Shown piece after piece: positions 1 to 64,000 of a stretch of DNA of 64,000 nucleotides (positions are counted from its first letter, which is position 1; every line of letters begins with the position of its first letter). The translations under genes and the position numbers were made by a program. Under the pieces are notes generated by a model that was given only the letters and a program-made list of their open reading frames with translations, made no database searches and had not been told where the DNA came from. This DNA is from Nannocystis bainbridge (lineage in GTDB: Bacteria; Myxococcota_A; Polyangia; Nannocystales; Nannocystaceae): assembly GCF_028368995.1 (NCBI RefSeq), contig NZ_JAQNDL010000005.1:1-64000 (forward strand), written 5' to 3'.

Positions 1-21
1 AGTCGGCGACGGTCCCGCTAT

Positions 22-1185
22 ATGCTGACCGCGACGACCGCATCAATCACCCACGACGACCCATATCAGGCCGGTCGCGACCTCGCGGCCGAACTGAATG
101 ACGCGCTCGGCGCTTCGCCGGACGTCGTCCTCCTATTCGCGTCGCCCACCTACGATCCGCGCCGGCTCCTCACCGGCCTCTACCGTCGGCTGACCCCGCG
201 CGTGCAACTCGTCGGCTGTACCAGCTTCGCCGAGATCGGCCACGAAGGCGCCGTCAGCGGCACCGTCACCGCTCTGGGCGTGCGCACCCGCGATCTCGAG
301 GCCCACGCCCTCTACGCGACCCGGGCCAGCGGCGACAGCTTCGCGGTCGGCCGCGCGCTCGGCGAGCAGGCGCACGATCGGGACGCCGCCATGCTGCTGT
401 TGCTGGTCGACGGCGTCCGGCTCGACAGCGCGTCCGTATTGCGCGGCGCGCAATCGGTGCTCGGCCCCGAGTTCCCGATCGTCGGCGGCCTCGCGGCCGA
501 CGACGCCCGATTCGAGCGAACGCGCCAATTTTGCGGCCGCGACATCCTCGAGGGCGCCGCCGTCGGCCTCGCGTGCACGGGCTCGGTGCGGCTCGCGACC
601 GTCGCGCGCGGCGGCTGGGAGCCGATCGGCGCCACCCGTCGCTGCACCCGCGTCGAGCGCGACCGCCTCGTGCTCGAGCTCGACGGTCAGCCCGCGCTCA
701 ACCTCTATCGCGAGTACCTCGGCGCCCACGGTCGCGACCTCCGCACGGCCGGCATCGAGTTCCCGCTCGGGATCGTCGGCCTGCCCGATCGGCCGTGGGC
801 GGGCGACGACGCGATCCAGGTCGTGCGGGCCGTGTACGGCGTCGACGAGGCCCGCGGCGGGCTCCGCTGCACCCGCGACATCCCCGAGGGGGCCGAGATC
901 CGCATGTTGCGAGCGACCAAGGACGACCTCATCCGCAGCGCCTCCGAGGCCGCCGCCGACCTCGGGCGCGCGCTGCCCGGCGGGCAAATCGCCCTCGTGT
1001 TCGACTGCTTCTCGCGCAAGATGGTGCTCGGCGCCCGCTACAAAGAAGAGGTCGCCGCTGCGTTTGCGCGCCTGCCCCCCGACGTCGCCCGCGTCGGCTT
1101 CTACACCTACGGCGAGCTGGCGCCGGTGCGCGGGCAGACCGAGCACCACGACGCCACCTTCACCGCGGTCGTCATCGAGGGTTGA
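22..1185 (+). CDS. FIST N/C domain sensory protein (NosP-like)
   Basis: LVGCTSFAEI, IVGGLAAD, GWEPIG, LELDGQPA, FDCFSR and GFYTYGE are typical FIST motifs. Confidence 0.9.
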   Translation: MLTATTASITHDDPYQAGRDLAAELNDALGASPDVVLLFASPTYDPRRLLTGLYRRLTPRVQLVGCTSFAEIGHEGAVSGTVTALGVRTRDLEAHALYATRASGDSFAVGRALGEQAHDRDAAMLLLLVDGVRLDSASVLRGAQSVLGPEFPIVGGLAADDARFERTRQFCGRDILEGAAVGLACTGSVRLATVARGGWEPIGATRRCTRVERDRLVLELDGQPALNLYREYLGAHGRDLRTAGIEFPLGIVGLPDRPWAGDDAIQVVRAVYGVDEARGGLRCTRDIPEGAEIRMLRATKDDLIRSASEAAADLGRALPGGQIALVFDCFSRKMVLGARYKEEVAAAFARLPPDVARVGFYTYGELAPVRGQTEHHDATFTAVVIEG

Positions 1186-1190
1186 CCGCG

Positions 1191-2702
1191 ATGATCGACT
1201 GCGACTGCGTGTTCGAGCGCCCCGACCTGCCGGGGCTCCGCGACGACGAGGTGTTCGAGCACCTCGAGCGCTGCGGGACATGTCCCAAAGTACAGGCTGG
1301 CCCCGGACGGATCCTGCTCGCGCGCCTGCAGGACAGCGCCCGCAGCCTGCGCCGCGCCGCCAACCGGGCCCGCCAGGCCGAGCGCGAGCTCGCCGAGCTG
1401 CGGATCGACGTCGACCGCTCCGAGCAGCGGATCGCCAACCTCGAGCGGGTCCAGAAGGTCGGCACGCGCGAGGTCCTGCAGAAGAACGCCCTGCTGGCGA
1501 TGATCTCGAGCATCACGATCGCCGCCAACGAGGCCCAGACCGAGGCCGACGTGTACCGGATCTGCATGCACAAGGTCTGCTCGGCCTCGGGGTGGTCGCT
1601 CGCGCGCCTCACCCCCGCCGGTGGTGGCACCAGCCGCTGGCACGTCGCCGACCGCCTCGCCGCCGAGTTCACCGGCCTGCTCGGCGACGGCGAACCGACC
1701 GCGCTCGGCCTCGAGGCCCTGCGCGGCGGCAAGCCGGTGTGGGCGCCGGATCTGCGGGCCCGCCTCGACACGCCGTGGATCGAGCGCGCCGCCGCTCTCG
1801 GCCTGCGCGGCGGCGCGGCCCTGCCGGTGGTCGTCGGCGGCCACGCGATCGCCGTCGTCGAGTTCTTCGGCACCGCCGGCGAGGGCACCGCGACCGCGTT
1901 GATGCTGGCCATGGCGACCATCGGCGCCGAGATCGGCCGCGTGCTCGCGCGCCTGCGCGCCGACGAGGCCGTGGCCCACGCGCGCGACGCCGCCGAGGGC
2001 GCCAGCCGGGCCAAGAGCGCCTTCCTGGCCAGCATGAGCCACGAGCTGCGGACCCCGCTCAACGCCATCCTCGGCTACGCCGACCTCGTGCACGAGATCC
2101 TCGACGAGGAGGACGCGACCGACGTGCGCGGCGACATCGTCCGCATGCGACAGGCCGGCGAGCACCTGCTCGGCCTCATCAACAACATCCTCGACCTCTC
2201 CAAGGTCGAGGCCGGCCGCATGCCGGTGATCCCCGAGCGCTTCGACCTCGGGGCCCTCGTGCGCGACACCGCCGAGCTGCTCAAACCATTGATGGACCGC
2301 CGCAACAACGTCGCCCGCCTCGACCTCGCCGGCGACCTCGCCGACGTCGAGACCGACCCCACGCTGGTGCGCCAGATCCTCTTCAACCTGATCAGCAACG
2401 CCTCCAAGTTCACCGACGCCGGCACCATCAGCATCGCCGCCGCGCGCCAGACCGACCCTTCCGGCGAGCCATGGTTCCACCTCTCGGTCGCCGACACCGG
2501 CATCGGCATGACCGAGGCGCAGTGCGATCAACTGTTCGAGCCCTACCGCCAGGTCGACCCCCGCCTGGCCCGCCGCGCCGGCGGCACGGGCCTCGGCCTG
2601 TGCCTGTGCCGCGGCCTCTGCACCCTGCTCGGCGGCACGATCGCGGCGTACAGCGCCCCCGGACGCGGCTCCTGCTTCACCGTCCGCCTGCCGCTGCGCT
2701 GA
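1191..2702 (+). CDS. GAF-sensor histidine kinase with a Cys/His-rich N-terminus
   Basis: ATG at 1191, 5 bp after the FIST stop; H-box SHELRTPLNAI, N-box NLISNASKFT, DTGIGM, GGTGLGL; N-terminal CDC...HLERCGTC. Confidence 0.9.
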   Translation: MIDCDCVFERPDLPGLRDDEVFEHLERCGTCPKVQAGPGRILLARLQDSARSLRRAANRARQAERELAELRIDVDRSEQRIANLERVQKVGTREVLQKNALLAMISSITIAANEAQTEADVYRICMHKVCSASGWSLARLTPAGGGTSRWHVADRLAAEFTGLLGDGEPTALGLEALRGGKPVWAPDLRARLDTPWIERAAALGLRGGAALPVVVGGHAIAVVEFFGTAGEGTATALMLAMATIGAEIGRVLARLRADEAVAHARDAAEGASRAKSAFLASMSHELRTPLNAILGYADLVHEILDEEDATDVRGDIVRMRQAGEHLLGLINNILDLSKVEAGRMPVIPERFDLGALVRDTAELLKPLMDRRNNVARLDLAGDLADVETDPTLVRQILFNLISNASKFTDAGTISIAAARQTDPSGEPWFHLSVADTGIGMTEAQCDQLFEPYRQVDPRLARRAGGTGLGLCLCRGLCTLLGGTIAAYSAPGRGSCFTVRLPLR

Positions 2703-2963
2703 ATCACCGCGGTAGCGAATGCATGCACCCGCGGCTCGATGCATTCGCCGCGCTCACGGCTTCGGGTTTGCGAGCGGCGCCCGCAGATCGCAGCCGCCAC
2801 CCCGGATCACCAGCTCGCGGCCCTCGACCGTGACCGCGACGACGGGCGCGCCGCCGGGTCCGCGGGTGGGCTGGCGGCGACCTCCGCCGCGTCGCCCGCC
2901 GCCGGGACCGCCGGTGCCGCGGCCTCCGGCGCCCGCTCCTCCGCCGGCGGCCCGCCACCAACC

Positions 2964-3019
2964 GGTACGAAGAGACATGTTACAAAGGACATGTCGAATC
3001 GGACATGCTTCATGGGCCA
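2964..3019. repeat. Array of four 14-bp TGTCC-N4-GGACA-type units
   Basis: CATG junctions at 2976, 2990, 3004, 3018 (14-bp period). Confidence 0.85.
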
Positions 3020-3124
3020 TGCTCCCGGCGGCCGGAGCTGCGCGCCTCGACCGTCCGCCAGTGTGCCAGGAGATCGCGGCCGGTGGCGCTGGTGCGGCGT
3101 GGCCGGGGCGGCTACCCTGCCGGC

Positions 3125-3934
3125 GTGCGGATCGTGCAGATCGACCGCGAGCCGTTCCACGCGCTCGCGTACCTCGACGCCGCGCCGCGCGGCGGCTCGC
3201 AGACGCGCGAGCTGCCGCTGCTGCGCGCGCGCGTCGACGCGTTGCCGGCCCAGCTCGACGCCCTGCTCGTCACCTCCGACCTGCAGGGCCGGGCCGCCCT
3301 GGCCGAGGCCGGGGGCGCCCTGCGGCTGCTCGGCGAGGCGCTGGCCGAGGAGTACGCCACCCTCGCCGCGCTCGATCTCGTGCCCGACCCCGGCTTCACC
3401 GGCGTCGTGCTCGCGGGCGACCTCTACGCCGCCCCGGCCGCCGATCGCCTGGGCGCCACCGGCGACGTCCGCGACGTCTGGCGGGCCCTCGCCGCGCGCT
3501 TCCGCTGGGTCGCCGGTGTCGCCGGCAATCACGACCTGTTCGGCAAGCCGAGCGAGCAGGCCCGCTTCGTCCGCGAACCCGGCGTGCACCTGCTCGACGG
3601 CCGCCAGGTCGAGCTCGACGACCTCGGCGTCGCCGGCGTCGGCGGGATCTGCGGGCGCCCCGGCAAGCCCAATCGCCGCCCGCCCGACGAATTCGTGGCC
3701 GCGATCCGCCGCCTCCTGCCCGCGCGCCCGCACCTGCTCGTCCTGCACGAGGGCCCCGACGGCGGCCCGCACCGGTTCGGCAACCCCGACGTGCGCGCCG
3801 CCGTCGACGGCCGCGGCGCCCTCGTCGTCTGCGGCCACTCCCACTGGCACGACCCGCTGGTCGAGCTGCCGGGCGGCACCCAGGTCCTGAACGTCGACGC
3901 CCGCGCCGTCCTGCTCGAGCGCGCGGATGGCTGA
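3125..3934 (+). CDS. Calcineurin-like metallophosphoesterase
   Basis: SDLQG, AGDL, GNHD, LHEG, CGHSH motifs; GTG start at 3125 inferred, with TACCCT 6 nt upstream. Confidence 0.85.
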   Translation: MRIVQIDREPFHALAYLDAAPRGGSQTRELPLLRARVDALPAQLDALLVTSDLQGRAALAEAGGALRLLGEALAEEYATLAALDLVPDPGFTGVVLAGDLYAAPAADRLGATGDVRDVWRALAARFRWVAGVAGNHDLFGKPSEQARFVREPGVHLLDGRQVELDDLGVAGVGGICGRPGKPNRRPPDEFVAAIRRLLPARPHLLVLHEGPDGGPHRFGNPDVRAAVDGRGALVVCGHSHWHDPLVELPGGTQVLNVDARAVLLERADG

Positions 3935-3997
3935 TCGGGCATGCCCCGTCGGACATGCTCCATCGAGCATGTCTCATCGAACATGTCCCATCGGCCA
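3928..3997. repeat. Array of five 14-bp palindromic units
   Basis: CATG at 3940, 3954, 3968, 3982, 3996; units share an ATCG/GTCG core. Confidence 0.9.
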
Positions 3998-4014
3998 TGC
4001 TGAACGCACGCCGC

Positions 4015-4362
4015 TCACGGCGCGCGGAACTGCTGCGGCATCCCGTCCTCGACCGTGATCGTCACCACCACGTCGACCGGCCCCGGCGCGCCGACGTGGA
4101 GGATGAACGCCACCCCGCCGGAGTGCGGCGACACGTTCGACACCCACACGTCCGCGTCGCCGAGCGAGAAGATGTAGTCCTGCAGGCCCTGCCCGTCGGG
4201 GCCGACCACCGCGGCCGAGCCGTAGTCGGTCGCCTCGGCCGCCGACACGTGCACGATCGACAGCGGCGTGATCGGCGGGTGGATGCCCCACTTGAAGTCC
4301 AGGCGCGAGCGCCCGAGCAGGCCGTGCTCCTTGCCGTAGAAGACGCGGATCGAGTTCGCCAC
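4015..4362 (-). CDS. Hypothetical protein (about 115 aa, beta-rich)
   Basis: Good GC3 codon bias from GTG 4362 (VANSIRVFYGKEHG...); start inferred. Confidence 0.6.
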   Translation of the reverse strand: MANSIRVFYGKEHGLLGRSRLDFKWGIHPPITPLSIVHVSAAEATDYGSAAVVGPDGQGLQDYIFSLGDADVWVSNVSPHSGGVAFILHVGAPGPVDVVVTITVEDGMPQQFRAP

Positions 4363-4424
4363 CGCAAATTCATGGCACCGGCCGGGCGCCGCGCCGCCCG
4401 GTCCGCGTCGGCCTGCGCGCCGGA

Positions 4425-5183
4425 TCAACCGTCGCGTCCGCCAGCGTCCGTCGCGTCGCCGCCGTCACCGACGACTCGCGCCTGCGCGCTCGCGCCGGCC
4501 ACCAGCTCGGTCGTGATGCCGAGTCCGGCGAGCGCGCCCGCCAGATCGGCCGGCAGCGGTGCCTTCACGGCGACCCGCGCCCCCGTGTGCGGGTGCGGCA
4601 GCGCCAGCGACCACGCGTGCAGCGCCAGCCGGTGCAGGTCGTGGTGCTCGCGGAACCACCGGTTGTGTTCGCCCTTGCCGTAGCGGACATCGCCGATCAG
4701 CGGGCAGCTGATGTGCTTCAGGTGGCGGCGGATCTGGTGCAGGCGCCCCGTCAGCGGCCGCGCCTCCACCAGCGCGTAGCGACCGGCGCGCGCCAGCGTC
4801 GTCACCTCCGTGACCGCCGGCACGCGCGGCCCGTCCTCCGCGCGCGGGATCGGGTGATCGATCGTCACCGCCGCGGGCGGGTTGCCGCGGACCAGCGCCA
4901 GGTAGCGCTTCTCGACCTGGCCCGAGGTCCAGACCTCCTGCATCGCCCGCGCCGTCGCCGAGTCGAGGGCGAACGCCAGCGCCCCGCTGGCCCCGCGGTC
5001 GAGGCGGTGCACCGGGTACACGTACGCCCCGACGGCCTCGCGCGCCAGGTCGAGCAGCGCCACCTCGTCGTCGGCCCAGCCGCGGTGGACCACCAGCCCG
5101 GCCGGCTTGGCGACGATCAGCAGCCGGTCGTCGCGGTAGAGGATGAAATCCTGCTGCCCCGAAGGACATGTCTCATCCGACAT
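4425..5183 (-). CDS. truC: RluA-family pseudouridine synthase (TruC-like, tRNA psi65)
   Basis: KPAGLVVH, HRLDRGASG, TGRLHQIRRH, GDVRYGKGEHNR; start inferred. Confidence 0.8.
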   Translation of the reverse strand: MSDETCPSGQQDFILYRDDRLLIVAKPAGLVVHRGWADDEVALLDLAREAVGAYVYPVHRLDRGASGALAFALDSATARAMQEVWTSGQVEKRYLALVRGNPPAAVTIDHPIPRAEDGPRVPAVTEVTTLARAGRYALVEARPLTGRLHQIRRHLKHISCPLIGDVRYGKGEHNRWFREHHDLHRLALHAWSLALPHPHTGARVAVKAPLPADLAGALAGLGITTELVAGASAQARVVGDGGDATDAGGRDG

Positions 5184-5245
5184 GCTCATGCCCCTCCACG
5201 ACATGACCGATCGGACATGTCCTCCGTGACATGGCCCGAGAGCCC
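5155..5245. repeat. Array of about six 14-bp palindromic units overlapping the truC start
   Basis: CATG at 5167, 5181, 5202, 5216, 5230, with one phase slip. Confidence 0.8.
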
Positions 5246-5247
5246 TG

Positions 5248-8133
5248 TCACTGCGCCCCCCCGGCCTCGCGCAGCTTCGCCGCGGCCAGGCGCTCGCGCT
5301 CGAACGCGGCCCCGGCCGCCTGCAGGTCCGCCTGCGCCTGCCCGGCCAGCTCCGCCGCGTCCGCCTCGCCGCGGGCCGCGTGGATCTGGGCCAGCGCCAG
5401 GCGGGCCCGCCCGCGCGCCAGCGGGGCCGGCAGCAGCGGCAGCGCCCGCCGCAGCAGCGGCTCCGCCAACTCGGGCGAGCCGCGGGCCAGCAGCACCCGC
5501 CCGCGCAGGGCCAGCGCCGCGGCGTTCTGCACCGGCGTCGCGCCCGGGCGCGGGCGCGGCAGCGCGGCCTCGGCCGCCTCGGCCTCACCCGCGAGCAGCA
5601 GCGTCTCGGCCAGCTCGGCGCGCGCCAGGTCGGTGTCGGGGTGATCGGCGCCGCGGTCCTTCTCGCGCAGCGCCAGCGCCTGCCGCAGCTCGACCAGCGC
5701 CTCCTCGAAGCGGCCCTGCCACGCCAGCGCCGCGCCGATGCCCGCGCGCACGTCGGCGACCGCGCCCGGGTCGACGCGCTCGCCCCCCGCCAGCAGCGCC
5801 AGCGCCCGCTGCGACAGCTGGCCCGCGTCGACCCACTGAGCCTGGCGCGCCAGCGACTTCGCAAGGTTGTCGAGCGTCGGCGCCAGCTTGACGTGGCGCG
5901 GCCCGTACAGCGTCTCCTCGGTCGCCAGCGCCCGCCGCAGCAGCGTCGTCGCCTGCGCCAGGTCGCCGACCTCCGTCAGCACCATCGCCAGGTTGCTGCG
6001 GCCGATCGCCACCTCCGGGTGATCCTTGCCGAACCGCGCCTCGCGGATCGCCAGCGAGCGCTCGAGGTGCTCCGCCGCCGCCGCCAGGTCGCCGCGCAGG
6101 AACTCGACCCGGCTCATGTTGCCGAGCACCAGCGCGACCTTCGGGTTGTCGGCCACGTCCTCGGCCTCGTAGATCGCCAGGGCCCGGCGATAGTCGGCGG
6201 CAGCCTCGTCGTTGCGGCCCTCGGCGGCGCGGACCACCGCGCGATTGTTGTGGAACGCCGCCGCGATGCGCGGCCGGTCGGACAGCCGCAGCAGCAGGGC
6301 CGCGGCGCTGCGCTCCCACAGCGCCGCGCGGACGCGGTCGTTGCGGTGATAGCCGTCGACGATCAGCAGCGCGCTCGCGGCCTCCGCGGCGACCTCGAGC
6401 GCACCTGTCCCGAGGGCCATAAAGTAAGCGTCGCTCAGCGCCGCCGACGCGCGCTCGTAGTCCGCCAGCGAGCGCTGGAGGTTGCCGATCCGCAGCAGCG
6501 CCTCGGCCACCAGCGCCGGCTCGCCGAGCGCGCGCGCGGCCGCCAGCACCACCTCCGCGCGGGCCAGCGCCGGCTTGTAGCGGCCGACCTCGTTGGCCGT
6601 CTTGATCTCCGCCAGCCAGCGCCGGACCTCCTCGCCGCGCATCGTCCGGCGGACATCGGTCTCGCGCAGCCACGCCGGCAGGCCCTCGACCTCGACGCAG
6701 GCCGCCACCGGCTCGAGCTGGCCCTCCGCCTTGACCGCGTGGCGCGCCGCCGAATCTGGCTCTTCGGCCAGGGCCGTCAGCATCGCCGCCAGCTCGCGCG
6801 CCTGTCCGCTGAGACAGGTCATGCGCCCGACCAGCGCCGGCTGCTGCTCGGGCGCCGCCTCCTCGTAGGCCTCACAGGCGGCCCGGTAGAGCTCGCTCCA
6901 GCGGCCCGCGCGGGCCTCCATCGCCGCCGCCAGCGTGGTCCACGTCTCGTCGGCGTACGGCGCCGCGACGCCGGTGATCGCCGCCCGCAGCGGGCCCTGT
7001 CGCTCGGCCCACAGGCGCGCGACCCGATCGGCGTGGCCCTCGCACTCGCCGACCGTCTCGCGCCACAGCGAGAACCCCAGCCCGCCGGCGACCGCCAGCA
7101 GCAGCACCAGCGCCGCCACCATCAGCCGGCGCCGGCGCAGCCGCGGCGCCTCGGTGATCGCGTGCAGCAGCGCGTCCATCGACGCGTGGCGCTGGTTCGG
7201 CACCGCCGCCAAGCCGCGGGCCAGCGCCGCGCGCAAGAACATCGGCACCTTCGCCAGCCGCGGCGGCCGCCGCAGCTCGCCGGCCATGACCGCCTGGAAG
7301 CGGTGCGCCGGGTCGCCGTCGGGGAACGGCCGCACCCCGAACAGCGCCTCGTAGAACGCCACGCAGAAGCTGAACTGATCCGACCGCGTATCGCACGGCA
7401 GCCCGAGGTGCTGCTCCGGCGCCATGTAGGGCGGCGTCCCGGCGATCATCGAGGTCTGCGGCCCGGGCGCGCCCGCGTGCAAGATCCGCGCGACCAGCGA
7501 CGACGGCGGCCCCACCCCCGTCATGCGCGCCAGCCCGAAGTCGAGCACGCGCACCCGCCCCTGCACGTCGATCATCGCGTTCTCGGGCTTGAAGTCGCGG
7601 TGGACCATCTCGGCGCGGTGGGCCGCCGCCAGCCCGCGCCCGGCCTGCACGAACGCCGCCGTCACCTCTTTCCATGGGCGCGGCGCGTCGCGGCCGATCC
7701 ACTTGCGCAGCGTCTCGCCCTCGATGAACTCCATCGCCACGAAGACCTCGTCGGCGAGCACCCCGACCTCGTGGACCGCGACCACGTTCGGGTGGTCGAG
7801 CCGCGCCAGCGCCTGCGCCTCGCGCAGCAGCCGGGCCGCGCCGTCGCCCCCGTCGTCGGAGGCGCGCAGCAGCTTGATGGCGATCTTGCGCCCGAGCTGG
7901 CGGTCCTCCGCCTTGTAGACCACGCCCATGCCGCCGGCGCCGAGCCGCGCCTCGATGGCGAAGCGGCCGATGCGCGCCGGCATGGCTGCCTCTTTGGACA
8001 TGTCCTCACGAACATGTCTCTTGCGCCCGGAGCGCGGCGGCTGGGTCGACATGTCCTGCTGCGGGCCCAGGCGCAGGGTCGGGGCCGATGCGCCCGGGAC
8101 CCCGTCGGACCGCTCGTCGCGCGAGCCGCTCAC
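5248..8133 (-). CDS. Membrane Ser/Thr protein kinase with C-terminal TPR repeats
   Basis: LGAGGMGVVY, IAIK, HRDFKPEN, DFG, GTPPYMAPE; one TM helix; kinesin-light-chain-like TPRs (GKDHPEVA, GADHPDT). Confidence 0.92.
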   Translation of the reverse strand: MSGSRDERSDGVPGASAPTLRLGPQQDMSTQPPRSGRKRHVREDMSKEAAMPARIGRFAIEARLGAGGMGVVYKAEDRQLGRKIAIKLLRASDDGGDGAARLLREAQALARLDHPNVVAVHEVGVLADEVFVAMEFIEGETLRKWIGRDAPRPWKEVTAAFVQAGRGLAAAHRAEMVHRDFKPENAMIDVQGRVRVLDFGLARMTGVGPPSSLVARILHAGAPGPQTSMIAGTPPYMAPEQHLGLPCDTRSDQFSFCVAFYEALFGVRPFPDGDPAHRFQAVMAGELRRPPRLAKVPMFLRAALARGLAAVPNQRHASMDALLHAITEAPRLRRRRLMVAALVLLLAVAGGLGFSLWRETVGECEGHADRVARLWAERQGPLRAAITGVAAPYADETWTTLAAAMEARAGRWSELYRAACEAYEEAAPEQQPALVGRMTCLSGQARELAAMLTALAEEPDSAARHAVKAEGQLEPVAACVEVEGLPAWLRETDVRRTMRGEEVRRWLAEIKTANEVGRYKPALARAEVVLAAARALGEPALVAEALLRIGNLQRSLADYERASAALSDAYFMALGTGALEVAAEAASALLIVDGYHRNDRVRAALWERSAAALLLRLSDRPRIAAAFHNNRAVVRAAEGRNDEAAADYRRALAIYEAEDVADNPKVALVLGNMSRVEFLRGDLAAAAEHLERSLAIREARFGKDHPEVAIGRSNLAMVLTEVGDLAQATTLLRRALATEETLYGPRHVKLAPTLDNLAKSLARQAQWVDAGQLSQRALALLAGGERVDPGAVADVRAGIGAALAWQGRFEEALVELRQALALREKDRGADHPDTDLARAELAETLLLAGEAEAAEAALPRPRPGATPVQNAAALALRGRVLLARGSPELAEPLLRRALPLLPAPLARGRARLALAQIHAARGEADAAELAGQAQADLQAAGAAFERERLAAAKLREAGGAQ

Positions 8134-8172
8134 GGCCCGGCACTATAACCCGCGGCGCCGGGCGCCGGGCCG

Positions 8173-8490
8173 TCAATCGGCCTGCGGCTCGCCCTCGCCT
8201 GCACTCGCGGGCGCGGCCGCCGGCGGCGCGAAGCGTTGCCACACCCGCTGCCCCGGTCGCGTCTCCGAGCGAAACAGGATCCGGCCCATCCCGTCGTGCT
8301 GGTAGCGCACGCACAACCCGCTCGCGGGCGGCCGCTGGAACAGCGCCGTCGCCTCGCGGCGTGTCAGCGTCGAAAGGTCGTGCACCGCCGTCTCGCACGT
8401 CTCGCACCGGCGCACCTTGGCGTCGCCCGCGAACGCGTGCCAGTCCTCGTCGCAGGCGAAATTGAGGCGGAGGCTGCGGATCGGGGCCAT
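8173..8490 (-). CDS. Small protein with a C-x3-W...C-x2-C...DL motif
   Basis: ACDEDWHAFAGDAKVRRCETCETAVHDLS; tight operon spacing. Confidence 0.75.
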   Translation of the reverse strand: MAPIRSLRLNFACDEDWHAFAGDAKVRRCETCETAVHDLSTLTRREATALFQRPPASGLCVRYQHDGMGRILFRSETRPGQRVWQRFAPPAAAPASAGEGEPQAD

Positions 8491-8500
8491 CGCGCGCGCC

Positions 8501-8881
8501 TCAGCGGATCTCGACCTTCGCGCCGAGCGCCTCCAGCTCCATGCGCAGCGCGTGCACCTCGCGGTGGACCCCGCGCAGCACCACGCTCGGCGTCTGCTCG
8601 ATCATCACCATCACCTCGCCGAGCGTCAGCGTCGGCGTCACCTCGCGCAGCGTCTTCATCACCTGCACCCGCTGCGGCCCGGACCACAGCAGCACCACCT
8701 CGAACTCGGGGATGCCCATCTCGATCCCCTGGACGACGGGCGCGCCCATGGTCACGTACTCCTGCTCGACGTACGCCGGCTCCATCCCCCACCGGTCCTC
8801 GAGCTCGAGGATCAACTCCTGCAGCTCGCCCGGGCCGAGGCGACTCAGGAACGCGACCACATCCTCGCGTGTGACCGCCAC
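8501..8881 (-). CDS. Divergent ribosomal protein bL12 (L7/L12) paralogue
   Basis: 126 aa; N-terminal MAVTREDVV..ELQELILELEDRWG dimerisation-like region and C-terminal EFEVVL..RVQVMKTLRE..LEALGAKVEIR match the L7/L12 architecture. Confidence 0.8.
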   Translation of the reverse strand: MAVTREDVVAFLSRLGPGELQELILELEDRWGMEPAYVEQEYVTMGAPVVQGIEMGIPEFEVVLLWSGPQRVQVMKTLREVTPTLTLGEVMVMIEQTPSVVLRGVHREVHALRMELEALGAKVEIR

Positions 8882-8894
8882 CCTGCCCTCCGCG

Positions 8895-11800
8895 TCAGCC
8901 GCCGAACATCATGTAGCCGAGCACGATCAGCACCACCCCGCCGATCGTCATCACCGCGATCGATCCGGCCGACATGCCCGGCACCACGTCGGGCAGCGTC
9001 TCGTCCTCGAGCGGCAGCGGCTGGGCGTGCAGCGGATGCACCGGCTGCGGCTGGACCGGCAACGGGCGGATCGGCAGCGAGCGCGACGACAGCACCTCGA
9101 CCAGCTGCGACTCGCCGTCGGACCCGATCACCTCGTGGACCTCGAGCGCCGAGAACACCTCCGACACCGCCGTCTCGCCGAGCGCCTCCGACTCCTCGGC
9201 GATCGCCGCGAACGCCTTGACCAGCGACACGCCCGGCGGCCCGGCGGGTGCCGGCGCGCCCGGGCTCGCCGGCGGCTCGGGCGGCTCGACCAGCACCACC
9301 GCGTCGCCGGCCAGCTCCTCGAGCGTGTCGACCTCGTCGACCTCCTCGATCTCGGCGATCTCGACCGACGAGTCGAGCGGCCCCATCGGCAAGGTCTTGC
9401 GCGGCTGCGCGGCGCGGCGCAGCGTCGAGGTCAGCACCGGCGGGCCGGCGGCCAGCATGGTGTCGGTGCGGCGGCCGGGCAGGATCGGGCCCGGCGGCAT
9501 CGGCTCGCGCCGGCCCACGGCCGCCGACAGGGCCTCGCCGAACTCCGCCGCGGTGCGGAACCGGTGCTCGCGGTTCCACGTGATCGCGGTGCGGATGACC
9601 ATGCGGATCGACTCGGGGACGCTCAGCTCGCCGATCAGCCGGTCGGTGTTGCGGATGACGTCCATCGTCAGGTCGCGCTCGTAGAACAGGAACGCCAGCG
9701 TCATCCCGAGCCCGTACACGTCGGCGCGGGCGTCGGCCTCGCTGGCCCGCTCCATCATCTCGGGCGCGGCGTAGATGACCGTGCCGAGCCCGCCCGCGGT
9801 CCCGCCGGTGGTGTCCTCGGCGCGCACCAGATCGAAGTCGGTGAGGTACGGCGAGAACTCGTCGGAGACCAGGATGTTGCTGGGCTTCACGTCGCGGTGG
9901 AAGATCCCGCGCTCGTGGGCGAACGCCAGCGCGTCGGCCACCGCCAGCAGGATCTGCAGGCGCCGCGTCACCGACAGCCGCCCCGTCATCACCGCGTCGC
10001 GCAGGTTGCCGCCCGACACGAACTGCATGGCGAAGTACTCGTACTCGCCGTCGCTCGCCGAGGGCTCGATGATCTTGACGATGTTGGGGTGCTCGATCTG
10101 CGCCATGATCCGCGCGCCGCGGAAGAAGCGCTCGCGCCGCTCGGCGTTGTGGACGTGCTGCGCGTGCAGCACCTTGAGCGCCACCTCGGTGTCCGTCGTC
10201 TGATCGAGCGCGCGCCAGACCGTGGCGAAGCCGCCGGCGCCGAGCTGGTCGAGCACCATGAAGCGCTCGTCGAGCACGTCGCCGCGGTGCAGCGGCCGGC
10301 CCATGCGCAGCGACCGGCGCAGCGACTTGATCTCCTCGTGGATCTCGCGCGTGTCCTCGCCGATCGCCTCGAGCCGGGCCTTGCGGACCCGCGCGGCCTC
10401 GATGCGCTGCTCGAGGTCGCGGATGTTGTCGAGCCGGGTGTCGCCGACCGGCAGGCCGATCTTGGTGCCGCCGCGCGGCGGGGCCGTCTGCGGCAGGCCG
10501 AGGCTGACGACCAGTTGGTCGCACACCTGCTCGAGCACGCGGTCGGCGTCGGCCGCCGCCAGGCGGTCGAGCGGCTGCGACGGGTCGCCGAGCGTGCGGA
10601 AATCGAGCAGGTCGGTGCCCTCGTAGGGCGTCTCGCTGACCATCAGCCACATCACCGGCAGCCCGCGCTCCTGGGCCATCACCACCAGCGAGTAGAGCTC
10701 GCCGCCGGGCGCCAGCTCCTCGCCGATGAAGCGCGGCGAGATCAGCAGGATCACCGCCCGCGCCCGCGCGAACGCCTCGGCCAGCACGTCGATGCGCGAC
10801 GCCTTCGACGACGAGTCGCCGGCGTTCCAGATCTCGAGCTGCGTGGTGTCGCGGTGGGACCGCAGGTGCTCGCGCAGGTGATCGAACCACCGGCGGTCGC
10901 CGCGGCCGTGGGCGATGATCACGTGGTCGCCCGGCGGCGCGACCGGCCGCGACGAGCTCAGGTCGGCGCGCCGCGCCGCCGGCACCTCCGAGTCGGACGG
11001 CGCGTGGGCCACCGCCTCGATCAGCGTCAACAGCCCCGAGCGCTCGGTCCGGCCGAACGAGTTGTCGGGCGAGTTGGCCGCGTACGCGCCCTCGAACGGC
11101 TCGAGCGCGGCCCGCAGCTCGAGGCACGAGGCGAACCGCTGCTCGCGGTCCTTGCAGAGGCAACGTTCGATGATCGCCGCCAGCTCGGCCGGCAGCCCGT
11201 GCACGCGCTCGGTGATCGGCATGTGCGGGAAGTGCAGGATCGCCGTCAGCACCGACGGCACGTCGGGCCCGGAGAACACCGGCACGCCGGCCAGCGCCCG
11301 GTACAAGATCGCCCCGATCGCCCAGATGTCGGTGCGCGGGTCGACGAACGCCGCGCCGCGGGCCTGCTCCGGCGACATGTACTCGGGCGTGCCCATGAAC
11401 AGGTCGGCGGCGGTGCGCGACTTGCTGGCGCCCGACGCGGCCGAGAACTTGGAGATCCCGAAGTCGAGCAGCTTGACCAGCACGCGGTCGTCGCCGATCT
11501 CGTGCAGGTAGATGTTCTCCGGCTTCATGTCGCGGTGGACGATGCCGGCGCGGTGGACCGCCTCGAGCCCGACCAGCGCCTGCCGCATCAGGTGCACCGC
11601 GAGGTCGGGCTGCAGCTGGCCCTCCTCGAGGATCCGCGACTCGAGCGAGCGCCCGGACAGCCGCTCGAGCACGATGTACGGCCCGTGCGCGCTGCTCTTG
11701 ACCAGGTCGAGCACGTCGCACACGTGCGGGTTGTGGACCCGCCCGGCCGCGGTCGCCTCCCAGAAGAACCGCGCGAGCACGGCCGGGTCGCTGACGACCT

Positions 11801-12023
11801 CGGCGCGCAGCGACTTGATCGCGACTTCCTTCTGCGTGTCGATGTTGCGGGCGTCCCACACCAGGCCGAAGCTGCCTTCGCCGATCAGGCGCTTGAGCCG
11901 GTACTTCTGGTCGAGCAGCACGACCTCGCCCGACGACGGGCAGACCTCGACGTCCTCGGCGTGCAGCTCGGCGCAGTACGGGCACTGCAGCGAGTCGCGC
12001 GCTTGCGGGAACATGTGCGTCAC
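8895..12023 (-). CDS. Tandem Ser/Thr kinase - TIR-like domain - Ser/Thr kinase with C-terminal TM
   Basis: Kinase 1 (GEGSFG, VAIK, HRDMKPEN, DFG); kinase 2 (GAGGFA, VALK, HRDVKPSN, DFD, APE); TIR-like segment between them; N-terminal CPYC...CP; alternative ATG at 12014. Confidence 0.88.
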   Translation of the reverse strand: MTHMFPQARDSLQCPYCAELHAEDVEVCPSSGEVVLLDQKYRLKRLIGEGSFGLVWDARNIDTQKEVAIKSLRAEVVSDPAVLARFFWEATAAGRVHNPHVCDVLDLVKSSAHGPYIVLERLSGRSLESRILEEGQLQPDLAVHLMRQALVGLEAVHRAGIVHRDMKPENIYLHEIGDDRVLVKLLDFGISKFSAASGASKSRTAADLFMGTPEYMSPEQARGAAFVDPRTDIWAIGAILYRALAGVPVFSGPDVPSVLTAILHFPHMPITERVHGLPAELAAIIERCLCKDREQRFASCLELRAALEPFEGAYAANSPDNSFGRTERSGLLTLIEAVAHAPSDSEVPAARRADLSSSRPVAPPGDHVIIAHGRGDRRWFDHLREHLRSHRDTTQLEIWNAGDSSSKASRIDVLAEAFARARAVILLISPRFIGEELAPGGELYSLVVMAQERGLPVMWLMVSETPYEGTDLLDFRTLGDPSQPLDRLAAADADRVLEQVCDQLVVSLGLPQTAPPRGGTKIGLPVGDTRLDNIRDLEQRIEAARVRKARLEAIGEDTREIHEEIKSLRRSLRMGRPLHRGDVLDERFMVLDQLGAGGFATVWRALDQTTDTEVALKVLHAQHVHNAERRERFFRGARIMAQIEHPNIVKIIEPSASDGEYEYFAMQFVSGGNLRDAVMTGRLSVTRRLQILLAVADALAFAHERGIFHRDVKPSNILVSDEFSPYLTDFDLVRAEDTTGGTAGGLGTVIYAAPEMMERASEADARADVYGLGMTLAFLFYERDLTMDVIRNTDRLIGELSVPESIRMVIRTAITWNREHRFRTAAEFGEALSAAVGRREPMPPGPILPGRRTDTMLAAGPPVLTSTLRRAAQPRKTLPMGPLDSSVEIAEIEEVDEVDTLEELAGDAVVLVEPPEPPASPGAPAPAGPPGVSLVKAFAAIAEESEALGETAVSEVFSALEVHEVIGSDGESQLVEVLSSRSLPIRPLPVQPQPVHPLHAQPLPLEDETLPDVVPGMSAGSIAVMTIGGVVLIVLGYMMFGG

Positions 12024-12693
12024 GACGGGGAGCCCTCGCGCGCAGGTGCGGCGCCGAACGCCCGCGCTGCGGTGCCGGGGCGGAAAGCCCCCACACGCAG
12101 CGAGGTCCCGGGTGAGCTCGGCAGCATCGCCGCGGATTGTATACCAACGCGTGGGGCCTCGGGCGCAGCGTCGGGCGCTGCAGGCGCGTCACGGACGACG
12201 GACCCGGCGATGCCCGACGCTGCGAGATCCTGGCGATCGCAGACGGGGCGAACTCCGCCCCTGCGCGACCGTTCGCTGCCGGCGCGGCTGCGAGCGCCCA
12301 TGCGCGCACACGATCCCACCCGTGAAAGCCCGCAGGGTCGCCCTGGTGGGGTCGCAGCGGCCTCACCGCGTGGACCGGAGGCCCCGCCCGGCGCCTCGAC
12401 TCCGGCCATTGCCGCGGCGGATCATTGCGCATTGTCGGCGGCCGATATTCGCTCCGCCAATGACATGACCACGCCGCGATCACCCGCTCCGCGGCCTCCC
12501 GACCCCGCGCCGGCGGCCCGCGCGAGCCGTGCGATCGGCAGCGCCGGCAGATCGGCCTCGATCGCCCCGCAGACCGCGTCCATGGCCATGGACTCGCCGG
12601 CAAATCACCGCCGCAGCGCCGGCGAACCACTCGCTCGCACAAAGTCAAGCGCAGCCGCGGCGGGCTGGATCTCTCGCGGCGAGACGCGCGGGC

Positions 12694-15600
12694 CTACCGC
12701 TTCTTGTTCGCCGGCGTCGGTTTGCTCTCGGCGATCTGCGCCAGTTCGGCCAGCGCCGCCACCGCGACCTTGAGCTGCGTGCGGCGATCGGGCCCGCGGG
12801 CCTCGGGCACCGTCGCCACCACGCGGTCGCCTTGCAGCTTGAACTTGCCGTGCGTGCTCGCGCCCAGGCGACCGGCTGTCTCTCCGGACAGGGGCGTGTC
12901 GGGCCCGAGGCGGACCGCCAGGCGCGTGGCCTTGAGCTCGACCGCCAGCGCGCCGAGGCGGCGGCCGTAGGTCTTGCAGATCATCACCAGCCCGAGGTGC
13001 TCCGCCTCGAGCGGGGCTTCGCCGTAGCGGTCGATGATCTCGCTCATCACGTCCTCGACCGCATCGCGGTCGCGGGCCGCCGACAGCCGGCGGTACAGGT
13101 CGAGGCGCTGGCCGACGTCGCGGACGTACGCCTCCGGCAGGTAGGCCGGGCTGTCGAACGCGATCTCCGGATCGGTCTCCCGGAGGATCGGCTCGCCGCG
13201 CAGCTCGGCCACCGCCTCTTGCAGGATCCGCGCGTAGGCGTCGAACCCGATCGCCTGGATCTGCCCGCTCTGGCGCGCCCCCAGCAGCTCGCCGGCGCCG
13301 CGGATCTCGAGGTCGTGGACCGCCACGCCGAAGCCCGAGCCGAGCTCCGCGTGGCGCTGGATCGCCTCGAGCCGGCGGCGCGCCTCGGGGGCCAGCCGCT
13401 CGAGCGCCTGCACCATCAGGTAGCAGTGGGCGCGCTGCTTGCTGCGGCCGACGCGGCCGCGCAGCTGGTACAGCTGGGCCAGGCCGAACTGGTCGGCGTG
13501 GGCGATGAACATCGTGTTGGCGCGCGGGATGTCGAGCCCGCTCTCGATGATCGTCGTCGACACCAGCACGTCGGCGCGGTGCTCGACGAACTCGAGCATC
13601 GTCCGCTCGAGCATCTCCTCCGGCATCTGGCCGTGGGCGACCAGCACGCGGGCGTGCGGCACCAGCTCGCGGATCCGGACCGCGTGCTCCTCGATGCCGA
13701 GGATCTTCGGCACCACGTAGAACACCTGCCCGCCGCGGGCCAGCTCGCGGGTGATGCCCTCCTCGATCACCGCGTCGCCGATCCGGACGATGGCGGTCCT
13801 CACGGCCAGGCGGTCGATCGGCGGCGTGCGGATCATGCTGATCTCGCGCATGCCGAGCAGCGACATGTGCAGCGTGCGCGGGATCGGCGTGGCCGACATC
13901 GTCAGCACGTCGACCTGGGCCTTGAACTTCTTGAACCGCTCCTTCTGGGCCACCCCGAACCGCTGCTCCTCGTCGATCACGAGCAGGCCGAGGTCCTTGA
14001 AGCGCACGTCCTTGCCGAGCAGGCGGTGGGTGCCGATCACCACGTCGACCTCGCCGCTGGCGATGCCCTCGATCACGCGCCTCTGCTGGCGGTCGCTGGC
14101 GAAGCGGTTCAGCACCTCGACGCGCAGGTCGAACGGCGTCAGCCGCTCGCGGAAGGTGATCCCGTGCTGTTGCACGAGCACCGTCGTCGGCGCCAGCACG
14201 GCCACCTGGCGGCCGTTCTGGGCCACGCGGAAGGCTGCCCGCAGCGCGACCTCGGTCTTGCCGAAGCCGACGTCGCCGCAGATCAGGCGGTCCATCGGGC
14301 GGGCGCGGCCGAGGTCGCCCTGGACCGAGTCGATCGCCGTCTCCTGGTCGGGCGTCTCCTGGAACGGGAAGCTGTCGGCGAACGACTGGTCGTACTCGTC
14401 GGGGCCGGGGTAGGCGGTCCCGGGCGTCGCCTCGCGCTGGGCGTAGATCTGCAGCAGCTCCTCGGCCATCTGCCGCACCTCGGTCTTGACCTTGTTGGCC
14501 TTGACCAGGAAGGTGCTGCCGCCCATCTTGTCGAGCTTCGGCGGCTTGCCCTCGGCGGCCACGTAGCGCTCGATCTCCGACAGGCGGTAGACCGGCAGGT
14601 ACAGCTTGTCGCCGCCCGCGTACTCGAGCTGCACGTAATCGCCCGGCGCCCCGCCGAGCTGCAGCTGCACCAGCCCGACGTAGCGGCCGACGCCGTGCTG
14701 CAGGTGGACCACGTAGTCGCCGACCCCGAGCTGCGACAGGCTCGACAGGCCGGTGCGTCGGCGCGACTGGGCCCGCCGCGTCGACTTGCCGAACAGGTCG
14801 TACTCCGACAGCACCAGCAGCCGCGCCGCCGGGTAGTCGAAGCCCTCGCTGAGCTCGCCGACCGCCACCTGCACGCGCGTGCCCGCGGTCGTCGGCGCCC
14901 GCAGGTCGATCGGCGCCAGCTCGGGCGCCAGCGCCTCGGGGGCCAGGCCGTGGCCGCGCAGCGCCCCGACCAGGCGGTCGACCTGGGCCCGCCCCGGCAC
15001 CACCAGCAGCACCGTCCACGGCAGCAGCTCGCCGAGGTCGCCGGCGGCCGCCGGCGTGTCGGTCTGCAGCGCCCGGATCTGCTCGACCAGCGGGCGCATC
15101 GCCTCGCCGCTGCGGTCGGCCCGCGACGCCTCGAGCGCGGTCCGCAGCGGCTTGTTCGAGCCGACCTGCAGCCATACCGCCGGCCGCTCCTCGCCTGCCT
15201 GTTTGGACATGCCCTTGCGGGCATGCCCCTTCGGACCTGCCCCTTCGGACCTGTCCCCGGATTCAGATGATTCGCCCGGCTCGCCCTCGATCAGCAGCCG
15301 GGTCAGCACGATCGGCGCCGCGCGCAGGCGGCGGCCGAGGTCGGCGGCGGGCACGAAGAACTGCTCGGGCGGGGCGATCACGCCGCGCTCGGCGAGGGCG
15401 CGGCCGTGCTGCTCGTCCAGCTCTTGGGCCTGCTCCTCGGCGACCTGCTGCAGCGCGTCGGGCTCCTCGACGACCCATCGGGTGCCGCGCGGCAGGTAGT
15501 CCCACAGCGGCGCCATGCCGTCGTGGAAGATCGGGGTCAGCGCCTCGACGCCGAAGAACTCGAGGCCCTGCTCGAGGTTGTCGACGATCTGCCGGCTCTT

Positions 15601-16410
15601 GCTCGACGGCGCCAGCGCGGCGTCGGCGAGCGCCAGCACCCGCGTACGCAGCGAGGCCGCGGTGGTCGCCACCGTCTCGCGCACCGGGTGGATCGCCACC
15701 GAGGTGACCGCCCGCAGGCTGCGCTGCGACTCGGGGTCGAACAGGCGCAGGCGCTCGATCATGTCGTCGTCGAACTCGACGCGGGTCGGGAACCGCGAGC
15801 AGCCGACGAACAGGTCGATCACGCCGCCGCGGACCGCGTAGGTGCCCGGGTCCTCGACCACGTCGACGCGGGTGTAGCCGGCCCGCTGCAGCGCCGCGAT
15901 CGCGGCCTCGCGCGGCAGCTCGTCGCCCTCGCCCCAGCGCGTGCAGAGATCGAGGAATTGCGGCGGCGGGATCACCCGCCGACGCAGCGAATGGACGCTG
16001 GCGACGATCAGCTTGGGCGGCTCGGCGTGGCGATCGACGAGCCGGTACAGCGCCGCCAGCCGCAGCGCCATGGTCCGCGGGTCGGCGGCGGCGTCGGCGT
16101 ACGGCGAGGTGTCGAGCTCCGGCACCACCAGCACCGGGCCGTCGCCGGCCTCGCGCAGCGGAGCGCCGAGGAAGAACGCGGCGTCGCCGGCCAGGGCCCG
16201 CGCGCTGGCCTCGTCCGGCGCGACCGTGAACACCGGAGCCTCCGCCCGACTGGCCGCCATCGCCAGCGCGTAGCCGCGGAACCCGCCGACGGCGCCGACG
16301 ACCCGCACGTCGCTGGCCTCGCGCACCGCCGTGAGCACGCGCTCCAGCGGATCGCCGGGGACGACGGAGGCGGCGCGCTGCGAGGCGGGGGCGGCAGGAC
16401 GGTCGGGCAC
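12694..16410 (-). CDS. mfd: Transcription-repair coupling factor Mfd
   Basis: GDYVVHLQHGVGRY (RID), CGDVGFGKTEVA, DEEQRFG, SATPIPRT, QLRGRVGR, HDLEIRGAG; start approximate. Confidence 0.97.
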   Translation of the reverse strand: MPDRPAAPASQRAASVVPGDPLERVLTAVREASDVRVVGAVGGFRGYALAMAASRAEAPVFTVAPDEASARALAGDAAFFLGAPLREAGDGPVLVVPELDTSPYADAAADPRTMALRLAALYRLVDRHAEPPKLIVASVHSLRRRVIPPPQFLDLCTRWGEGDELPREAAIAALQRAGYTRVDVVEDPGTYAVRGGVIDLFVGCSRFPTRVEFDDDMIERLRLFDPESQRSLRAVTSVAIHPVRETVATTAASLRTRVLALADAALAPSSKSRQIVDNLEQGLEFFGVEALTPIFHDGMAPLWDYLPRGTRWVVEEPDALQQVAEEQAQELDEQHGRALAERGVIAPPEQFFVPAADLGRRLRAAPIVLTRLLIEGEPGESSESGDRSEGAGPKGHARKGMSKQAGEERPAVWLQVGSNKPLRTALEASRADRSGEAMRPLVEQIRALQTDTPAAAGDLGELLPWTVLLVVPGRAQVDRLVGALRGHGLAPEALAPELAPIDLRAPTTAGTRVQVAVGELSEGFDYPAARLLVLSEYDLFGKSTRRAQSRRRTGLSSLSQLGVGDYVVHLQHGVGRYVGLVQLQLGGAPGDYVQLEYAGGDKLYLPVYRLSEIERYVAAEGKPPKLDKMGGSTFLVKANKVKTEVRQMAEELLQIYAQREATPGTAYPGPDEYDQSFADSFPFQETPDQETAIDSVQGDLGRARPMDRLICGDVGFGKTEVALRAAFRVAQNGRQVAVLAPTTVLVQQHGITFRERLTPFDLRVEVLNRFASDRQQRRVIEGIASGEVDVVIGTHRLLGKDVRFKDLGLLVIDEEQRFGVAQKERFKKFKAQVDVLTMSATPIPRTLHMSLLGMREISMIRTPPIDRLAVRTAIVRIGDAVIEEGITRELARGGQVFYVVPKILGIEEHAVRIRELVPHARVLVAHGQMPEEMLERTMLEFVEHRADVLVSTTIIESGLDIPRANTMFIAHADQFGLAQLYQLRGRVGRSKQRAHCYLMVQALERLAPEARRRLEAIQRHAELGSGFGVAVHDLEIRGAGELLGARQSGQIQAIGFDAYARILQEAVAELRGEPILRETDPEIAFDSPAYLPEAYVRDVGQRLDLYRRLSAARDRDAVEDVMSEIIDRYGEAPLEAEHLGLVMICKTYGRRLGALAVELKATRLAVRLGPDTPLSGETAGRLGASTHGKFKLQGDRVVATVPEARGPDRRTQLKVAVAALAELAQIAESKPTPANKKR
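15196..15251. repeat. Four in-phase 14-bp units inside mfd
   Basis: Includes two identical TGCCCCTTCGGACC units (15224-15237, 15238-15251). Confidence 0.85.
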
Positions 16411-16464
16411 GACGGAGCCGCGGGAGGGTAGCGGCGCCGCCTCGCCCCCGCTACCCTGCTCGTC

Positions 16465-17922
16465 GTGTTGCGTCGCACTGCCCCGCGAACCCGCCGTGAG
16501 TCTGCGCCGCCGCAGGACCGCGAAGATGAGCTCCCGTCGCTGCCCCGTCCTCGGACGACCGACCTCATCCGCGAACCTGCGCCGCGTCTCGCAGGGGCGC
16601 GTCGCCTCGGCGCCGCCCTCGCGCTGATCGCCCCGCTGGCCTGCGGACACGGCGCTCCGAGCGGTCCGGCGGTGGCGGCCGATCCGGACACGACCAGTCC
16701 TTCCGGACATGCCCCTCCGGCCAGCCAGGCCACGACGACCGCCGGCGGCATGTCGCAGCCGCGGGCCGAGGCGCTCACCAAGAAGATCATGGAGGCGGTG
16801 GCGGCCGCCCGCGGCCTGCCGATCACCGGCGGGGTGGCGGTCGAGGTGCTGAGCCGCGGCGACGTGCGCCTGTTCGCCGAGAAGTCGATGTACGAGCACC
16901 ACAGCCGCGACGAGATCCGGCTGTTCACCCGCATCGAGGCCAGCCTCGGGGTGCTGCCGCCCGGGGCCGACGGCGAGCAGATCCTGCTCGACATGCTCGA
17001 GCTCGGCGTGATGGGCATCTACGAGCCGAAGAAGAAGGCGATGCTGATCGGCACCCACGTCAGCGAGGCGCAGCTCGACATGGTGGTGGGCCACGAGATC
17101 GCCCACGGCCTGCAAGACATGCACTTCGATCTGCTGCGCCTGCAGAAGCCGATCCCGGGCGACAGCGACGCCGAGACGGCGCGCACGTTCCTGGTCGAGG
17201 GCGACGCGCAGGCGGCCTATCTCGCCTGGGTGTCCGGTCCCACCGGGCTGTCGGCGATCCCACCCGAGGTGCTGGCGACGGTCGGCGACCAGGCCCTGAG
17301 CCTGTCGTCGATGCTCGACCACCCGATCCTCAACCGCTCGCTGCAATTGCCGTACGCCGACGGGGCGGCGACGGTGGCGGCGTTGGTCCGCGAGAAGGGC
17401 TGGGCGGCCGTCGACGCGCTCTACAAGGACCTGCCGACGACCAGCGAGCAGATGCTCCACGTCGACAAGCTGATCGCCCGCGAGCCGGCGATCGCGGTCA
17501 AGGCCGAGCCCACGGCGCTGGCCGCCGCGCTGCCCGGGCACGCGCTGGTCTGGCAAGACACCCTGGGCGAGTCGACGCTGCTGTGCATGCTGGCGGACTC
17601 GGTGCCGACGAGCGACGCGCGCGCGGCCGCGGCCGGCTGGGGCGGCGACCACCTGCTGGTGTTCGACCGCAAGGCCGGTCCCGAGGTGCTTCCGCTGGTG
17701 ATCGGGATGATCGCGTGGGACTCGGAGGCGGACGCCCGCGAGTTCGAGGCGGCCTTTTCCAAATACCTGATGGAGAAGATGCCGACGACGTCGCTGGTCC
17801 GCCGCCGCAACGACCGGGTGCTGTTCGCCACGGGGATCCCTCAAGGCCTCGGCGGGGCGCTCGACCCGGCGGCCTGGAGCGCGTTCCCGGCCCAGCCGCG
17901 CGCGAAGAAGCAGGCCTCTTAG
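16465..17922 (+). CDS. Lipoprotein with HEXXH zincin-like metallopeptidase motif
   Basis: Lipobox ALALIAPLAC; GHEIAHGLQD...EGDA; start uncertain. Confidence 0.75.
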   Translation: MLRRTAPRTRRESAPPQDREDELPSLPRPRTTDLIREPAPRLAGARRLGAALALIAPLACGHGAPSGPAVAADPDTTSPSGHAPPASQATTTAGGMSQPRAEALTKKIMEAVAAARGLPITGGVAVEVLSRGDVRLFAEKSMYEHHSRDEIRLFTRIEASLGVLPPGADGEQILLDMLELGVMGIYEPKKKAMLIGTHVSEAQLDMVVGHEIAHGLQDMHFDLLRLQKPIPGDSDAETARTFLVEGDAQAAYLAWVSGPTGLSAIPPEVLATVGDQALSLSSMLDHPILNRSLQLPYADGAATVAALVREKGWAAVDALYKDLPTTSEQMLHVDKLIAREPAIAVKAEPTALAAALPGHALVWQDTLGESTLLCMLADSVPTSDARAAAAGWGGDHLLVFDRKAGPEVLPLVIGMIAWDSEADAREFEAAFSKYLMEKMPTTSLVRRRNDRVLFATGIPQGLGGALDPAAWSAFPAQPRAKKQAS

Positions 17923-17982
17923 GACATGCCCCTCGGGGCATGTGCTCCGGGACATGTACTCGGGAGCATGTCCCTCGGGTCA
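17913..17982. repeat. Array of five 14-bp palindromic units
   Basis: CATG at 17925, 17939, 17953, 17967, 17981. Confidence 0.9.
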
Positions 17983-18170
17983 TGAACATCAGCGGCGGCA
18001 GGAAGAACCCGGCCGTCGATCGGCGCACCGAGCCCGATCGACGTCTGCACGTCGCGGTAGAGCGTGCGTACCGACACGCCCTGCGCCTCCGCCATTTGCG
18101 CGGCCGAGACCGGGTGCCGGTGGCGGCGGAGCGCGTCCAGGACCGCGAAGAGCCGCTGGGTCCTGTCCAT
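17981..18170 (-). pseudogene. Truncated, frameshifted YafY/WYL-family HTH regulator remnant
   Basis: MDRTQRLFAVLDALRRHRHPVSAAQMAEAQGVSVRTLYRDV..GAPIDG, then GFFLPPLMF in another frame; WYL domain absent. Confidence 0.75.
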
Positions 18171-18433
18171 CGCCCGGACCCTCGCAGGGCTGTCGAGGGC
18201 GGCGCGCGATGCGGGCCGTGCCTCCGCGGCCGCACCAGCGCCCGGCGGCGCCGGACCGCCTCGCCGGCCGCGATCCGCAGGTATGGCACGGGTCCATCGC
18301 TCGCGCACGCCGCCACGATCGCGCATTCGCCGTCGTGGGCGCGCTCGCGGCCCCGGCGACCGAAAGCAGCGAATGTGAGAGGAGCCCACGTGCCGACCTG
18401 CGTCATCCGACTATGCCCTCGCTCAGGAGACTC

Positions 18434-19207
18434 ATGGCCACTCACGTCATCTACAAGATCGGCCCGTTCAGCCTGCCCAAGTTCGCCGGCGAGCGTCACG
18501 TCCGCGTGTATCTCCCGACCGAGCGCAACGACGGCTCACCGCTGCCGGTGCTCTACATCTTCGACGGACAGAACATCTTCCACGACGACCCCTCGATGGC
18601 AGGAGGCTGGTATCTGCACCACGCCGCGCACGACCTGCACGCCGTGGGCAAGCCGGCGCCCGTGATCGTCGGCATCGATCACGGCGGCGTCGACCGGATC
18701 CACGAGCTGTCGCCGTTCCCGTGGGAGGACAGCCGCGGCGAGGCCGATCACCTGATCGACTGGCTGACGGACGAGCTGGTCCCGCGGATCCAGCGCGAGT
18801 TCTCGGTCCGCGACGACGTCGCCGGCACCGCGATCGGCGGCTCGTCGATGGGCGGTCTCGCCGCCCTCTACGCCCACTTCCGCCGCTCCGACATCTTCGG
18901 CGCCGCGCTCTGTATGTCCCCCTCGCTGTGGGTCGCCGAGCGCAAGATCTACGACCGCATCGCCGAACTCCCGCGCCCCCTCACCTCGCGGATCTACGTC
19001 GACGCCGGCGCCCACGAGGGCGACATGCTGTCCGACGCCGAACGCCTGGTGGCCCAGCTCCAGTCCTCCGGCTACAGCGACGACGAGCTGATGTGGCGCC
19101 CCGATCCGTACGGCGCCCACTCTGAACACCACTGGCGCAAGCGCGCCCCCGAAGCCCTCGAGTGGCTGTTCACGCCGCGCGCCGACGTCACCCGCTCGGC
19201 CGCGTGA
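18434..19207 (+). CDS. Alpha/beta hydrolase, putative esterase (Fes/IroE-like)
   Basis: RBS AGGAG; PVLYIFDGQN, GGSSMGG nucleophile elbow, HSEHHW. Confidence 0.88.
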   Translation: MATHVIYKIGPFSLPKFAGERHVRVYLPTERNDGSPLPVLYIFDGQNIFHDDPSMAGGWYLHHAAHDLHAVGKPAPVIVGIDHGGVDRIHELSPFPWEDSRGEADHLIDWLTDELVPRIQREFSVRDDVAGTAIGGSSMGGLAALYAHFRRSDIFGAALCMSPSLWVAERKIYDRIAELPRPLTSRIYVDAGAHEGDMLSDAERLVAQLQSSGYSDDELMWRPDPYGAHSEHHWRKRAPEALEWLFTPRADVTRSAA

Positions 19208-19213
19208 CCCGCC

Positions 19214-19283
19214 TGCCCGCAAGGGCATGCTCTTTAAAGCATAGCCTCGAGGACATGTTCATTAGAACATGTCCTTGAGGCTA
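19214..19283. repeat. Array of five 14-bp palindromic units
   Basis: Junctions at 19226, 19240, 19254, 19268. Confidence 0.85.
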
Positions 19284-19336
19284 TTTGGTGCGCGACCAGC
19301 GTCCGGGCCACATCGGGGCGCGCGAGCACGGGCGTC

Positions 19337-19690
19337 GGACGCCTCTCACGTCGTCCTGCCCGCTGTGCCTGGCTTCGGCTTCTCGGGCCCACCTCCAGGG
19401 GCTGGAGTCCCGAGCGCATCGCCTTCGTCCGCCTCATGCCCGAGCTCGGCTACGACCGCTTCGGCGTCCACGGCACGATTTCGGCTCGATCGTCGGCCGC
19501 GAGATCGCCCTCGTCGCGTCCGACCCTCATCGGCGCCCACGTCACCCAGTGCTTCGCCTTCCCCTCCGGTGACCCTGACGACTTCGCCGCCCTCGCCGCC
19601 AGCGCACCGTCTTCTGGCAGGAGCACGACCGCGACGGTCACTTCGCCTCCGAGCTCGGCGACCTGCGCGCCTTCTTCGCGGCGCTGCGCG
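19337..19690 (+). pseudogene. Degraded epoxide hydrolase remnant
   Basis: Fragments in different frames: HVVLPAVPGFGFSGP, LGYDRFGVHG, DFGSIVG, IGAHV, GHFASELGDLRAFF. Confidence 0.7.
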
Positions 19691-19977
19691 GACGCGCGGG
19701 TCCACCCGGCCCGCGTCCGGCGGGCCTGCCGCGGCCGCCCTGGCCCGGTTCTCGGGCCGAAGCCTCGCCGGGCTCGGCCGCTGCGGCTAGAATCGGCCGA
19801 CGTGCCGCCCGCCCGTCGCGCTCCGGAGACCGCCTCGCCGCGCGCTCGCGCGCGGACCGTCGTAGATGTCCCCGGGGACAGGTCGATCACGAGGTCGTCG
19901 CAGGTCCTTTGGGACATGTCCGAACGTACAGCCCAGCCCGCCGCGCCGCGCTCGCGCTGCCGTGAAGAAGGTGTCCG

Positions 19978-21924
19978 ATGAGCCAGGCCCCGAAGGACAT
20001 GTCCGAACGCGCAGCCCAGGCCGCCCCGCGGGTCACCCGCCTCGTGCGGGCTGCCTGCCGGCGCGAGCGGATCGCCGACGCCGCCGCCCTGCTGACGCGG
20101 GTCGCCTTGCCGCTCGGCTGCGCCCTCGCGGCCGTCGCCCTGGTGGCGTCCCGCAGGCTCGACGCGCCCGCCTGGCTCGCCTGGCTCGGCCTCGTCCCGG
20201 CGGCGGCGGTGCTCGTCTGGGCGGTCGTGCGCCCGGCCCGGCCGCGGCGGGTCGCGCGGCGCATCGACGCTCACTACGGCCTCCACGACCTGATCGGCAA
20301 CGCCCTCGAGTTCGCCGGCAGCAGCGCCTCCGCCGATCTCGCGGCCGCCGACCTGATGGCCCTGCACGTCGCCGACGCCGAGGCGGCCGCGCCGGCGATC
20401 GATCCGCGCCCGGTCGTCCCGCTGCGCCCGCCGGGCCTGCGGGTCCACGACTTCGCCGCGGTCCTCCTGCTCGTGCTGGCCTCGCTGGTCCCGTACCCGC
20501 CGGCGCCCGTCGCCGAGGATCATGCCTCTTCGGACATGTCCGAAGAACCAGCCAAGGCCGCCGCCAAGAAGCCGCCGCCCGACCGCGCCCTGGCCGAGCC
20601 GCTGCGCGAGGACCTGCGCGCGCTCAAGGAGGGCCAGGATCGGGCCGCCGCGCTGGCCGACCGGATGCTGCAGATCCTCGACGCCTACGGGCGCGGCGAG
20701 CTCGATCGCGAGGCCGCGTACGCCCAGCTCGAGCAGCTCGACAAGTCGCTGGCCGACGCCGAGGCCGAGCTCGAGGCGCGCATGGAGGAGGACCCGGCCG
20801 TGCTGGCCGAGGGCGTGCGCCAGCTGGCCGAGGCGCTCAAGCAGGAGGAGATCACGCAGGACGCGGCCGAGGCGCTGGCGCGCGGCGACGGCGACGAGGC
20901 CGAGAAGTCGCTGGCCGACGCCGAGGCCGCGGCCGAGGCCAGCGACGAGGCCGAGGAGTCGCTGCAGCGGGCGATGAAGCAGGCCGAGAAGTCGCTCGGC
21001 AAGGCGGCCGGCGAGAACACCGACACCGCGTCGCAGCTGGCCGAGGCCGAGCGCCGGCTCAAGCGCCAGCAGGAGCAGCCCGCCGCCGATTCGGACGAGC
21101 AGGAGCGCCGGCTCAAGAAGCAGCAGCAGAAGGTCGACGAGCTGCGCCGCCAGCACGAGCGCGAGAAGGCCGCCCAGCGCAAGCTCGACGAGCTGCGCCG
21201 CCAGGCCAACGACGCCCAGAAGGGCCAGCAGGGCTCGCAGCAGAAGAAGCGCGCGCTCGAGCAGCTGCGCCGCGGGGCCGGCGACGCCGCCCGCAAGGCC
21301 TCACAGGCGCGCCGCCTCGGCCAGGCCCGCGACGACCTCGAGGAGGCCAAGAGCTTCATGCGCCGCGCCGGCCAGGGCGGCGAGCAGGACGACAAGCGCA
21401 AGCAGCAGATGCAGAAGTTCGCCAAGGCCGCCAAGGGCAAGCGCGGCGACAAGAAAGAAGGCCCCACCATGCTGGTCGAGGGCGACGTCGGCGACGGCGA
21501 GCCGTCGATGCAGATGGAAGGCGACGCCGGCGGCGACCCGCAGGACAGCGGCGACGGCGGCAACCCGCAGGACAGCGGCGACTCCGGCGGCGACGGCCAG
21601 GACAGCTCGGGCCAGGACTCGGCCGGCGACGGCCAGGCGATGGGAGACGGCATGGGCCAGGGCTCGGCCGAGGCGCTCGGCGACGCCAGCGGCCTGAAGG
21701 TCAAGCCGAAGGACGTGCGCGTCGATCCCAGGCACGGCAAGGGCACCACCAAGGCGGAGATCATCAAGACCGCCAGCCAGGAGGGCTTCGCCTCGGCGCC
21801 CTACCGCGACATGTACCGCGACTACAAGTCGTTCGCCCAGAGCGCGCTCGACAGCGAGGCCCTGCCCGCCGAGCAGCGCCGCCGCATCAAGCGCTACTTC
21901 CAGATGATCCAGCCGCGCAAGTGA
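19978..21924 (+). CDS. Membrane-anchored coiled-coil protein with G/D/Q-rich tail (DUF4175-like)
   Basis: N-terminal TM helices, long E/K/Q coiled coil, C-terminal PYRDMYRDY..LPAEQRRRIKRYF. Confidence 0.8.
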   Translation: MSQAPKDMSERAAQAAPRVTRLVRAACRRERIADAAALLTRVALPLGCALAAVALVASRRLDAPAWLAWLGLVPAAAVLVWAVVRPARPRRVARRIDAHYGLHDLIGNALEFAGSSASADLAAADLMALHVADAEAAAPAIDPRPVVPLRPPGLRVHDFAAVLLLVLASLVPYPPAPVAEDHASSDMSEEPAKAAAKKPPPDRALAEPLREDLRALKEGQDRAAALADRMLQILDAYGRGELDREAAYAQLEQLDKSLADAEAELEARMEEDPAVLAEGVRQLAEALKQEEITQDAAEALARGDGDEAEKSLADAEAAAEASDEAEESLQRAMKQAEKSLGKAAGENTDTASQLAEAERRLKRQQEQPAADSDEQERRLKKQQQKVDELRRQHEREKAAQRKLDELRRQANDAQKGQQGSQQKKRALEQLRRGAGDAARKASQARRLGQARDDLEEAKSFMRRAGQGGEQDDKRKQQMQKFAKAAKGKRGDKKEGPTMLVEGDVGDGEPSMQMEGDAGGDPQDSGDGGNPQDSGDSGGDGQDSSGQDSAGDGQAMGDGMGQGSAEALGDASGLKVKPKDVRVDPRHGKGTTKAEIIKTASQEGFASAPYRDMYRDYKSFAQSALDSEALPAEQRRRIKRYFQMIQPRK

Positions 21925-21930
21925 GGCGTC

Positions 21931-22000
21931 TGACCTCGAGGGCATGTCGGATGGGGCATGTCGCGCGGGACATGCTCGATCTGACATGTCCTATGGGCCA
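21931..22000. repeat. Array of five 14-bp palindromic units
   Basis: CATG at 21943, 21957, 21971, 21985. Confidence 0.88.
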
Positions 22001-22097
22001 GCACCCTCTCGCGAAGCGACCCGCGTCTTCTGCCTGTCGCTTGGAGCATGCGGATTCAGCCCCCATTACGGGGCATGCGCTCGATCTGAATCCCCCG

Positions 22098-23024
22098 CTA
22101 CTTGGCGTCCGCCGCGGTCGTCACCTCGCCGTGCAGATCCTTGAGGAACTGCACGCGGTCGCTCGCGCCGATCCATCGCTCCAGACGCTCTCGCTCGACC
22201 GGCAGCACCAGATCGTGGCTCTCGCTCGAGACGAGCGTCGCCATCGCCCGGAACGGCTGCGTGAAACCGTTCAACGCCACGAACACCCCCAGCCGGCAGC
22301 GGCGATGCTTGCGGTTCATCTTCCCGCGCAGCGAATCGAACTCGCGGCGCGGCACGGGTGAGCTCCAGTGCTTGCACTCGACGAGGAGGTACTGCCCTTC
22401 GTCTCGCCAAAACGGATCGCTCGACTCGATGCGCACGACGAGGTCCATCTCCTCGATGTCGTTGCGGCGGTTGCGACTGAAGACCACGAAGCCCGGCATG
22501 GTGCGAAAGAGCGTGTCGAGCACCTCCTCGAGGAGGGCCCCCTTGCGATTCTTGTCGGTCTCGCGCAGGCACGCGCTCCAGGTGTCTCGCAGCTGCCGAT
22601 CGAGCTCGCCGCGTTCGAGGGCAGCGGCGTCGCGCGCGCGGACGCTCTCCCACGCGCTGCGCAGCTTGATCCGCAGCAGCGCATCGAGCACGGCGTTCTT
22701 CTCGAGATAGTCGTAGGCGCCGAGCTCGAAGGCCCGCTCGACGGCGCGGCTGTCGGCGTATCCGGTCACCACGATGGTCTTGGCCCCGGGCGAGCGCCGA
22801 GAAACCTCCTCCAGCAGATCGAGCCCGCTATCGGGCCCATCAGCGCCACGCAGCCGCTGATCGAGCAGGACCGCCGTCCAGTCGCCCGCGTCGAGCCTCG
22901 CCAGCGCCTCGTCGCGCGTGGCGGCGCTCTCGGCCGAGTAGCCCTCATCCTTGAGGATGCCGAGGTAGATCTGCACGAAGCTCGGATCGTCGTCGACGAT
23001 CAGGATCTTGGGGCTCAGCGTCAT
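22098..23024 (-). CDS. Response-regulator receiver domain fused to Mrr-like PD-(D/E)XK restriction endonuclease
   Basis: REC: IVDDD, LLDQ, VVTGY, YLEK; nuclease: KGALLEE, EMDLVV, VECKHW, GVFVALNGFT. Confidence 0.85.
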   Translation of the reverse strand: MTLSPKILIVDDDPSFVQIYLGILKDEGYSAESAATRDEALARLDAGDWTAVLLDQRLRGADGPDSGLDLLEEVSRRSPGAKTIVVTGYADSRAVERAFELGAYDYLEKNAVLDALLRIKLRSAWESVRARDAAALERGELDRQLRDTWSACLRETDKNRKGALLEEVLDTLFRTMPGFVVFSRNRRNDIEEMDLVVRIESSDPFWRDEGQYLLVECKHWSSPVPRREFDSLRGKMNRKHRRCRLGVFVALNGFTQPFRAMATLVSSESHDLVLPVERERLERWIGASDRVQFLKDLHGEVTTAADAK

Positions 23025-24613
23025 GTCACTCCTTCGAGCGGGATCGGCAAGCGCAGGACGAAGCGCGCGCCTCCGCGTGGGCTCGGCTCACAATGGATCG
23101 AGCCGCGTAACTCGACTTCGATGACCTCGCGGACGAGCGCGAGGCCGTGGCCGCTCCCGCCCGCACGAAACGAGACGCCGTCGGCGAAGATCGCAGCACG
23201 CTGATCGGCCGGCACGCCTGGGCCGTCGTCCTCGACGAGGACGACGAGGCGAGCGCCCGACCTTCCCAGCATCTCGGCCTGGACAAGGATCCGCACCTCG
23301 GCTCCGCCGACCTGACTCGCGTTGCGCAGAAGGTTCAGCACGGCCAGAACGAATCGATCACGTCGACCGCGAAGATAGACGCGCTCGACACCGGCGGCCG
23401 CTTCGAACTCGACAGGATGTCGCAGCGCAGATTGCACGCCCGCGATCGCGTCGCGCAACGCCGCCTCCACCGCGAAGAGCTCGTCACGGCTCGACCCGTG
23501 ACTCGTCATGCGCGCGGTCTCGGTGGCGAAACGGAGCGCTCGCTCGAGCCCACCGGAGATGACGCTCAGGGTCTCGGCATTGTCCGCGACGAACCCCTCC
23601 GAGCCGCCGAGGCGCCGCAACTGTTTCAAGGACAGCTGGACCGGAACCAAGATGTTCCGCAGCTCGTGCGCGACCATTCGCGTGTGCCGCCCCAGCTCCG
23701 CGGCTTCGGACACGGCCGGCGGCCGCCCGTGCAAGGCCTCATGCGCTTCATCGGCGAGGGTCGCCCGCGCGAGCGAGCGCAACGCCTCGCCGGAGGGTTG
23801 GTCGAGCTCGCCGAACAGCTCGACCCCGAGCGGGGTTACCCGACAACGCCAGTCGAAGACGCCATGCTCATCACGACGCTCCTCGACCTCGACCAGCCCT
23901 TCGAGCTCGAGCCGTCTTGTGAAGAAGTCCCACGGCCACGGCGCCGGGGCTCCGTCCTCAAAAAATTCGACCAGCGACTCAGTCAGAGCCTTGGCTCGAC
24001 TCATGCTGACTCTCCATCGATCGTGATCGCCGAGCGCCGATGAGACCTCGAGCGCCAGCAACCACCGGACCGCCTCGCGCCCGCGAAGGCCGAGGAACAC
24101 CTCGCCGGCGGCCAGAAGCTTCACTTCGCCCCGCACCGTCCGCGCGAGCTGGAGCTCGTCGGCATATCGCGAGACCCCGACGCCTCTCAGATCGGTATGT
24201 TCGGCGCGCGCCCTGGCGTCTGCCTCCTGAGCCACCTCCGCCGATCGTCGCCCGCGGATCCCTCCCGACAAGGCATCCCACCTCTTGACGATCTGGTGCC
24301 TGAGCAACACCGACAGCACGGCTCGCTCGAGCAACAGCTCATCCTTGTCCGGCTCGCCGACGAACAGCGCGGCGTCTGCGAGACCCGTGAGCAGACACTC
24401 GACGAGGAGCTCCTTGAATTCGCCGTCCCAGGGACGTAAGGCGTCCTCGAACCACCGAGCTTCACGACCTGCGAGCGACGCCTCCTCGGCCTCGAAGATC
24501 GCGAGGAACCACGCTTCCCGCCGCTCCGGGTCGAGCCACGTGGGAAATCGACGCAGCGTCAGCAAGCCCCGTCGAGCCAGCTCGAGGTGCCTGCGGAGGG
24601 CTTCGACGAACAC
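23021..24613 (-). CDS. Soluble sensor histidine kinase with wHTH-like N-terminal region
   Basis: AHELRN, NLLRNA, EDDGPGV, GSGHGL; no TM segment; ATGA overlap with the downstream gene. Confidence 0.85.
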   Translation of the reverse strand: MFVEALRRHLELARRGLLTLRRFPTWLDPERREAWFLAIFEAEEASLAGREARWFEDALRPWDGEFKELLVECLLTGLADAALFVGEPDKDELLLERAVLSVLLRHQIVKRWDALSGGIRGRRSAEVAQEADARARAEHTDLRGVGVSRYADELQLARTVRGEVKLLAAGEVFLGLRGREAVRWLLALEVSSALGDHDRWRVSMSRAKALTESLVEFFEDGAPAPWPWDFFTRRLELEGLVEVEERRDEHGVFDWRCRVTPLGVELFGELDQPSGEALRSLARATLADEAHEALHGRPPAVSEAAELGRHTRMVAHELRNILVPVQLSLKQLRRLGGSEGFVADNAETLSVISGGLERALRFATETARMTSHGSSRDELFAVEAALRDAIAGVQSALRHPVEFEAAAGVERVYLRGRRDRFVLAVLNLLRNASQVGGAEVRILVQAEMLGRSGARLVVLVEDDGPGVPADQRAAIFADGVSFRAGGSGHGLALVREVIEVELRGSIHCEPSPRGGARFVLRLPIPLEGVT

Positions 24614-24679
24614 TGCGCGAGCCTAGCGTCGAAGCCGAGGACCAGCAACCGCCAGCAGCCTCGGCACTGCGGCCCTACT

Positions 24680-25894
24680 TCAGCCCTCTTCGTCCTCGCG
24701 CAGCAGCGGCGCCAGCTCGGCCGGCAGCACCGGGCGGGCCACCGGTCTCCGGCGGCTGAACACCAGCCGCTCGGCGTGCGCGCGCTCCTGGCGATAGCCG
24801 AACAGGTGGAACACTTGCTTCACCGCCACGCGGGCGACCGCCGGGTCGGCGATGTAGTGGTCGGGCCGCTGCGGGTCGCGCGACACCCCGGGCAGGTACG
24901 GCACCAGCACGTCGAGTCGCAGCGTCCGCAGCGCCGCCGACAGGCGCAGGACGTTGCGCGTCACCGGGCGGGCGATGAAGAAGCCGTCGTCGCCCTGGCC
25001 CTGGTAGCGCGGCAGCATCACCAGCCCGGTCTCGGGCACGCGCAGCGGGCCGCGGCGATCGTCGGCGATGACCTGGCCGCGCTCGACGACCTGGAAGTTG
25101 ACGAAGCCCGGCTTCATCACGAACGGCTCGTCCTCGGGCTGGATGACGTGGCGGTGGCGGATCTCGCACACGGCCGGCATGCCGCCGCTCGCGGCCCCGA
25201 GGCGAGCGCGATGGGCCGCGAGGTCCGGCACGTGACGCGGCTCGAGCGAGCCGGCCGCGACCAGCATCAGCAGCAGCGCCGACTCGTGGAAATCGATCGT
25301 GCGTGGGTCGTCGTGCTGCCCGCCCTCGACCGCCACGCCGACGTGGCCGAGGTCGCACAGGTAACCGAGCATCGAGCCCTCGATGACCTCGTCGAGCCCG
25401 AGCACCACCGGGATCGGCAGCGCCAGCGCCAGCGGTCGGTTGCGCAGCACGTCGGCCATGCACGAAAACGGCGGCGACAGGCTCGACGTGCTGTGCAGGT
25501 CGATGAAGCTGACCGGCCCGCGGCGCAGCAGCGGCAGGAACACGCCGAGCAGCTCGCGCGTCTCCTGGTCCTCCGCCGTCGCCAGCTGGCCCTGGGCGAT
25601 GCGGGCGATGTTCTCGGCGGTCCACTGGCGGTTGAGGTCGCGGTCGACGAACCGGCGGCCCTGGGCCAGCGCGCGCCGGTTGCCGGACACGCCGAGCAGC
25701 TGCCCGCGCAGCGGCACGTCGGTCGCGCGCAGGCGGGCGAGCACGCGCGAGATGGCCGAAAGGCCAGCCGGCTCGTTGCCGTGGAGCGCCCCGATGCACA
25801 CGACCGTCGGGCCGGGGCGCCCGCTGTCGTAGCGCCCGAGCACGCGCGGGTGCGCGCCCGGGTCCGCCGGCGGCGCGCTACTGCTGAGCGTCAC
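24680..25894 (-). CDS. Succinylglutamate desuccinylase/aspartoacylase (M14-like) family protein
   Basis: GALHGNEPAG, DLNR, IDLHS, VEGGQH. Confidence 0.88.
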   Translation of the reverse strand: MTLSSSAPPADPGAHPRVLGRYDSGRPGPTVVCIGALHGNEPAGLSAISRVLARLRATDVPLRGQLLGVSGNRRALAQGRRFVDRDLNRQWTAENIARIAQGQLATAEDQETRELLGVFLPLLRRGPVSFIDLHSTSSLSPPFSCMADVLRNRPLALALPIPVVLGLDEVIEGSMLGYLCDLGHVGVAVEGGQHDDPRTIDFHESALLLMLVAAGSLEPRHVPDLAAHRARLGAASGGMPAVCEIRHRHVIQPEDEPFVMKPGFVNFQVVERGQVIADDRRGPLRVPETGLVMLPRYQGQGDDGFFIARPVTRNVLRLSAALRTLRLDVLVPYLPGVSRDPQRPDHYIADPAVARVAVKQVFHLFGYRQERAHAERLVFSRRRPVARPVLPAELAPLLREDEEG

Positions 25895-27794
25895 GCAGGT
25901 AGCTCTCGAGCAGCTTGCCCGACACGTCGATGAGGTCGCGCTCGGTGATCACCCCGACCAGCTTGTCGCCCTCGACCACCGGCAGGCACGAGATGCCGCG
26001 CTCACGCATCAGCTTCATGACCTCGAGCGTCGGCATCTCCGGCCCGATCGTCAGCGGGTTCTTGACCATCAGCTGCGCCACCGTGGCGTTGTCCTGGGCC
26101 ACGCGGGACCCGCGGGCGACCATGCGGATCAGCGCGCGGTGCGACAGCAGCCCGACCAGCCGGCCCTCCTCGTCCTCGACCAGGATGTGCCGGATCTTCT
26201 TCCAGTCCATGATGTTGGCCGCGAGATCGATGATGTCGCTGCCCTGGACCGTGAAGATGTCGGTCGACATGAACTGGCCGGCCGTCTGGTACGAGTCGCG
26301 CCAGGTCTTCGGCTCGCCCTCGAGCCGCGCCGTCTCCCACGTGTGGACCGGCGCGCCGCTCTTCTGGTTGGCCAGCATCGCCGCCGACAGCGTGCGGTAG
26401 CGGACGTCCGAGGTGCCCTGCTCGCCCATCGCGTGCAGCGAGTTGAGCATCCACTGCGCGCCGGTGGTGCCCTTGCGGACCCGCTCCTCGATCGTGCCGA
26501 GATAGCGGTCGATGTCGCTGCCGTCGACCTTGACGTGCTGCAGGCCCCAGCGGGCCGTCTGCAGCAGCTCGCCGAGGATCAGATCCTGCGCCGACATCGT
26601 CTTGCCCTTCCACGTCTGCTGGGCCTTGAGGCCGTCGCGCGCGGCGTTGAAGAAGTTGGCCTTGGCGTCCTCGAAGGACATGTCCTTGAAGACAGGCCGC
26701 TCGTCCTCGGCCAGCGCGGCCATCAGGCCGAAGAAGAACGCCGCGTTGGCGACCTCGTCGAGGACTGTCGGGCCCGACGGCAGCACCCGGTTCTCGATGC
26801 GAAGGTGGGCCTTGTCGCCGCTGAGGCCGTAGCAGGCGCGGTTCCAGCGGTACACGGTGCCGTTGTGCAGGCGCAGCGCGCCGAACTGCGGGATCCCGCC
26901 GCGGTCGATCACCTGCATCGGGTCCTCGTCGATCGCGTTGGCGATGAGGATGCGGAAGCGGGCGATGTCCTCGCGGAAGATCTCGAGCACGCCCTGCTGG
27001 ATCCACCCGTCGCCGAAGTGCACGCGCGGGCGGGCAGCGCGGTCGACCCGGACCTGCGAGCGGGTGTCGACCGAGCGCTCGAACAGCGCGATTCGGGTCT
27101 CGTGCCACAGGCGGTGCTTGAGCAGCACCGGCGAGTTGACGGCCGCGGCGAGGATCGGCCCGGTGACCGCCTGGGCGAGGTTGTAGAACTTGGCGAACTC
27201 GCTCGGGCTGACCTGGAAGTGGACCTGGAAGCTGGTGTTGCACGACTCGAGCATCACGTTGTCGTGCGTCGTCTCGAGCTCCTCGATGCCGCGGATCAGG
27301 ACGTGGAAGTCGTCGCCGCGGAGCCGCCGCAGGGTGCGGTTCAGCTCGAGGTAGCGCGGCTTGGGCGTCATGTTGTCGAGCCCGAGGTCGGCCTTGCGCA
27401 GGGTCGGCAGGATGCCGGTCAGCAGGATGTCGGCGCCGCAGTGGCGCGCGGCGTCGCGGGCGACCCCGACGACCTCGTTGAGCTCGTCCTCCATGCGGCG
27501 CAGGCAGGACGCGTTGAACACCTGCGGCGAGAGGTTGGCCTCGAGGTTGAAGCGCGCGAGCTCGGTGGTGAGGCGCGGGTCCTGGGCGCGCTCGAGCACT
27601 TCCATCACCACGGAGGCGGGACGCAGGCTGCGGTCGACGAGGAACATCTCCTGCTCGGCGCCGACCCGGCGCACGCCGGTCTCGAAGCGATCGGTCTCGA
27701 GCAGCCGCTCGAGCGCGACCACGTCGTCGAGGAGCTTCTTCATGAAATTGCGCAGCTGGTCGTCGTCGGACGTGGCGATGTTTTGTTCACCCAT
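25878..27794 (-). CDS. Glutamate-cysteine ligase family (GCS2) protein with C-terminal CBS pair
   Basis: GAEQEMFLVD, ELARFNLE, ESCNTSFQVH, HNGTVYRWNR, HLRIENR; CBS domains at the C-terminus. Confidence 0.9.
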   Translation of the reverse strand: MGEQNIATSDDDQLRNFMKKLLDDVVALERLLETDRFETGVRRVGAEQEMFLVDRSLRPASVVMEVLERAQDPRLTTELARFNLEANLSPQVFNASCLRRMEDELNEVVGVARDAARHCGADILLTGILPTLRKADLGLDNMTPKPRYLELNRTLRRLRGDDFHVLIRGIEELETTHDNVMLESCNTSFQVHFQVSPSEFAKFYNLAQAVTGPILAAAVNSPVLLKHRLWHETRIALFERSVDTRSQVRVDRAARPRVHFGDGWIQQGVLEIFREDIARFRILIANAIDEDPMQVIDRGGIPQFGALRLHNGTVYRWNRACYGLSGDKAHLRIENRVLPSGPTVLDEVANAAFFFGLMAALAEDERPVFKDMSFEDAKANFFNAARDGLKAQQTWKGKTMSAQDLILGELLQTARWGLQHVKVDGSDIDRYLGTIEERVRKGTTGAQWMLNSLHAMGEQGTSDVRYRTLSAAMLANQKSGAPVHTWETARLEGEPKTWRDSYQTAGQFMSTDIFTVQGSDIIDLAANIMDWKKIRHILVEDEEGRLVGLLSHRALIRMVARGSRVAQDNATVAQLMVKNPLTIGPEMPTLEVMKLMRERGISCLPVVEGDKLVGVITERDLIDVSGKLLESYLRDAQQ

Positions 27795-27891
27795 GGGCGT
27801 ATCCGGCCGCAGGGTATCGCGGGACGGATCGGCGGCCAAATTCGGATGAGGGGTCCCGGAGCCCGCAGCGCAGAGCGCGCGCAGAACACTG

Positions 27892-28758
27892 TCACGCTGC
27901 CGATTCAGCTCCCGTCACGAACGGGCCGACGATCGCGGCGGTCGCCGCGGGCTCGTCGAGGTGGACGTGGTGGCCGCCGGGCAGCTCGGCGAGCACGGCG
28001 CCGGCGAGCGCGGCCAGGCGCTCCCGCATCAGCGCCTCGTCGAACGTCATGCCCGGGACGGCGCGCACGACCAGGGTCGGGCACACGACGGCCGTGAAGA
28101 AAGTCCGCACCTGCGCCTCCGTGAGCCGCTGACGCGAGGGCAGACGCAGGCGGGGATCGGCTCGCCAGCGGACCCGGCCCGCGTGAGGTTCGAGGCCGCG
28201 GCGCAGCAAGATCCGCGCCGAGTCGACGCGCATGCCCGTGGCAGTCGCCAGTCGCTGCGCGACCTGTTCGGCGTCGGCGTAACCGACGTGCTCGTCGCGG
28301 GCGCGGGCCGCCTGCTCGGCCTGCAGGGCCTCACGCAGCTGTTTCGGCGCGGCCTCGTCGGGACTCGTGAGCGGCCCGAGGCCTTCGAGCAGGACCAGCT
28401 TCGCGACCTGTTCGGGACATGTCCCAGCGAGCAGGGCCGCGACGCCCGCCCCGAGCGAGTGGCCGACGACGACGCAGCGCGACCAGCCGAGCGCCGAGAT
28501 CGCCAGCGACGCGTCGGCGACGTAGTCGAGGAACACGTAGACACCGTCGGCGCGTCGCTGCGACAGGCCGTGACCCGCGAGGTCGAGCGCGACGAGGTTG
28601 ACGCCGGAGAGGTGTTCCGCGAGCCGCTCGAAGCTGGCCGCGTTGTCGAGCCAGCCGTGCATCGCCAGCACCGGAACACCGTCCTCGGGGCCGAAGCAGA
28701 GCGCGGCGAGCCGCACGCCGCCGACGTCGATGAGCCGCTCGCCGCGTGGTGAAAGCAT
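27892..28758 (-). CDS. Alpha/beta fold hydrolase
   Basis: HGWLDN, DLAGHG, GHSLG, GGHHVH. Confidence 0.9.
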   Translation of the reverse strand: MLSPRGERLIDVGGVRLAALCFGPEDGVPVLAMHGWLDNAASFERLAEHLSGVNLVALDLAGHGLSQRRADGVYVFLDYVADASLAISALGWSRCVVVGHSLGAGVAALLAGTCPEQVAKLVLLEGLGPLTSPDEAAPKQLREALQAEQAARARDEHVGYADAEQVAQRLATATGMRVDSARILLRRGLEPHAGRVRWRADPRLRLPSRQRLTEAQVRTFFTAVVCPTLVVRAVPGMTFDEALMRERLAALAGAVLAELPGGHHVHLDEPAATAAIVGPFVTGAESAA

Positions 28759-28923
28759 GCGCGGGACGATGTACGAATTGACAGCTGAACGCAACTAAGC
28801 GAGCGCCCGGCGAACGTCAGTGCACGAGTGACCTGTCCTTCGGGACATCCGAATTGTTCCTGCGAACGGATCTACGCGGGTTGACTCCGGCCGGTGCCTC
28901 ATTCACCGTGGAGCTCCTGATCG

Positions 28924-29595
28924 ATGGTAGATGCCCCGCCGAAGCGACGCGCGCGGGCCGACGCGGACAAGCAATCGCGCCGGCGCGTGCTGCTGTGCGC
29001 GGCGGCCGAGGCGTTCGACGAGATGCCCTACAACGCAGTCACGGTGGCCGACATCGCCCGCCGCGCCAACCTGGCCAAAGGGACAGTTTATCTCTACTTC
29101 GCCACCAAGGAGGAGCTGTTCCTGCAGCTCGCGCTCGAGCAGCTCGGCGAGTGGCTGACCGAGGTGGAGGCGACGCTGGCCGGCGACGAGGCGCCGGTGG
29201 CCGCCGAGGCGGCGGCCGAGCTGCTGGCGCGCTCGCTGGCGGGGCGGGTCCGGCTGGCCCGGCTGCTGGCGCTGCAGCACGCGGTGCTCGAGCACAACGT
29301 CGCGCCCCCGGTGGTGCTGGCGTGGCGGCGCGGCATGCTGCAGCAGATGCTGCAGACCGCGACGCTGCTCGAGCGGCGCTGCCCGGCCCTGCGCGCCGGC
29401 GACGGCCTGCGGTTCTTCCTCCACCTCCACGCCGCCGCCGTCGGACTGCATCAGATGGCCCACCCCGCCCCCGAGCTGGCGGCGACGCTCGCGTGCCCGA
29501 CCCTCCGGCCGCTGCGTCTCGACTTCGCCGCCGCGCTGCAGGCCCACGCCGCGGCCCTGCTGCGCGGGCTGCAGCCAGACGCGGCCCGCGAGTAA
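28924..29595 (+). CDS. TetR-family transcriptional regulator
   Basis: VTVADIARRANLAKGTVYLYFATKEELF. Confidence 0.92.
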   Translation: MVDAPPKRRARADADKQSRRRVLLCAAAEAFDEMPYNAVTVADIARRANLAKGTVYLYFATKEELFLQLALEQLGEWLTEVEATLAGDEAPVAAEAAAELLARSLAGRVRLARLLALQHAVLEHNVAPPVVLAWRRGMLQQMLQTATLLERRCPALRAGDGLRFFLHLHAAAVGLHQMAHPAPELAATLACPTLRPLRLDFAAALQAHAAALLRGLQPDAARE

Positions 29596-29757
29596 TCCTG
29601 TCCTTTCGGACAGTCGTTTCATCGGTACGGGCCCGACGTTCGCTCGTACATGTCTGAAAAGCCAGGCGATGCATATGTCGCTCGTCCATCGGCCAGGACA
29701 TTCGACCGGATCTCACTCGGTTGACGCCGAGCATCGCCCGCGACATCCTCGCGCGAG

Positions 29758-30483
29758 ATGTCGCCCACGTTCGAATACAGCCCGGCCTGGCCGCACGGTG
29801 CGCTCACGCCCGCGTTCCCCGAGGTGTTCGTGGTGCTCGGCACCAACAAGACCTCGCACGCCGGCGTCGACTTTCAGACCAGCCGGACGATGACGGTGGT
29901 CCGCGAGGCGGGCGCGCTGACCCTGCTCAACACCGTCCGCCTCGACGACGACGGGCTGCGCGCGCTCGAGGAACTCGGCGAGGTCCGCCACGTCGTGCGC
30001 CTCGGGGCGTTCCACGGCCGCGACGATCCGTTCTACTGCGATCGCTACGGCGCGACGCTGTGGGCACTGCCCGGGACGACCCACGCCGACGGCCGCGCGA
30101 CGGCGCGTCCGCTGGCCGAGAGCGGCCCGTTCCCGCTGGCGGACGGGTCGGTGTTCACGTTCGCCTCGGCGAGCCTGCCCGAAGCCGCGGTCCTGCTCGC
30201 GCGCGAGGGCGGGATCCTCGTCACCTGCGACGCGATCCAGAACTGGACCCACGTCGATCGCTTCTTCTCGCCGGAGTGCGGGGCGATGTTCGCGGCCCAG
30301 GGGCTGATCGGGCCGGCGAACATCCCCTCGACGTGGATCGGCGCCTGCTCGCCGCAGGCGGACGATTTCCGCCGCCTGCTCGAGCAGCCATTTCGTCACC
30401 TGATCAGCGCCCACGGCGAACCACTGCGCGACGAGGCCCACGCGCGCGTGGCCGCGAGCGTGGCCGCGGCGTTCCCGGGCTGA
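29758..30483 (+). CDS. Hypothetical protein, metallo-beta-lactamase-like fold (DUF4336-like)
   Basis: RTMTVVR, FHGRDD, LVTCD, ISAHG. Confidence 0.7.
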   Translation: MSPTFEYSPAWPHGALTPAFPEVFVVLGTNKTSHAGVDFQTSRTMTVVREAGALTLLNTVRLDDDGLRALEELGEVRHVVRLGAFHGRDDPFYCDRYGATLWALPGTTHADGRATARPLAESGPFPLADGSVFTFASASLPEAAVLLAREGGILVTCDAIQNWTHVDRFFSPECGAMFAAQGLIGPANIPSTWIGACSPQADDFRRLLEQPFRHLISAHGEPLRDEAHARVAASVAAAFPG

Positions 30484-30594
30484 GCGCCGCGCCTGTCCCT
30501 TCGGACAGCATTTTGAACAGGGCCGCGAGCCGCGGCGTTCCCGAGCTGGATGCCGCACCTGTCCCTTCGGATAGCATCCCGACCCGGGCCGCGG
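30463..30594 (+). repeat. Imperfect 66-bp tandem duplication carrying the 14-bp palindrome
   Basis: 30463-30528 aligns with 30529-30594; TGTCCCTTCGGA(C/T)A at 30494 and 30560. Confidence 0.85.
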
Positions 30595-30688
30595 GCTGTC
30601 TCTTCGGACAGCACCATTCTCGCTCCACGACCACTTGCGCGTCACCGCGCTCGCGCACGGGCCTCCCGGTGCAGTAGAGTCACCCGGC

Positions 30689-31690
30689 TTGTCCGCCTCG
30701 CCCCAGCCCGTCGCCGCGCGCGCGTCCCGGCTCGCGCGTGCGCTCGTGGGGCTCACCGTGGTCCTGCTCCTCGGGACAGGCCTCTTCAGCCTCGCCGGTC
30801 ACCTCGGCGGGCTCGACTGGCGGCTCGACCTCGCCAGTCACTTTCGCCTCCATTACGCCGCCGGGGCCGCGCTCGCGCTGCTCCTCGCGCTCGCGCTCCG
30901 GCGGCGCCGCCTCGCGCTCGTGGCCGCGGCGCTGCTGGTCGCCGAGTCGTGGCAGGTCGCGCCGTCGTGGCTGGCGCGGCCGCCCGCGGCCGGAGCGTCG
31001 GCGCTGCGGCTGGTCCAATTCAACGGGCTCTCGAGCAACCCGCGCAAGGCCGAGGCCGTCGCCTGGCTGGCCGAGACCGGCGCCGACCTCGTGGTCGTGC
31101 AGGAGGTCGACGCCGATTGGGCGACCGCGCTGGCGGCCATGCCCGGCCACGTCGCGCTCGAGTCGGTGCCGCGGGCCGACAACTTCGGCATGAGCCTGCT
31201 CGTTCGCCATGGCTTTCTGGACATGGTCGTTCGGACATGGCGCGAAGAGCTTGTCGCGGAGATCCCCGCCCTGGCCGCCGAGCTCGCGGTGGCCGGGCGG
31301 CGGATCGCCGTGCTCGCCGTTCACACCTTGCCGCCGGTCAGCCGCGACTACGCGGCGCGGCGCGATGCTCAGCTCGCGCGCGCCGGCGCGTGGGCCGACG
31401 AGCAGCGCGCGGCCGGGCGGATCCCGGTGATCGTCGGCGACCTCAACGCCTCGCCGTTCAGCGCCCCGCTGCGCCGCCTGCTGCGTGACGGCGGGCTGGT
31501 CGACTCGCAGCGCGGGTTCGGCTTGCAGGCGAGCTGGCCGGTGGACCACCCGTTCCCGGTGATCGCCATCGACCACTGCCTCCACGACCCCGCGCTGGTG
31601 ACGGCCGAGCGGGCGCTGGGATCGGCGCTCGGCTCGGACCACCTGCCGGTGCGCGTCGACCTCGCCTGGCCCGCGGGACAGGTCCCCTGA
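30689..31690 (+). CDS. Endonuclease/exonuclease/phosphatase (YafD-like) membrane protein
   Basis: N-terminal TMs; QFN, VQEV, GDLN, IDH, GSDHLP; TTG start inferred. Confidence 0.85.
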   Translation: MSASPQPVAARASRLARALVGLTVVLLLGTGLFSLAGHLGGLDWRLDLASHFRLHYAAGAALALLLALALRRRRLALVAAALLVAESWQVAPSWLARPPAAGASALRLVQFNGLSSNPRKAEAVAWLAETGADLVVVQEVDADWATALAAMPGHVALESVPRADNFGMSLLVRHGFLDMVVRTWREELVAEIPALAAELAVAGRRIAVLAVHTLPPVSRDYAARRDAQLARAGAWADEQRAAGRIPVIVGDLNASPFSAPLRRLLRDGGLVDSQRGFGLQASWPVDHPFPVIAIDHCLHDPALVTAERALGSALGSDHLPVRVDLAWPAGQVP

Positions 31691-31794
31691 GGCGTCGGAC
31701 CGGCTGTCTCGAAGGACAGGCGGCCCGTCGCCTTGAAATCATCTGTCTGAAAGGACAGGCACGAGCCCTGCCTCGCAGCACCGTCGTAGACGGC

Positions 31795-32340
31795 TCAGGC
31801 GCCGCCCATGACCGACGGGCACTCGGCGCGGGCGATGCTGCAGTCGGGGCCGACCTCGACCGTCTTGCTCGGGGCCGTGGTCGCGTACTCGGCCATCTTG
31901 GCGCACGAGAACGAGCGCATGCGGGCGGCGTAGCCGGCCCCGTACTCCTCGTAGCAGGCCTCGATCTCGTTGACCGTCGCCTGGCAGTTCGACCAGTCGA
32001 CCCCGAGGCTGCAAGTGTCGCCCGGCTCCGTCTCGGGCAAGTTGGCGAGGCAGCTCTTGCGCAGGGTGTCGCAGGTGTCGACGCTGCCGTCGGCCACCAG
32101 CGCGTCGTTGATGGCCTTGAAGGTGCACTCCGCGGCGGCGATGTCGGCCTCCGGGAACACCTGCTTGCCGTAAGCGTCGGCCGCCTCGCAGAACTGCTCC
32201 TTCTCGGCGTCGGTGAGCTCGTCGCCCTGCTTGGCGCCGTCGATGCCCGAGTCGAGGGAGGTGTCGTCCTCCTTGCACGCGCCGAGCGAGACGGCCAACA
32301 GGCCGAGGAGGGTGGAGAACAGCCGGGACGCGGTGGTCAC
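31795..32340 (-). CDS. Cys-rich lipoprotein
   Basis: Lipobox VSLGAC; about 10 further Cys. Confidence 0.8.
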   Translation of the reverse strand: MTTASRLFSTLLGLLAVSLGACKEDDTSLDSGIDGAKQGDELTDAEKEQFCEAADAYGKQVFPEADIAAAECTFKAINDALVADGSVDTCDTLRKSCLANLPETEPGDTCSLGVDWSNCQATVNEIEACYEEYGAGYAARMRSFSCAKMAEYATTAPSKTVEVGPDCSIARAECPSVMGGA

Positions 32341-32429
32341 AGTCGCCGTCTACCTCGAGCGCGCCGCGGCCGACAAGCGCCGCTTCCGGCTCCTGGCGGC
32401 CTCAGGCGAGGCGCTGTGGGGTCCAGCCC

Positions 32430-35400
32430 TCAGCGTACGGTCACGCGGGCGCCCTCGGACCGGCCCCACACCTCGGGCATGTACATCGCCTCGGCGCGGG
32501 CCGGCGGCAGCGAGAAGTCCCCGCGGCTGGTGGCCCGCAGGAACACCGTGTGACGATGTGTCCCCGGAGGCAGGTCGTCGGCGAACACCAGCACGCGATC
32601 GCTGCGCAGCTCCTCGTGCGAGGCCCACCAGCCGCGCGGACCGGAGAGGATGCCGGCCGCCTGGCCCTTGCCGAGGTTGAGCTGGACCGCCTCGAGCCCG
32701 GACGGCAGCGGGATCTCGAGCGCGACGTAGCGGATCCGCGTGTGCGCGGCGAGGGTCAGGTCGATCGCCACCGCGTCGCCGATGGCGATTGATCGCCCGT
32801 TCAGCGCCCCGTCGGCGAGCCGGAGCTCGCGGCGGAGCTCGAGCCCGTGCTCGCGGGCCGCCGGGTTCGGCTCGGCCGGCGCCCACTCGGCACCGAGCCG
32901 GTAGTACATGCGGCCCTGCCCCTGGCGCTGCAGCGTCACCGTCAACGGCGTCGCGGTCGCGGGCTGGTCGGCGCCGGTCGGCTTCAGGATGTCGGGCATC
33001 TTCGCGGTCGCCTCCTGGCCCTTGAGATCGCGGCCGAGGAAGCTGGCCTCAAAGACAGGTTTTCTTCCGACCCACGCGCGGCCGACGAAGTCAGGCGGAT
33101 CGGCCTCACGGACGCGGGCGTAGTCGGTGATCGCTACCAGCGCGTAGGCGTTCTCCTGGGTGTTGCGCCACGCCCCGCCGATGCGCCGCTCGAGCAGGCC
33201 GCGGGCCAGCTTCTCGATCACCGCGTGGTCGGGGCGGACCCGCAGCAGCGCCGACAGGATGATCGCGTCGCTGCGGCCGTCGGAGTGGAAATACTCGCCG
33301 CCGGCATAACCGTCGCGCTCGATCACGTGGGCCGTGGCCGGCAGCTCCTCGAGGTCCGCCAGCAACTCCTGCGTCAGCGTCACCACTTCGGGCCGCTGCG
33401 GATCGGCGCGGTGCATCGCCATCAGCAGGAACGCGCGCCCGTAGGCCGGCAGCTCGGCGCGACGGACGAACAGCGCGTCGACGTGCGCGCGCATCGGACG
33501 GTCGGCGTCGGCCAGCACGTGCAGCGCCAGCGCGTGGCGCTCGATCTCGCCGCGGGCCCACCGCTGCGGCTGGTCGACCGGTGGCAGCCGGCGCGCGAGG
33601 TCGTCGTGCGCCCGCTCGAGCGCGTCGGCCGGGACCGGGTGACCGGCGCGCTTGGCCAGGTCGAGCACCCACGTCGCGTAGGCGCTGGCATACGCGTGCA
33701 CCTCGTTGCCGCCGGGCCAGTAGGCGAACCCGCCCGACCCGGTCTGCATCGAGAGGATCCGCTCGACGCCGGCCTTGACGAACACCTGCGGGTCCTCGCG
33801 CAGCCCCAGCGGGTAGGTCGAATGCAGCGCCAGCAGCGAGACCACCGGCAGCAGCCGGCTCGAGGTCTGCTCGACGCAACCATAAGGATAGGTGAGCAGC
33901 GCGTCGGCGGCGTCCTCGAGCCCGCCGAGCAGCGAAGAGCTGGCCGACACCGACACCCCGCCGACGTCGCGCCGCACCGCGCCCGGCATCACCACCGGGA
34001 TGGCGATCGCCTTGTCGTCGGCCAGGCTGCCGTACATCGCCACTTTTTCGGTCAGCGTGCGCTCGGGCGTGACCGGCAGCGCCAGCTTGACCGCGTCGCG
34101 GCCCGCCACGCCCTCGCCCGCGCGCAGCTGCGCCCGCAGCTCGAACTTGGCCTCGCCGGCCGCGTCGGCGCGGATCGTGAAAGGCACCCGCACCTGCCCG
34201 CCGGCCGGGATCTCGACCTCGGCTGTCTTTTTGGACATGGCCACGAGATCCTGTCCCTTCGTACCTGTATCATCGTGCAGCACCAGCTCGATCGCGGCCC
34301 GGCCGGCGACCGCGGTGAAGTTCTGCACGATCGCCGCGACCTCGGCCGCGTCGCCCGGCCGCAGCTGGCGCGGCGCCGCGGCGCGCACGAGGAACGGCGC
34401 GGTCACGGTGGTGCGCGCATCGCCGACGCCGAAGCGCCCGGGTGATTTCTTGTCGGCCAGGCGCGCCGACGCCAGCGCGAAGATCCGGAACGTGGTCAGG
34501 TTCTCGGGCAGCTGCGCCTTCGTGCGCACCACCCCGTCGGCGTCGGCCGCGAGGTCGGCGAGGAACACCGGCGTGGTCTCGAACCGCTCGCGCGCCGCCG
34601 GCTCCGTCCGGGCCGAGCCCCCACGCACGCTCGCCGTCCTGCTGCCGTGCCCGCTGCCGGACCCGAACCCGCGCCCGTAGCCCCACGTGCCCGACAGCCA
34701 CGGATCGTCGTGGACCGGCGTGTACGGCCACAGCACCGCGCTGTAGTCGTTGTACGCGCGCGTGCCCATGGCGCCGCCGGGCAAGAAGCTCGGCAGCAGG
34801 TCGGGCACCTCGTAGTCGGTCAGCGCCAGCACGGCCTCGTCGACCGCCCACAGCGCGACCCGACCGACGACCGGCTCGCCCGCGGCGTCGCGCACGAACG
34901 CCGCCAGCTCGACCTTGTCGCCGGGCCCGGCCTTGGCCGGCGCTTCGACCCGGACCTGCAGCCGCCGGTGCTCGCTGCCCTGGGTCACGGTGGTGCGCGT
35001 GCTCAGCACTTCGGGCCGCTCCGGCCGCCGCTTCGGATCGATCGGCGCGACCACGATCGCGCTGACGTGGACCTGCGGGGTCCAGCTGTCGTCGGCGGTG
35101 AACTGGAAGTCGGCCGTACCGGAATCGGCGCCCTTGAACGTGAACGGCTTGAACTGCCGCAGACCCTTGCGATCGAGCACGAGCACGCCCCGGCCGCCAC
35201 GCCACGGCGCGTGCACGGCGACGTCGACCGACTCGCCGGGCGTCACCTGCTGCGCGCTGGTCTCGACAGTCAACGTCTTCTGCGGCGTCGGCACCCACTT
35301 CGACCGCGTCGCGCCGACGACCCAGAAGTTGCCCTCGCTCGCCACGGCCCGCTTGTCGGCGGTGAGCACCTCGACCCGCAGCTGGTAGCTGCCCTCCTTG

Positions 35401-38255
35401 AGCGCCGGCAGCTCGCAGCGGACGTCGGGGCCCTCGGCGGCGACGTCGAGCGTGCAGCTCTTGACCCGCTCGGTCTTGTCGACGGTCCCGTCGTAGACCA
35501 TGCGCCCGCCCTCGGCGCGCTCCTTCACTTCGGACCATGTCCTTTCGACCATGACCTTCGCGCCACGTACGGCGACGCGCTGACCGCCGAGGCCGACCGC
35601 GCGGACCGGCACGCCGATCCGATCGCCGGTGTGGCGATAGCCGGGGGGCATGCCCATCGCCAGGTAGAAGTCGGCCGGGTGGACCTGGACCTGCGCCTCG
35701 GCGCCGATGGCCTGGTTGCTGGCGTCGCGGACCTCGGCGCTGATCGTGCAGCGATGCGGGAACTCGGCAGCGTGCAGCGTCAATGGGGTCGCGACCTCGA
35801 GCATCCCGAGCTTCGCGTTCGGGTCGGGCGAGGTGCCGGTCCGGGGCCCGCGCCCGCCGCTGGCGCGGTACGGGATCGACTCGCCGACGGCCCAGGTCGA
35901 GTCGAGCCCGGGCGGGCGCCAGCGATGCGGCGTGCAGGTCGCCTGATGCGCCATGTGGACGATCGGCACCGCGCCGCCGAAGTAATAGTTGGCGGCCACG
36001 CGCAGCCCGACGCGCTCGCCGGCGAGCACGTCGGTCCGGTCGACGCTGGCCGTGACCTGGAACTCGGGCACGCGGTAGTCCTCGACCTTGACCGTCGCGC
36101 GCGCGTCGGCGCCGAGCACCGTCGCGGTGAGCTGATAGTTGCCCAGCGCGGCCCCGGCGGGCAGCTCGAGCTCGGCCCAGTACTTGCCCTCGGCCGTGGT
36201 CTTGACGGTGCGCGTCGCCACCTCGCCGCCGCGCGGGTCGGTGAGCACGAACTTCGCCTCTGTCTTTTGGGCCAGGTGCTTGAGGCCGCTGTCGCGGTGC
36301 GGGGTCTCGACCGCGGCCCAGCCGACCACCTTGACCTTCTCGCCGGGGCGATAGGCGCCGCGGTCGGGGACGATGCGGGCGATGGCCCGCTCGTGCGGCG
36401 CCAGGTCGGCGCTCAGGCTGTCGGCCGCGGGCACCTCGCCGGCGGCGATCGCCGTGCGGTCGGCACCCGCCGCATCGACGATCACCAGCCGCTGCGCCTG
36501 CGAGCCCTCGCCGGCCTTGACGATCCCCTTCGCCATGTACTCCGAGACAGGTGGCAGCGCGAGCATGCCGTCGCCGTCGGTCGTGCCGAGCATGCGCGTC
36601 GTCGTCTTCTCGTCGACCGTCACCACCCGCGCGACCGTGGCCCCGGCCACCGGCGTGCTGTCGGACAGCCGCAGCACCTGGACCACCGCGCGCGTCGGCG
36701 AATCGATCACCACCGGCCCGAGATCGGTGAGGCGGTACAGCCCGCGCACCCGCCCGGCGCTGCCGTGGTCCGTCGCGGTCGAGAGCTCGCCGGGCGCGAC
36801 CTCGACCAGCACCGCCCCGCGCTTGCCGCCGACCAGGTCGCCGATGTCGAGCGCGATCGAGGCCCAGCCGCCCGGGCCCTTCGGCGCGAGCGCGACGGTC
36901 CGCTCGCTCGCCCCGGCCGGCATCGCCATCGCCTGCCACGACTGCCGCGCCAGCTCGAGCTCGTCGACCACCGCCGCGCGCACCTTCAGCGACTTGAAGA
37001 ACCGCGCCTCGACGCCCACCGTCTGCTTGCGCCCCGGCAGCAGCGTGCCCTGGGTGCTCGACAGCGCCAGCTCGGGCCGGCGCTCGATCACCACCGTGCG
37101 CTTGAAGCCGCCCGCCAGCGTCTGGCCGTAGATGTCCCGCAGGCCAGGTGCGATCGAGATCGTGTAGACCGTGCCGGGCACGAACTGGCCCTGGATCTCG
37201 ACCTCGGTCCCGCCCTCGTCGTCGTAGGCGTCGGCGATGTCGACGTGCAGCGACTTCGGCCGCGGGCTGACCGTCACGTGCTTGGCCTGGCTCGCGCGCA
37301 CCGGGTTGCGCAGGCCGACGTGGATCGGCTCGAGCCCGCAGCGGGTCGTCTCGTCGCACGGCAGCGAGACCACGGCCTGCGGGCTGTAGGTCTCGAAGGA
37401 CATCTCCCACGGGGTCTCGAGCGGCAGCGGACCGCGGCGGCCGACGAGCCCCGGCCGCACCGCCAGCACGATCTCGCTGTCGCTCGGCCACAACCCCCCG
37501 GCGCGGATCGTGAAGTAGCGGCCGCGGTCCTCGCGGGTGGCCGTGTAGCCGTAGTACTCGACCTCTTCGACCTCCGCGGCGGTGGCCTCGCGGATCTGCA
37601 GCTGCACCGGCGCCGGCTTCGCATCCTCGCGACCGAGCGGCCGCGCGGTCGCCTGCAGGTGCGCGCGGACCTGGGCCACGGTCGTCGGATGATCGAAGGT
37701 GACGACGAAGGGCGCGTCGCGGCGCATCGCCGCCGTCAGCGTGTCGCGCAGCGGCTGGCCCTCGACGACCTGCGGCCGCGGCGTCTCGAACGTCCACTCG
37801 ACGCCCTGGGCCATCGCCTGACCGTCGAGTCCGACCAGGCCGGGGGCGAAGCGGGCGGTGTAGAGGGTCGCGTCCTGCAGCTCCGCGTCGGGGTGGAAGA
37901 CCAGCAGGTCGGGGGTCTCGAACCGCGCCGAGCCCGGGATCGGCGGCGTGAACGAGAGGAAGCGGCCGGGGTCGACGCTCGGCTCGCTGCCGAGCGCGAC
38001 CACCGGGCGGTCGAAACGGACCTTGATCGCGGCGCCGCCCGCGGTCCTTCCCTGCGGCGCGTAATCGAGGATGGCGACAGCAGCGCCCGCGGGCCCCTGC
38101 GGCGGCGCACCCGGACGATCGACGAGGGCCGCGGGATCGAAGGGCGGCTGCGCCTCGGCGTCGGGCATCGCGGGCTCGGGGTCCGCCGGACCGGAGTTCT
38201 TGCATGCGAGCAGCGCGGCGACGAGGACGGCGGACGACGAGATGCGCGGGGTCAT
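32430..38255 (-). CDS. Bacterial alpha-2-macroglobulin lipoprotein
   Basis: Lipobox ALLAC; Ig-like N-terminus; YRPGE (MG2), AVDEAVL, LPENLTTF, thioester YPYGCVEQ, WRNTQEN, AEAMYMPE. Confidence 0.93.
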   Translation of the reverse strand: MTPRISSSAVLVAALLACKNSGPADPEPAMPDAEAQPPFDPAALVDRPGAPPQGPAGAAVAILDYAPQGRTAGGAAIKVRFDRPVVALGSEPSVDPGRFLSFTPPIPGSARFETPDLLVFHPDAELQDATLYTARFAPGLVGLDGQAMAQGVEWTFETPRPQVVEGQPLRDTLTAAMRRDAPFVVTFDHPTTVAQVRAHLQATARPLGREDAKPAPVQLQIREATAAEVEEVEYYGYTATREDRGRYFTIRAGGLWPSDSEIVLAVRPGLVGRRGPLPLETPWEMSFETYSPQAVVSLPCDETTRCGLEPIHVGLRNPVRASQAKHVTVSPRPKSLHVDIADAYDDEGGTEVEIQGQFVPGTVYTISIAPGLRDIYGQTLAGGFKRTVVIERRPELALSSTQGTLLPGRKQTVGVEARFFKSLKVRAAVVDELELARQSWQAMAMPAGASERTVALAPKGPGGWASIALDIGDLVGGKRGAVLVEVAPGELSTATDHGSAGRVRGLYRLTDLGPVVIDSPTRAVVQVLRLSDSTPVAGATVARVVTVDEKTTTRMLGTTDGDGMLALPPVSEYMAKGIVKAGEGSQAQRLVIVDAAGADRTAIAAGEVPAADSLSADLAPHERAIARIVPDRGAYRPGEKVKVVGWAAVETPHRDSGLKHLAQKTEAKFVLTDPRGGEVATRTVKTTAEGKYWAELELPAGAALGNYQLTATVLGADARATVKVEDYRVPEFQVTASVDRTDVLAGERVGLRVAANYYFGGAVPIVHMAHQATCTPHRWRPPGLDSTWAVGESIPYRASGGRGPRTGTSPDPNAKLGMLEVATPLTLHAAEFPHRCTISAEVRDASNQAIGAEAQVQVHPADFYLAMGMPPGYRHTGDRIGVPVRAVGLGGQRVAVRGAKVMVERTWSEVKERAEGGRMVYDGTVDKTERVKSCTLDVAAEGPDVRCELPALKEGSYQLRVEVLTADKRAVASEGNFWVVGATRSKWVPTPQKTLTVETSAQQVTPGESVDVAVHAPWRGGRGVLVLDRKGLRQFKPFTFKGADSGTADFQFTADDSWTPQVHVSAIVVAPIDPKRRPERPEVLSTRTTVTQGSEHRRLQVRVEAPAKAGPGDKVELAAFVRDAAGEPVVGRVALWAVDEAVLALTDYEVPDLLPSFLPGGAMGTRAYNDYSAVLWPYTPVHDDPWLSGTWGYGRGFGSGSGHGSRTASVRGGSARTEPAARERFETTPVFLADLAADADGVVRTKAQLPENLTTFRIFALASARLADKKSPGRFGVGDARTTVTAPFLVRAAAPRQLRPGDAAEVAAIVQNFTAVAGRAAIELVLHDDTGTKGQDLVAMSKKTAEVEIPAGGQVRVPFTIRADAAGEAKFELRAQLRAGEGVAGRDAVKLALPVTPERTLTEKVAMYGSLADDKAIAIPVVMPGAVRRDVGGVSVSASSSLLGGLEDAADALLTYPYGCVEQTSSRLLPVVSLLALHSTYPLGLREDPQVFVKAGVERILSMQTGSGGFAYWPGGNEVHAYASAYATWVLDLAKRAGHPVPADALERAHDDLARRLPPVDQPQRWARGEIERHALALHVLADADRPMRAHVDALFVRRAELPAYGRAFLLMAMHRADPQRPEVVTLTQELLADLEELPATAHVIERDGYAGGEYFHSDGRSDAIILSALLRVRPDHAVIEKLARGLLERRIGGAWRNTQENAYALVAITDYARVREADPPDFVGRAWVGRKPVFEASFLGRDLKGQEATAKMPDILKPTGADQPATATPLTVTLQRQGQGRMYYRLGAEWAPAEPNPAAREHGLELRRELRLADGALNGRSIAIGDAVAIDLTLAAHTRIRYVALEIPLPSGLEAVQLNLGKGQAAGILSGPRGWWASHEELRSDRVLVFADDLPPGTHRHTVFLRATSRGDFSLPPARAEAMYMPEVWGRSEGARVTVR

Positions 38256-38506
38256 ACGGGCCGGCCTGGGACCGTGCCGACCGGCGAAAGTTCCCACCCG
38301 CGCGGACCTGCCACCGGCTCCTTTGGACATGTCGTAAAGGACATATGATTTCTCCGCCCGCGGGCCGGCGAACCCGCCGCCAGGCGGCCGCACCGCTGCA
38401 CTTGCGGCTGGGTCAACATCGCCCACCTTGCGAGTCGACCCGCGAGGGATGTCACCATCGGCCTGTCCGGCCGCGCCCCCTCGCATGCGCAGCAGGAGTA
38501 GAAGCG

Positions 38507-38908
38507 ATGTCGAGCAATCGAGGCAAGGGCCGCGGCGACGCCCGCGGATTCGCAGGTATGGACCCGGACAGGCAGCGCGTGATCGCCAGCCGCGGCGGCG
38601 AGACCGTCAGCCAGGACCGGCAACACATGGCGAACATCGGCCGGCGAGGCGGCGCCGCGGTCAGTCAAAACCGCGAGTACATGGCGATGATCGGCCGGCG
38701 GGGCGGCGAGGCCGTCAGTCAGAACCGCGAGCACATGGCGATGATCGGCCGCCGCGGCGGCGAGACCGTCAGCCAGGACCGCGATCACATGGCCGAGATC
38801 GGCCGCGAGGGCGGGCACCACTCGCACGGCAGTCCGACGCACAGCGTGCGCGAGCACGAGGACGAGCCGCACGAGCCGGAGGCGCAGGACAGCGGATCTG
38901 GCCTTTAG
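38507..38908 (+). CDS. KGG/GsiB-like general stress protein with four 18-aa repeats
   Basis: RBS AGGAG; RGFAGMDPDRQRVIASRGG followed by (RGGEXVSQXRXHMAXIGR)x4. Confidence 0.88.
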   Translation: MSSNRGKGRGDARGFAGMDPDRQRVIASRGGETVSQDRQHMANIGRRGGAAVSQNREYMAMIGRRGGEAVSQNREHMAMIGRRGGETVSQDRDHMAEIGREGGHHSHGSPTHSVREHEDEPHEPEAQDSGSGL

Positions 38909-39003
38909 GCCAGGTGCCGCGCGAGGGTCGCAGCCCATGCGCGACCCCGCGTTAAGCGAGCGCTTGACACATGCGCTCTGCTTCGGGTGTCATCGCCTCG
39001 CCG

Positions 39004-40311
39004 ATGCGCCCCACCGTCCTGCTCCGGTACGCCGCCGCATTGGTCGTGCTCATCCCCGGGGCGCAGGCGTGGGCCAACCCGCCGGCGCCGGTGCTTCCGA
39101 AGCCGAGCGGACCGCCGCCGCCGCCGCCCGCGTGGATGCCCGCGGGCGAGGCCCAGCGCCAGGCCGAGGTGCCGCTCGGCAAGGCGACGTGGCGGCCCGG
39201 CAAGGGCATCGAGCTGGCCACGCCCGATCGCCGCTTCACCATCAACTTCAACATGTGGGCCCAGCTGTTGGCCACGGTCCGGCGCGAGGCGATCCCCGCC
39301 GCTGGGATGGAGCCGTGGACGAGCAGCCTCGAGTTCCGGCGGGCGCGCCTGATCCTGTCCGGCAGCATCTTCTCGCCGCACGTCGGCTACTACGTGCATT
39401 TGATGTTCGCGCCGAAGGACCTCGGGTTCAAGGACGGCACGCCGCGGCGCCCGCCGATCTTCCAGTGGTACACGACATGGACCCGCTACCGCCACGCGAA
39501 CATCCAGGCCGGCTTCTTCTTCGTGCCCTACGCGCGCCAGCGGATGGCGCCGCTGGCCAAGCTGCAGATGGTCGACAACTCGTCGGCCAGCTACGAGTTC
39601 ACGCTCGATCAGGACATCGGCGTGCAGGTGAGCTCGCCCGACGTCGCCGGCCTCGGCAAGCTGCGCTACCTCGCCGGCGTGTTCATGGGCGACGGCTACG
39701 ACTACTACAAGGCCAGCGATTTCGGCCTGACGTACATGGCCCGCGTCGACTACCTGCCCTTCGGCATGTTCGACGACTACAGCGAGGCTGACTTCGAGCG
39801 CAAGGCCACGCCGCGGCTCGCCATCGGCGCCGCCTACGCCTTCAGCGACCGCGACCACCGCACGCGCGCCATCAGCGGCACCACCTTCGCCGACGGCGGC
39901 ACCATGCGCAGCAACAACCTGACCGTCGACGCCATGTTCAAGGTCGCCGGCATGTCGCTGCTGCTCGATTTCTACTGGCGGCAGGGCTGGCGCTTGCCGG
40001 GTGACGCAAAGGACATGTTCGGAGAGCCAGTCGCCGTCGAGGCCGCCCGCAACGGCATCGGCTGGACCGCGCAGATGGGCCTCTTCATCCCGCGCACCCG
40101 CCTCGAGGTCACCGCTCGCTCGTCCGGCGTCCGCCCGTCGCGGCGCGCCGAGACCAGCCTCGGTCGCCTCGACGAGTACGGCGCCGGCCTCAACTACTAT
40201 TTTTACCGCCACTCGCTCAAGCTGCAGCTCGACTACTTCCGCCAGTACGGCCCGGGCGTGCCGGCCGGCGTCGCCGACCAGATGCGACTCCAGCTGCAAG
40301 CCGGCTTCTGA
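39004..40311 (+). CDS. Outer-membrane porin (OprO/OprP-like)
   Basis: Signal peptide, FRRARL, amphipathic beta strands, C-terminal QLQAGF. Confidence 0.8.
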   Translation: MRPTVLLRYAAALVVLIPGAQAWANPPAPVLPKPSGPPPPPPAWMPAGEAQRQAEVPLGKATWRPGKGIELATPDRRFTINFNMWAQLLATVRREAIPAAGMEPWTSSLEFRRARLILSGSIFSPHVGYYVHLMFAPKDLGFKDGTPRRPPIFQWYTTWTRYRHANIQAGFFFVPYARQRMAPLAKLQMVDNSSASYEFTLDQDIGVQVSSPDVAGLGKLRYLAGVFMGDGYDYYKASDFGLTYMARVDYLPFGMFDDYSEADFERKATPRLAIGAAYAFSDRDHRTRAISGTTFADGGTMRSNNLTVDAMFKVAGMSLLLDFYWRQGWRLPGDAKDMFGEPVAVEAARNGIGWTAQMGLFIPRTRLEVTARSSGVRPSRRAETSLGRLDEYGAGLNYYFYRHSLKLQLDYFRQYGPGVPAGVADQMRLQLQAGF

Positions 40312-40388
40312 GCGCCCGCGGGCGATCGCCTGACGGCCCGCGCGGGCCCGGGCTGCTCGCTCGTCGGACATGGTATCGTGCTGCGGCC

Positions 40389-41246
40389 ATGAGGTTCGCC
40401 CCGCCCGCGCTGCTCGTCTCGCTCCTCGTCGGCTGCGGCGGCGAAGCTCCCCCGCCGCCGCCCGCCCCGGTTCAAGCGCCCGCTCCGGCGCCCGCCCCCG
40501 AGCCCGAAGCACCGCCGCCGCCGAGCGGCCGCGTCTTGCTGGTCGCCAGCGAATTTGGCCTCTCGCCGCTCGCCTGCTACCTCGACGCCAGCCAGCAATT
40601 CGCCGGCGGCGCCGACTGCCTGGTCCTCGCGCCCGAGGGCACCGAGGTGTGGCTCATGAGCGGCGCGCCCGCGAAGGTCGTGGGCCGCGCAGTCGCGGCC
40701 TGCCCCGGGGTCGGCGAGCCCGAACCCACCCTCGTGATCGACGCCCCACCCGAGGCCCTGCGCGGTGACGCGCTCGTCCCGGCCAGCCTCAAGGGCGCGC
40801 TCGTCTACGTCACGCCGACCCCGCCGCCCGAGGCCGACCGCGACGCGCCCGCGGAGCTGCGGGCCCGCATCGCCGAGACCATCACCGCCGCCGCACCTGG
40901 CCTCAAGGTCAGCAAGCTGCGCATCGACCAACACGCCCGCCTCGACCTCGACGGCGACGGCAGCCCCGAAGCGCTGGTCGCCGCCGTGGTCCCCGACCCC
41001 AAGGACGCCGAAGCGAACCTCCGCTTCAGCGGCCTGTTCCTGGTGCCCGCGAGCGGCGCCCCGGTGCTGCTGCGCTCGCGCGTCGACACCCGCGAGCGCT
41101 ACGCCCTGCTCGGCGCCCTCGACCTCGACGGCGACGGCCCGCGCGAGCTCTACCTCAACACCTACGGCGACGACGGCTTCTCGCTGTCGCTCGAGTCGCG
41201 CGGCCCGAGCGGCCTGCAGTCCCTCGGCCGCTGGGCCTGCGGCTGA
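40389..41246 (+). CDS. Lipoprotein with DxDGDG (FG-GAP/VCBS-like) motifs
   Basis: Lipobox LLVGC; DLDGDG twice. Confidence 0.78.
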   Translation: MRFAPPALLVSLLVGCGGEAPPPPPAPVQAPAPAPAPEPEAPPPPSGRVLLVASEFGLSPLACYLDASQQFAGGADCLVLAPEGTEVWLMSGAPAKVVGRAVAACPGVGEPEPTLVIDAPPEALRGDALVPASLKGALVYVTPTPPPEADRDAPAELRARIAETITAAAPGLKVSKLRIDQHARLDLDGDGSPEALVAAVVPDPKDAEANLRFSGLFLVPASGAPVLLRSRVDTRERYALLGALDLDGDGPRELYLNTYGDDGFSLSLESRGPSGLQSLGRWACG

Positions 41247-41318
41247 CGATCGATGCATGACCCGAAGGACATGTCCGTTGCGACATGTTCCGCGAACACT
41301 CCGAACCATCGAGGCGCC

Positions 41319-43142
41319 ATGACCGACCCGCAGCCGCTGTCTCTCGCGCTCGCGCCCGCCGAGGTGGTCGTCACCTACCGCGAAGGCGGCGTCATGGAGC
41401 TGCGCTCGCCGCAGCCGCTGCAGCCCTACCCGGCCACCCTCGCGGCCGCGCTGCGCCGCTGGGCCGAGGAGGCGCCCGAGCGGGTGCTGCTCGGCGAGCG
41501 CCGTGACGGCCAGCTGTTCGAGCTGACCTACGGGGCCGCGTGGGCCCAGATCCGCCGCCTCGGCGCGGCCCTGCTGGCGCGCGGGCTGTCGGCCGCGCGG
41601 CCGCTGCTCTTGCTGTCCGACAACAGCGTCGACAACGCCCTGCTGCAGCTCGCGGCCATGTACGTCGGCGTGCCCGCGGTCCCGGTCTCGCCGGCCTACA
41701 GCCTGGTCTCGCAGGACCTCGAGAACCTGCGCCACATCGCCGCCCAGGTCGAGCCGGGCCTGGTGTTCGCCGCCGACGGGGCCCGCTTCGCCCGCGCGCT
41801 CGCGGCCGTCGGCGCCCCCGCGGTCGTCGGCCAGGCGCCGGGCGCCGGTCATTCTGTCCTCGAAGACATGCTCTCCGAGACATGTTCCTTGGACCATGCC
41901 GACGCCGCCCACGCCGCCACCGGCCCCGACACCGTCGCCAAGATCCTCTTCACCTCGGGCTCGACCAGCCGGCCCAAGGGCGTCGTCAACACCCAGCGCA
42001 TGCTGTGCTCGAACCAGCAGGCGATCGCCCAGTGCTGGCCGTTCCTGCGCGCGCGCCCGCCGGTGCTGGTCGACTGGCTGCCGTGGCACCACACCTTCGG
42101 CGGCAACCACAACTTCAACATGGCGCTGTTCCACGGCGGCTCGCTCTACCTCGACGAGGGCAAGCCGGCGCCGGGCCTGATCGAGCGCACCGTCGCCAAC
42201 CTGCGCGCCGTCCCGCCGACCCTCTACTTCAACGTCCCGCGCGGCTTCGAGGTCCTGCTGCCGCACCTCGAGCGCGACGCCGAGCTGCGCGAGCGGTTCT
42301 TCTCGCGCCTCGACGTCATCTTCTACGCCGGCGCCGCCCTGCCGCCCAACCTGTGGGCCCGCCTGGTCGCGGTGGCCGAGCAGGCCGGCGCGGCCGGGCG
42401 CGTGCTCATGGCCTCGGCGTGGGGCTCGACCGAGACGTCGCCGCTGGTCACCAGCGTCCACTTCTCGATCGAGCACGCCGGCATCATCGGCCTGCCGGCG
42501 CCCGGCTGCGAGCTCAAGCTGGTCCCGCGCGAGGGCAAGCTCGAGCTGCGGGTGCGCGGGCCCAACGTCACGCCCGGCTACCACCGCGAGCCCGAGCTCA
42601 CCGCCGCCGCCTTCGACGACGAGGGCTACTACTGCATCGGCGACGCCGGCCGCCTCGCCGACCCGACCGACCCGCGGCGCGGCGTGGTGTTCGATGGCCG
42701 CGTCGCCGAGGACTTCAAGCTCACCAGCGGCACGTGGGTCAGCGTCGGCGCCCTGCGGGTCGCCTTCATCGCCGCCGCCGCGCCGGTCGTGCAGGACGTC
42801 GTGATCGCCGGCGAGGGTCGGACCGCCGCCGGTGCGCTGATCTTCCTCAACCCCGACGGCTGCCGCGCGCTCGCCCCGGATGTCCCCGCGGACAGGTACA
42901 CCGACGACCCGCGGATCCGCGCCCACCTGGCCGCCGCGCTGGCCGCCCACAACGCCGCCAACCCGACCGGCAGCCGCCTGCTGGCCGCCGGTGTCGTGCT
43001 CGCCGAGCCGCCCGCGATCGACGCCGGCGAGATCACCGACAAGGGCTACATCAATCAACGCGCGGTCCTCCGCCGCCGCGCCGCCGACGTCGCCCGCCTC
43101 TACGCCAGCCCGCCCGACCCGGCCCGCGTCGACCCGGCCTGA
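41319..43142 (+). CDS. fcs: Feruloyl-CoA synthetase-like AMP-dependent ligase
   Basis: PVSPAYSL, FTSGSTSRPKG, DWLPWHHTFGGNHN, WGSTET, GRVAEDFKL, EITDKGYINQ. Confidence 0.88.
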   Translation: MTDPQPLSLALAPAEVVVTYREGGVMELRSPQPLQPYPATLAAALRRWAEEAPERVLLGERRDGQLFELTYGAAWAQIRRLGAALLARGLSAARPLLLLSDNSVDNALLQLAAMYVGVPAVPVSPAYSLVSQDLENLRHIAAQVEPGLVFAADGARFARALAAVGAPAVVGQAPGAGHSVLEDMLSETCSLDHADAAHAATGPDTVAKILFTSGSTSRPKGVVNTQRMLCSNQQAIAQCWPFLRARPPVLVDWLPWHHTFGGNHNFNMALFHGGSLYLDEGKPAPGLIERTVANLRAVPPTLYFNVPRGFEVLLPHLERDAELRERFFSRLDVIFYAGAALPPNLWARLVAVAEQAGAAGRVLMASAWGSTETSPLVTSVHFSIEHAGIIGLPAPGCELKLVPREGKLELRVRGPNVTPGYHREPELTAAAFDDEGYYCIGDAGRLADPTDPRRGVVFDGRVAEDFKLTSGTWVSVGALRVAFIAAAAPVVQDVVIAGEGRTAAGALIFLNPDGCRALAPDVPADRYTDDPRIRAHLAAALAAHNAANPTGSRLLAAGVVLAEPPAIDAGEITDKGYINQRAVLRRRAADVARLYASPPDPARVDPA

Positions 43143-43147
43143 TCGCC

Positions 43148-43228
43148 TGCGCTTCGGGACATGTCGCTTCGGACATGTTATCGACACGCTGGCGCTCGGG
43201 CGGGCGAATCAACCTGTCCCGAAGGACA
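43148..43228. repeat. 14-bp palindromic units after fcs
   Basis: Units at 43148, 43162 and TGTCCCGAAGGACA at 43215. Confidence 0.8.
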
Positions 43229-43400
43229 TCCTTAGTTCTCCGACTCGCGCCCTCCCCTGGCCCCCGAGCGGTCGCGGGTACCGCAGCCCCGAAGGTGCCG
43301 CCCTGCCCTCCGCGCCAGCCGCTGGCGGCTTCGGGTTCGCCGCACTAGCCCGTGCGCGCGCCCGCGTGGTAGCCTGCGGCCCGAAAGCACCGTTTTCGCA

Positions 43401-44753
<1,353 letters not shown>

Positions 44754-44892
44754 CGTCGGCGCGCGATCTCACCGCCGGGCTCGCCGGAGCCGCGTGAGGC
44801 CGATCCGGGCGGCGCGTCGCCGCGGCCGCGCGACCTGCGATGCGTGCGCGATTGCTTGACAGGCCCGGGGGGTCCGCACCACGCTCCGCGCG

Positions 44893-45435
44893 ATGCATCC
44901 GTGGCACGACATCTATGTCGACGAAGGCCAGCTCCCCCACGTCCCGGCGGTGATCGAGGTCCCGCAGGGCAGCAAGAACAAGTACGAGGTCGACAAGGAG
45001 ACCGGCTTCCTCCGCCTCGACCGCGTCCTCTTCAGCGCGGTGCACTACCCCGCCAACTACGGCTTCATCCCGCGCACCTACTGCGACGACGGCGACGCGC
45101 TCGACATCCTCGTCCTGCAGCAGAGCCCCGTGCACCCGCTGTGCATCGTCACGGCCCGCCCGATCGGCGTCATGCGCATGCGCGACGACAAGGGCATCGA
45201 CGACAAGATCGTCGCCGTCAGCACCCACGACCCCTGGTTCAACGAGTACACCGACCAGTCGCAGCTGCCGCACCACGTCATGCGCGAGGTCCGGCGCTTC
45301 TTCGAGGACTACAAGATCCTCGAGAACAAGACCGTCGTCATCGACGACATCCTCGGCACCGCCGAGGCCCTCGGCGTCATCCGCGAGGCGTTCGAGCTGT
45401 ACAAGCGGCTGCGCCGCGGCGAGCTCAATAAGTAG
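44893..45435 (+). CDS. ppa: Inorganic pyrophosphatase (family I)
   Basis: KYEVDK, YPANYG, DDGDALD, DDK, FFEDYK. Confidence 0.95.
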
Positions 45436-45489
45436 TCGCGCGGGACATGTCCTTCAGGGCATGTCCTCCGGGGCATGTCCCTCGGGACA
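45434..45489. repeat. Array of four 14-bp units immediately after the ppa stop
   Basis: TGTCCTTCAGGGCA, TGTCCTCCGGGGCA, TGTCCCTCGGGACA in tandem, preceded by a degenerate unit. Confidence 0.9.
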
Positions 45490-45841
45490 GCGCTCCGATG
45501 CCCGGCGCGCGCGTGCCATGGCGCGCGAGCAGTCTTGGCCGGCGGCGATTCGCGGCCGGCTGGATCGCACGGCGACATGCGGGGTCCTTGCGGACATCCT
45601 CGATCGGCCCACATCCTGCGCTCGCAGGCTCCACTGGGCCGGTCGAAGAACTGGCGGGCGGACCGCCCGCGCGCTGAGAACTCGCTCGGGCGATGGCTCG
45701 TCGGCGACGAGCGTGCCCTGACCGCGACGGCGAGCTCGGAGGGCCCTCGCGTTTGCGGCCCAGGAAGCAGCATCCTGGAGCTCCGCGTGGGCCTCGCGCC
45801 GACATCGACCCGGCTCTCCGTCTCCGCTACCGTCGCGCCCG

Positions 45842-46795
45842 TTGCCACCCCCCACGGGCCAGGACACCGCCAGGGCCGTCGCCGCGCTGCTCGTCGTGCA
45901 GCTGCTGTTCGGCACCCACTACAGCGCCGCGCGCGAGATCACCGCGTATCTCGATCCGATCGCGTGGACGCTGATCCGTCAGTGCGGCGGCGCCCTCCTG
46001 CTCGTCGGCGCCGCGCTGGTCCTGCGCAAGGCCTGGCCGCGCCGCGGCTGGGGTCTGCTCGCCGTGCTCGGCCTGCTCGGCGTGGTCTTGAACCAGCTGC
46101 TCTTCAACGCCGGCATCCAGCGCTCCACCGCCGTCCACGGCGCGCTGGTCATGGCCACCGTGCCGGCGCAGACGCTCGCGCTCGGGGTCCTGTTCGGCCA
46201 GGAGTCGTTGACCCGGCGCAAGCTCGCCAGCGTCGCGCTCGGGGTCGTCGGCATCGCCGCCCTGTTCGGCGTCGACCAGCTGGCCGTCGGGACAGGTGCC
46301 TGGCTGCGCACCCGCGACGGCGCGCTCGCGGCCCGCTTCAGCGACACCGTGCTCTGCGGCGACCTGCTGATCCTCGGCAACGCCGCCGCCTACTCGCTGT
46401 TCCTCGCCCTCTCCAAGCGCGTGTCCGAGTCGACCGACCCGCTGACCCTCTCGGCCGCGATCTACGCCTGCTCGCTGCCGATGATCGCCGTCGTCGGCCT
46501 GCCCGCCCTCGTCGCCGTCGACCTCGCCGCCGTGCCGGGCCACGTGTGGCTGCTCGGCGCGCTCGTCATCGTCGGCCCGACCGCCGTCGCCTACATCCTC
46601 AGCCTCTACGCCCTGCGCCGCCTGCCGACCTCGCTGGTCGGGCTGTTCATCAACGTCCAGTTCATCATCGCCGCCGCCACCGCCGCGCTGTGGCACGGCG
46701 AGCGCCTCGACGACCGCACGGTGCTCGCCGCCGCCGCGGTGCTGCTCGGGCTGTCGCTGCGGTTCGTGCCCGAGCGCGGCGCGCCACCGAGCTGA
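45842..46795 (+). CDS. EamA/DMT-family transporter
   Basis: About 10 TM helices in two repeats; GQESL and GERL motifs. Confidence 0.88.
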   Translation: MPPPTGQDTARAVAALLVVQLLFGTHYSAAREITAYLDPIAWTLIRQCGGALLLVGAALVLRKAWPRRGWGLLAVLGLLGVVLNQLLFNAGIQRSTAVHGALVMATVPAQTLALGVLFGQESLTRRKLASVALGVVGIAALFGVDQLAVGTGAWLRTRDGALAARFSDTVLCGDLLILGNAAAYSLFLALSKRVSESTDPLTLSAAIYACSLPMIAVVGLPALVAVDLAAVPGHVWLLGALVIVGPTAVAYILSLYALRRLPTSLVGLFINVQFIIAAATAALWHGERLDDRTVLAAAAVLLGLSLRFVPERGAPPS

Positions 46796-46948
46796 ACCTC
46801 GGGACATGCCCCTCGGCGCATGTTCCCCCGGACATGTGCGCGAGCGCGCTCCGGCCGGCTCGCGCTCGCCGCCGGCGCGGATCTCCAGGACATGCCCCTC
46901 AGGACATGCCCGTGCGGACATGCCGCAGAGAGCATGTCCCGAGAGTCA
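46793..46948. repeat. Two arrays (3 and 4 units) of the 14-bp palindrome
   Basis: 46793-46834 starts on the TGA stop; second array 46893-46948. Confidence 0.88.
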
Positions 46949-47802
46949 TCCCGCGCGGCGCCGCGCCTCGTGGCGCGAAATTGGACGGAGCGGCCCGGGC
47001 ACCATTGCCCGGGCCGCCCTTGGTTGCGCCTCGTCCAAAAACTTGTGGGCTCGCTCAGGGCGTGGCGTCGGTCACCAGCTCGGCGAGGACCCGCGACGGA
47101 CGCGGGCGGGCCGGGTGGACGCGATCGCGCACGCCCGAGCGGGCGGCGTTGCGGCGAGCTGCCCAGGGGGTCAGGTCGGGGTTGCCGGCACCGGCCTCGC
47201 GCGGCGGCGTGACGGGGCGGGCCACGGCGGGGCTATGGGCCAGCCCTGGCGTCTCGGCGACGGGGCGGCCGCTCCAGCCCTTGCGCTTGCCCTTGCGGCC
47301 GGAACCGGCAGCGGGCTCGGCCTTGGCGGCGGCCACGGTGAGGCGGTCGTTGCGGCGGGCCAGGTACTTGGCGACCGCGATCGAGCGATGGCATTCGCCG
47401 AGGGGGGCGGCGTGCCGCTGGCGGGGGAAGTTGCGGACCCCGGGTCGGCCGGAGGGAGGAGCGGCACCGAGCGTGTTGCTCGGGCCAGCGAGCGAGCGGA
47501 GAGCCTGAGGGGCCCGCGCAGTGTTGCCCAAGATCTTGGGGGGGCAGCGGCGGCTTCTCGTTCGCATCGGCTGTTTCATGGGGCAGCTTCCACGCGGACG
47601 CTCGCGGTCGATTCCGCGAGCGGCTGTACGGCCGGACTATATGCACACTGGTTCGCTTTCGGTACCCGGAAAGCACAGGGCGCCGTCGACCCCGCCGAGG
47701 CCGACCACCAGACCCGGCGACAGGCCCGGCGCGGGGTGGACAGCGAGGCCGCATGATGCGCGCTAGCGTGCCGTGGAGGCACGAATTCGCCACAATTGGA
47801 TC

Positions 47803-47811
47803 TGTGGATAA
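47803..47811 (-). promoter_or_regulatory. Perfect DnaA-box (TTATCCACA) in an AT-rich intergenic patch
   Basis: TGTGGATAA on the + strand; AT-rich 47780-47885. Confidence 0.4.
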
Positions 47812-47964
47812 ATCTGCCAGCAGAGATCGGTTTCGTCCTTCGGACAACTGTCACATTGTAGTTTTTGTAAGGGGCAACACAATCACGGCAACAGCAGCCG
47901 GCGCGCCTGCGCTCGTCGCCCCGCTACGTGCAACGGCTCACGGTGGATCACTCCCTCCTCCGGA

Positions 47965-49263
47965 TCACCGACGTGATGTCGCGGGCCGCGGGGCCTCCGC
48001 CAATGCGAGCGAGAACTCGAGCTCGGACCGCGAGACCGCGGCGGTGACGACCCGCGCCCGGTAGTCGACGCCGAGCATGTCGAACTCGATCGCGCCGGCG
48101 ACCGACTCGCTGAGGGCGAAGGTCTGCCGGCCGAGACCGGAGAACCACACCGCCGCGCGCACCCGCAGCGCGCCCGTGACCTCCTCGAGCGTGCCGTCGG
48201 CGACCTCCACCGCCAGGTCACCGCCGCGCTCGGCGGCGGCCTTCGGCGTGCCGCCGAAGCTGAGGCGGGCGCAGGTGCCCTCGGTGCTCCACGCGTGGAC
48301 CTTGAGCGGCCGCTCGCCGGCCCGCCAGTCGACGCCCGCGAGCAGCTCGCCGCGCGGGTCGGGGGCGCCGTCGCGGTTGTAGCGCGCCGGGATCTGGCCG
48401 CTCGCCATGGCCCGGTTGGCCAGCGCGGCCGCCACCCCGCCCGACATGCGCAGACCGACCAGGCGGGCGTCGCTGCCCGGCGGGCGAGCTGTCCCCGGGG
48501 ACAGGGCCTCCGCCGGCAGCGCGGCGTGGGCCCACAGCTCGAGGTCGGTCGCCCCGCTCTTCAGCTCGATCTTCGTCAACGGGACGTCGCCGAGGTCGAT
48601 CTCGAGGTCGACGAGGTCGTCTGTCCCTTGGAGCAGGTTGTCGCGGATCTGCGGCCAGCGCCCGCCGACCAGCTCGCGCAGGAAGGTCTCGGCCAGCGCC
48701 TCGACCTGCTCGCGCCCGACCAGCGCGCGCGCGGCCCCGGGCACCAGCGACAGCAAGAACTCGGCGAACCGCTTGCGCTCGGCCGGCGGCAGGCTCGGCC
48801 TCACTTCGCGGAGGTCGGCGGCGCCGAGGCGCAGGCGCACGCTGCCGGCGGCCGGATCGAGGCGCGGCGCGACCACGGCGTCGAGCTCGAGCGCGGTGAC
48901 GGGCTTGCCCTGACTGAGGAGGGCCACGCTCACGCGCGCGCCGACGCTGCCGGCCGGGGCCGGGCGAAAGGCGACGCTGCGGATCGTCACCGCGAGCGCG
49001 CCGAGATCGACCGGGCCGAGGTCGGGCAGCGGCAACCGCACCTGCGGCAGGCTGGCCAGCGAGCGCTGCACGCTCTGGCTCAGCGTCGCGTACGGCACCG
49101 CCAGGGCCAGGTGGGGGCCGGGCGCGGCGGCGCGGCGCGTGAAGGCCTCGCGGTCGGCTCGCACCTTGCTGCACACCGAGCTGGCGCAGCCGGGCGTCGT
49201 CAGCAGCAGCGGGATCAGCGGGGCGAGGACGAGGAGGACGCCGGGGGCGGGACGAGGGCGCAT
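47965..49263 (-). CDS. Hypothetical lipoprotein
   Basis: Signal with TPGC lipobox; strong GC3 bias. Confidence 0.7.
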   Translation of the reverse strand: MRPRPAPGVLLVLAPLIPLLLTTPGCASSVCSKVRADREAFTRRAAAPGPHLALAVPYATLSQSVQRSLASLPQVRLPLPDLGPVDLGALAVTIRSVAFRPAPAGSVGARVSVALLSQGKPVTALELDAVVAPRLDPAAGSVRLRLGAADLREVRPSLPPAERKRFAEFLLSLVPGAARALVGREQVEALAETFLRELVGGRWPQIRDNLLQGTDDLVDLEIDLGDVPLTKIELKSGATDLELWAHAALPAEALSPGTARPPGSDARLVGLRMSGGVAAALANRAMASGQIPARYNRDGAPDPRGELLAGVDWRAGERPLKVHAWSTEGTCARLSFGGTPKAAAERGGDLAVEVADGTLEEVTGALRVRAAVWFSGLGRQTFALSESVAGAIEFDMLGVDYRARVVTAAVSRSELEFSLALAEAPRPATSRR

Positions 49264-49291
49264 GTGGCCCCAGTCTAGCGGGCCCGGCGGT

Positions 49292-49297
49292 TATAGT
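49292..49297 (+). promoter_or_regulatory. -10 box TATAGT 6 nt before the GTG start (leaderless promoter)
   Basis: Same box and spacing conserved at 51128-51133 before the paralogue. Confidence 0.55.
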
Positions 49298-49303
49298 GGC
49301 GGC

Positions 49304-51052
49304 GTGTCGCTCGGCAGCGTCCTCGTCCTCCTCGTCGCGCTCGGCGTCGTGGCCCTCGACCTCGCCGTCACCTCGTCCTGGACCGGCCTCGTCATCGTGT
49401 TCGGCATGGCCGCCGTGACCCTCGCGGTCGCGGAGGAGGTCCGGCAGATGATCTTCGCCCGCCGCGAGGGCGCCGGCATGGACGGCGTGCTGTGGTTCGA
49501 GGTCGCGCTGCTGCTGGCCCTGCTCGGCTTCCTGCTCGCGCGGACCTTCGCCCTCACCGGCCAGTTCGGCGGCACCCTCGAGGCCAGCGGGATCGCGGCC
49601 CTCGAGACCTACGACCTCGTGTTCGCCAGCCTGGCCGCGGTCGCCGGCGGCCTGGTCATCGCCCCCGAGCGCACGGGACATGTCCTCCTGAACATGTCCC
49701 AGCGGCCAGCCATGATGCTGATCGGCAGCTTCGCGGCGATGATCCTGATCGGCAGCCTGCTCCTCACCCTGCCGCTGTCGCTGACCCAGGCCGCCCACAC
49801 CTCGTACGTCGACTCGCTGTTCACCATGGCCAGCGCCGTGTGCGTCACCGGCCTGACCGTCAACGACGTGCCGACCGTCTACACCGCCTTCGGTCAGGGC
49901 GTCATCCTCGCCGGCATCCAGCTCGGCGGCGTCGGCATCATGACCATCGCCGCCCTCGCGCTGGCGTTCAGCCATAACAGCTCGCTCCAGAGCCAGCTGC
50001 GCTACGCCGCCATGCTCGACGCCCGCACCGTCACCGACCTGCGCAAGATCGTCGTCGGCATCCTCGCCGGCACCTTCGTCGTCGAGGCCATCGGCGCGCT
50101 GCTGCTGTGGTCCCTCCTGCTCGGCGACCCGCGCCTCGGCGAGCACTCGGCGCTGTGGATGGCCGTGTTCCACGCGGTCTCGGCCTTCTGCAACGCCGGC
50201 TTCTCGCTGTTCCCCGCCAGCCTCACCGGGTTCGCCGGCGAGTTCGGGGTCCAGACCGTGATCATGGGCCTCATCATCCTGGGCGGCCTCGGCTTCCCGG
50301 TCATGGTCGAGCTGGTGCGCCACGGCTGGCGCCGCCTCGTCCGCCTGGTGAAGCGCTCCGCGCCGGCGCCCGCCCGCCTGTCCCTGACCACCCGCGTGGT
50401 CCTCTCGACCAGCCTCCTCCTGATCGTCGCCGGCACCGTCGTCATCTACGCGCTCGAGTTCTCGCACGCGCTGGTGCCGGCCAGCGAGCAGGGCTTCGGC
50501 CGCCGCTTCATGGCCGCGCTGTTCGCCTCGGTCAACACCCGCACCGCCGGCTTCAACTCCTACGACATGGCCGGCCTGCGCGACGCGACGATCCTCGTCA
50601 CCTGCGCGCTGATGTTCATCGGTGGTTCGCCGGCGTCGACCGCCGGCGGCATCAAGACCACCACCTTCGCCACCATCGTCGCCACCCTGCGCGCGGAGCT
50701 GCGCGGCCGCGAGCCCGAGCTCGGCGGTCGCGCCCTCGCCCCCGAGGTCGTGCGCAAGGCCACCGCCGTGCTGGTGATGATGGGCGGCCTCGCCCTGACC
50801 ATCATCCTCCTGCTGGCCCTCACCGAGCGGCAGCCGTTCCTCAAGCTGTGCCTCGAGGCCGTCTCGGCGCTCGCCACCGTCGGCCTCTCGACCGGCATCA
50901 CCGGCTCGCTGACCGTCGCCGGCAAGCTGATCGTGTCGGCCGCGATGTTCCTCGGCCGCGTCGGCCCCTTCACGATCGCCCTCGCCGTGGGCGAGAGCGC
51001 GGCCAGCCAACCCCGCTACCGCCTCGCCCGCGAGGATCTCCCGGTCGGCTGA
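49304..51052 (+). CDS. trkH: Trk/Ktr potassium uptake membrane subunit, copy 1
   Basis: SAVCVTGL, SAFCNAGF, TRTAGF, STAGGIK, ATVGLSTG, GRVGP; GTG start inferred. Confidence 0.92.
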   Translation: MSLGSVLVLLVALGVVALDLAVTSSWTGLVIVFGMAAVTLAVAEEVRQMIFARREGAGMDGVLWFEVALLLALLGFLLARTFALTGQFGGTLEASGIAALETYDLVFASLAAVAGGLVIAPERTGHVLLNMSQRPAMMLIGSFAAMILIGSLLLTLPLSLTQAAHTSYVDSLFTMASAVCVTGLTVNDVPTVYTAFGQGVILAGIQLGGVGIMTIAALALAFSHNSSLQSQLRYAAMLDARTVTDLRKIVVGILAGTFVVEAIGALLLWSLLLGDPRLGEHSALWMAVFHAVSAFCNAGFSLFPASLTGFAGEFGVQTVIMGLIILGGLGFPVMVELVRHGWRRLVRLVKRSAPAPARLSLTTRVVLSTSLLLIVAGTVVIYALEFSHALVPASEQGFGRRFMAALFASVNTRTAGFNSYDMAGLRDATILVTCALMFIGGSPASTAGGIKTTTFATIVATLRAELRGREPELGGRALAPEVVRKATAVLVMMGGLALTIILLLALTERQPFLKLCLEAVSALATVGLSTGITGSLTVAGKLIVSAAMFLGRVGPFTIALAVGESAASQPRYRLAREDLPVG

Positions 51053-51139
51053 CCCGGGCCTGCCCGTGCACCTCGCTGCGCGCCGCGGCGCCCCGCAACA
51101 GCGCAGCCCGCGAGGCCACGCGGCCGGTATAGTGGTGGC

Positions 51140-52888
51140 GTGTCGATCGGCAGCCTGATCGTCCTCCTCGTCGCCGTCGCCGTCGTCGCGCTCGACGTCG
51201 CCGTCGCCTCGCCGTGGACCGGCCTGCTCGTCGTGCTCGGCATGGGCATCGTCACCCTCGCCGTCGCCGAGCAGGTGCGACAGATGATCGCCGCCCACCG
51301 TAAAGACGCCAACCTCGGCGGCGTGCTGTGGTTCGAGGTCGCCCTGTTCCTCGCGCTGCTCGGGTTCTTCCTCGCCCGCGCCGTGATCCTCGGCGACGCC
51401 TTCGACGGCCCGCTGACCGCCCGCCGCCTGGCCGCCGCCGAGACCTACGACCTCGTGTTCACCACCCTCGCCGCGCTCGCCGGCGCCCTGGTGATCGCGC
51501 CCGAGCGGACCGGACGTGTTCTTTTGAACATGTCCCAGCGGCCAGCCATGATGCTGATCGGCAGCTTCGCCGCCCTGATCACGCTCGGCAGCCTGCTGCT
51601 CACCTTGCCGGTCTCGCTGACGGACGCGGCCCACACCTCGTACGTCGACTCGCTGTTCACCATGGCCAGCGCGGTGTGCGTCACCGGCCTCGCGGTCAAC
51701 GACCTCGGCGCGACCTACAGCCTGTTCGGCCAGGGCGTGATCCTCACCGGCGTCCAGCTCGGCGGCATCGGCATCATGACGGTGGCCGCCCTGGCGCTGG
51801 CGTTCAACAACAACAGCTCGCTGCAGAGCCAGCTGCGCTACGCCGCCATGCTCGACGCCCGCACCGTCGCCGATCTGCGCAAGATCGTCGTCGGCATCCT
51901 CGCCGGCACCTTCATCGTCGAGGCCATCGGCGCCTTCCTGCTGTGGCTCATGCTCGCCGGCGACCCGCGGATCGGCGACGCCTCGGCGCTGTGGACGGCC
52001 GTGTTCCACGCGGTGTCGTCGTTCTGCAACGCCGGCTTCGCGCTGTTCCCGGGCGGCATGGGGGCGTTCGTCGGCGACCTCGGCGTCCAGGTCGTGGTCA
52101 TGACGCTGATGATCCTCGGCGGCCTCGGCTTCCCGGTCCTCGTCGAGCTGGTCCGCCACGGCTGGCGCCGCACCGTCCGCCTGGTGCGGCCCAGCACCCC
52201 GGCGCCGCCGCGGCTGTCGCTCGCCACCCGCGTGGTGCTTTCGACGACCCTGGCGCTGATCGTCGCCGGCACCGTCGCAGTGCTCGCGCTCGAGTTCGGC
52301 TCGGGGCTCGCGCCCGCGGGCGAGCACGGGATCTTCCACCGCCTGTGGTCGGCGCTGTTCATCTCCGCCAACACCCGCAGCGGCGGCCTCGACACCGTCG
52401 GCGTCGGGGCCATGCGCGACGCCACGCTGCTGGTCCTGTGCGTGCTGATGTTCATCGGCGGCGCCCCGGCGTCGACCGCCGGCGGCATCAAGACCACCAC
52501 CTTCGCCACCGTCGTCGCCACCCTGCGCGCGGAGCTGCGCGGCCGCGAACCCGAGCTCGGCGGTCGCGCCCTCTCGCCCGAGGTCGTGCGCAAGGCCACC
52601 GCCGTGCTGGTGATGATGAGCGGCCTGCTGATGGCGTTCATCCTCCTGCTCAGCCTCACCGAGGACCTGCCGTTCCTCCACGTCGCCTTCGAGGCCGTGT
52701 CGGCCCTCGCCACCGTCGGCCTCTCGACCGGCATCACCGGCTCCTTCTCCGTCGCCGGCAAGCTGATCCTGACCGCCGCGATGTTCCTCGGCCGCGTCGG
52801 CCCCTTCACCATCGCGCTCGCCGTCGCCGACCGAGCCGCCGCCCACTCGCGCCACCGCCTCGCCCGCGAGGACCTCCCGGTCGGGTAA
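51140..52888 (+). CDS. trkH: Trk/Ktr potassium uptake membrane subunit, copy 2 (tandem duplicate)
   Basis: Same 1749-bp length and motifs as copy 1. Confidence 0.92.
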   Translation: MSIGSLIVLLVAVAVVALDVAVASPWTGLLVVLGMGIVTLAVAEQVRQMIAAHRKDANLGGVLWFEVALFLALLGFFLARAVILGDAFDGPLTARRLAAAETYDLVFTTLAALAGALVIAPERTGRVLLNMSQRPAMMLIGSFAALITLGSLLLTLPVSLTDAAHTSYVDSLFTMASAVCVTGLAVNDLGATYSLFGQGVILTGVQLGGIGIMTVAALALAFNNNSSLQSQLRYAAMLDARTVADLRKIVVGILAGTFIVEAIGAFLLWLMLAGDPRIGDASALWTAVFHAVSSFCNAGFALFPGGMGAFVGDLGVQVVVMTLMILGGLGFPVLVELVRHGWRRTVRLVRPSTPAPPRLSLATRVVLSTTLALIVAGTVAVLALEFGSGLAPAGEHGIFHRLWSALFISANTRSGGLDTVGVGAMRDATLLVLCVLMFIGGAPASTAGGIKTTTFATVVATLRAELRGREPELGGRALSPEVVRKATAVLVMMSGLLMAFILLLSLTEDLPFLHVAFEAVSALATVGLSTGITGSFSVAGKLILTAAMFLGRVGPFTIALAVADRAAAHSRHRLAREDLPVG

Positions 52889-52897
52889 GCTGTCGCC

Positions 52898-53347
52898 ATG
52901 GCACAGAGCCGCTACCTCATCATCGGCCTCGGTCGCTTCGGCGCCGCCCTGGCCGAATCGCTCGCCGAGCAGGGCGCCGAAGTCATCGCCGTCGACCGCG
53001 ACATGGCCATGGTCGACGCCGTCAAGAAGAAGGTCGCCTACGCGATCGAGCTCGACGCCACCGACCCGCAGGCGCTGCTGTCCATCGACCCGCTCAAGTG
53101 CCGGGCCGCGATCGTCGCCATCGGCGAGAACTTCGAGGCCACCGTGCTCACCCTCGCCGCCCTCAAGGAGGTCGGCGTGCGCGACATCGTCGCCCGCTCC
53201 CGCTCCGCCCGCGAGTCGCGCATCCTCCAGGCCGTCGGCGCGACCCAGGTGATCGAGCTCGAGTACGAGATGGGCCGCACCTTCGGCAAGCGCCTGATCG
53301 GCAGCGCCGAGGCCCAGCCCGCCCTCGGCCAGGCGCTCAAGCCCTGA
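52898..53347 (+). CDS. trkA: TrkA/KtrA RCK-N NAD-binding subunit
   Basis: IIGLGRFG, DATD, IVAIGE; RCK-C absent. Confidence 0.9.
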   Translation: MAQSRYLIIGLGRFGAALAESLAEQGAEVIAVDRDMAMVDAVKKKVAYAIELDATDPQALLSIDPLKCRAAIVAIGENFEATVLTLAALKEVGVRDIVARSRSARESRILQAVGATQVIELEYEMGRTFGKRLIGSAEAQPALGQALKP

Positions 53348-53428
53348 CTCTCGGTACATGTCCGATCGGGCCTGTCCGAAAGGGCATGCCTATCGGGACA
53401 TGTCGATATGTACATGTCACCGAGGACA
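53345..53428. repeat. Array of six 14-bp palindromic units starting on the trkA stop codon
   Basis: Units start at 53345, 53359, 53373, 53387, 53401, 53415. Confidence 0.92.
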
Positions 53429-53555
53429 TGTACGACCGCGCCCCGAGCATCACGCCGGCCGAGCGCCCCGCGACCGCTTAAACGACCAGCGGCCCGACGC
53501 CGGAGCGACGGACCGCGCGAGGAGCGTTGAGGAGCCGCCCCCGGTCTTCGATCGT

Positions 53556-53804
53556 TCACGCGGTCATCGCGGCGACCGGAGCGACGGTCGCGGCCTGACG
53601 CGGGGAGGTGTCACCGAGACCGGGGCGGGCGCCCGCGTCGCGGATCCAGCGGATATTGTGCTTGATGATGCGCCGCTTGAGCGCGTGCCGGGTGATACCG
53701 AGCAGTTTTGCTGCCTCGACGATGCTGCCCGCGGTGTGGAGGGCGGTCTCGCAAAGGAGGCGTTCGGCGGCGGTGAGGTTGTAGGTGTCGAGGACGATCT
53801 GCAT
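53556..53804 (-). CDS. Small stand-alone Fis-family HTH protein
   Basis: LTAAERLLCETALHTAGSIVEAAKLLGITRHALKRRIIKHNI. Confidence 0.8.
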   Translation of the reverse strand: MQIVLDTYNLTAAERLLCETALHTAGSIVEAAKLLGITRHALKRRIIKHNIRWIRDAGARPGLGDTSPRQAATVAPVAAMTA

Positions 53805-54283
53805 GACGACAACCTAGAACATCCCCTTGATCCATCGGAGACCAAGCGCGCGGCGCCGGGACAGCGACCGGCTTGTGCTCCGTGCGTCGCGCGGCATGTG
53901 GCCGCGTACTCGTGGGCACCGGCGGAGACATGCGCGACGGCGAGCACGCCGCCCCGCCTTCACGACTCGCAGCAGCACGGCCACCGCAGCCAAACGCGGC
54001 GCTTCGGCTCGCCTCACGTCCGTGGTCGCGGTCCTCGCCGTCGATCGCTGCGACGTGGGGTCGCCGCGAGCTCGCGGCGTTATCCGATCCGGATCAACAC
54101 CGCCGATCGATCGACGCTCTCGCGGGTGACGACCGCGGCGCAGGCTGCTCCGATCGCGGCGAACGCCACGCCGACGCCACCACGAGCAGCACCTCGCTGA
54201 AGTCCTCTCGCGTCACCGCGACCCATCGATCTGCAGGCGCGGAGAGGACGGCGCCCGATCGGCTTTCGCAGCGCCCCGGCCGC

Positions 54284-55294
54284 TCACGCGCGCGGCCCGA
54301 CCGGCGGCTCGTCGCTCGCCGGCGGCGAACCCGAGCCGCGGCGGATCAGCACCGCCAGCGCCACCCCGCCGACCAACTCGCCGTACCACAGCGTGCACGC
54401 GCGGATGAGGATCGTCGACGCCAGCGCGATCGGCTGCGTCACCCCGTGGGCCAGCCGCGCCACCAGCACCGTCAGCGAGCCCTCCGTCGCGCCGAGCCCG
54501 CCCGGCAGGAAGCTCAGCGCGCCGATCAGCGTCGTCGTCGCCCACAAGAAGATGCACAGCGGCAGGCTCGCCTCGACCCCGGGGAAGCCGTGGAGGATCA
54601 GCCAGTAGCCGACGCACTCGAGGCCCCAGCCGACCACGCTGATCACGCTCAGCACCAGCAGCGCTCGCAGCCGCAGCACCGCCGCGCTGCTCTCGACCAG
54701 GCCCTCGGCGCGCGCGACCAGCCCGCGCAGCCGCGGCAGTCGGCCGAGCAGCGCCAGCAGCCCGCGACACAGGCGCGGGCTGCCGAGCACGACCACGCCC
54801 GCGACCACCAGCGCGAGCGTGACGATCGCTACCGGCAGGTACTCACGGTGCTCGGCGATGCCGACGAGGCTCAGCACCACGAGCGCGACGAGGTCGGTCA
54901 GGCGATCGGCGACGACGATCGGCGCGGTGCGGGTGAACGGCACCCCGTCGGTCTCGCGCAGCAGATAGCTGCGCAGCACCTCGCCGATCTTGCCCGGCGT
55001 CACCGACATGCTGAGGCCCGCGAGGTAGACCAGCAGCGAGCGGCTGTACGTGAGCCCGGGCGCCGACCCGGGCCCCTCGCCGCGGACCGCGAGCCAGCCG
55101 AGGCACAGCTCCCACTTCAAGAAGCGCAGCAGGTAGTTGACGCTCGACAGCGCCAGCGCCACCAGCACCATCGACCATGTATATTCGGACATGGCCTCTC
55201 GGACACGTCCGGCGTCGACCCACAGCACCGCCGCCACGTAGACCAGCACGCCGAGCGCGACGCCGACGAGGGCGCGGCGGACGAAGCGGCTCAC
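54284..55294 (-). CDS. Lysylphosphatidylglycerol synthase TM-region (flippase-like) protein
   Basis: NYLLRFLKW, TPGKIGEVLRS, DRLTD, PGGLGATE; GTG start inferred. Confidence 0.85.
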   Translation of the reverse strand: MSRFVRRALVGVALGVLVYVAAVLWVDAGRVREAMSEYTWSMVLVALALSSVNYLLRFLKWELCLGWLAVRGEGPGSAPGLTYSRSLLVYLAGLSMSVTPGKIGEVLRSYLLRETDGVPFTRTAPIVVADRLTDLVALVVLSLVGIAEHREYLPVAIVTLALVVAGVVVLGSPRLCRGLLALLGRLPRLRGLVARAEGLVESSAAVLRLRALLVLSVISVVGWGLECVGYWLILHGFPGVEASLPLCIFLWATTTLIGALSFLPGGLGATEGSLTVLVARLAHGVTQPIALASTILIRACTLWYGELVGGVALAVLIRRGSGSPPASDEPPVGPRA

Positions 55295-55415
55295 GCGAGC
55301 TCCGGGGGTCGGTGCGGCATGGGCGGCGAGGATAGCGGCCCCGGCGGGCCAGACAAAGCCGTGAGGCGCGGGCGCCGACTTGCGCGCGGGCGGCGAGGCG
55401 GGCAGCATCGCGGCG

Positions 55416-56270
55416 ATGACCAGCGGAGGCAACGACGAGGTGCTGTGGCTCGGGCGCGCCCGGGCGCCCGGAGCGGCAGGTGCGCGGACGGTGCGAGTGC
55501 GGACGCGCGGCGCTGCGCCGGGTCCGAACGACGTCGCCGAGGAGATCGACGATCCGTTCGCCGACGACGACGGCGATCCGTGGCAGCAGACCGCGGACGC
55601 GCGCGCCGGCTCGCAGCAGCAGGTCGGCGCGCTGGAGCTGCTCGCGCCGGCGCGGCCCAGCAAGGTGATCTGCGTCGGTCGCAACTTCCGCGCTCACGCG
55701 GCCGAGCTCGGCAACGAGGTCCCGACCGAGCCGCTGCTGTTCTTCAAGCCGCCGAGCTGCCTCGTGCCCGCGGGCCAGACCGTGCAGCTGCCCCGCGGCT
55801 ACGAGCGCATCGACATGGAGAGCGAGCTGGTCGTGGTCGTCGGCCGCAAGGCCAGCCACGTCGCCGCCGACCGGGCCCTCGAGCACGTCGCCGGCTGGCT
55901 CGTCGGCAACGACGTCTCGAACCGCGACCTGCAGAAGCGCGACAAGCAGTGGACCCGCGCCAAGGGCTTCGACGGCTTCGGCCCGCTCGCCGCCTGGATC
56001 CGCCTCACCCCGCCCGGCTTCGCGCCGCCGGCCCAGGCCCGGATCCGCGGCTGGCTCAACGGACAGGCCAAACAATCCGCACCGCTCGCCGACATGGTGT
56101 TCGACGTGCCGTTTCTGCTGGCATACATCAGCGCCTGCATGACGCTGATGCCGGGCGACCTGATCTTCACCGGCACGCCCGAGGGCGTCGCGGCGCTCCA
56201 GCCCGGCGACTCGGCCGAGGTCGCCCTCGAGGGCTTCGAGCTGGCCCCGCTCGTCACCCCGTTCGCCTGA
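55416..56270 (+). CDS. Fumarylacetoacetate hydrolase family protein
   Basis: CVGRNF, FFKPPS, ESEL, NDVS, KGFD, GDLIFTGTP. Confidence 0.92.
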   Translation: MTSGGNDEVLWLGRARAPGAAGARTVRVRTRGAAPGPNDVAEEIDDPFADDDGDPWQQTADARAGSQQQVGALELLAPARPSKVICVGRNFRAHAAELGNEVPTEPLLFFKPPSCLVPAGQTVQLPRGYERIDMESELVVVVGRKASHVAADRALEHVAGWLVGNDVSNRDLQKRDKQWTRAKGFDGFGPLAAWIRLTPPGFAPPAQARIRGWLNGQAKQSAPLADMVFDVPFLLAYISACMTLMPGDLIFTGTPEGVAALQPGDSAEVALEGFELAPLVTPFA

Positions 56271-56274
56271 ACCC

Positions 56275-56676
56275 TCACCGCTTGCCCGGCCCCGCCAGCG
56301 TCGCGATCTGCTCGCACGTCAGCTTGCAGGTCTCGCGGTCGGTCTTGCGCAACGAGGTGTCGGTGTAGCAATCGTCGAGGCACGCCGACAGGTGCTCGAG
56401 CGTCGCCGGAGCCGGCGCATGGACGATGCGCTCGGCCCGGCGCGCGCACGCCTGCAGGCACATGTCGCGACCGGCGCCCCGGTTGTGACAGGACGCCATG
56501 CAGCGGGCCACCTTGACCACGCCGCCGTCATATTCGCGCTCGCGCTCCCGCGTCGACACCGACGGCGCCGTACTCGGCGCCCGCGCGGCATCTTCGGCCG
56601 CATCGGCGCGCGGCGCGGCGACGAAGGGGACGAGCAGCAATGCCAGGAGCGATGCGGTGATCGATGCAGTTCGCAT
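56275..56676 (-). CDS. Small secreted Cys-rich (CxxxC repeat) protein
   Basis: Signal peptide MRTASITASLLALLLVPF; four CxxxC pairs. Confidence 0.7.
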   Translation of the reverse strand: MRTASITASLLALLLVPFVAAPRADAAEDAARAPSTAPSVSTREREREYDGGVVKVARCMASCHNRGAGRDMCLQACARRAERIVHAPAPATLEHLSACLDDCYTDTSLRKTDRETCKLTCEQIATLAGPGKR

Positions 56677-56986
56677 ATCCTCGGGGGTAGCGCGGGTGCT
56701 GTGTGCCGCAATGCGACTCGCAGCACGCAGCGGCGAAAGCACCGCGGACGCGCAGCCGCGACGCATCATACGGCCGCGCTCGATTGTGCACACGCCACGC
56801 GCGCCGGCGAATCGCGGCCCGACAGGGGCCTCGGCCGCGAGCGCAGCAATTATCGAGCCATTCCGACTGTGATCATTGCCCGATCGCGGCCAAAAGGCCC
56901 CTGCGCGCGGGCCCCGGCCGCGAACGCGCGCGGCGCTCGCGGGACGGTGCCCACAATCGCCGCGCGCTCGCTTTCGTCGACTGCCA

Positions 56987-57958
56987 TCAATCGGCGGCTT
57001 CGCCGTCGAGCTCGGCCAGATGCGCGCGCGAGTGCGCGAGCGCCTCGGCGTGGCCGGTCCGCAGCGCCCATTCGGCGGCCACCACCGCCCACGCGGCCCA
57101 CCGCTCGCCCGCGTGCTCGATGAGCCCCGGCCAGGTCACCCCGCCGGCCGCCGCGAAGCGCTCGACCAGCCGCTCCAACGCGTCGCGCCCGAAGCAGCCG
57201 AGGAACATCGCCATGTCGGTCGCCGGGTCGTCGATCCGCGCCTCGGTCCAGTCGAGCACGCCAATTACGCGCCCGTCGTCGGCGAGCAACATGTGGCCCG
57301 GGTGCAGGTCGCCGTGGACCAGCGCGGTGTGGGTGGGCCACAGCGCGTCGCTCTCCAACCACCGATGCCAGCGCGCCCACATCCGCGGCGACGGCTGCAG
57401 CGCCTCGCGCGTGGCCGTCATCGCCGCCGCCAGCTTGGCCCGCGTCGCCGCGAGCGTCCACGTCGGCACGCCCTGCGACGCCGCCGAGGTCGGGGCGATC
57501 GCCTGCAGCGCCGCCAGCACGTGCGCCATCGACTCGACGAACACCGGCGACGGAGCCGCCGGATCGATGATGTTCCACTGCGGGCCCGCGGGCGTGACCG
57601 CGACCGCCGGGACGCCGGCGATCCGCGGATAGGCGATGACCTCGGGCGCGTGGACCCGCCAGTCCGGCACCGCCACCGGCAACTGCTCGCCGACCAGCGC
57701 CAGCACCCTGGCCTCGACGCTCGCCGCGGCCACCACGTCGGCCCGCCGCGGCGCCCGCACGATCCACGGCGCCCTCGCGGCGTCGGTGCCGTGCGCGACC
57801 ACGAAATCGAGGCCGGTGTTCTCGAGCGCCTCGCTCGCGGCCTCCAGCACCAGCCCGTGACGCCGGGCCCGCGCCAGCAACTCGGCGACGGTGTCGGGCG
57901 GGGCGGTGAAGGCTGGGGCGGAAGACGACTCGTTCAAAGAAATGGACTTTTCAGACAT
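56987..57958 (-). CDS. mph: Macrolide 2'-phosphotransferase-like (APH family)
   Basis: GLDF, WIVRAPRRADV, VPDWRV, HGDLHPGH, LDWTEA are characteristic of Mph enzymes. Confidence 0.8.
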   Translation of the reverse strand: MSEKSISLNESSSAPAFTAPPDTVAELLARARRHGLVLEAASEALENTGLDFVVAHGTDAARAPWIVRAPRRADVVAAASVEARVLALVGEQLPVAVPDWRVHAPEVIAYPRIAGVPAVAVTPAGPQWNIIDPAAPSPVFVESMAHVLAALQAIAPTSAASQGVPTWTLAATRAKLAAAMTATREALQPSPRMWARWHRWLESDALWPTHTALVHGDLHPGHMLLADDGRVIGVLDWTEARIDDPATDMAMFLGCFGRDALERLVERFAAAGGVTWPGLIEHAGERWAAWAVVAAEWALRTGHAEALAHSRAHLAELDGEAAD

Positions 57959-58389
57959 GTTCGAAGATTCCTGTGCTCTCGGACAGGTGATCCGACGAGC
58001 GCGAGGAGGCCGCGAGAGCCGGTCGCGAGGCGACCGAGGTGCGCGCGGTCCTCCGGGTCAACGGGAGGGTCAAGCGCGACCACGCCGCGACGCCGATGCA
58101 CGCGCCGCAGAGCCGGCGCACACACGGGCGGCGGCGGTGCTCAGCGCAGGCGGATGAACGCGAACATGGGCCGAGCTTCGCACCGCCACGGCGACCCGCG
58201 CAAGCCCCGAATGAACCGCCGCGTGCCGCGAACCCCGGCGCCGGCCAAACAGCCCCGTGGCGCACCGGAGGCCGATTTGCGGCGCACCGCCATCGGCCGG
58301 CCTCATGCGGCGGACCGCGCAGCGGAGCCGGCCCGGCTCTCCGCCCCGCGTGACCGTCGCCTGCGCGATTGGAGTACCCTCGCGCGGCT

Positions 58390-60495
58390 GTGACCGCTCC
58401 AGCCCGCACTCCCGCCTCCTCCGTGCTGTTCGCCGTGGCGATCGGGCTCGGCGCGTTCCTGCTGTTCCTCGTCCAGTTCATCCTCGGCAAGCAGCTGCTC
58501 CCCTGGTTCGGCGGCGCGCCGGCGGTGTGGACCACCTGCATGCTGTTCTTCCAGCTGCTGCTGCTCGGCGGCTACGGCTACGCCCACCTGCTCGCCGACC
58601 GCTTCACGCCGGCGCGCCAGCGCGACATTCACCTCGCCGCTCTCGGCCTCGCCGCCGTGCTGCTGCTCGTGCGGGCCTTCGTGTGGCCGGCCCCGATCAG
58701 CCCCTCCGACGCCTGGAAGCCGGACGCCGAGGCCAGCCCGATCCTCGCCATCCTCGGCCTCCTCGCCTTCACCGTCGGCCTGCCCTTCCTCGTGCTCGCC
58801 GCCACCGGCCCGCTGCTGCAGAGCTGGTTCGCCCGCGTGCGCCCCGGCGTCTCGCCCTACCGCCTGTACGCGCTGTCGAACCTCGGCTCGCTGCTCGGCA
58901 TGTTCTCGTACCCGTTCGCGCTCGAGCCCGCGCTGCCGATCGCCGGTCAGGGCTGGGTGTGGTCGATCGGCTTCTTCGTGTTCGCCGGCGTGTGCGCGGC
59001 CTGTGCCGTGCTCGCCGGCTCGGCGCCCGCGATCGCCAGGCCTTCGGGACATGTCGTTTCGGACAGCAAACCCGCGGCCGGCAGGAAGCTGCTGTGGTTC
59101 GCCCTGGCGACCATCCCCTCGACCATGCTGCTGGCGACCACCAGCCAGATCAGCCAGGAGGTCGCCGTCATCCCGTTCCTGTGGATGTTGCCGCTCGCGC
59201 TCTACCTGCTGAGCTTCATCCTCTGCTTCGAGTACGAGCGCAGCTACGTGCGCGCGCTGTGGCTGCCGCTGCTCGTCATCGGCGCCGGCGGGGCCACCTA
59301 CGCCCTGTACGCCGGGGTCTACGCCGGCATGGTCCTGCAGCTCGTCATCTACCTCGTGACCCTGCTGGCCTACTGCATGGTCTGCCACGGCGAGCTGGTG
59401 CGGCAGAAGCCTGACCCGAAGTACCTGACGCAATTCTACCTGATCGTCTCCGCCGGCGGCGCGGCCGGGGGGATCTTCACGGGCGTGGTCGCGCCGCTCC
59501 TCTTCCCCGAGTTCTGGGAGCTGCCGATCGCGCTGTTCGTCGGCTTCGCGCTGGCGATGTACGTGCTGTACCGCGGCGCCTGGCCGCAGCGGCTGTGGCT
59601 GTCGGCCCTGTCGGCCTTCGGCGTGCTCGTCGGCTCGCTCGCGCTCGCGGGCGCGCTCGTCCATCACATGCGCGAGCAGCTCGACGACAACATGTTCGTC
59701 ACCCGGAACTTCTTCGGCGTCCTGCGCGTCGACCGGGCGAGCGGCGGAAACCTCGCGTACACGCGCCTGCGCCACGGCCGGATCACCCACGGCATCCAGT
59801 TCGAGGGCGAGCCGCTGAGCTCGGTCCCGACGAGCTACTACGGGCAGACCAGCGGCGTCGGCCTCGCGGTCGAGAAGCACCCGCGGCGGCTCGCCGGCGA
59901 GAAGCTGCACATCGGCGTCGTCGGCCTCGGCGCCGGCACGATGGCCACTTACGGGCGCGAGGGCGATCGCGTGCGCTTCTACGAGATCAACCCGGCCGTG
60001 GTCGCGCTGTCGACCGGCGACGAGCCCTACTTCACGTACTTGCAGCAGAGCGACGGCGAGGTCGCGGTGGTCGTCGGCGACGCCCGCGTCGCGCTCGAGC
60101 GCGAGCAGCCGCAGGGCTTCGACGTGCTCGCCATCGACGCTTTCAGCAGCGACTCGATCCCCGCGCACCTGCTCACGGTCGAGGCCGTCGAGCTCTACTT
60201 CCGCCACCTGCGCGAGGGCGGCCTGCTCGCGGTCCACATCTCCAACCGCTACCTCGACCTCGACCCGGTCGTGCGCGGGATCGGCGAGAAGCTCGGCCTC
60301 CACGTCGAGTACGTCGAGGACCTCGAGAACGACGAGGTCGTGTGGCAGAGCGACTGGATGCTGTTGGCCCGGCGCGACAGCGACATGAACAGCCCCGACC
60401 TCGTCGACGCGCTCGCGCCCAAGATCGACCCCGATGCGCCCTATCCGCTGTGGACCGACGCGTACAGCAACCTGCTGCAGGTGCTGAAGCGTTGA
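58390..60495 (+). CDS. Fused MFS/spermidine synthase-like methyltransferase
   Basis: Multi-TM N-terminus (LPWFGG, YALSNLGS, CHGEL); GLGAGT, EINP, DAFSSD; start approximate. Confidence 0.9.
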   Translation: MTAPARTPASSVLFAVAIGLGAFLLFLVQFILGKQLLPWFGGAPAVWTTCMLFFQLLLLGGYGYAHLLADRFTPARQRDIHLAALGLAAVLLLVRAFVWPAPISPSDAWKPDAEASPILAILGLLAFTVGLPFLVLAATGPLLQSWFARVRPGVSPYRLYALSNLGSLLGMFSYPFALEPALPIAGQGWVWSIGFFVFAGVCAACAVLAGSAPAIARPSGHVVSDSKPAAGRKLLWFALATIPSTMLLATTSQISQEVAVIPFLWMLPLALYLLSFILCFEYERSYVRALWLPLLVIGAGGATYALYAGVYAGMVLQLVIYLVTLLAYCMVCHGELVRQKPDPKYLTQFYLIVSAGGAAGGIFTGVVAPLLFPEFWELPIALFVGFALAMYVLYRGAWPQRLWLSALSAFGVLVGSLALAGALVHHMREQLDDNMFVTRNFFGVLRVDRASGGNLAYTRLRHGRITHGIQFEGEPLSSVPTSYYGQTSGVGLAVEKHPRRLAGEKLHIGVVGLGAGTMATYGREGDRVRFYEINPAVVALSTGDEPYFTYLQQSDGEVAVVVGDARVALEREQPQGFDVLAIDAFSSDSIPAHLLTVEAVELYFRHLREGGLLAVHISNRYLDLDPVVRGIGEKLGLHVEYVEDLENDEVVWQSDWMLLARRDSDMNSPDLVDALAPKIDPDAPYPLWTDAYSNLLQVLKR

Positions 60496-60777
60496 GCGGC
60501 GCGATCATTCGCTGAGCACGCGGGCCGCCTGACAATTCGCGGGGCCCGCGATACACACTGCGCCGATTCGCGCCCCTGGCACGACATCGCGCATTCGAAT
60601 GATCCGCACCGGATAAGCCACAAATGACATAAGGCGCGTTCACACGGGCGCCCGTCCGCGCGTGAATAGGGCCTGGGGGCCGGCGTCGCAGCGGCCCCCC
60701 GAACAGCGTCTATCAGCGGCCGCGCTCGCTCCTGCTCCTTTGCGGGCCTGCCGCTGGTTGACGAGAGGAAGAAAGCC

Positions 60778-61572
60778 ATGCAAAAGCTCCACCCCATGAA
60801 ATGGCTTACGCGTCATGTGCCGTCGCTGCTCGCGGCGGTCACCGTCGTCGTCGGCGCAGCGCACGTCGCTCGCGCCCAAGAGCCCGCCGCCGCCGGCGTC
60901 GAGGCCGACGCTGCGAAGATCCGCCAGCTCGTGTTCGACATGGAGAAGGCGTTCGAGCAGGTCCACGACTACACCACAACCATGTACAAGCAAGAGCGCG
61001 TCAAGGGCCGCTTGATGCCGCGCGAAGAGATCGAGGTCAAGTTCCGCAAGCCGCTCGCCCTCTACCTCAAGTGGACCGGCGAGGTGAACCAGACCCGCGA
61101 GGTCATCTACGTCAAGGGCTGGAACGACGACAAGATCCGGGCCCACAAGGGCTCCTTCCCGGACATGACGGTCAACCTGCGTCCCGACTCGAGCATGGCG
61201 ATGCAGGGCAACCGTCACCAGATCACCGAGGCCCACTTCGGCCACGCGATCGGCCTCATCGCCCGCGACGCGCGGCTCAGCGAGTCGCGCCCGCAGGACG
61301 GCGTCCGTTACCTCGACCACGGCGAGAAGGTCGTCCACGGCGCCCGCAGCCGCTGCATCGAGGCCCGCACCCCCGCGGGCGGCGTGTTCACCGTCTACTA
61401 CGCCGCGCGCGCCAAGGTCTGCTTCGACCTCAAGACGAAGATGCCGACGCGGATCCAGGTCTGGGACGCCGACGGCGACCTGCTCGAGGACTACGGCTTC
61501 CAGGGCACCAAGCTCAACGTCGGCCTCGCCGACGCGGACTTCGACCCGGCCAACGAAGCGTATAACTTCTGA
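60778..61572 (+). CDS. DUF1571-like (LolA-fold) exported protein
   Basis: DYT..KQERV, KFRKPLALYLKW, LLEDYGF, DFDPAN. Confidence 0.8.
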   Translation: MQKLHPMKWLTRHVPSLLAAVTVVVGAAHVARAQEPAAAGVEADAAKIRQLVFDMEKAFEQVHDYTTTMYKQERVKGRLMPREEIEVKFRKPLALYLKWTGEVNQTREVIYVKGWNDDKIRAHKGSFPDMTVNLRPDSSMAMQGNRHQITEAHFGHAIGLIARDARLSESRPQDGVRYLDHGEKVVHGARSRCIEARTPAGGVFTVYYAARAKVCFDLKTKMPTRIQVWDADGDLLEDYGFQGTKLNVGLADADFDPANEAYNF

Positions 61573-61632
61573 GCGATGATTCAGCCGGAGGCGCCTTGGC
61601 CTCCGGCTGTCTTTTGAGACATGTGCTGACAA

Positions 61633-63177
61633 TCAGGGCCGAACGAACAGCGCGCCGCTGTAAATCCACGGCGCCTCGATCTCGGCGTATTCGGGCGCGT
61701 CGCCGAGGTACGGCAGCAGGTGCTTCGGCGTGACCCACACCTCCACGCGATACACCCCAGGCCCGGGCGCCTCGATCTCGATCTGTCCGCTCGACCAGGT
61801 CATGAGCTCCTCGCGCTCGTCGGCGGTCGCCCGGTACAGCACCCCGCGCACGCCCGGCGCCTCCGGGCCCTGCGGACTGCGCGGGTCGAGCGTCGGCAGC
61901 ACGGCCCGCAGCGTCAGCGGACCGCCGGCCAGCGACACCTCGGCCCCCATCTCGGTCACCGCGGCCCCCTCGGCGTAAAAATCGAACCCGACCGGCGTGC
62001 CGAGCGACTCGAACACGATGTGGTTGTTACCCGCGCGCAGCGCCGCCTTGACCGCCTGCGGCGTGAACTCGGCGGTGCGGATGCGGTTGTTGAACCACCG
62101 GATCATGCGCCGATACGAGTCGCCGCGCTCGCCGTCGGTGGCGATGGTGTCGAACACGTTCTGATGCGCGTCGGTGCCGGCGGAGATCGTCAGCCGCTGC
62201 GTCTGCCCGAGCGTCTCGAGCGCCACGATCGACGGCTCGTTGGGCAGCAAGAACCCCAGCGTCGCCAGATCGGGCTGCCGCCCCGGCTGCAGGAAGAACG
62301 GGATGATCGCCGCGAAGTAATCGTCGTCGTCGAGGCCGAGGTCCTCCATGCGGATGTCGGGGTCGAGGTTGGCGTGCAGCTGGTACAGCTCGATCCCATC
62401 GAGCCCGAGCGTCGCCAATTCGGCGAGGTCGCGGCCCTCCGTGTGCGCCACCCAGGCCAACGCGCCGGCCTCCTTGATCGCCGCGAACGCCGCCGGCGAG
62501 CTCGTGCCGTACACGTCGCTCACGTGCTTCTCGAGCCCGAACGGCATCATCTGGGCGCTCTCGATCCCCGGCATCACCATCACCTTGTGACCGTCCGGGC
62601 ACTTGAGCCACGCGGCGATCGGCGTCCCGCCGTCCCCGAGGATCGGCTCGTCCATCTCGCGCATCAGCAGCAGCTCCTCGTAGGCCGCCTCGGTCGCGTG
62701 CGTCGGATGGTCGCTCAACATCGCCACGTCGATCCGCGGCGTGCACAGCCCGAAGCGGAGATCCGCCAGACAATCCTCGTCGGGCACCCCGTTCGGCTGC
62801 GGATCGCCGTCGCACGCGTCGTGCGAGTGGTGCGAGTGCAGGTGCATGATCGCCCGCAGCTCGCGCTGGCCGCGGATCGTCGCGCAGCCGGAGATGTCGG
62901 GCTGCCCCTTGTCCCACGCGATCGGCGTGTCGGGCGGCGAAGTCTCGGCGCACCCGCCCTCGACCCCGGTCGTGCCGGTCGCCGTGGTGTCGTCGGTCGT
63001 CGACGTCGGCACGGTCGTCGTCGGCTCGCCCGTGCCCGTGGTGGAGCCGGTCGTCGTCGCGGCGCCGCTCGTCGTCGTCCCCGTCGAAGTCTCGCTGGCC
63101 GCTCCCGTCTCGCCCCCCGAACCATTGCACGCCCCGATCAGCAGCGCTCCGCTCACGATGCACGCCCAGTTGCGCAT
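61633..63177 (-). CDS. Lipoprotein with Thr-rich linker and PHP-like metal-binding domain
   Basis: Lipobox LIGAC; HLHSHHSHD, SDH, AHTE, GTDAH. Confidence 0.8.
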   Translation of the reverse strand: MRNWACIVSGALLIGACNGSGGETGAASETSTGTTTSGAATTTGSTTGTGEPTTTVPTSTTDDTTATGTTGVEGGCAETSPPDTPIAWDKGQPDISGCATIRGQRELRAIMHLHSHHSHDACDGDPQPNGVPDEDCLADLRFGLCTPRIDVAMLSDHPTHATEAAYEELLLMREMDEPILGDGGTPIAAWLKCPDGHKVMVMPGIESAQMMPFGLEKHVSDVYGTSSPAAFAAIKEAGALAWVAHTEGRDLAELATLGLDGIELYQLHANLDPDIRMEDLGLDDDDYFAAIIPFFLQPGRQPDLATLGFLLPNEPSIVALETLGQTQRLTISAGTDAHQNVFDTIATDGERGDSYRRMIRWFNNRIRTAEFTPQAVKAALRAGNNHIVFESLGTPVGFDFYAEGAAVTEMGAEVSLAGGPLTLRAVLPTLDPRSPQGPEAPGVRGVLYRATADEREELMTWSSGQIEIEAPGPGVYRVEVWVTPKHLLPYLGDAPEYAEIEAPWIYSGALFVRP

Positions 63178-63623
63178 AGTCGCCTCCAAGATCGCGCACA
63201 CGATATCACGGTCTCGGGCCCCGTCAGCGCCATGGGCCGTGCGCCGACTCCCGTCCCATGCGACATCGGCGCGCGACATGACATGTCCTTCTGCACATGT
63301 CCCTCAAGACAGCACCTCCGTTCACGTCGACGCCTGCGGCGACTCGCGGGCGCCAACGAGGTGACGTCCCGCAACCCAGGCCACGCATCCCCGACACCAG
63401 ATTCGCCGCTGACCAGGCCGCCGACCGCAAGACCGAACCCGCGACGAATCACTCGTAGCCGCCGAGCCCGGCACGCACGCCGCAAGGACAGCCGTCGTCT
63501 ACACGCCCCATGCGCCTCGAGCTCGTCCCGCACCGCGCTCGCACGCCGCACCCGAGGCCCCCGCGCGCTTCCCGGACCGCGGCGGGTGACGGCGCCCGGC
63601 CCCGGGGTGTAGTCTCGGATGCC

Positions 63624-64000
63624 ATGCCTGCCCTCGTCCCTCGCTCCGCCCTCGCTCTCGCCTTCCTGCTCGCTGCTTGCGGGGGCGACACCAAGACGGC
63701 TCCCAAGACCGACGAGAAGAAGGTCGAGGCCAAGGCCGACGCCAAGGAGGAGCCCGCGGGCGACAGTGCCAAGAAGCCGCGCCCCCGGGCTCCCGCGAGT
63801 GAGAAGGCGCGGGTCGCCGATCCGAAGGGTCGCACCGTCGTCATCGGCTCGCTGGGCGGCGACCTCGCTGCCACCAGGGCCGCCCTCAAGACGGCGGGCG
63901 CGATCGACGACGCCGGCAAGTGGGCTGGCGGCGACCTCGTCGTCGTCCAGCTCGGCAATCAGTTCGGCAACAGCAAGGACGAGAAGGCCACGCTCGCCCT
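63624..64000 (+). CDS. Lipoprotein with degenerate Shewanella-like (Shelph) metallophosphatase domain, truncated by the window edge
   Basis: MPALVPRSALALAFLLAAC; RTVVIGSLGGDL..GAIDDAGKWAGGDLVVVQLGNQFG; absent from the ORF track because it has no stop in the window. Confidence 0.7.
   Translation, partial: MPALVPRSALALAFLLAACGGDTKTAPKTDEKKVEAKADAKEEPAGDSAKKPRPRAPASEKARVADPKGRTVVIGSLGGDLAATRAALKTAGAIDDAGKWAGGDLVVVQLGNQFGNSKDEKATLA

Follow-up and report, generated by a model that had tools for sequence, protein, structure and literature searches.

A 14-bp palindromic word iterated in strictly phased arrays and single copies throughout Nannocystis genomes

The window analysed here, a stretch of 64,000 nt from the 11-Mb, five-contig genome of a soil myxobacterium of the genus Nannocystis, carries a 14-bp palindromic unit, TGYCC-N4-GGRCA, that recurs as single copies and as head-to-tail arrays, both behind genes and within them (Table 1). 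The same sequence can alternatively be read as a decamer palindrome, GGRCATGYCC, with a repeat step of 14 bp. Units were scored at thresholds of ≥12 bits and ≥14 bits, window counts were compared with dinucleotide shuffles (n = 100 for the exact pattern TGTCC-N4-GGACA) and counts within genes with codon permutations. Gene statements rest on a crude GC3-based ORF caller that returned 6,327 genes covering 74–77% of each contig, for which stop codons are exact, start codons are unreliable and some genes are missed.

Table 1 Arrays and selected single units of the 14-bp word in the window.
Coordinates	Feature	Basis	Context and further observations
2964..3033	array, ~5 units, 4 CATG junctions 14 bp apart	CATG chain	
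3928..4011	array, ~6 units	CATG chain, Tandem Repeats Finder	fills gap between convergent genes 3005..3934 (+) and 4015..4362 (-); orthologue of gene 3005..3934 has 3-4 units at its 3' end in the 3 species compared; predicted RNA fold -41.2 kcal/mol, z -4.65
5155..5245	adjoining pair of arrays, 5155-5196 and 5190-5245	CATG chains	abut stop of gene 5248..8133 (-)
6803..6816	single unit TGTCCGCTGAGACA	relaxed pattern	in gene 5248..8133
7987..8028	short array, 2 CATG junctions	CATG chain	near called 5' end of gene 5248..8133 (tentative context)
12877..12890	single unit TGTCTCTCCGGACA	relaxed pattern	in gene 12694..17955
15194..15257	period-14 array, 4.6 copies	Tandem Repeats Finder, CATG chain	within called gene 12694..17955 (-)
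17913..17996	array, ~6 units, 5 CATG junctions	CATG chain, Tandem Repeats Finder	predicted RNA fold -39.2 kcal/mol, z -2.51
19214..19283	array, ~5 units	CATG chain, sequence read directly	three units form one long near-perfect palindrome, because the outer units' spacers are complementary
21931..22000	array, 5 units	CATG chain	between convergent genes; begins 7 nt past stop of gene 19978..21924 (+); 2-3 units in orthologues; predicted RNA fold -45.7 kcal/mol, z -7.10
30494..30507	single unit TGTCCCTTCGGACA	exact pattern	11 nt past stop of gene 29758..30483; duplicated at 30597 via a 66-bp tandem repeat
31196..31251	array, 3 CATG junctions	CATG chain	within gene 30746..31690 (+)
31744..31757	single unit TGTCTGAAAGGACA	relaxed pattern	second unit at 31705-31718; both between convergent genes 30746..31690 and 31795..32340
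41855..41910	array, 4 units	translated as ..HSVLEDMLSETCSLDHAD..	in acyl-CoA-synthetase-like gene 41253..43142
42881..42894	single unit TGTCCCCGCGGACA	exact pattern	in gene 41253..43142; kept in 4/4 aligned orthologues, spacers differing
43148..43228	short array 43148-43189 and single unit 43215-43228	CATG chain, Tandem Repeats Finder	directly past stop (43142) of gene 41253..43142
45434..45489	array, 4 units	CATG chain	begins at TAG stop of gene 44893..45435; behind the same stop in 6/6 species with 2-4 units, rest of gap unalignable; predicted RNA fold -35.3 kcal/mol, z -5.04
46793..46948	array	CATG chains	first unit includes TGA stop of gene 45896..46795; split in this genome by a ~65 bp insert into 46793-46848 and 46879-46948; in 6/6 species (alignment A1), half-sites kept, spacers differing
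48490..48503	single unit TGTCCCCGGGGACA	exact pattern	within a gene; kept in 5/5 orthologues with spacers CCGG, CCGA and CAGA
53345..53442	array, ~7 units	CATG chain	first unit includes TGA stop of gene 52898..53347; 3-5 units in orthologues; predicted RNA fold -43.9 kcal/mol, z -4.18
63270..63311	short array	CATG chain	called 5' end of gene 61633..63279 (-); divergent or 5' context

The window holds 77 units of ≥12 bits, so that an earlier note's estimate of about 60 loci by eye was fair. The exact pattern occurs 8 times against 0.05 expected, a count that none of the 100 shuffles reached, and 18 matches to the relaxed pattern TGTCY-N4-RGACA, where 0.08 would be expected, include all six singletons named in that note (6803, 12877, 30494, 31744, 42881 and 48490). 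CATG-N10-CATG is present 42 times (0.60 expected; shuffle maximum 4), and the spacings between CATG sites number 42 at a lag of 14, 22 at 28 and 12 at 42, with 0–6 at each remaining lag up to 100. These sites form 22 in-phase CATG chains, into which all ten of the previously named array positions fall (46893 lies within 46879–46948), and Tandem Repeats Finder independently reported period-14 arrays at 8 places.

The over-representation extends to the whole genome, where 315 units of ≥12 bits and 44 of ≥14 bits would be expected and 8,137 and 4,510, respectively, are present; the density is ~0.74 per kb (0.64–0.91 per kb across all five contigs). Among the 39,940 CATG sites of the genome, the lags 14, 28, 42, 56 and 70 occur 3,736, 2,073, 1,586, 751 and 383 times, over a background of ~300 for lags divisible by 3 and ~100 for all others, and the neighbouring lags of 13 and 15 occur 72 and 262 times. 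The genome-wide 14-bp peak and the near-invariant period proposed earlier are thus borne out. The half-site separation is similarly strict, with 2,828 occurrences of TGYCC-Nk-GGRCA at k = 4 and 18–93 at each other k from 0 to 17. Scored at the unbiased middle position, the letters of the CATG junction reach 0.94 (C), 0.92 (A), 0.93 (T) and 0.93 (G), and no other part of the array is as well conserved. Singletons carry C at position −1 in 53–67% and G at +1 in 49–65%, in line with the C...G flanks described before. Loci are distributed along the chromosome in clusters rather than regularly (coefficient of variation of the spacing, 1.40), which argues against a ruler-like architectural role.

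Arrays are concentrated at the ends of genes. They occupy 455 of 1,285 convergent gaps compared with just 36 of the 1,065 divergent ones (odds ratio 15.7), and their median distance from the stop codon is ~17 nt, whereas the following start codon lies 231 nt away; in 61 of the 799 stop-adjacent arrays the stop codon itself opens the array. Gene interiors nevertheless contain 2,432 units of ≥12 bits, whereas codon permutation predicts 64, and the 14–20-bp consensus is enriched 38–116 fold there. The in-gene units use all three frames (186, 590 and 638), and they thin out where codon optimisation is strongest, their density dropping to 0.20 per kb from 0.47. They take the form either of a single 14-bp word without length change or of multiples of the 42-bp unit triplet; the length of in-gene arrays differs between species, and some are translated as 14-residue repeats, as expected from the claim that 42 bp preserves the reading frame. 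The anchoring at stop codons, the concentration between convergent genes and the thousands of single units within genes all go beyond the earlier note.

The word is present in 10 of 10 other Nannocystis genomes and in none of the 30 other genera searched; among 300 other genomes of the phylum, one gave one single hit, and no 14-bp periodicity appeared in 360 kb from the closest other genus. The word is specific to the genus Nannocystis, and its ~8,100 copies in this genome, spread over every contig and lying inside and outside genes, amount to the kind of genomic signature that the earlier note had suggested by reference to HIP1, DUS and REP. At two orthologous arrays, each found in 6/6 species, the half-sites are kept while spacers and unit numbers change, and array presence at orthologous 3′ ends is mostly conserved. 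Within genes, third codon positions are identical between species in 284 of 306 core cells of the alignments compared with 2,573 of 2,997 cells outside the unit (Fisher p = 0.0004), and in 66 of 90 spacer cells. The core letters and the phase are thus conserved between species and the N4 spacers drift. Adjacent units share a spacer in 3.5% of 4,360 pairs (1.1% of random pairs), a low identity indicating that the arrays are old rather than products of fresh slippage. A few arrays do have identical neighbouring units, including 8 near-identical units at G000 C3:1085817.

Tentatively, and at a little short of an even chance, we favour the explanation that the word is read on double-stranded DNA by a putative symmetric protein that packs side by side, and that arrays at the ends of transcripts additionally form REP-like hairpins. 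The existence of a protein reader, its action on duplex DNA and the purpose of the word are points that we infer. The putative reader would be two-fold symmetric and contact each half-site separately, and its copies would pack every 14 bp, ~120° apart around the helix, with three units making four helical turns. Purifying selection or biased transmission would keep the units, which would accumulate wherever the DNA tolerates them: as head-to-tail arrays in the untranslated stretch that follows a stop codon, chiefly where genes converge, and as single units in the three frames of coding sequence, where a few arrays would be kept in frame and translated. Once transcribed, an array would fold back into one long stable hairpin because every decamer can pair with every other, and arrays at gene ends probably also act like REP/BIME hairpins. 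The earlier proposal that the word is bound by a dimeric protein polymerising on the DNA is compatible with the independent half-sites, strict phase and conserved core, but the comparators named for it do not fit, because RacA ram, Noc NBS, SlmA SBS and matS sites are few and regionally confined whereas the ~8,000 units here are evenly spread. Tandem operator arrays for polymerising repressors, such as the met-boxes of MetJ, the hexamer arrays of Fur and the heptads of omega, are similar in that short abutting sites at a fixed step allow protein dimers to touch; those arrays lie at few promoters, in contrast to the Nannocystis arrays at ~2,300 gene ends.

An unlikely alternative is that the word acts mainly in RNA, as 3′ untranslated elements resembling REP/BIME whose fold-back hairpins shield the mRNA upstream of them against 3′ exonucleases or contribute to termination, bidirectionally where genes converge, with in-gene singletons as spill-over. 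Stop-codon anchoring, which is more naturally explained by a role in the transcript than in DNA, and the enrichment in convergent gaps both favour it, as do the predicted RNA folds of five arrays (−35 to −46 kcal/mol, z −2.5 to −7.1); a single unit, however, folds at only −5 kcal/mol. In two relatives (L001 and L003) the array sits after the stop codon and upstream of a canonical terminator and is therefore probably transcribed. Canonical hairpin-plus-T-run terminators are rare (394 of 6,325 gene 3′ ends), which makes another 3′-end device plausible, yet their frequency is the same 6.2% with arrays (55/892) and without (339/5,433). There are also weak signals of the kind that structure would leave. 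When mismatches are oriented by the upstream gene, U·G-type exceed C·A-type (512 versus 375, p = 5e-6), an excess for which a transcription-linked C-to-T bias would be an alternative source. Spacers two units apart are reverse-complementary in 4.4% of pairs compared with 1.3% of random pairs, and spacer complementarity in three-unit arrays is 0.38 versus 0.29. Spacer words oriented by the upstream gene show no strand preference (TTCG 37 versus CGAA 33, CTTC 36 versus GAAG 32), a symmetry that counts in favour of the main reading. Against a role mainly in RNA, no compensatory changes appeared in any pairing scheme examined. Pairing positions 3–12, 4–11 and 5–10 showed no covariation, with mutual information of ≤0.05 bits in arrays and, among 2,978 singletons, of ≤0.026 bits. 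Independent variation is also seen in the extended flanks AC[C/A]...[G/T]GT (0.022 bits for −1/+1), and units symmetric about the array centre covary no more than permuted ones. The sequence is constrained and the pairing is not, and the in-gene excess, with core third positions more conserved than their neighbours, also speaks against this alternative.

The likeness to REP/BIME lies in a short palindromic unit, a copy number of hundreds to thousands, clustering behind genes with some copies inside them, and the capacity for stable RNA hairpins. Di Nocera et al. (2013, PMC3733652) describe REPs, GTAG- and CGTC-tagged ones included, in enterobacteria and pseudomonads, make the case that these elements are transcribed and function at the RNA level, and report REPs within genes. 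The Nannocystis unit differs in being just 14 bp long, joined head-to-tail without linker and in strict phase, in its lack of a GTAG or CGTC tag, in its stems without covariation and in its much larger in-gene share. It also lacks a RAYT gene, since PF01797 had 0 matches in this genome, in a search whose control was positive in 6 of 14 genomes, and it is thus not a RAYT/REP system; CGTC-type REPs are likewise described in PMC3733652 as lacking a dedicated transposase. The arrays had no match in Rfam.

A role of the word as a signal for DNA uptake or 'self' recognition is distinctly unlikely; in that case a surface or periplasmic receptor would prefer word-carrying DNA, and uptake with recombination would then spread the word through the genome by molecular drive. 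The uptake sequences of Neisseriaceae (DUS) and Pasteurellaceae (USS) occur about once per kb in coding and non-coding DNA, in lineage-specific dialects, with hairpin-forming copies behind genes, and in favour of such a signal in Nannocystis are the density of the word on every contig, its use of all three frames, its lower density in the most codon-optimised genes, its dialect-like restriction to a single genus and the hairpin-forming copies accumulated behind genes. To our knowledge, however, neither DUS nor USS has a palindromic unit or tandem arrays in strict phase, and drive alone leaves the stop-codon anchoring and the strict phase unexplained.

A word without any dedicated reader, arising as an RCATGY methyltransferase or repair-bias by-product (HIP1-like) or as a selfish, slippage-prone minisatellite tolerated behind genes, is very unlikely: CATG as best-conserved core, the few arrays with identical neighbours, the between-species length variation of in-gene arrays and a D12-class adenine methyltransferase gene would suit it, but that family occurs in 13 of 15 genera sampled, most without the word, the in-gene enrichment far exceeds known repair-bias effects, and the low adjacent-unit identity, strict phase and cross-species core conservation point to constraint. 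In cyanobacteria, the highly iterated palindrome HIP1 (GCGATCGC) is likewise short, lineage-specific and hugely over-represented in and between genes, and we know of no agreed function for it; the Nannocystis word is longer (14–20 bp) with a free 4-bp centre and, in contrast to HIP1, builds tandem arrays of strict phase that have their anchor at stop codons; no link of the word to a methyltransferase was found.

Rickettsia palindromic elements (RPE) lie in frame within genes and are mobile-looking, at ~100–150 bp. They share with the Nannocystis arrays the presence of translated, in-frame repeat DNA in protein-coding genes, whereas the Nannocystis form is a 14-bp word without length change or comes in 42-bp triplet multiples. 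RPE are also mentioned in PMC3733652. The M. xanthus nucleoid protein CdbA offers a further parallel, being described in PMC7156744 as a ribbon-helix-helix tetramer whose target is a GC-rich repeat with a 4-bp separation, at >500 sites in and between genes. Its motif, however, is a direct repeat, and CdbA is reported there in all sequenced Myxococcales. The word, by contrast, was found only in Nannocystis. The literature searched held no published description of the 14-bp word, in agreement with the earlier note, which knew of none in myxobacteria, and the word, apparently new, looks related to the families of small repeats known from other bacteria, namely REP, HIP1 and uptake sequences.

The array in the acyl-CoA-synthetase-like gene is no insertion, the segment being of the same length or differing by ≤1 residue in 7 Nannocystis orthologues. 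Its array-like letters are absent from the orthologue of another genus (G011) and are present, with rare codons, in 7/7 aligned Nannocystis orthologues.

The palindrome TGYCC-N4-GGRCA is strongly over-represented and exactly phased throughout the 11.05-Mb genome of N. bainbridge (71.5% GC, five contigs; contig C5 begins with the 64-kb window). The window holds 8 exact copies of TGTCC-N4-GGACA where 0.05 are expected and 18 of the relaxed form TGTCY-N4-RGACA where 0.08 are expected, and the relaxed form recovered all six lone units (singletons) named in the earlier note. Head-to-tail units abut at a CATG junction, and CATG-N10-CATG occurs 42 times in the window versus 0.60 expected and a maximum of 4 in 100 shuffles. 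CATG spacings there number 42 at lag 14, 22 at lag 28 and 12 at lag 42, with 0–6 at every other lag up to 100. The window contains 22 in-phase CATG chains, among which the ten arrays listed in the earlier note are all present, and Tandem Repeats Finder independently reported period-14 arrays at 8 places. The predicted 14-bp autocorrelation peak extends to the whole genome: among 39,940 CATG sites, lags of 14, 28, 42, 56 and 70 were found 3,736, 2,073, 1,586, 751 and 383 times, over a background of ~100 (~300 at multiples of three). The half-site separation is equally strict, with 2,828 occurrences of TGYCC-Nk-GGRCA at k = 4 and 18–93 at any other k from 0 to 17, and GGRCA is followed directly by TGYCC 1,771 times. 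Scoring with a symmetrised position weight matrix, calibrated for 71% GC, against a third-order Markov model gave 8,137 units at ≥12 bits (315 expected) and 4,510 at ≥14 bits (44 expected). In-phase chaining yielded 2,553 arrays of at least two units; 498 have three units, 260 four, 282 five, 146 six and 38 at least seven, the longest having 21. About 1% of the 11-Mb genome is made of this one 14-bp word.

Array ends are whole units (TG...CA). At the middle junction of CATG-N24-CATG (n = 2,073), chosen as an unbiased position, the junction letters are the best conserved of the unit (C 0.94, A 0.92, T 0.93, G 0.93; exact CATG in 1,670), followed by Y/R at unit positions 3 and 12 and C/G at positions 4, 5, 10 and 11. 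Because the junction is the best-conserved part, an array can be read either as abutting 14-bp palindromes or as a decamer, GGRCATGYCC, that recurs at 14-bp intervals. The four letters at the centre are close to unconstrained, though A/T-rich. They are non-random, positions 7 and 8 sharing 0.52 bits; CTTC/GAAG, TTCG/CGAA, CTCG/CGAG and TTTC/GAAA dominate and TA-containing spacers are depleted among units called by a matrix with a built-in preference for A and T at spacer positions. Singletons have the extended consensus A-C-[C/A]-TGTCC-N4-GGACA-[G/T]-G-T, which bears out the C...G flanks first seen by eye.

The arrays lie mainly behind genes. Using our own GC3-based caller (6,327 genes, with exact stop codons but unreliable starts), we found 653 of the 988 arrays with at least three CATG junctions to be wholly outside called genes. 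By type of gap, 455 arrays are in convergent, 296 in co-directional and 36 in divergent gaps, against totals of 1,285, 3,238 and 1,065 gaps (odds ratio of 15.7, convergent versus divergent); of the 466 arrays with at least five units, 260 are in convergent gaps and 12 in divergent ones. The median distance of an array is ~17 nt from a stop codon versus 231 nt to the next start codon, and arrays of at least three units are present at 892 of 6,325 gene 3′ ends (14%). Among 799 stops with a nearby array, the first unit starts exactly at the stop codon in 61, so that TGA forms unit positions 1–3, and is offset by 14 nt upstream in 21 and 14 nt downstream in 24. At 155 of the 799 stops the array begins before the stop codon, so that the final codons consist of array sequence. 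Certain convergent gaps are filled by array all the way between the two stops (Table). Stop-to-stop distances are not set in multiples of 14, the mod-14 distribution being flat in 753 convergent gaps with only residue 13 slightly raised, at 74.

Units are also abundant inside genes. Within 7.10 Mb of confident gene interior we counted 2,432 units at ≥12 bits and 1,273 at ≥14 bits, versus 64 and 11 expected under within-gene codon permutation; counts lie well above both the Markov and the codon null, the condition set in the earlier note. Units occur in every frame (186, 590 and 638 units). Their density falls from 0.47 units per kb in the least codon-optimised genes to 0.20 in the most, and climbs from 0.23 to 0.45 per kb as genes get longer. 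Ninety-four arrays >150 nt inside called genes were found, part of them artefacts of start-codon calls. Since each junction carries ATG on both strands, arrays supply start codons and mislead ORF callers; our own caller ran several ORFs through intergenic arrays, and an apparent 8-unit in-gene array (a 307-residue ORF in three copies) was rejected as an ORF extended across an intergenic array. The word is accordingly a trap for gene callers. Genuine in-gene arrays, on contigs C2, C3 and elsewhere, encode 14-residue repeats such as GHxxKDMSxGxGAS and RAWPxDHVSxDMTx. These repeats sit in linker-like segments beside hydrophobic stretches, and their number varies by species. The word rewrites C-terminal tails and puts 14-residue repeats into linkers. 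Judged from aligned orthologues, the in-gene array of the window is not an insertion: its segment has the same length, or differs by at most one residue, in seven Nannocystis orthologues.

Coordinates of individual features in the window, on the contigs of N. bainbridge (C1–C5) and in the genome of the nearest other genus (G011)
Sequence	Position	Feature	Observation
Window	2964–3033	Array near called start	ATG on both strands at every junction, as in other arrays near called starts
Window	24680..25894	Gene	One clear array gain or loss
Window	30463–30593	66-bp repeat, 2 copies	Single TGTCCCTTCGGACA unit duplicated along with its surroundings
Window	38594–38810	54-bp tandem repeat, 4 copies	
Window	41855–41910	In-gene array	Array-like letters and rare codons (ACA, TTG) kept in 7/7 Nannocystis orthologues, not in the other-genus orthologue
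Window	46975–47045	Hairpin element, ~70 nt (AAATTGGACGG...CGTCCAAAAAC)	Near-invariant in 6 Nannocystis species; surrounding gap varies
Window	47055..47579	Gene, minus strand	Hairpin element lies just downstream
C2	1–4300	Contig start	Repeats the duplication at the C5 end
C2	2021920–2024277	In-gene array	GHxxKDMSxGxGAS three times; segment, variable in length, shared by six close Nannocystis genomes, missing from three more distant ones and one other-genus genome
C3	1012650–1015292	In-gene array	14-residue repeats
C3	1487022	Convergent gap	13 units, stop to stop
C5	705000–720618	Contig end	Inverted duplication of several genes
G011 C18	1–360000 (loci L019–L036)	Own over-represented palindrome	TGCAC-N5-GTGCA, 23 versus 0.43 expected; TGCA recurs with spacing 6

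The word is a trait of the genus. One protein from the window is 85–94% identical to records of N. pusilla, N. punicea, N. exedens, N. radixulma and N. sp. RBIL2, and the presence in related genomes that the earlier note had wished to see established was found: all 10 other Nannocystis genomes have a two-unit pattern, against 0 of 30 from other genera of the family and class. A degenerate pattern, run on 300 further genomes of the phylum (209 genera tallied), gave one site in a single genome versus 184 per strand in N. bainbridge, and 360 kb of the nearest other genus showed no 14-bp CATG periodicity. Carriage by phage was rejected, as 14 viral contigs had one chance-like site each and no array under a matrix that over-calls in AT-richer DNA. 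The word is a clean marker of Nannocystis DNA in metagenomes.

Within the genus, what is kept is the core and the phase. Behind the stops of two window genes an array is present in six of six species, with half-sites kept and spacers and unit numbers varying; the remainder of one such gap is unalignable. Comparison of 32 gene ends with three syntenic genomes showed that having or lacking an array is mostly a shared state while unit numbers vary; a single clear gain or loss was seen. We compared 27 in-gene units in three species: identity per position is 0.90–1.00 in the core, 0.75–0.89 in the spacer and ~0.88–0.92 in the flanks; third codon positions are identical in 284 of 306 cases in the core versus 2,573 of 2,997 outside the unit (p = 0.0004), and in 66 of 90 in the spacer (p = 0.002). 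Neighbouring units have the same spacer in only 3.5% of 4,360 pairs (1.1% of random pairs), so most arrays are old and have diverged save for cores and phase. Reads from four soil metagenome runs gave only short contigs, in which the absence of 14-bp indels at arrays carries no weight. The retention of core letters and phase across the compared Nannocystis species is a strong, unexplained constraint on genome sequence.

A symmetric protein that reads duplex DNA and packs every 14 bp fits the symmetry of the word, its conserved letters, the independence of its half-sites, its free 4-bp centre and its strict step; this is the reading we tentatively favour while holding it somewhat short of even. 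If a protein reads the word, its sites would be among the densest specific sets known in a bacterium, and would offer a handle on gene-end marking in GC-rich genomes with few classical terminators. CdbA of M. xanthus, a ribbon-helix-helix tetramer, binds a GC-rich repeat separated by 4 bp at >500 sites (PMC7156744); the CdbA family would be a candidate reader of the word. RacA ram, Noc NBS, SlmA SBS and matS, which the earlier note had offered for comparison, do not fit: they are present in tens of copies and region-confined or region-excluded, whereas the 8,137 units are spread over all five contigs at 0.64–0.91 per kb. Regular chromosomal spacing of loci is ruled out by a coefficient of variation of 1.40.

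An RNA-level, REP-like role is less probable, and rather unlikely on our estimate, although anchoring at stop codons and a very stable fold-back speak for it. Arrays are predicted to fold as RNA into a single long fold-back, held by pairing between decamers on opposite arms, with no rows of mini-hairpins; five arrays gave −35 to −46 kcal/mol (z of −2.5 to −7.1) and a single unit −5 kcal/mol. In two relatives an array lies between the stop codon and a canonical terminator, and is therefore probably transcribed. Two weak signals are of the structure type: U·G-type mismatches outnumber C·A-type ones (512 versus 375, p = 5e-6) in upstream-gene orientation, and spacers two units apart are reverse-complementary in 4.4% of pairs versus 1.3% of random pairs. 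No compensatory change was detected within units (mutual information ≤0.05 bits), in 2,978 singletons with stems extended to 8 bp (≤0.026 bits) or between units symmetric about the array centre, and a hairpin kept for structure only was rejected on this lack of covariation. Relative to the upstream gene, spacer words favoured neither strand. Arrays lack the T run of intrinsic (Rho-independent) terminators and do not stand in for them, since hairpin-plus-T-run terminators are equally frequent at 3′ ends with arrays (55 of 892) and without (339 of 5,433; 6.2% each). Roles on DNA as a protein site and at the RNA level may coexist.

REP/BIME elements likewise lie outside genes and behind them, often between convergent genes. 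Their units alternate in orientation with defined linkers, whereas those of Nannocystis follow one another head-to-tail without any linker, at a constant step of 14 bp, and the GTAG or CGTC tag at one end of REP palindromes is absent from units that start with TG, end with CA and are flanked by AC[C/A] and [G/T]GT. A REP system driven by RAYT, the Y1/HUH transposase tied to such elements, was rejected: PF01797 had no match at E ≤ 0.001 in this genome (90.5% complete), and the same search was positive in 6 of 14 control genomes. No Rfam family matched the window at gathering score, and no prior description of the word was found in the literature searched. The word belongs among small iterated palindromes, where its strict phase, stop-codon anchoring, lack of a transposase and heavy in-gene presence are unusual.

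Returning to a protein that reads duplex DNA, the arrays could be polymerisation tracks of a putative DNA-binding protein, Nannocystis-specific or shifted in specificity, that would build nucleoprotein plugs at ~2,300 gene ends; we regard this extension as unlikely. The candidate would be a small ribbon-helix-helix or similar nucleoid protein with a 14-bp step, and single in-gene sites would seed the protein elsewhere. If true, it would amount to genome-wide, sequence-coded insulation of converging transcription units, or to supercoiling management between them. An uptake-sequence-like signal is more doubtful still. DUS/USS uptake sequences, like the word, are distributed evenly over genes and intergenic DNA with roughly 1 copy per kb, and density, in-gene presence and a genus-level 'dialect' all recall them; were the word such an uptake or drive signal, natural transformation would be indicated in a group prized for its natural products. 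In view of the observed constraint, the least likely reading, which we hold to be very improbable, is that the word is a selfish minisatellite or a side effect of methylation or of biased repair. The word does resemble HIP1-like palindromes in being strongly over-represented in coding and non-coding DNA. The D12-class (adenine methyltransferase) gene of this genome is not specific to the genus, its family being present in 13 of 15 sampled genera, and is therefore uninformative on a genus-specific CATG methyltransferase.

Hairpin-plus-T-run structures occur within 200 nt of only 394 of 6,325 called gene ends, so classical intrinsic terminators seem rare in this genome. The hairpin element of the window, which has no Rfam match, is probably the terminator of the minus-strand gene next to it, or a small RNA, given its position. 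The duplication shared by the end of contig C5 and the start of C2 may be a contig-end repeat or an assembly effect.

Follow-up and report, generated by a model that had tools for sequence, protein, structure and literature searches.

Most response regulators have a DNA-binding domain or a second-messenger domain as their output. Type IV restriction endonucleases of the Mrr type carry an Mrr_cat domain with an E...D...ExK signature, and the E. coli Mrr is modification-dependent. In the literature that was reached, control of a nuclease by His-Asp phosphotransfer appears only as a prediction. In type 1F Shedu, predicted with 39 instances, a receiver-DUF4263 nuclease lies next to a histidine kinase, and activation by phosphorylation and dimerisation is proposed (10.1101/2023.08.10.552793). 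Ambrosia, whose anti-phage activity has been validated, depends on a histidine kinase, a nuclease and a receiver with a phospho-Asp; it comprises five genes, and the role proposed for its REC-wHTH protein is transcriptional control of a methylase and an HNH nuclease, both separate from the receiver (10.1101/2025.09.30.679545). In HisKA kinases, another study assigns kinase activity to the acidic residue of the HExxN motif and phosphatase activity to its Asn (PMC3510030). Receivers or kinases in conflict systems are mentioned in passages of six further reports, where the present pair does not appear (PMC7159879, PMC8195603, PMC13092281, 10.64898/2026.10.19.760177, PMC12839542, PMC9503650). A figure legend of DefensePredictor lists HATPase and REC among untested candidates.

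The DNA analysed here, called the window, is a stretch of 64,000 nucleotides from Nannocystis bainbridge (contig NZ_JAQNDL010000005.1); the genome carrying it is labelled G000, and G001-G010, L001 and similar labels denote other genomes and loci. It contains a cassette formed by a cognate kinase and receiver-nuclease pair with intact catalytic residues (Table 1). The cassette belongs to a real two-gene family of myxobacteria, apparently undescribed, the receiver-nuclease-plus-kinase design having already been predicted in type 1F Shedu. Neither a description of the family nor a response regulator with a killing nuclease as its output was found by a full-text search that had most subscription papers and supplements outside its scope. 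Judged from sequence, the cassette is probably a phosphorylation-activated nuclease used in conflict, most plausibly in abortive defence.

Table 1. Positions of the cassette and its flanks in the window
Feature	Position	Strand	Details
Soluble histidine kinase gene	23021..24613	-	530 aa, GTG start
N-terminal sensor region, kinase aa 1-295	23729..24613	-	
Kinase core, DHp + CA	23024..23728	-	H316 codon starts at 23668; HExxN kinase/phosphatase motif
REC-Mrr gene	22098..23024	-	308 aa; receiver aa 1-120, long linker helix, Mrr_cat PD-(D/E)XK domain
Putative -10 hexamer TAGGCT	24620..24625	-	6 nt 5' of kinase GTG
Upstream flank: AstE/AspA-family host gene, outside cassette	24680..25894	-	Pfam; syntenic in cassette-less genomes
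Downstream flank: convergent 648-aa host gene, outside cassette	19978..21924	+	Without Pfam match

The kinase and REC-Mrr reading frames are joined by an ATGA overlap at 23021-23024, and both the coordinates and the coupling given in the initial annotation were verified. The distinctive part of each gene is single-copy in G000, and the nearest relatives fit a Nannocystis-like host. Upstream, the AstE/AspA-family gene is coupled to one for a GCS2-like protein that ends in two CBS domains, and this arrangement (24680-27839, Pfam) forms a conserved flank. Downstream, the 648-aa protein is charged and helical over a long middle part and has a tail rich in Gly and Asp, and DNA matches to its gene were present in 10/10 congeners searched. 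The gene is followed at 21940-21995 by a cluster of short CATG-centred repeats that relatives have at the same site; three octamers of this kind, which may be REP-like, have 3815 occurrences in G000.

In the REC-Mrr protein, Pfam recognizes Response_reg at residues 7-117 (E 8.5e-19) and Mrr_cat at residues 164-264 (E 5.1e-9, above the cut-off); for the latter domain a feature search gave a score of 0.92 with 182 shared features. The window protein was aligned with 119 of its 120 listed matches, one partial sequence being left out. D55, T87, K109, K161, G162, E166, D194, E216, K218 and W220 are invariant in 120/120 of these proteins, and the acidic pocket of the receiver is formed by D11 in 118/120 and D12 in 119/120. 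The intact receiver motifs and the Mrr_cat-type output proposed at the outset, the latter with E166, D194, E216 and K218, are both borne out by these data. The spacing between K109 and E166 is 57 residues in 103/120 homologues. In the structure model, the linker helix spans residues 113-154, and the secondary structure fits the alpha-beta-beta-beta-alpha-beta core of the restriction-endonuclease fold. In same-site pairs, dN of the nuclease is far under dS (e.g., 0.023 vs 0.42).

An ordinary two-component regulator, in which a restriction-endonuclease-fold domain binds DNA or a partner without cutting, would agree with the structural searches: both, run with the full-length model, returned receivers that filled the lists (best match DgcR, 6zxc_A, Z 21.0, rmsd 1.3, 129 aligned), and a profile search of PDB sequences with the nuclease-domain alignment gave 0 matches. 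NCBIfam holds no family for the sensor or the nuclease domain. The four catalytic positions are invariant, as is rarely the case in a binding-only domain, and such a regulator is scarcely credible here. Gated type IV restriction has also to be weighed, in which phosphorylation would license the cutting of modified incoming DNA only, with no host death. The Mrr_cat domain is shared with such enzymes and one cassette copy adjoins a type III R-M system. Against this, the N-terminal DNA-binding domain of Mrr is absent and its place at residues 7-117 is taken by the receiver (Pfam and structural match), no DNA-recognition domain is left, and the net charge of the nuclease domain is only -4 to +3; this explanation is considered very improbable.

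In the kinase, HATPase_c covers residues 418-524 (E 2e-17) and HisKA is recognized weakly at 308-358 (E 0.017). The H, N, G1 and G2 boxes are intact, as annotated initially: H316, E317, N320, N431, D462, G464, G466, G488 and G490 are invariant in 56/56 kinases, and F476 of the F box is found in 55/56. The AlphaFold2 model has a mean pLDDT of 88.3. Its core matches the ThkA catalytic domain (3a0t_A, Z 21.8, rmsd 2.4, 149 aligned), and the matches of the whole-kinase model were restricted to that core. The highest 19-residue hydropathy is 1.57 in the window kinase and exceeds 1.6 in only 1/56 kinases. A transmembrane sensor is ruled out on this basis, in agreement with the soluble kinase described originally.

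In the sensor model, a helical bundle is accompanied by a short hairpin, the conserved WLL block and, at about residues 204-270, a helix-hairpin-helix unit. Among 49 sensor regions no Pfam family was common to more than one, and every row of the Atlas feature search fell below the naming bar. When the sensor profile was compared with PDB, four of the top five matches were PadR/MarR proteins, weakly (E 0.006-0.87), over profile positions 200-284. Two winged-helix segments had been proposed for this region; the second receives weak support from these profile matches and the first receives none. A winged-helix-like unit at about residues 204-270 is plausible, and the topology of the model fits it. 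An hhalign comparison of the sensor halves gave 8% probability over 13 columns and did not show a tandem wHTH repeat. The sensor region is net acidic in 56/56 kinases (-3 to -16), within the normal range of G000 (median -4, quartiles -11 to 0). Because the hypervariable wing is acidic, being net positive in only 2/49, DNA binding or sensing by the sensor is unsupported, and the suggestion that the pair senses foreign DNA receives no support. Homologues of the 295-residue region form 366 clusters at 50% identity. Of the 149 top representatives, 122 extend to the end of the kinase core, and the five longer exceptions that were inspected contained no other fusion of the sensor.

Among 8000 scored candidates, 687 REC-Mrr homologues were recognized. 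A scan of GTDB genomes gave 123 relatives, the best 80 of which were kept for locus analysis; within these best 80 of 123, all full-length matches belong to Myxococcota. A kinase core lies directly upstream of REC-Mrr in 64/80 loci, and of the other 16, six are relatives with the nuclease only, two lie at contig edges, three have a full REC-Mrr gene and no kinase, and five are remnants. ATGA or GTGA is found at the kinase stop in 59/63 loci. The nuclease-only relatives have other N-terminal modules fused to the nuclease, a variety expected of a modular conflict effector. In one of them (L076:5335-8507) the module joined to the related Mrr nuclease is HEPN_Toprim_N, and a DUF4062 gene lies upstream; this pair is a candidate for a separate conflict module.

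The nuclease domain is present in 3/10 congeners and 4/24 family members; in two other family samples the sensor was found in 26/151 and 5/151 genomes, and a phylum sample including G000 had it in 4/151. Synteny of the flanks at the window site extends to six genomes: the cassette is carried by G000 and G005, the gap is empty in G003, and other genes occupy it in G001, G007 and G010. Core-gene status is ruled out by the empty site, the other cargo and the patchy presence, and the accessory nature of the pair is confirmed. The 65 kinase-bearing loci were grouped by shared neighbours into about 36 sites, a rough count. The cassette lies between convergent genes in 19/37 loci with both flanks, compared with 20% of the gaps in a G000 sample (p 1.5e-5, the loci not being fully independent). 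In L037:1823-10202, an opposite-strand cassette splits a co-directional operon with genes for an NrtR-like regulator, a PP2C phosphatase, a kinase-like and a nicotinamidase-like protein.

In a REC-Mrr tree built by a quick method, sequences cluster by host family, each family having several lineages (11 changes vs 26.8 shuffled). The full cassette is absent from the plasmids, phages and viral contigs that were searched; plasmid matches span the receiver only, viral contigs gave three nuclease-only matches, and phages gave no match at all. On the sequences compared, the cassette is best described as an old myxobacterial family moving within the group and not as a recent import. The horizontal acquisition proposed in the initial annotation holds, then, for movement among myxobacteria; import from a foreign source does not fit a tree that largely follows host family.

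Decay is frequent. Frameshifted, truncated or partial copies make up 20/72 myxobacterial non-edge loci, a count in which L044 and L045 may only be divergent and to which assembly errors may add some; several truncated kinases retain the catalytic core. An IS4-family transposase takes the place of the kinase gene at L028:6967-7740, where REC-Mrr is intact. An in-frame fusion joins REC-Mrr to peptide-deformylase and PALP domains at L047:4662-7166; a chance deletion or a misassembly is the probable cause. Seven Polyangium loci retain the cassette at a single site, and no sensor exchange is apparent among them.

The nearest neighbours, with Pfam assignments for 126/139, are mostly housekeeping genes (prmA/rsmE, nucleotidyltransferase, carB, RF3, class II tRNA synthetase), and no third gene is common across the cassette sites. 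PADLOC was applied to 352 proteins encoded no farther than about 8 kb from the 36 sites. Complete known systems were present at 2/36, namely a type III R-M system (L014:702-7183) and Menshen (NsnABC, L019:10188-13706); matches to generic Ser/Thr kinases, sigma54 activators, adenylate cyclase and HAD hydrolase and a 65-residue methylase match were not scored as defence. The control of 148 proteins in 12 regions, six taken at random from G000 and six hand-picked from four other genomes, contained no multi-gene system (0/12) and one single-gene candidate. A lack of association with defence islands had been named beforehand as a refuting outcome, and enrichment was not found (2/36 sites vs 0/12, Fisher p = 1). 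PADLOC models gave no strong match to the nuclease domain (best 2.7e-6, PDC-S02). The SduA match to REC-Mrr spans residues 4-99 only, i.e., the receiver, and SduA models matched 0/44 nuclease domains.

These surroundings bear on a stress or development switch, in which the kinase would sense the state of the host and the nuclease would lyse a subpopulation or trim DNA independently of any invader. Loci seen only in large-genome myxobacteria, housekeeping neighbours, the long retention at a single site in Polyangium and a tree that largely tracks host families are all compatible with it. A cue from the host, however, would not require so many sensor clusters or the sensor swaps described below, and the cassette was not found in most relatives searched and decays often. 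Such a switch is regarded as unlikely.

The kinase has the lowest GC3 among the genes called in the window (0.795), compared with 0.893 for REC-Mrr and 0.956-0.968 for the adjacent genes. Among 298 genes on 400 kb of G000 contig C4, 0.7% are as low as the kinase and 9.7% as low as REC-Mrr, so that the richness in A/T-ending codons claimed for both genes is clear for the first and mild for the second. The TAGGCT box annotated before the kinase gene is present, and its position is conserved across the cassette family; a consensus promoter scan did not list the site. TAnnnT occurs 5-9 nt 5' of the kinase start in 15/38 loci, one of 39 having been dropped for want of a start, compared with 28/245 neighbouring genes; in other intervals of the same upstream sequences it occurs in 0-2 of 38. 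TTGAC stands at the -35 position in 10/38 cassette loci vs 4/245 neighbouring genes, and Shine-Dalgarno motifs precede the kinase start in 6/38 vs 68/245. The pattern had been noticed before testing, and some of the loci are related. The -10 position of TAnnnT points to a leaderless cassette transcript from a housekeeping, sigma70-type promoter. When a terminal mobility motif was sought, promoter motifs alone stood out upstream of the cassette; downstream ends were inspected by eye. Among G000 genes with an upstream gap, on the first 400 kb of contig C4, 37/227 have TAnnnT at the same distance from the start, which suggests that leaderless mRNAs may be common in this myxobacterium. The cassette is probably a self-contained two-gene switch that is expressed constitutively.

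Divergence is unevenly distributed along the cassette. Between the window and L001, which share the site, identity falls from 96% in REC-Mrr (dS 0.42) to 78% in the kinase core (dS 0.98) and 55% in the sensor (dS 1.31), and dS of the flanking genes is 0.11-0.29. At fourfold sites, the sensor is more divergent than REC-Mrr in 8/16 same-site pairs from six site groups (Fisher p <= 0.01); the other 8/16, including all four Polyangium pairs, have no significant excess. An 11-taxon REC-Mrr tree unites the window and L001 with support of 96/95. The sensor tree rejects this clade (p-AU 0.0135) and the kinase-core tree does not (0.195). These pairs are non-independent, and five metagenome kinases in the tree test were assigned to their REC-Mrr partners by inference, from contigs of equal length; moreover, synonymous divergence of the kinase may be inflated because its GC3 and codon bias are lower than those of REC-Mrr. 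With these qualifications, what is new here is a 295-residue sensor without a Pfam family that appears to have been swapped between cassettes, the nuclease remaining constant. A constant effector with a replaceable input resembles the shuffling of target-recognition domains in R-M systems, and the exchange of such an input suggests a role in conflict, for which it is the main positive argument.

Gene coupling, together with the correlation of kinase and REC-Mrr tree distances (Spearman 0.75), points to phosphotransfer between the two proteins. At rest, the kinase would act through its HExxN motif as a phosphatase and keep D55 unphosphorylated. The sensor would bind a cytoplasmic cue, an invader protein or a protein-nucleic-acid structure being likelier than naked DNA, and phosphate would then pass from H316 to D55. 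The linker helix of fixed length might rearrange or dimerise the nuclease domains, which could thereby cut DNA. The outcome would most likely be abortive infection, which may be advantageous in clonal multicellular swarms, and recombination would replace sensor alleles as invaders change.

An inverted logic has been considered as well: in a selfish addiction cassette, the kinase would hold the nuclease off and the receiver in its phosphorylated state, and the nuclease would be released once the cassette was lost. Its own promoter, the tight gene coupling, the spread to many neutral sites with the excess of convergent gaps (19/37 vs 20% expected) and the catalytic core retained in several truncated kinases could all serve such an element. 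Nevertheless, REC-Mrr is still intact at L021, where the kinase carries two frameshifts and the genome has no further full-length sensor, and the whole kinase is lost at L028, L038 and L051, though each of those genomes has a second cassette. A variable sensor of 295 residues would be unnecessary for addiction, and the phosphatase Asn is invariant; addiction is accordingly held to be improbable. The broken copies, L021 among them, lean to activation by phosphorylation; they do not cleanly reveal the toxic state, because most have also lost the promoter or the coupling.

For the phosphorylation-activated nuclease, defence is the most likely role on the grounds of sensor swapping, turnover and nuclease output. 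The missing island enrichment, the housekeeping neighbours, the weak PADLOC match of the nuclease and the retention in Polyangium without sensor exchange count against it. A more specific picture, which falls somewhat short of an even chance, is that of myxobacterial immune receptors derived from a two-component relay, in which an exchanged sensor recognizes invader proteins and Asp phosphorylation triggers a suicide DNase, encoded outside islands and transcribed without a leader. If this were true, a defence or cell-death system would have been missed by island-based mining in a multicellular group whose immunity has been little studied. The family offers hundreds of natural minimal two-gene variants in which the effector is constant and the unannotated sensor swappable, so that nuclease control by His-Asp phosphotransfer becomes directly testable; re-wiring of the pair as a nuclease gated by phosphorylation is conceivable.

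Compared with the described systems, the cassette shares with HisKA systems of enzymatic output (DgcR; CrdS, PMC3510030) the HExxN motif, the CA domain and the order of receiver, long helix and enzyme; unlike them, its output is a nuclease, and it is accessory, mobile between sites and equipped with an exchangeable sensor. With the Mrr type IV enzymes it has in common the Mrr_cat domain and the E...D...ExK residues, but a receiver replaces the N-terminal DNA-binding domain and the nuclease is paired with a kinase. In contrast to Ambrosia, it consists of two genes, the nuclease is the receiver's own output, and no cluster of XRE regulator, adenine methylase and HNH genes is shared across its sites. 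The closest resemblance in design is with type 1F Shedu, in which a receiver also stands N-terminal to a PD-(D/E)XK-type nuclease beside a kinase, and the logic of activation predicted for it is the same as that proposed here. The cassette differs from it in having an Mrr_cat nuclease instead of DUF4263 and a kinase whose sensor is soluble and specific to the family.
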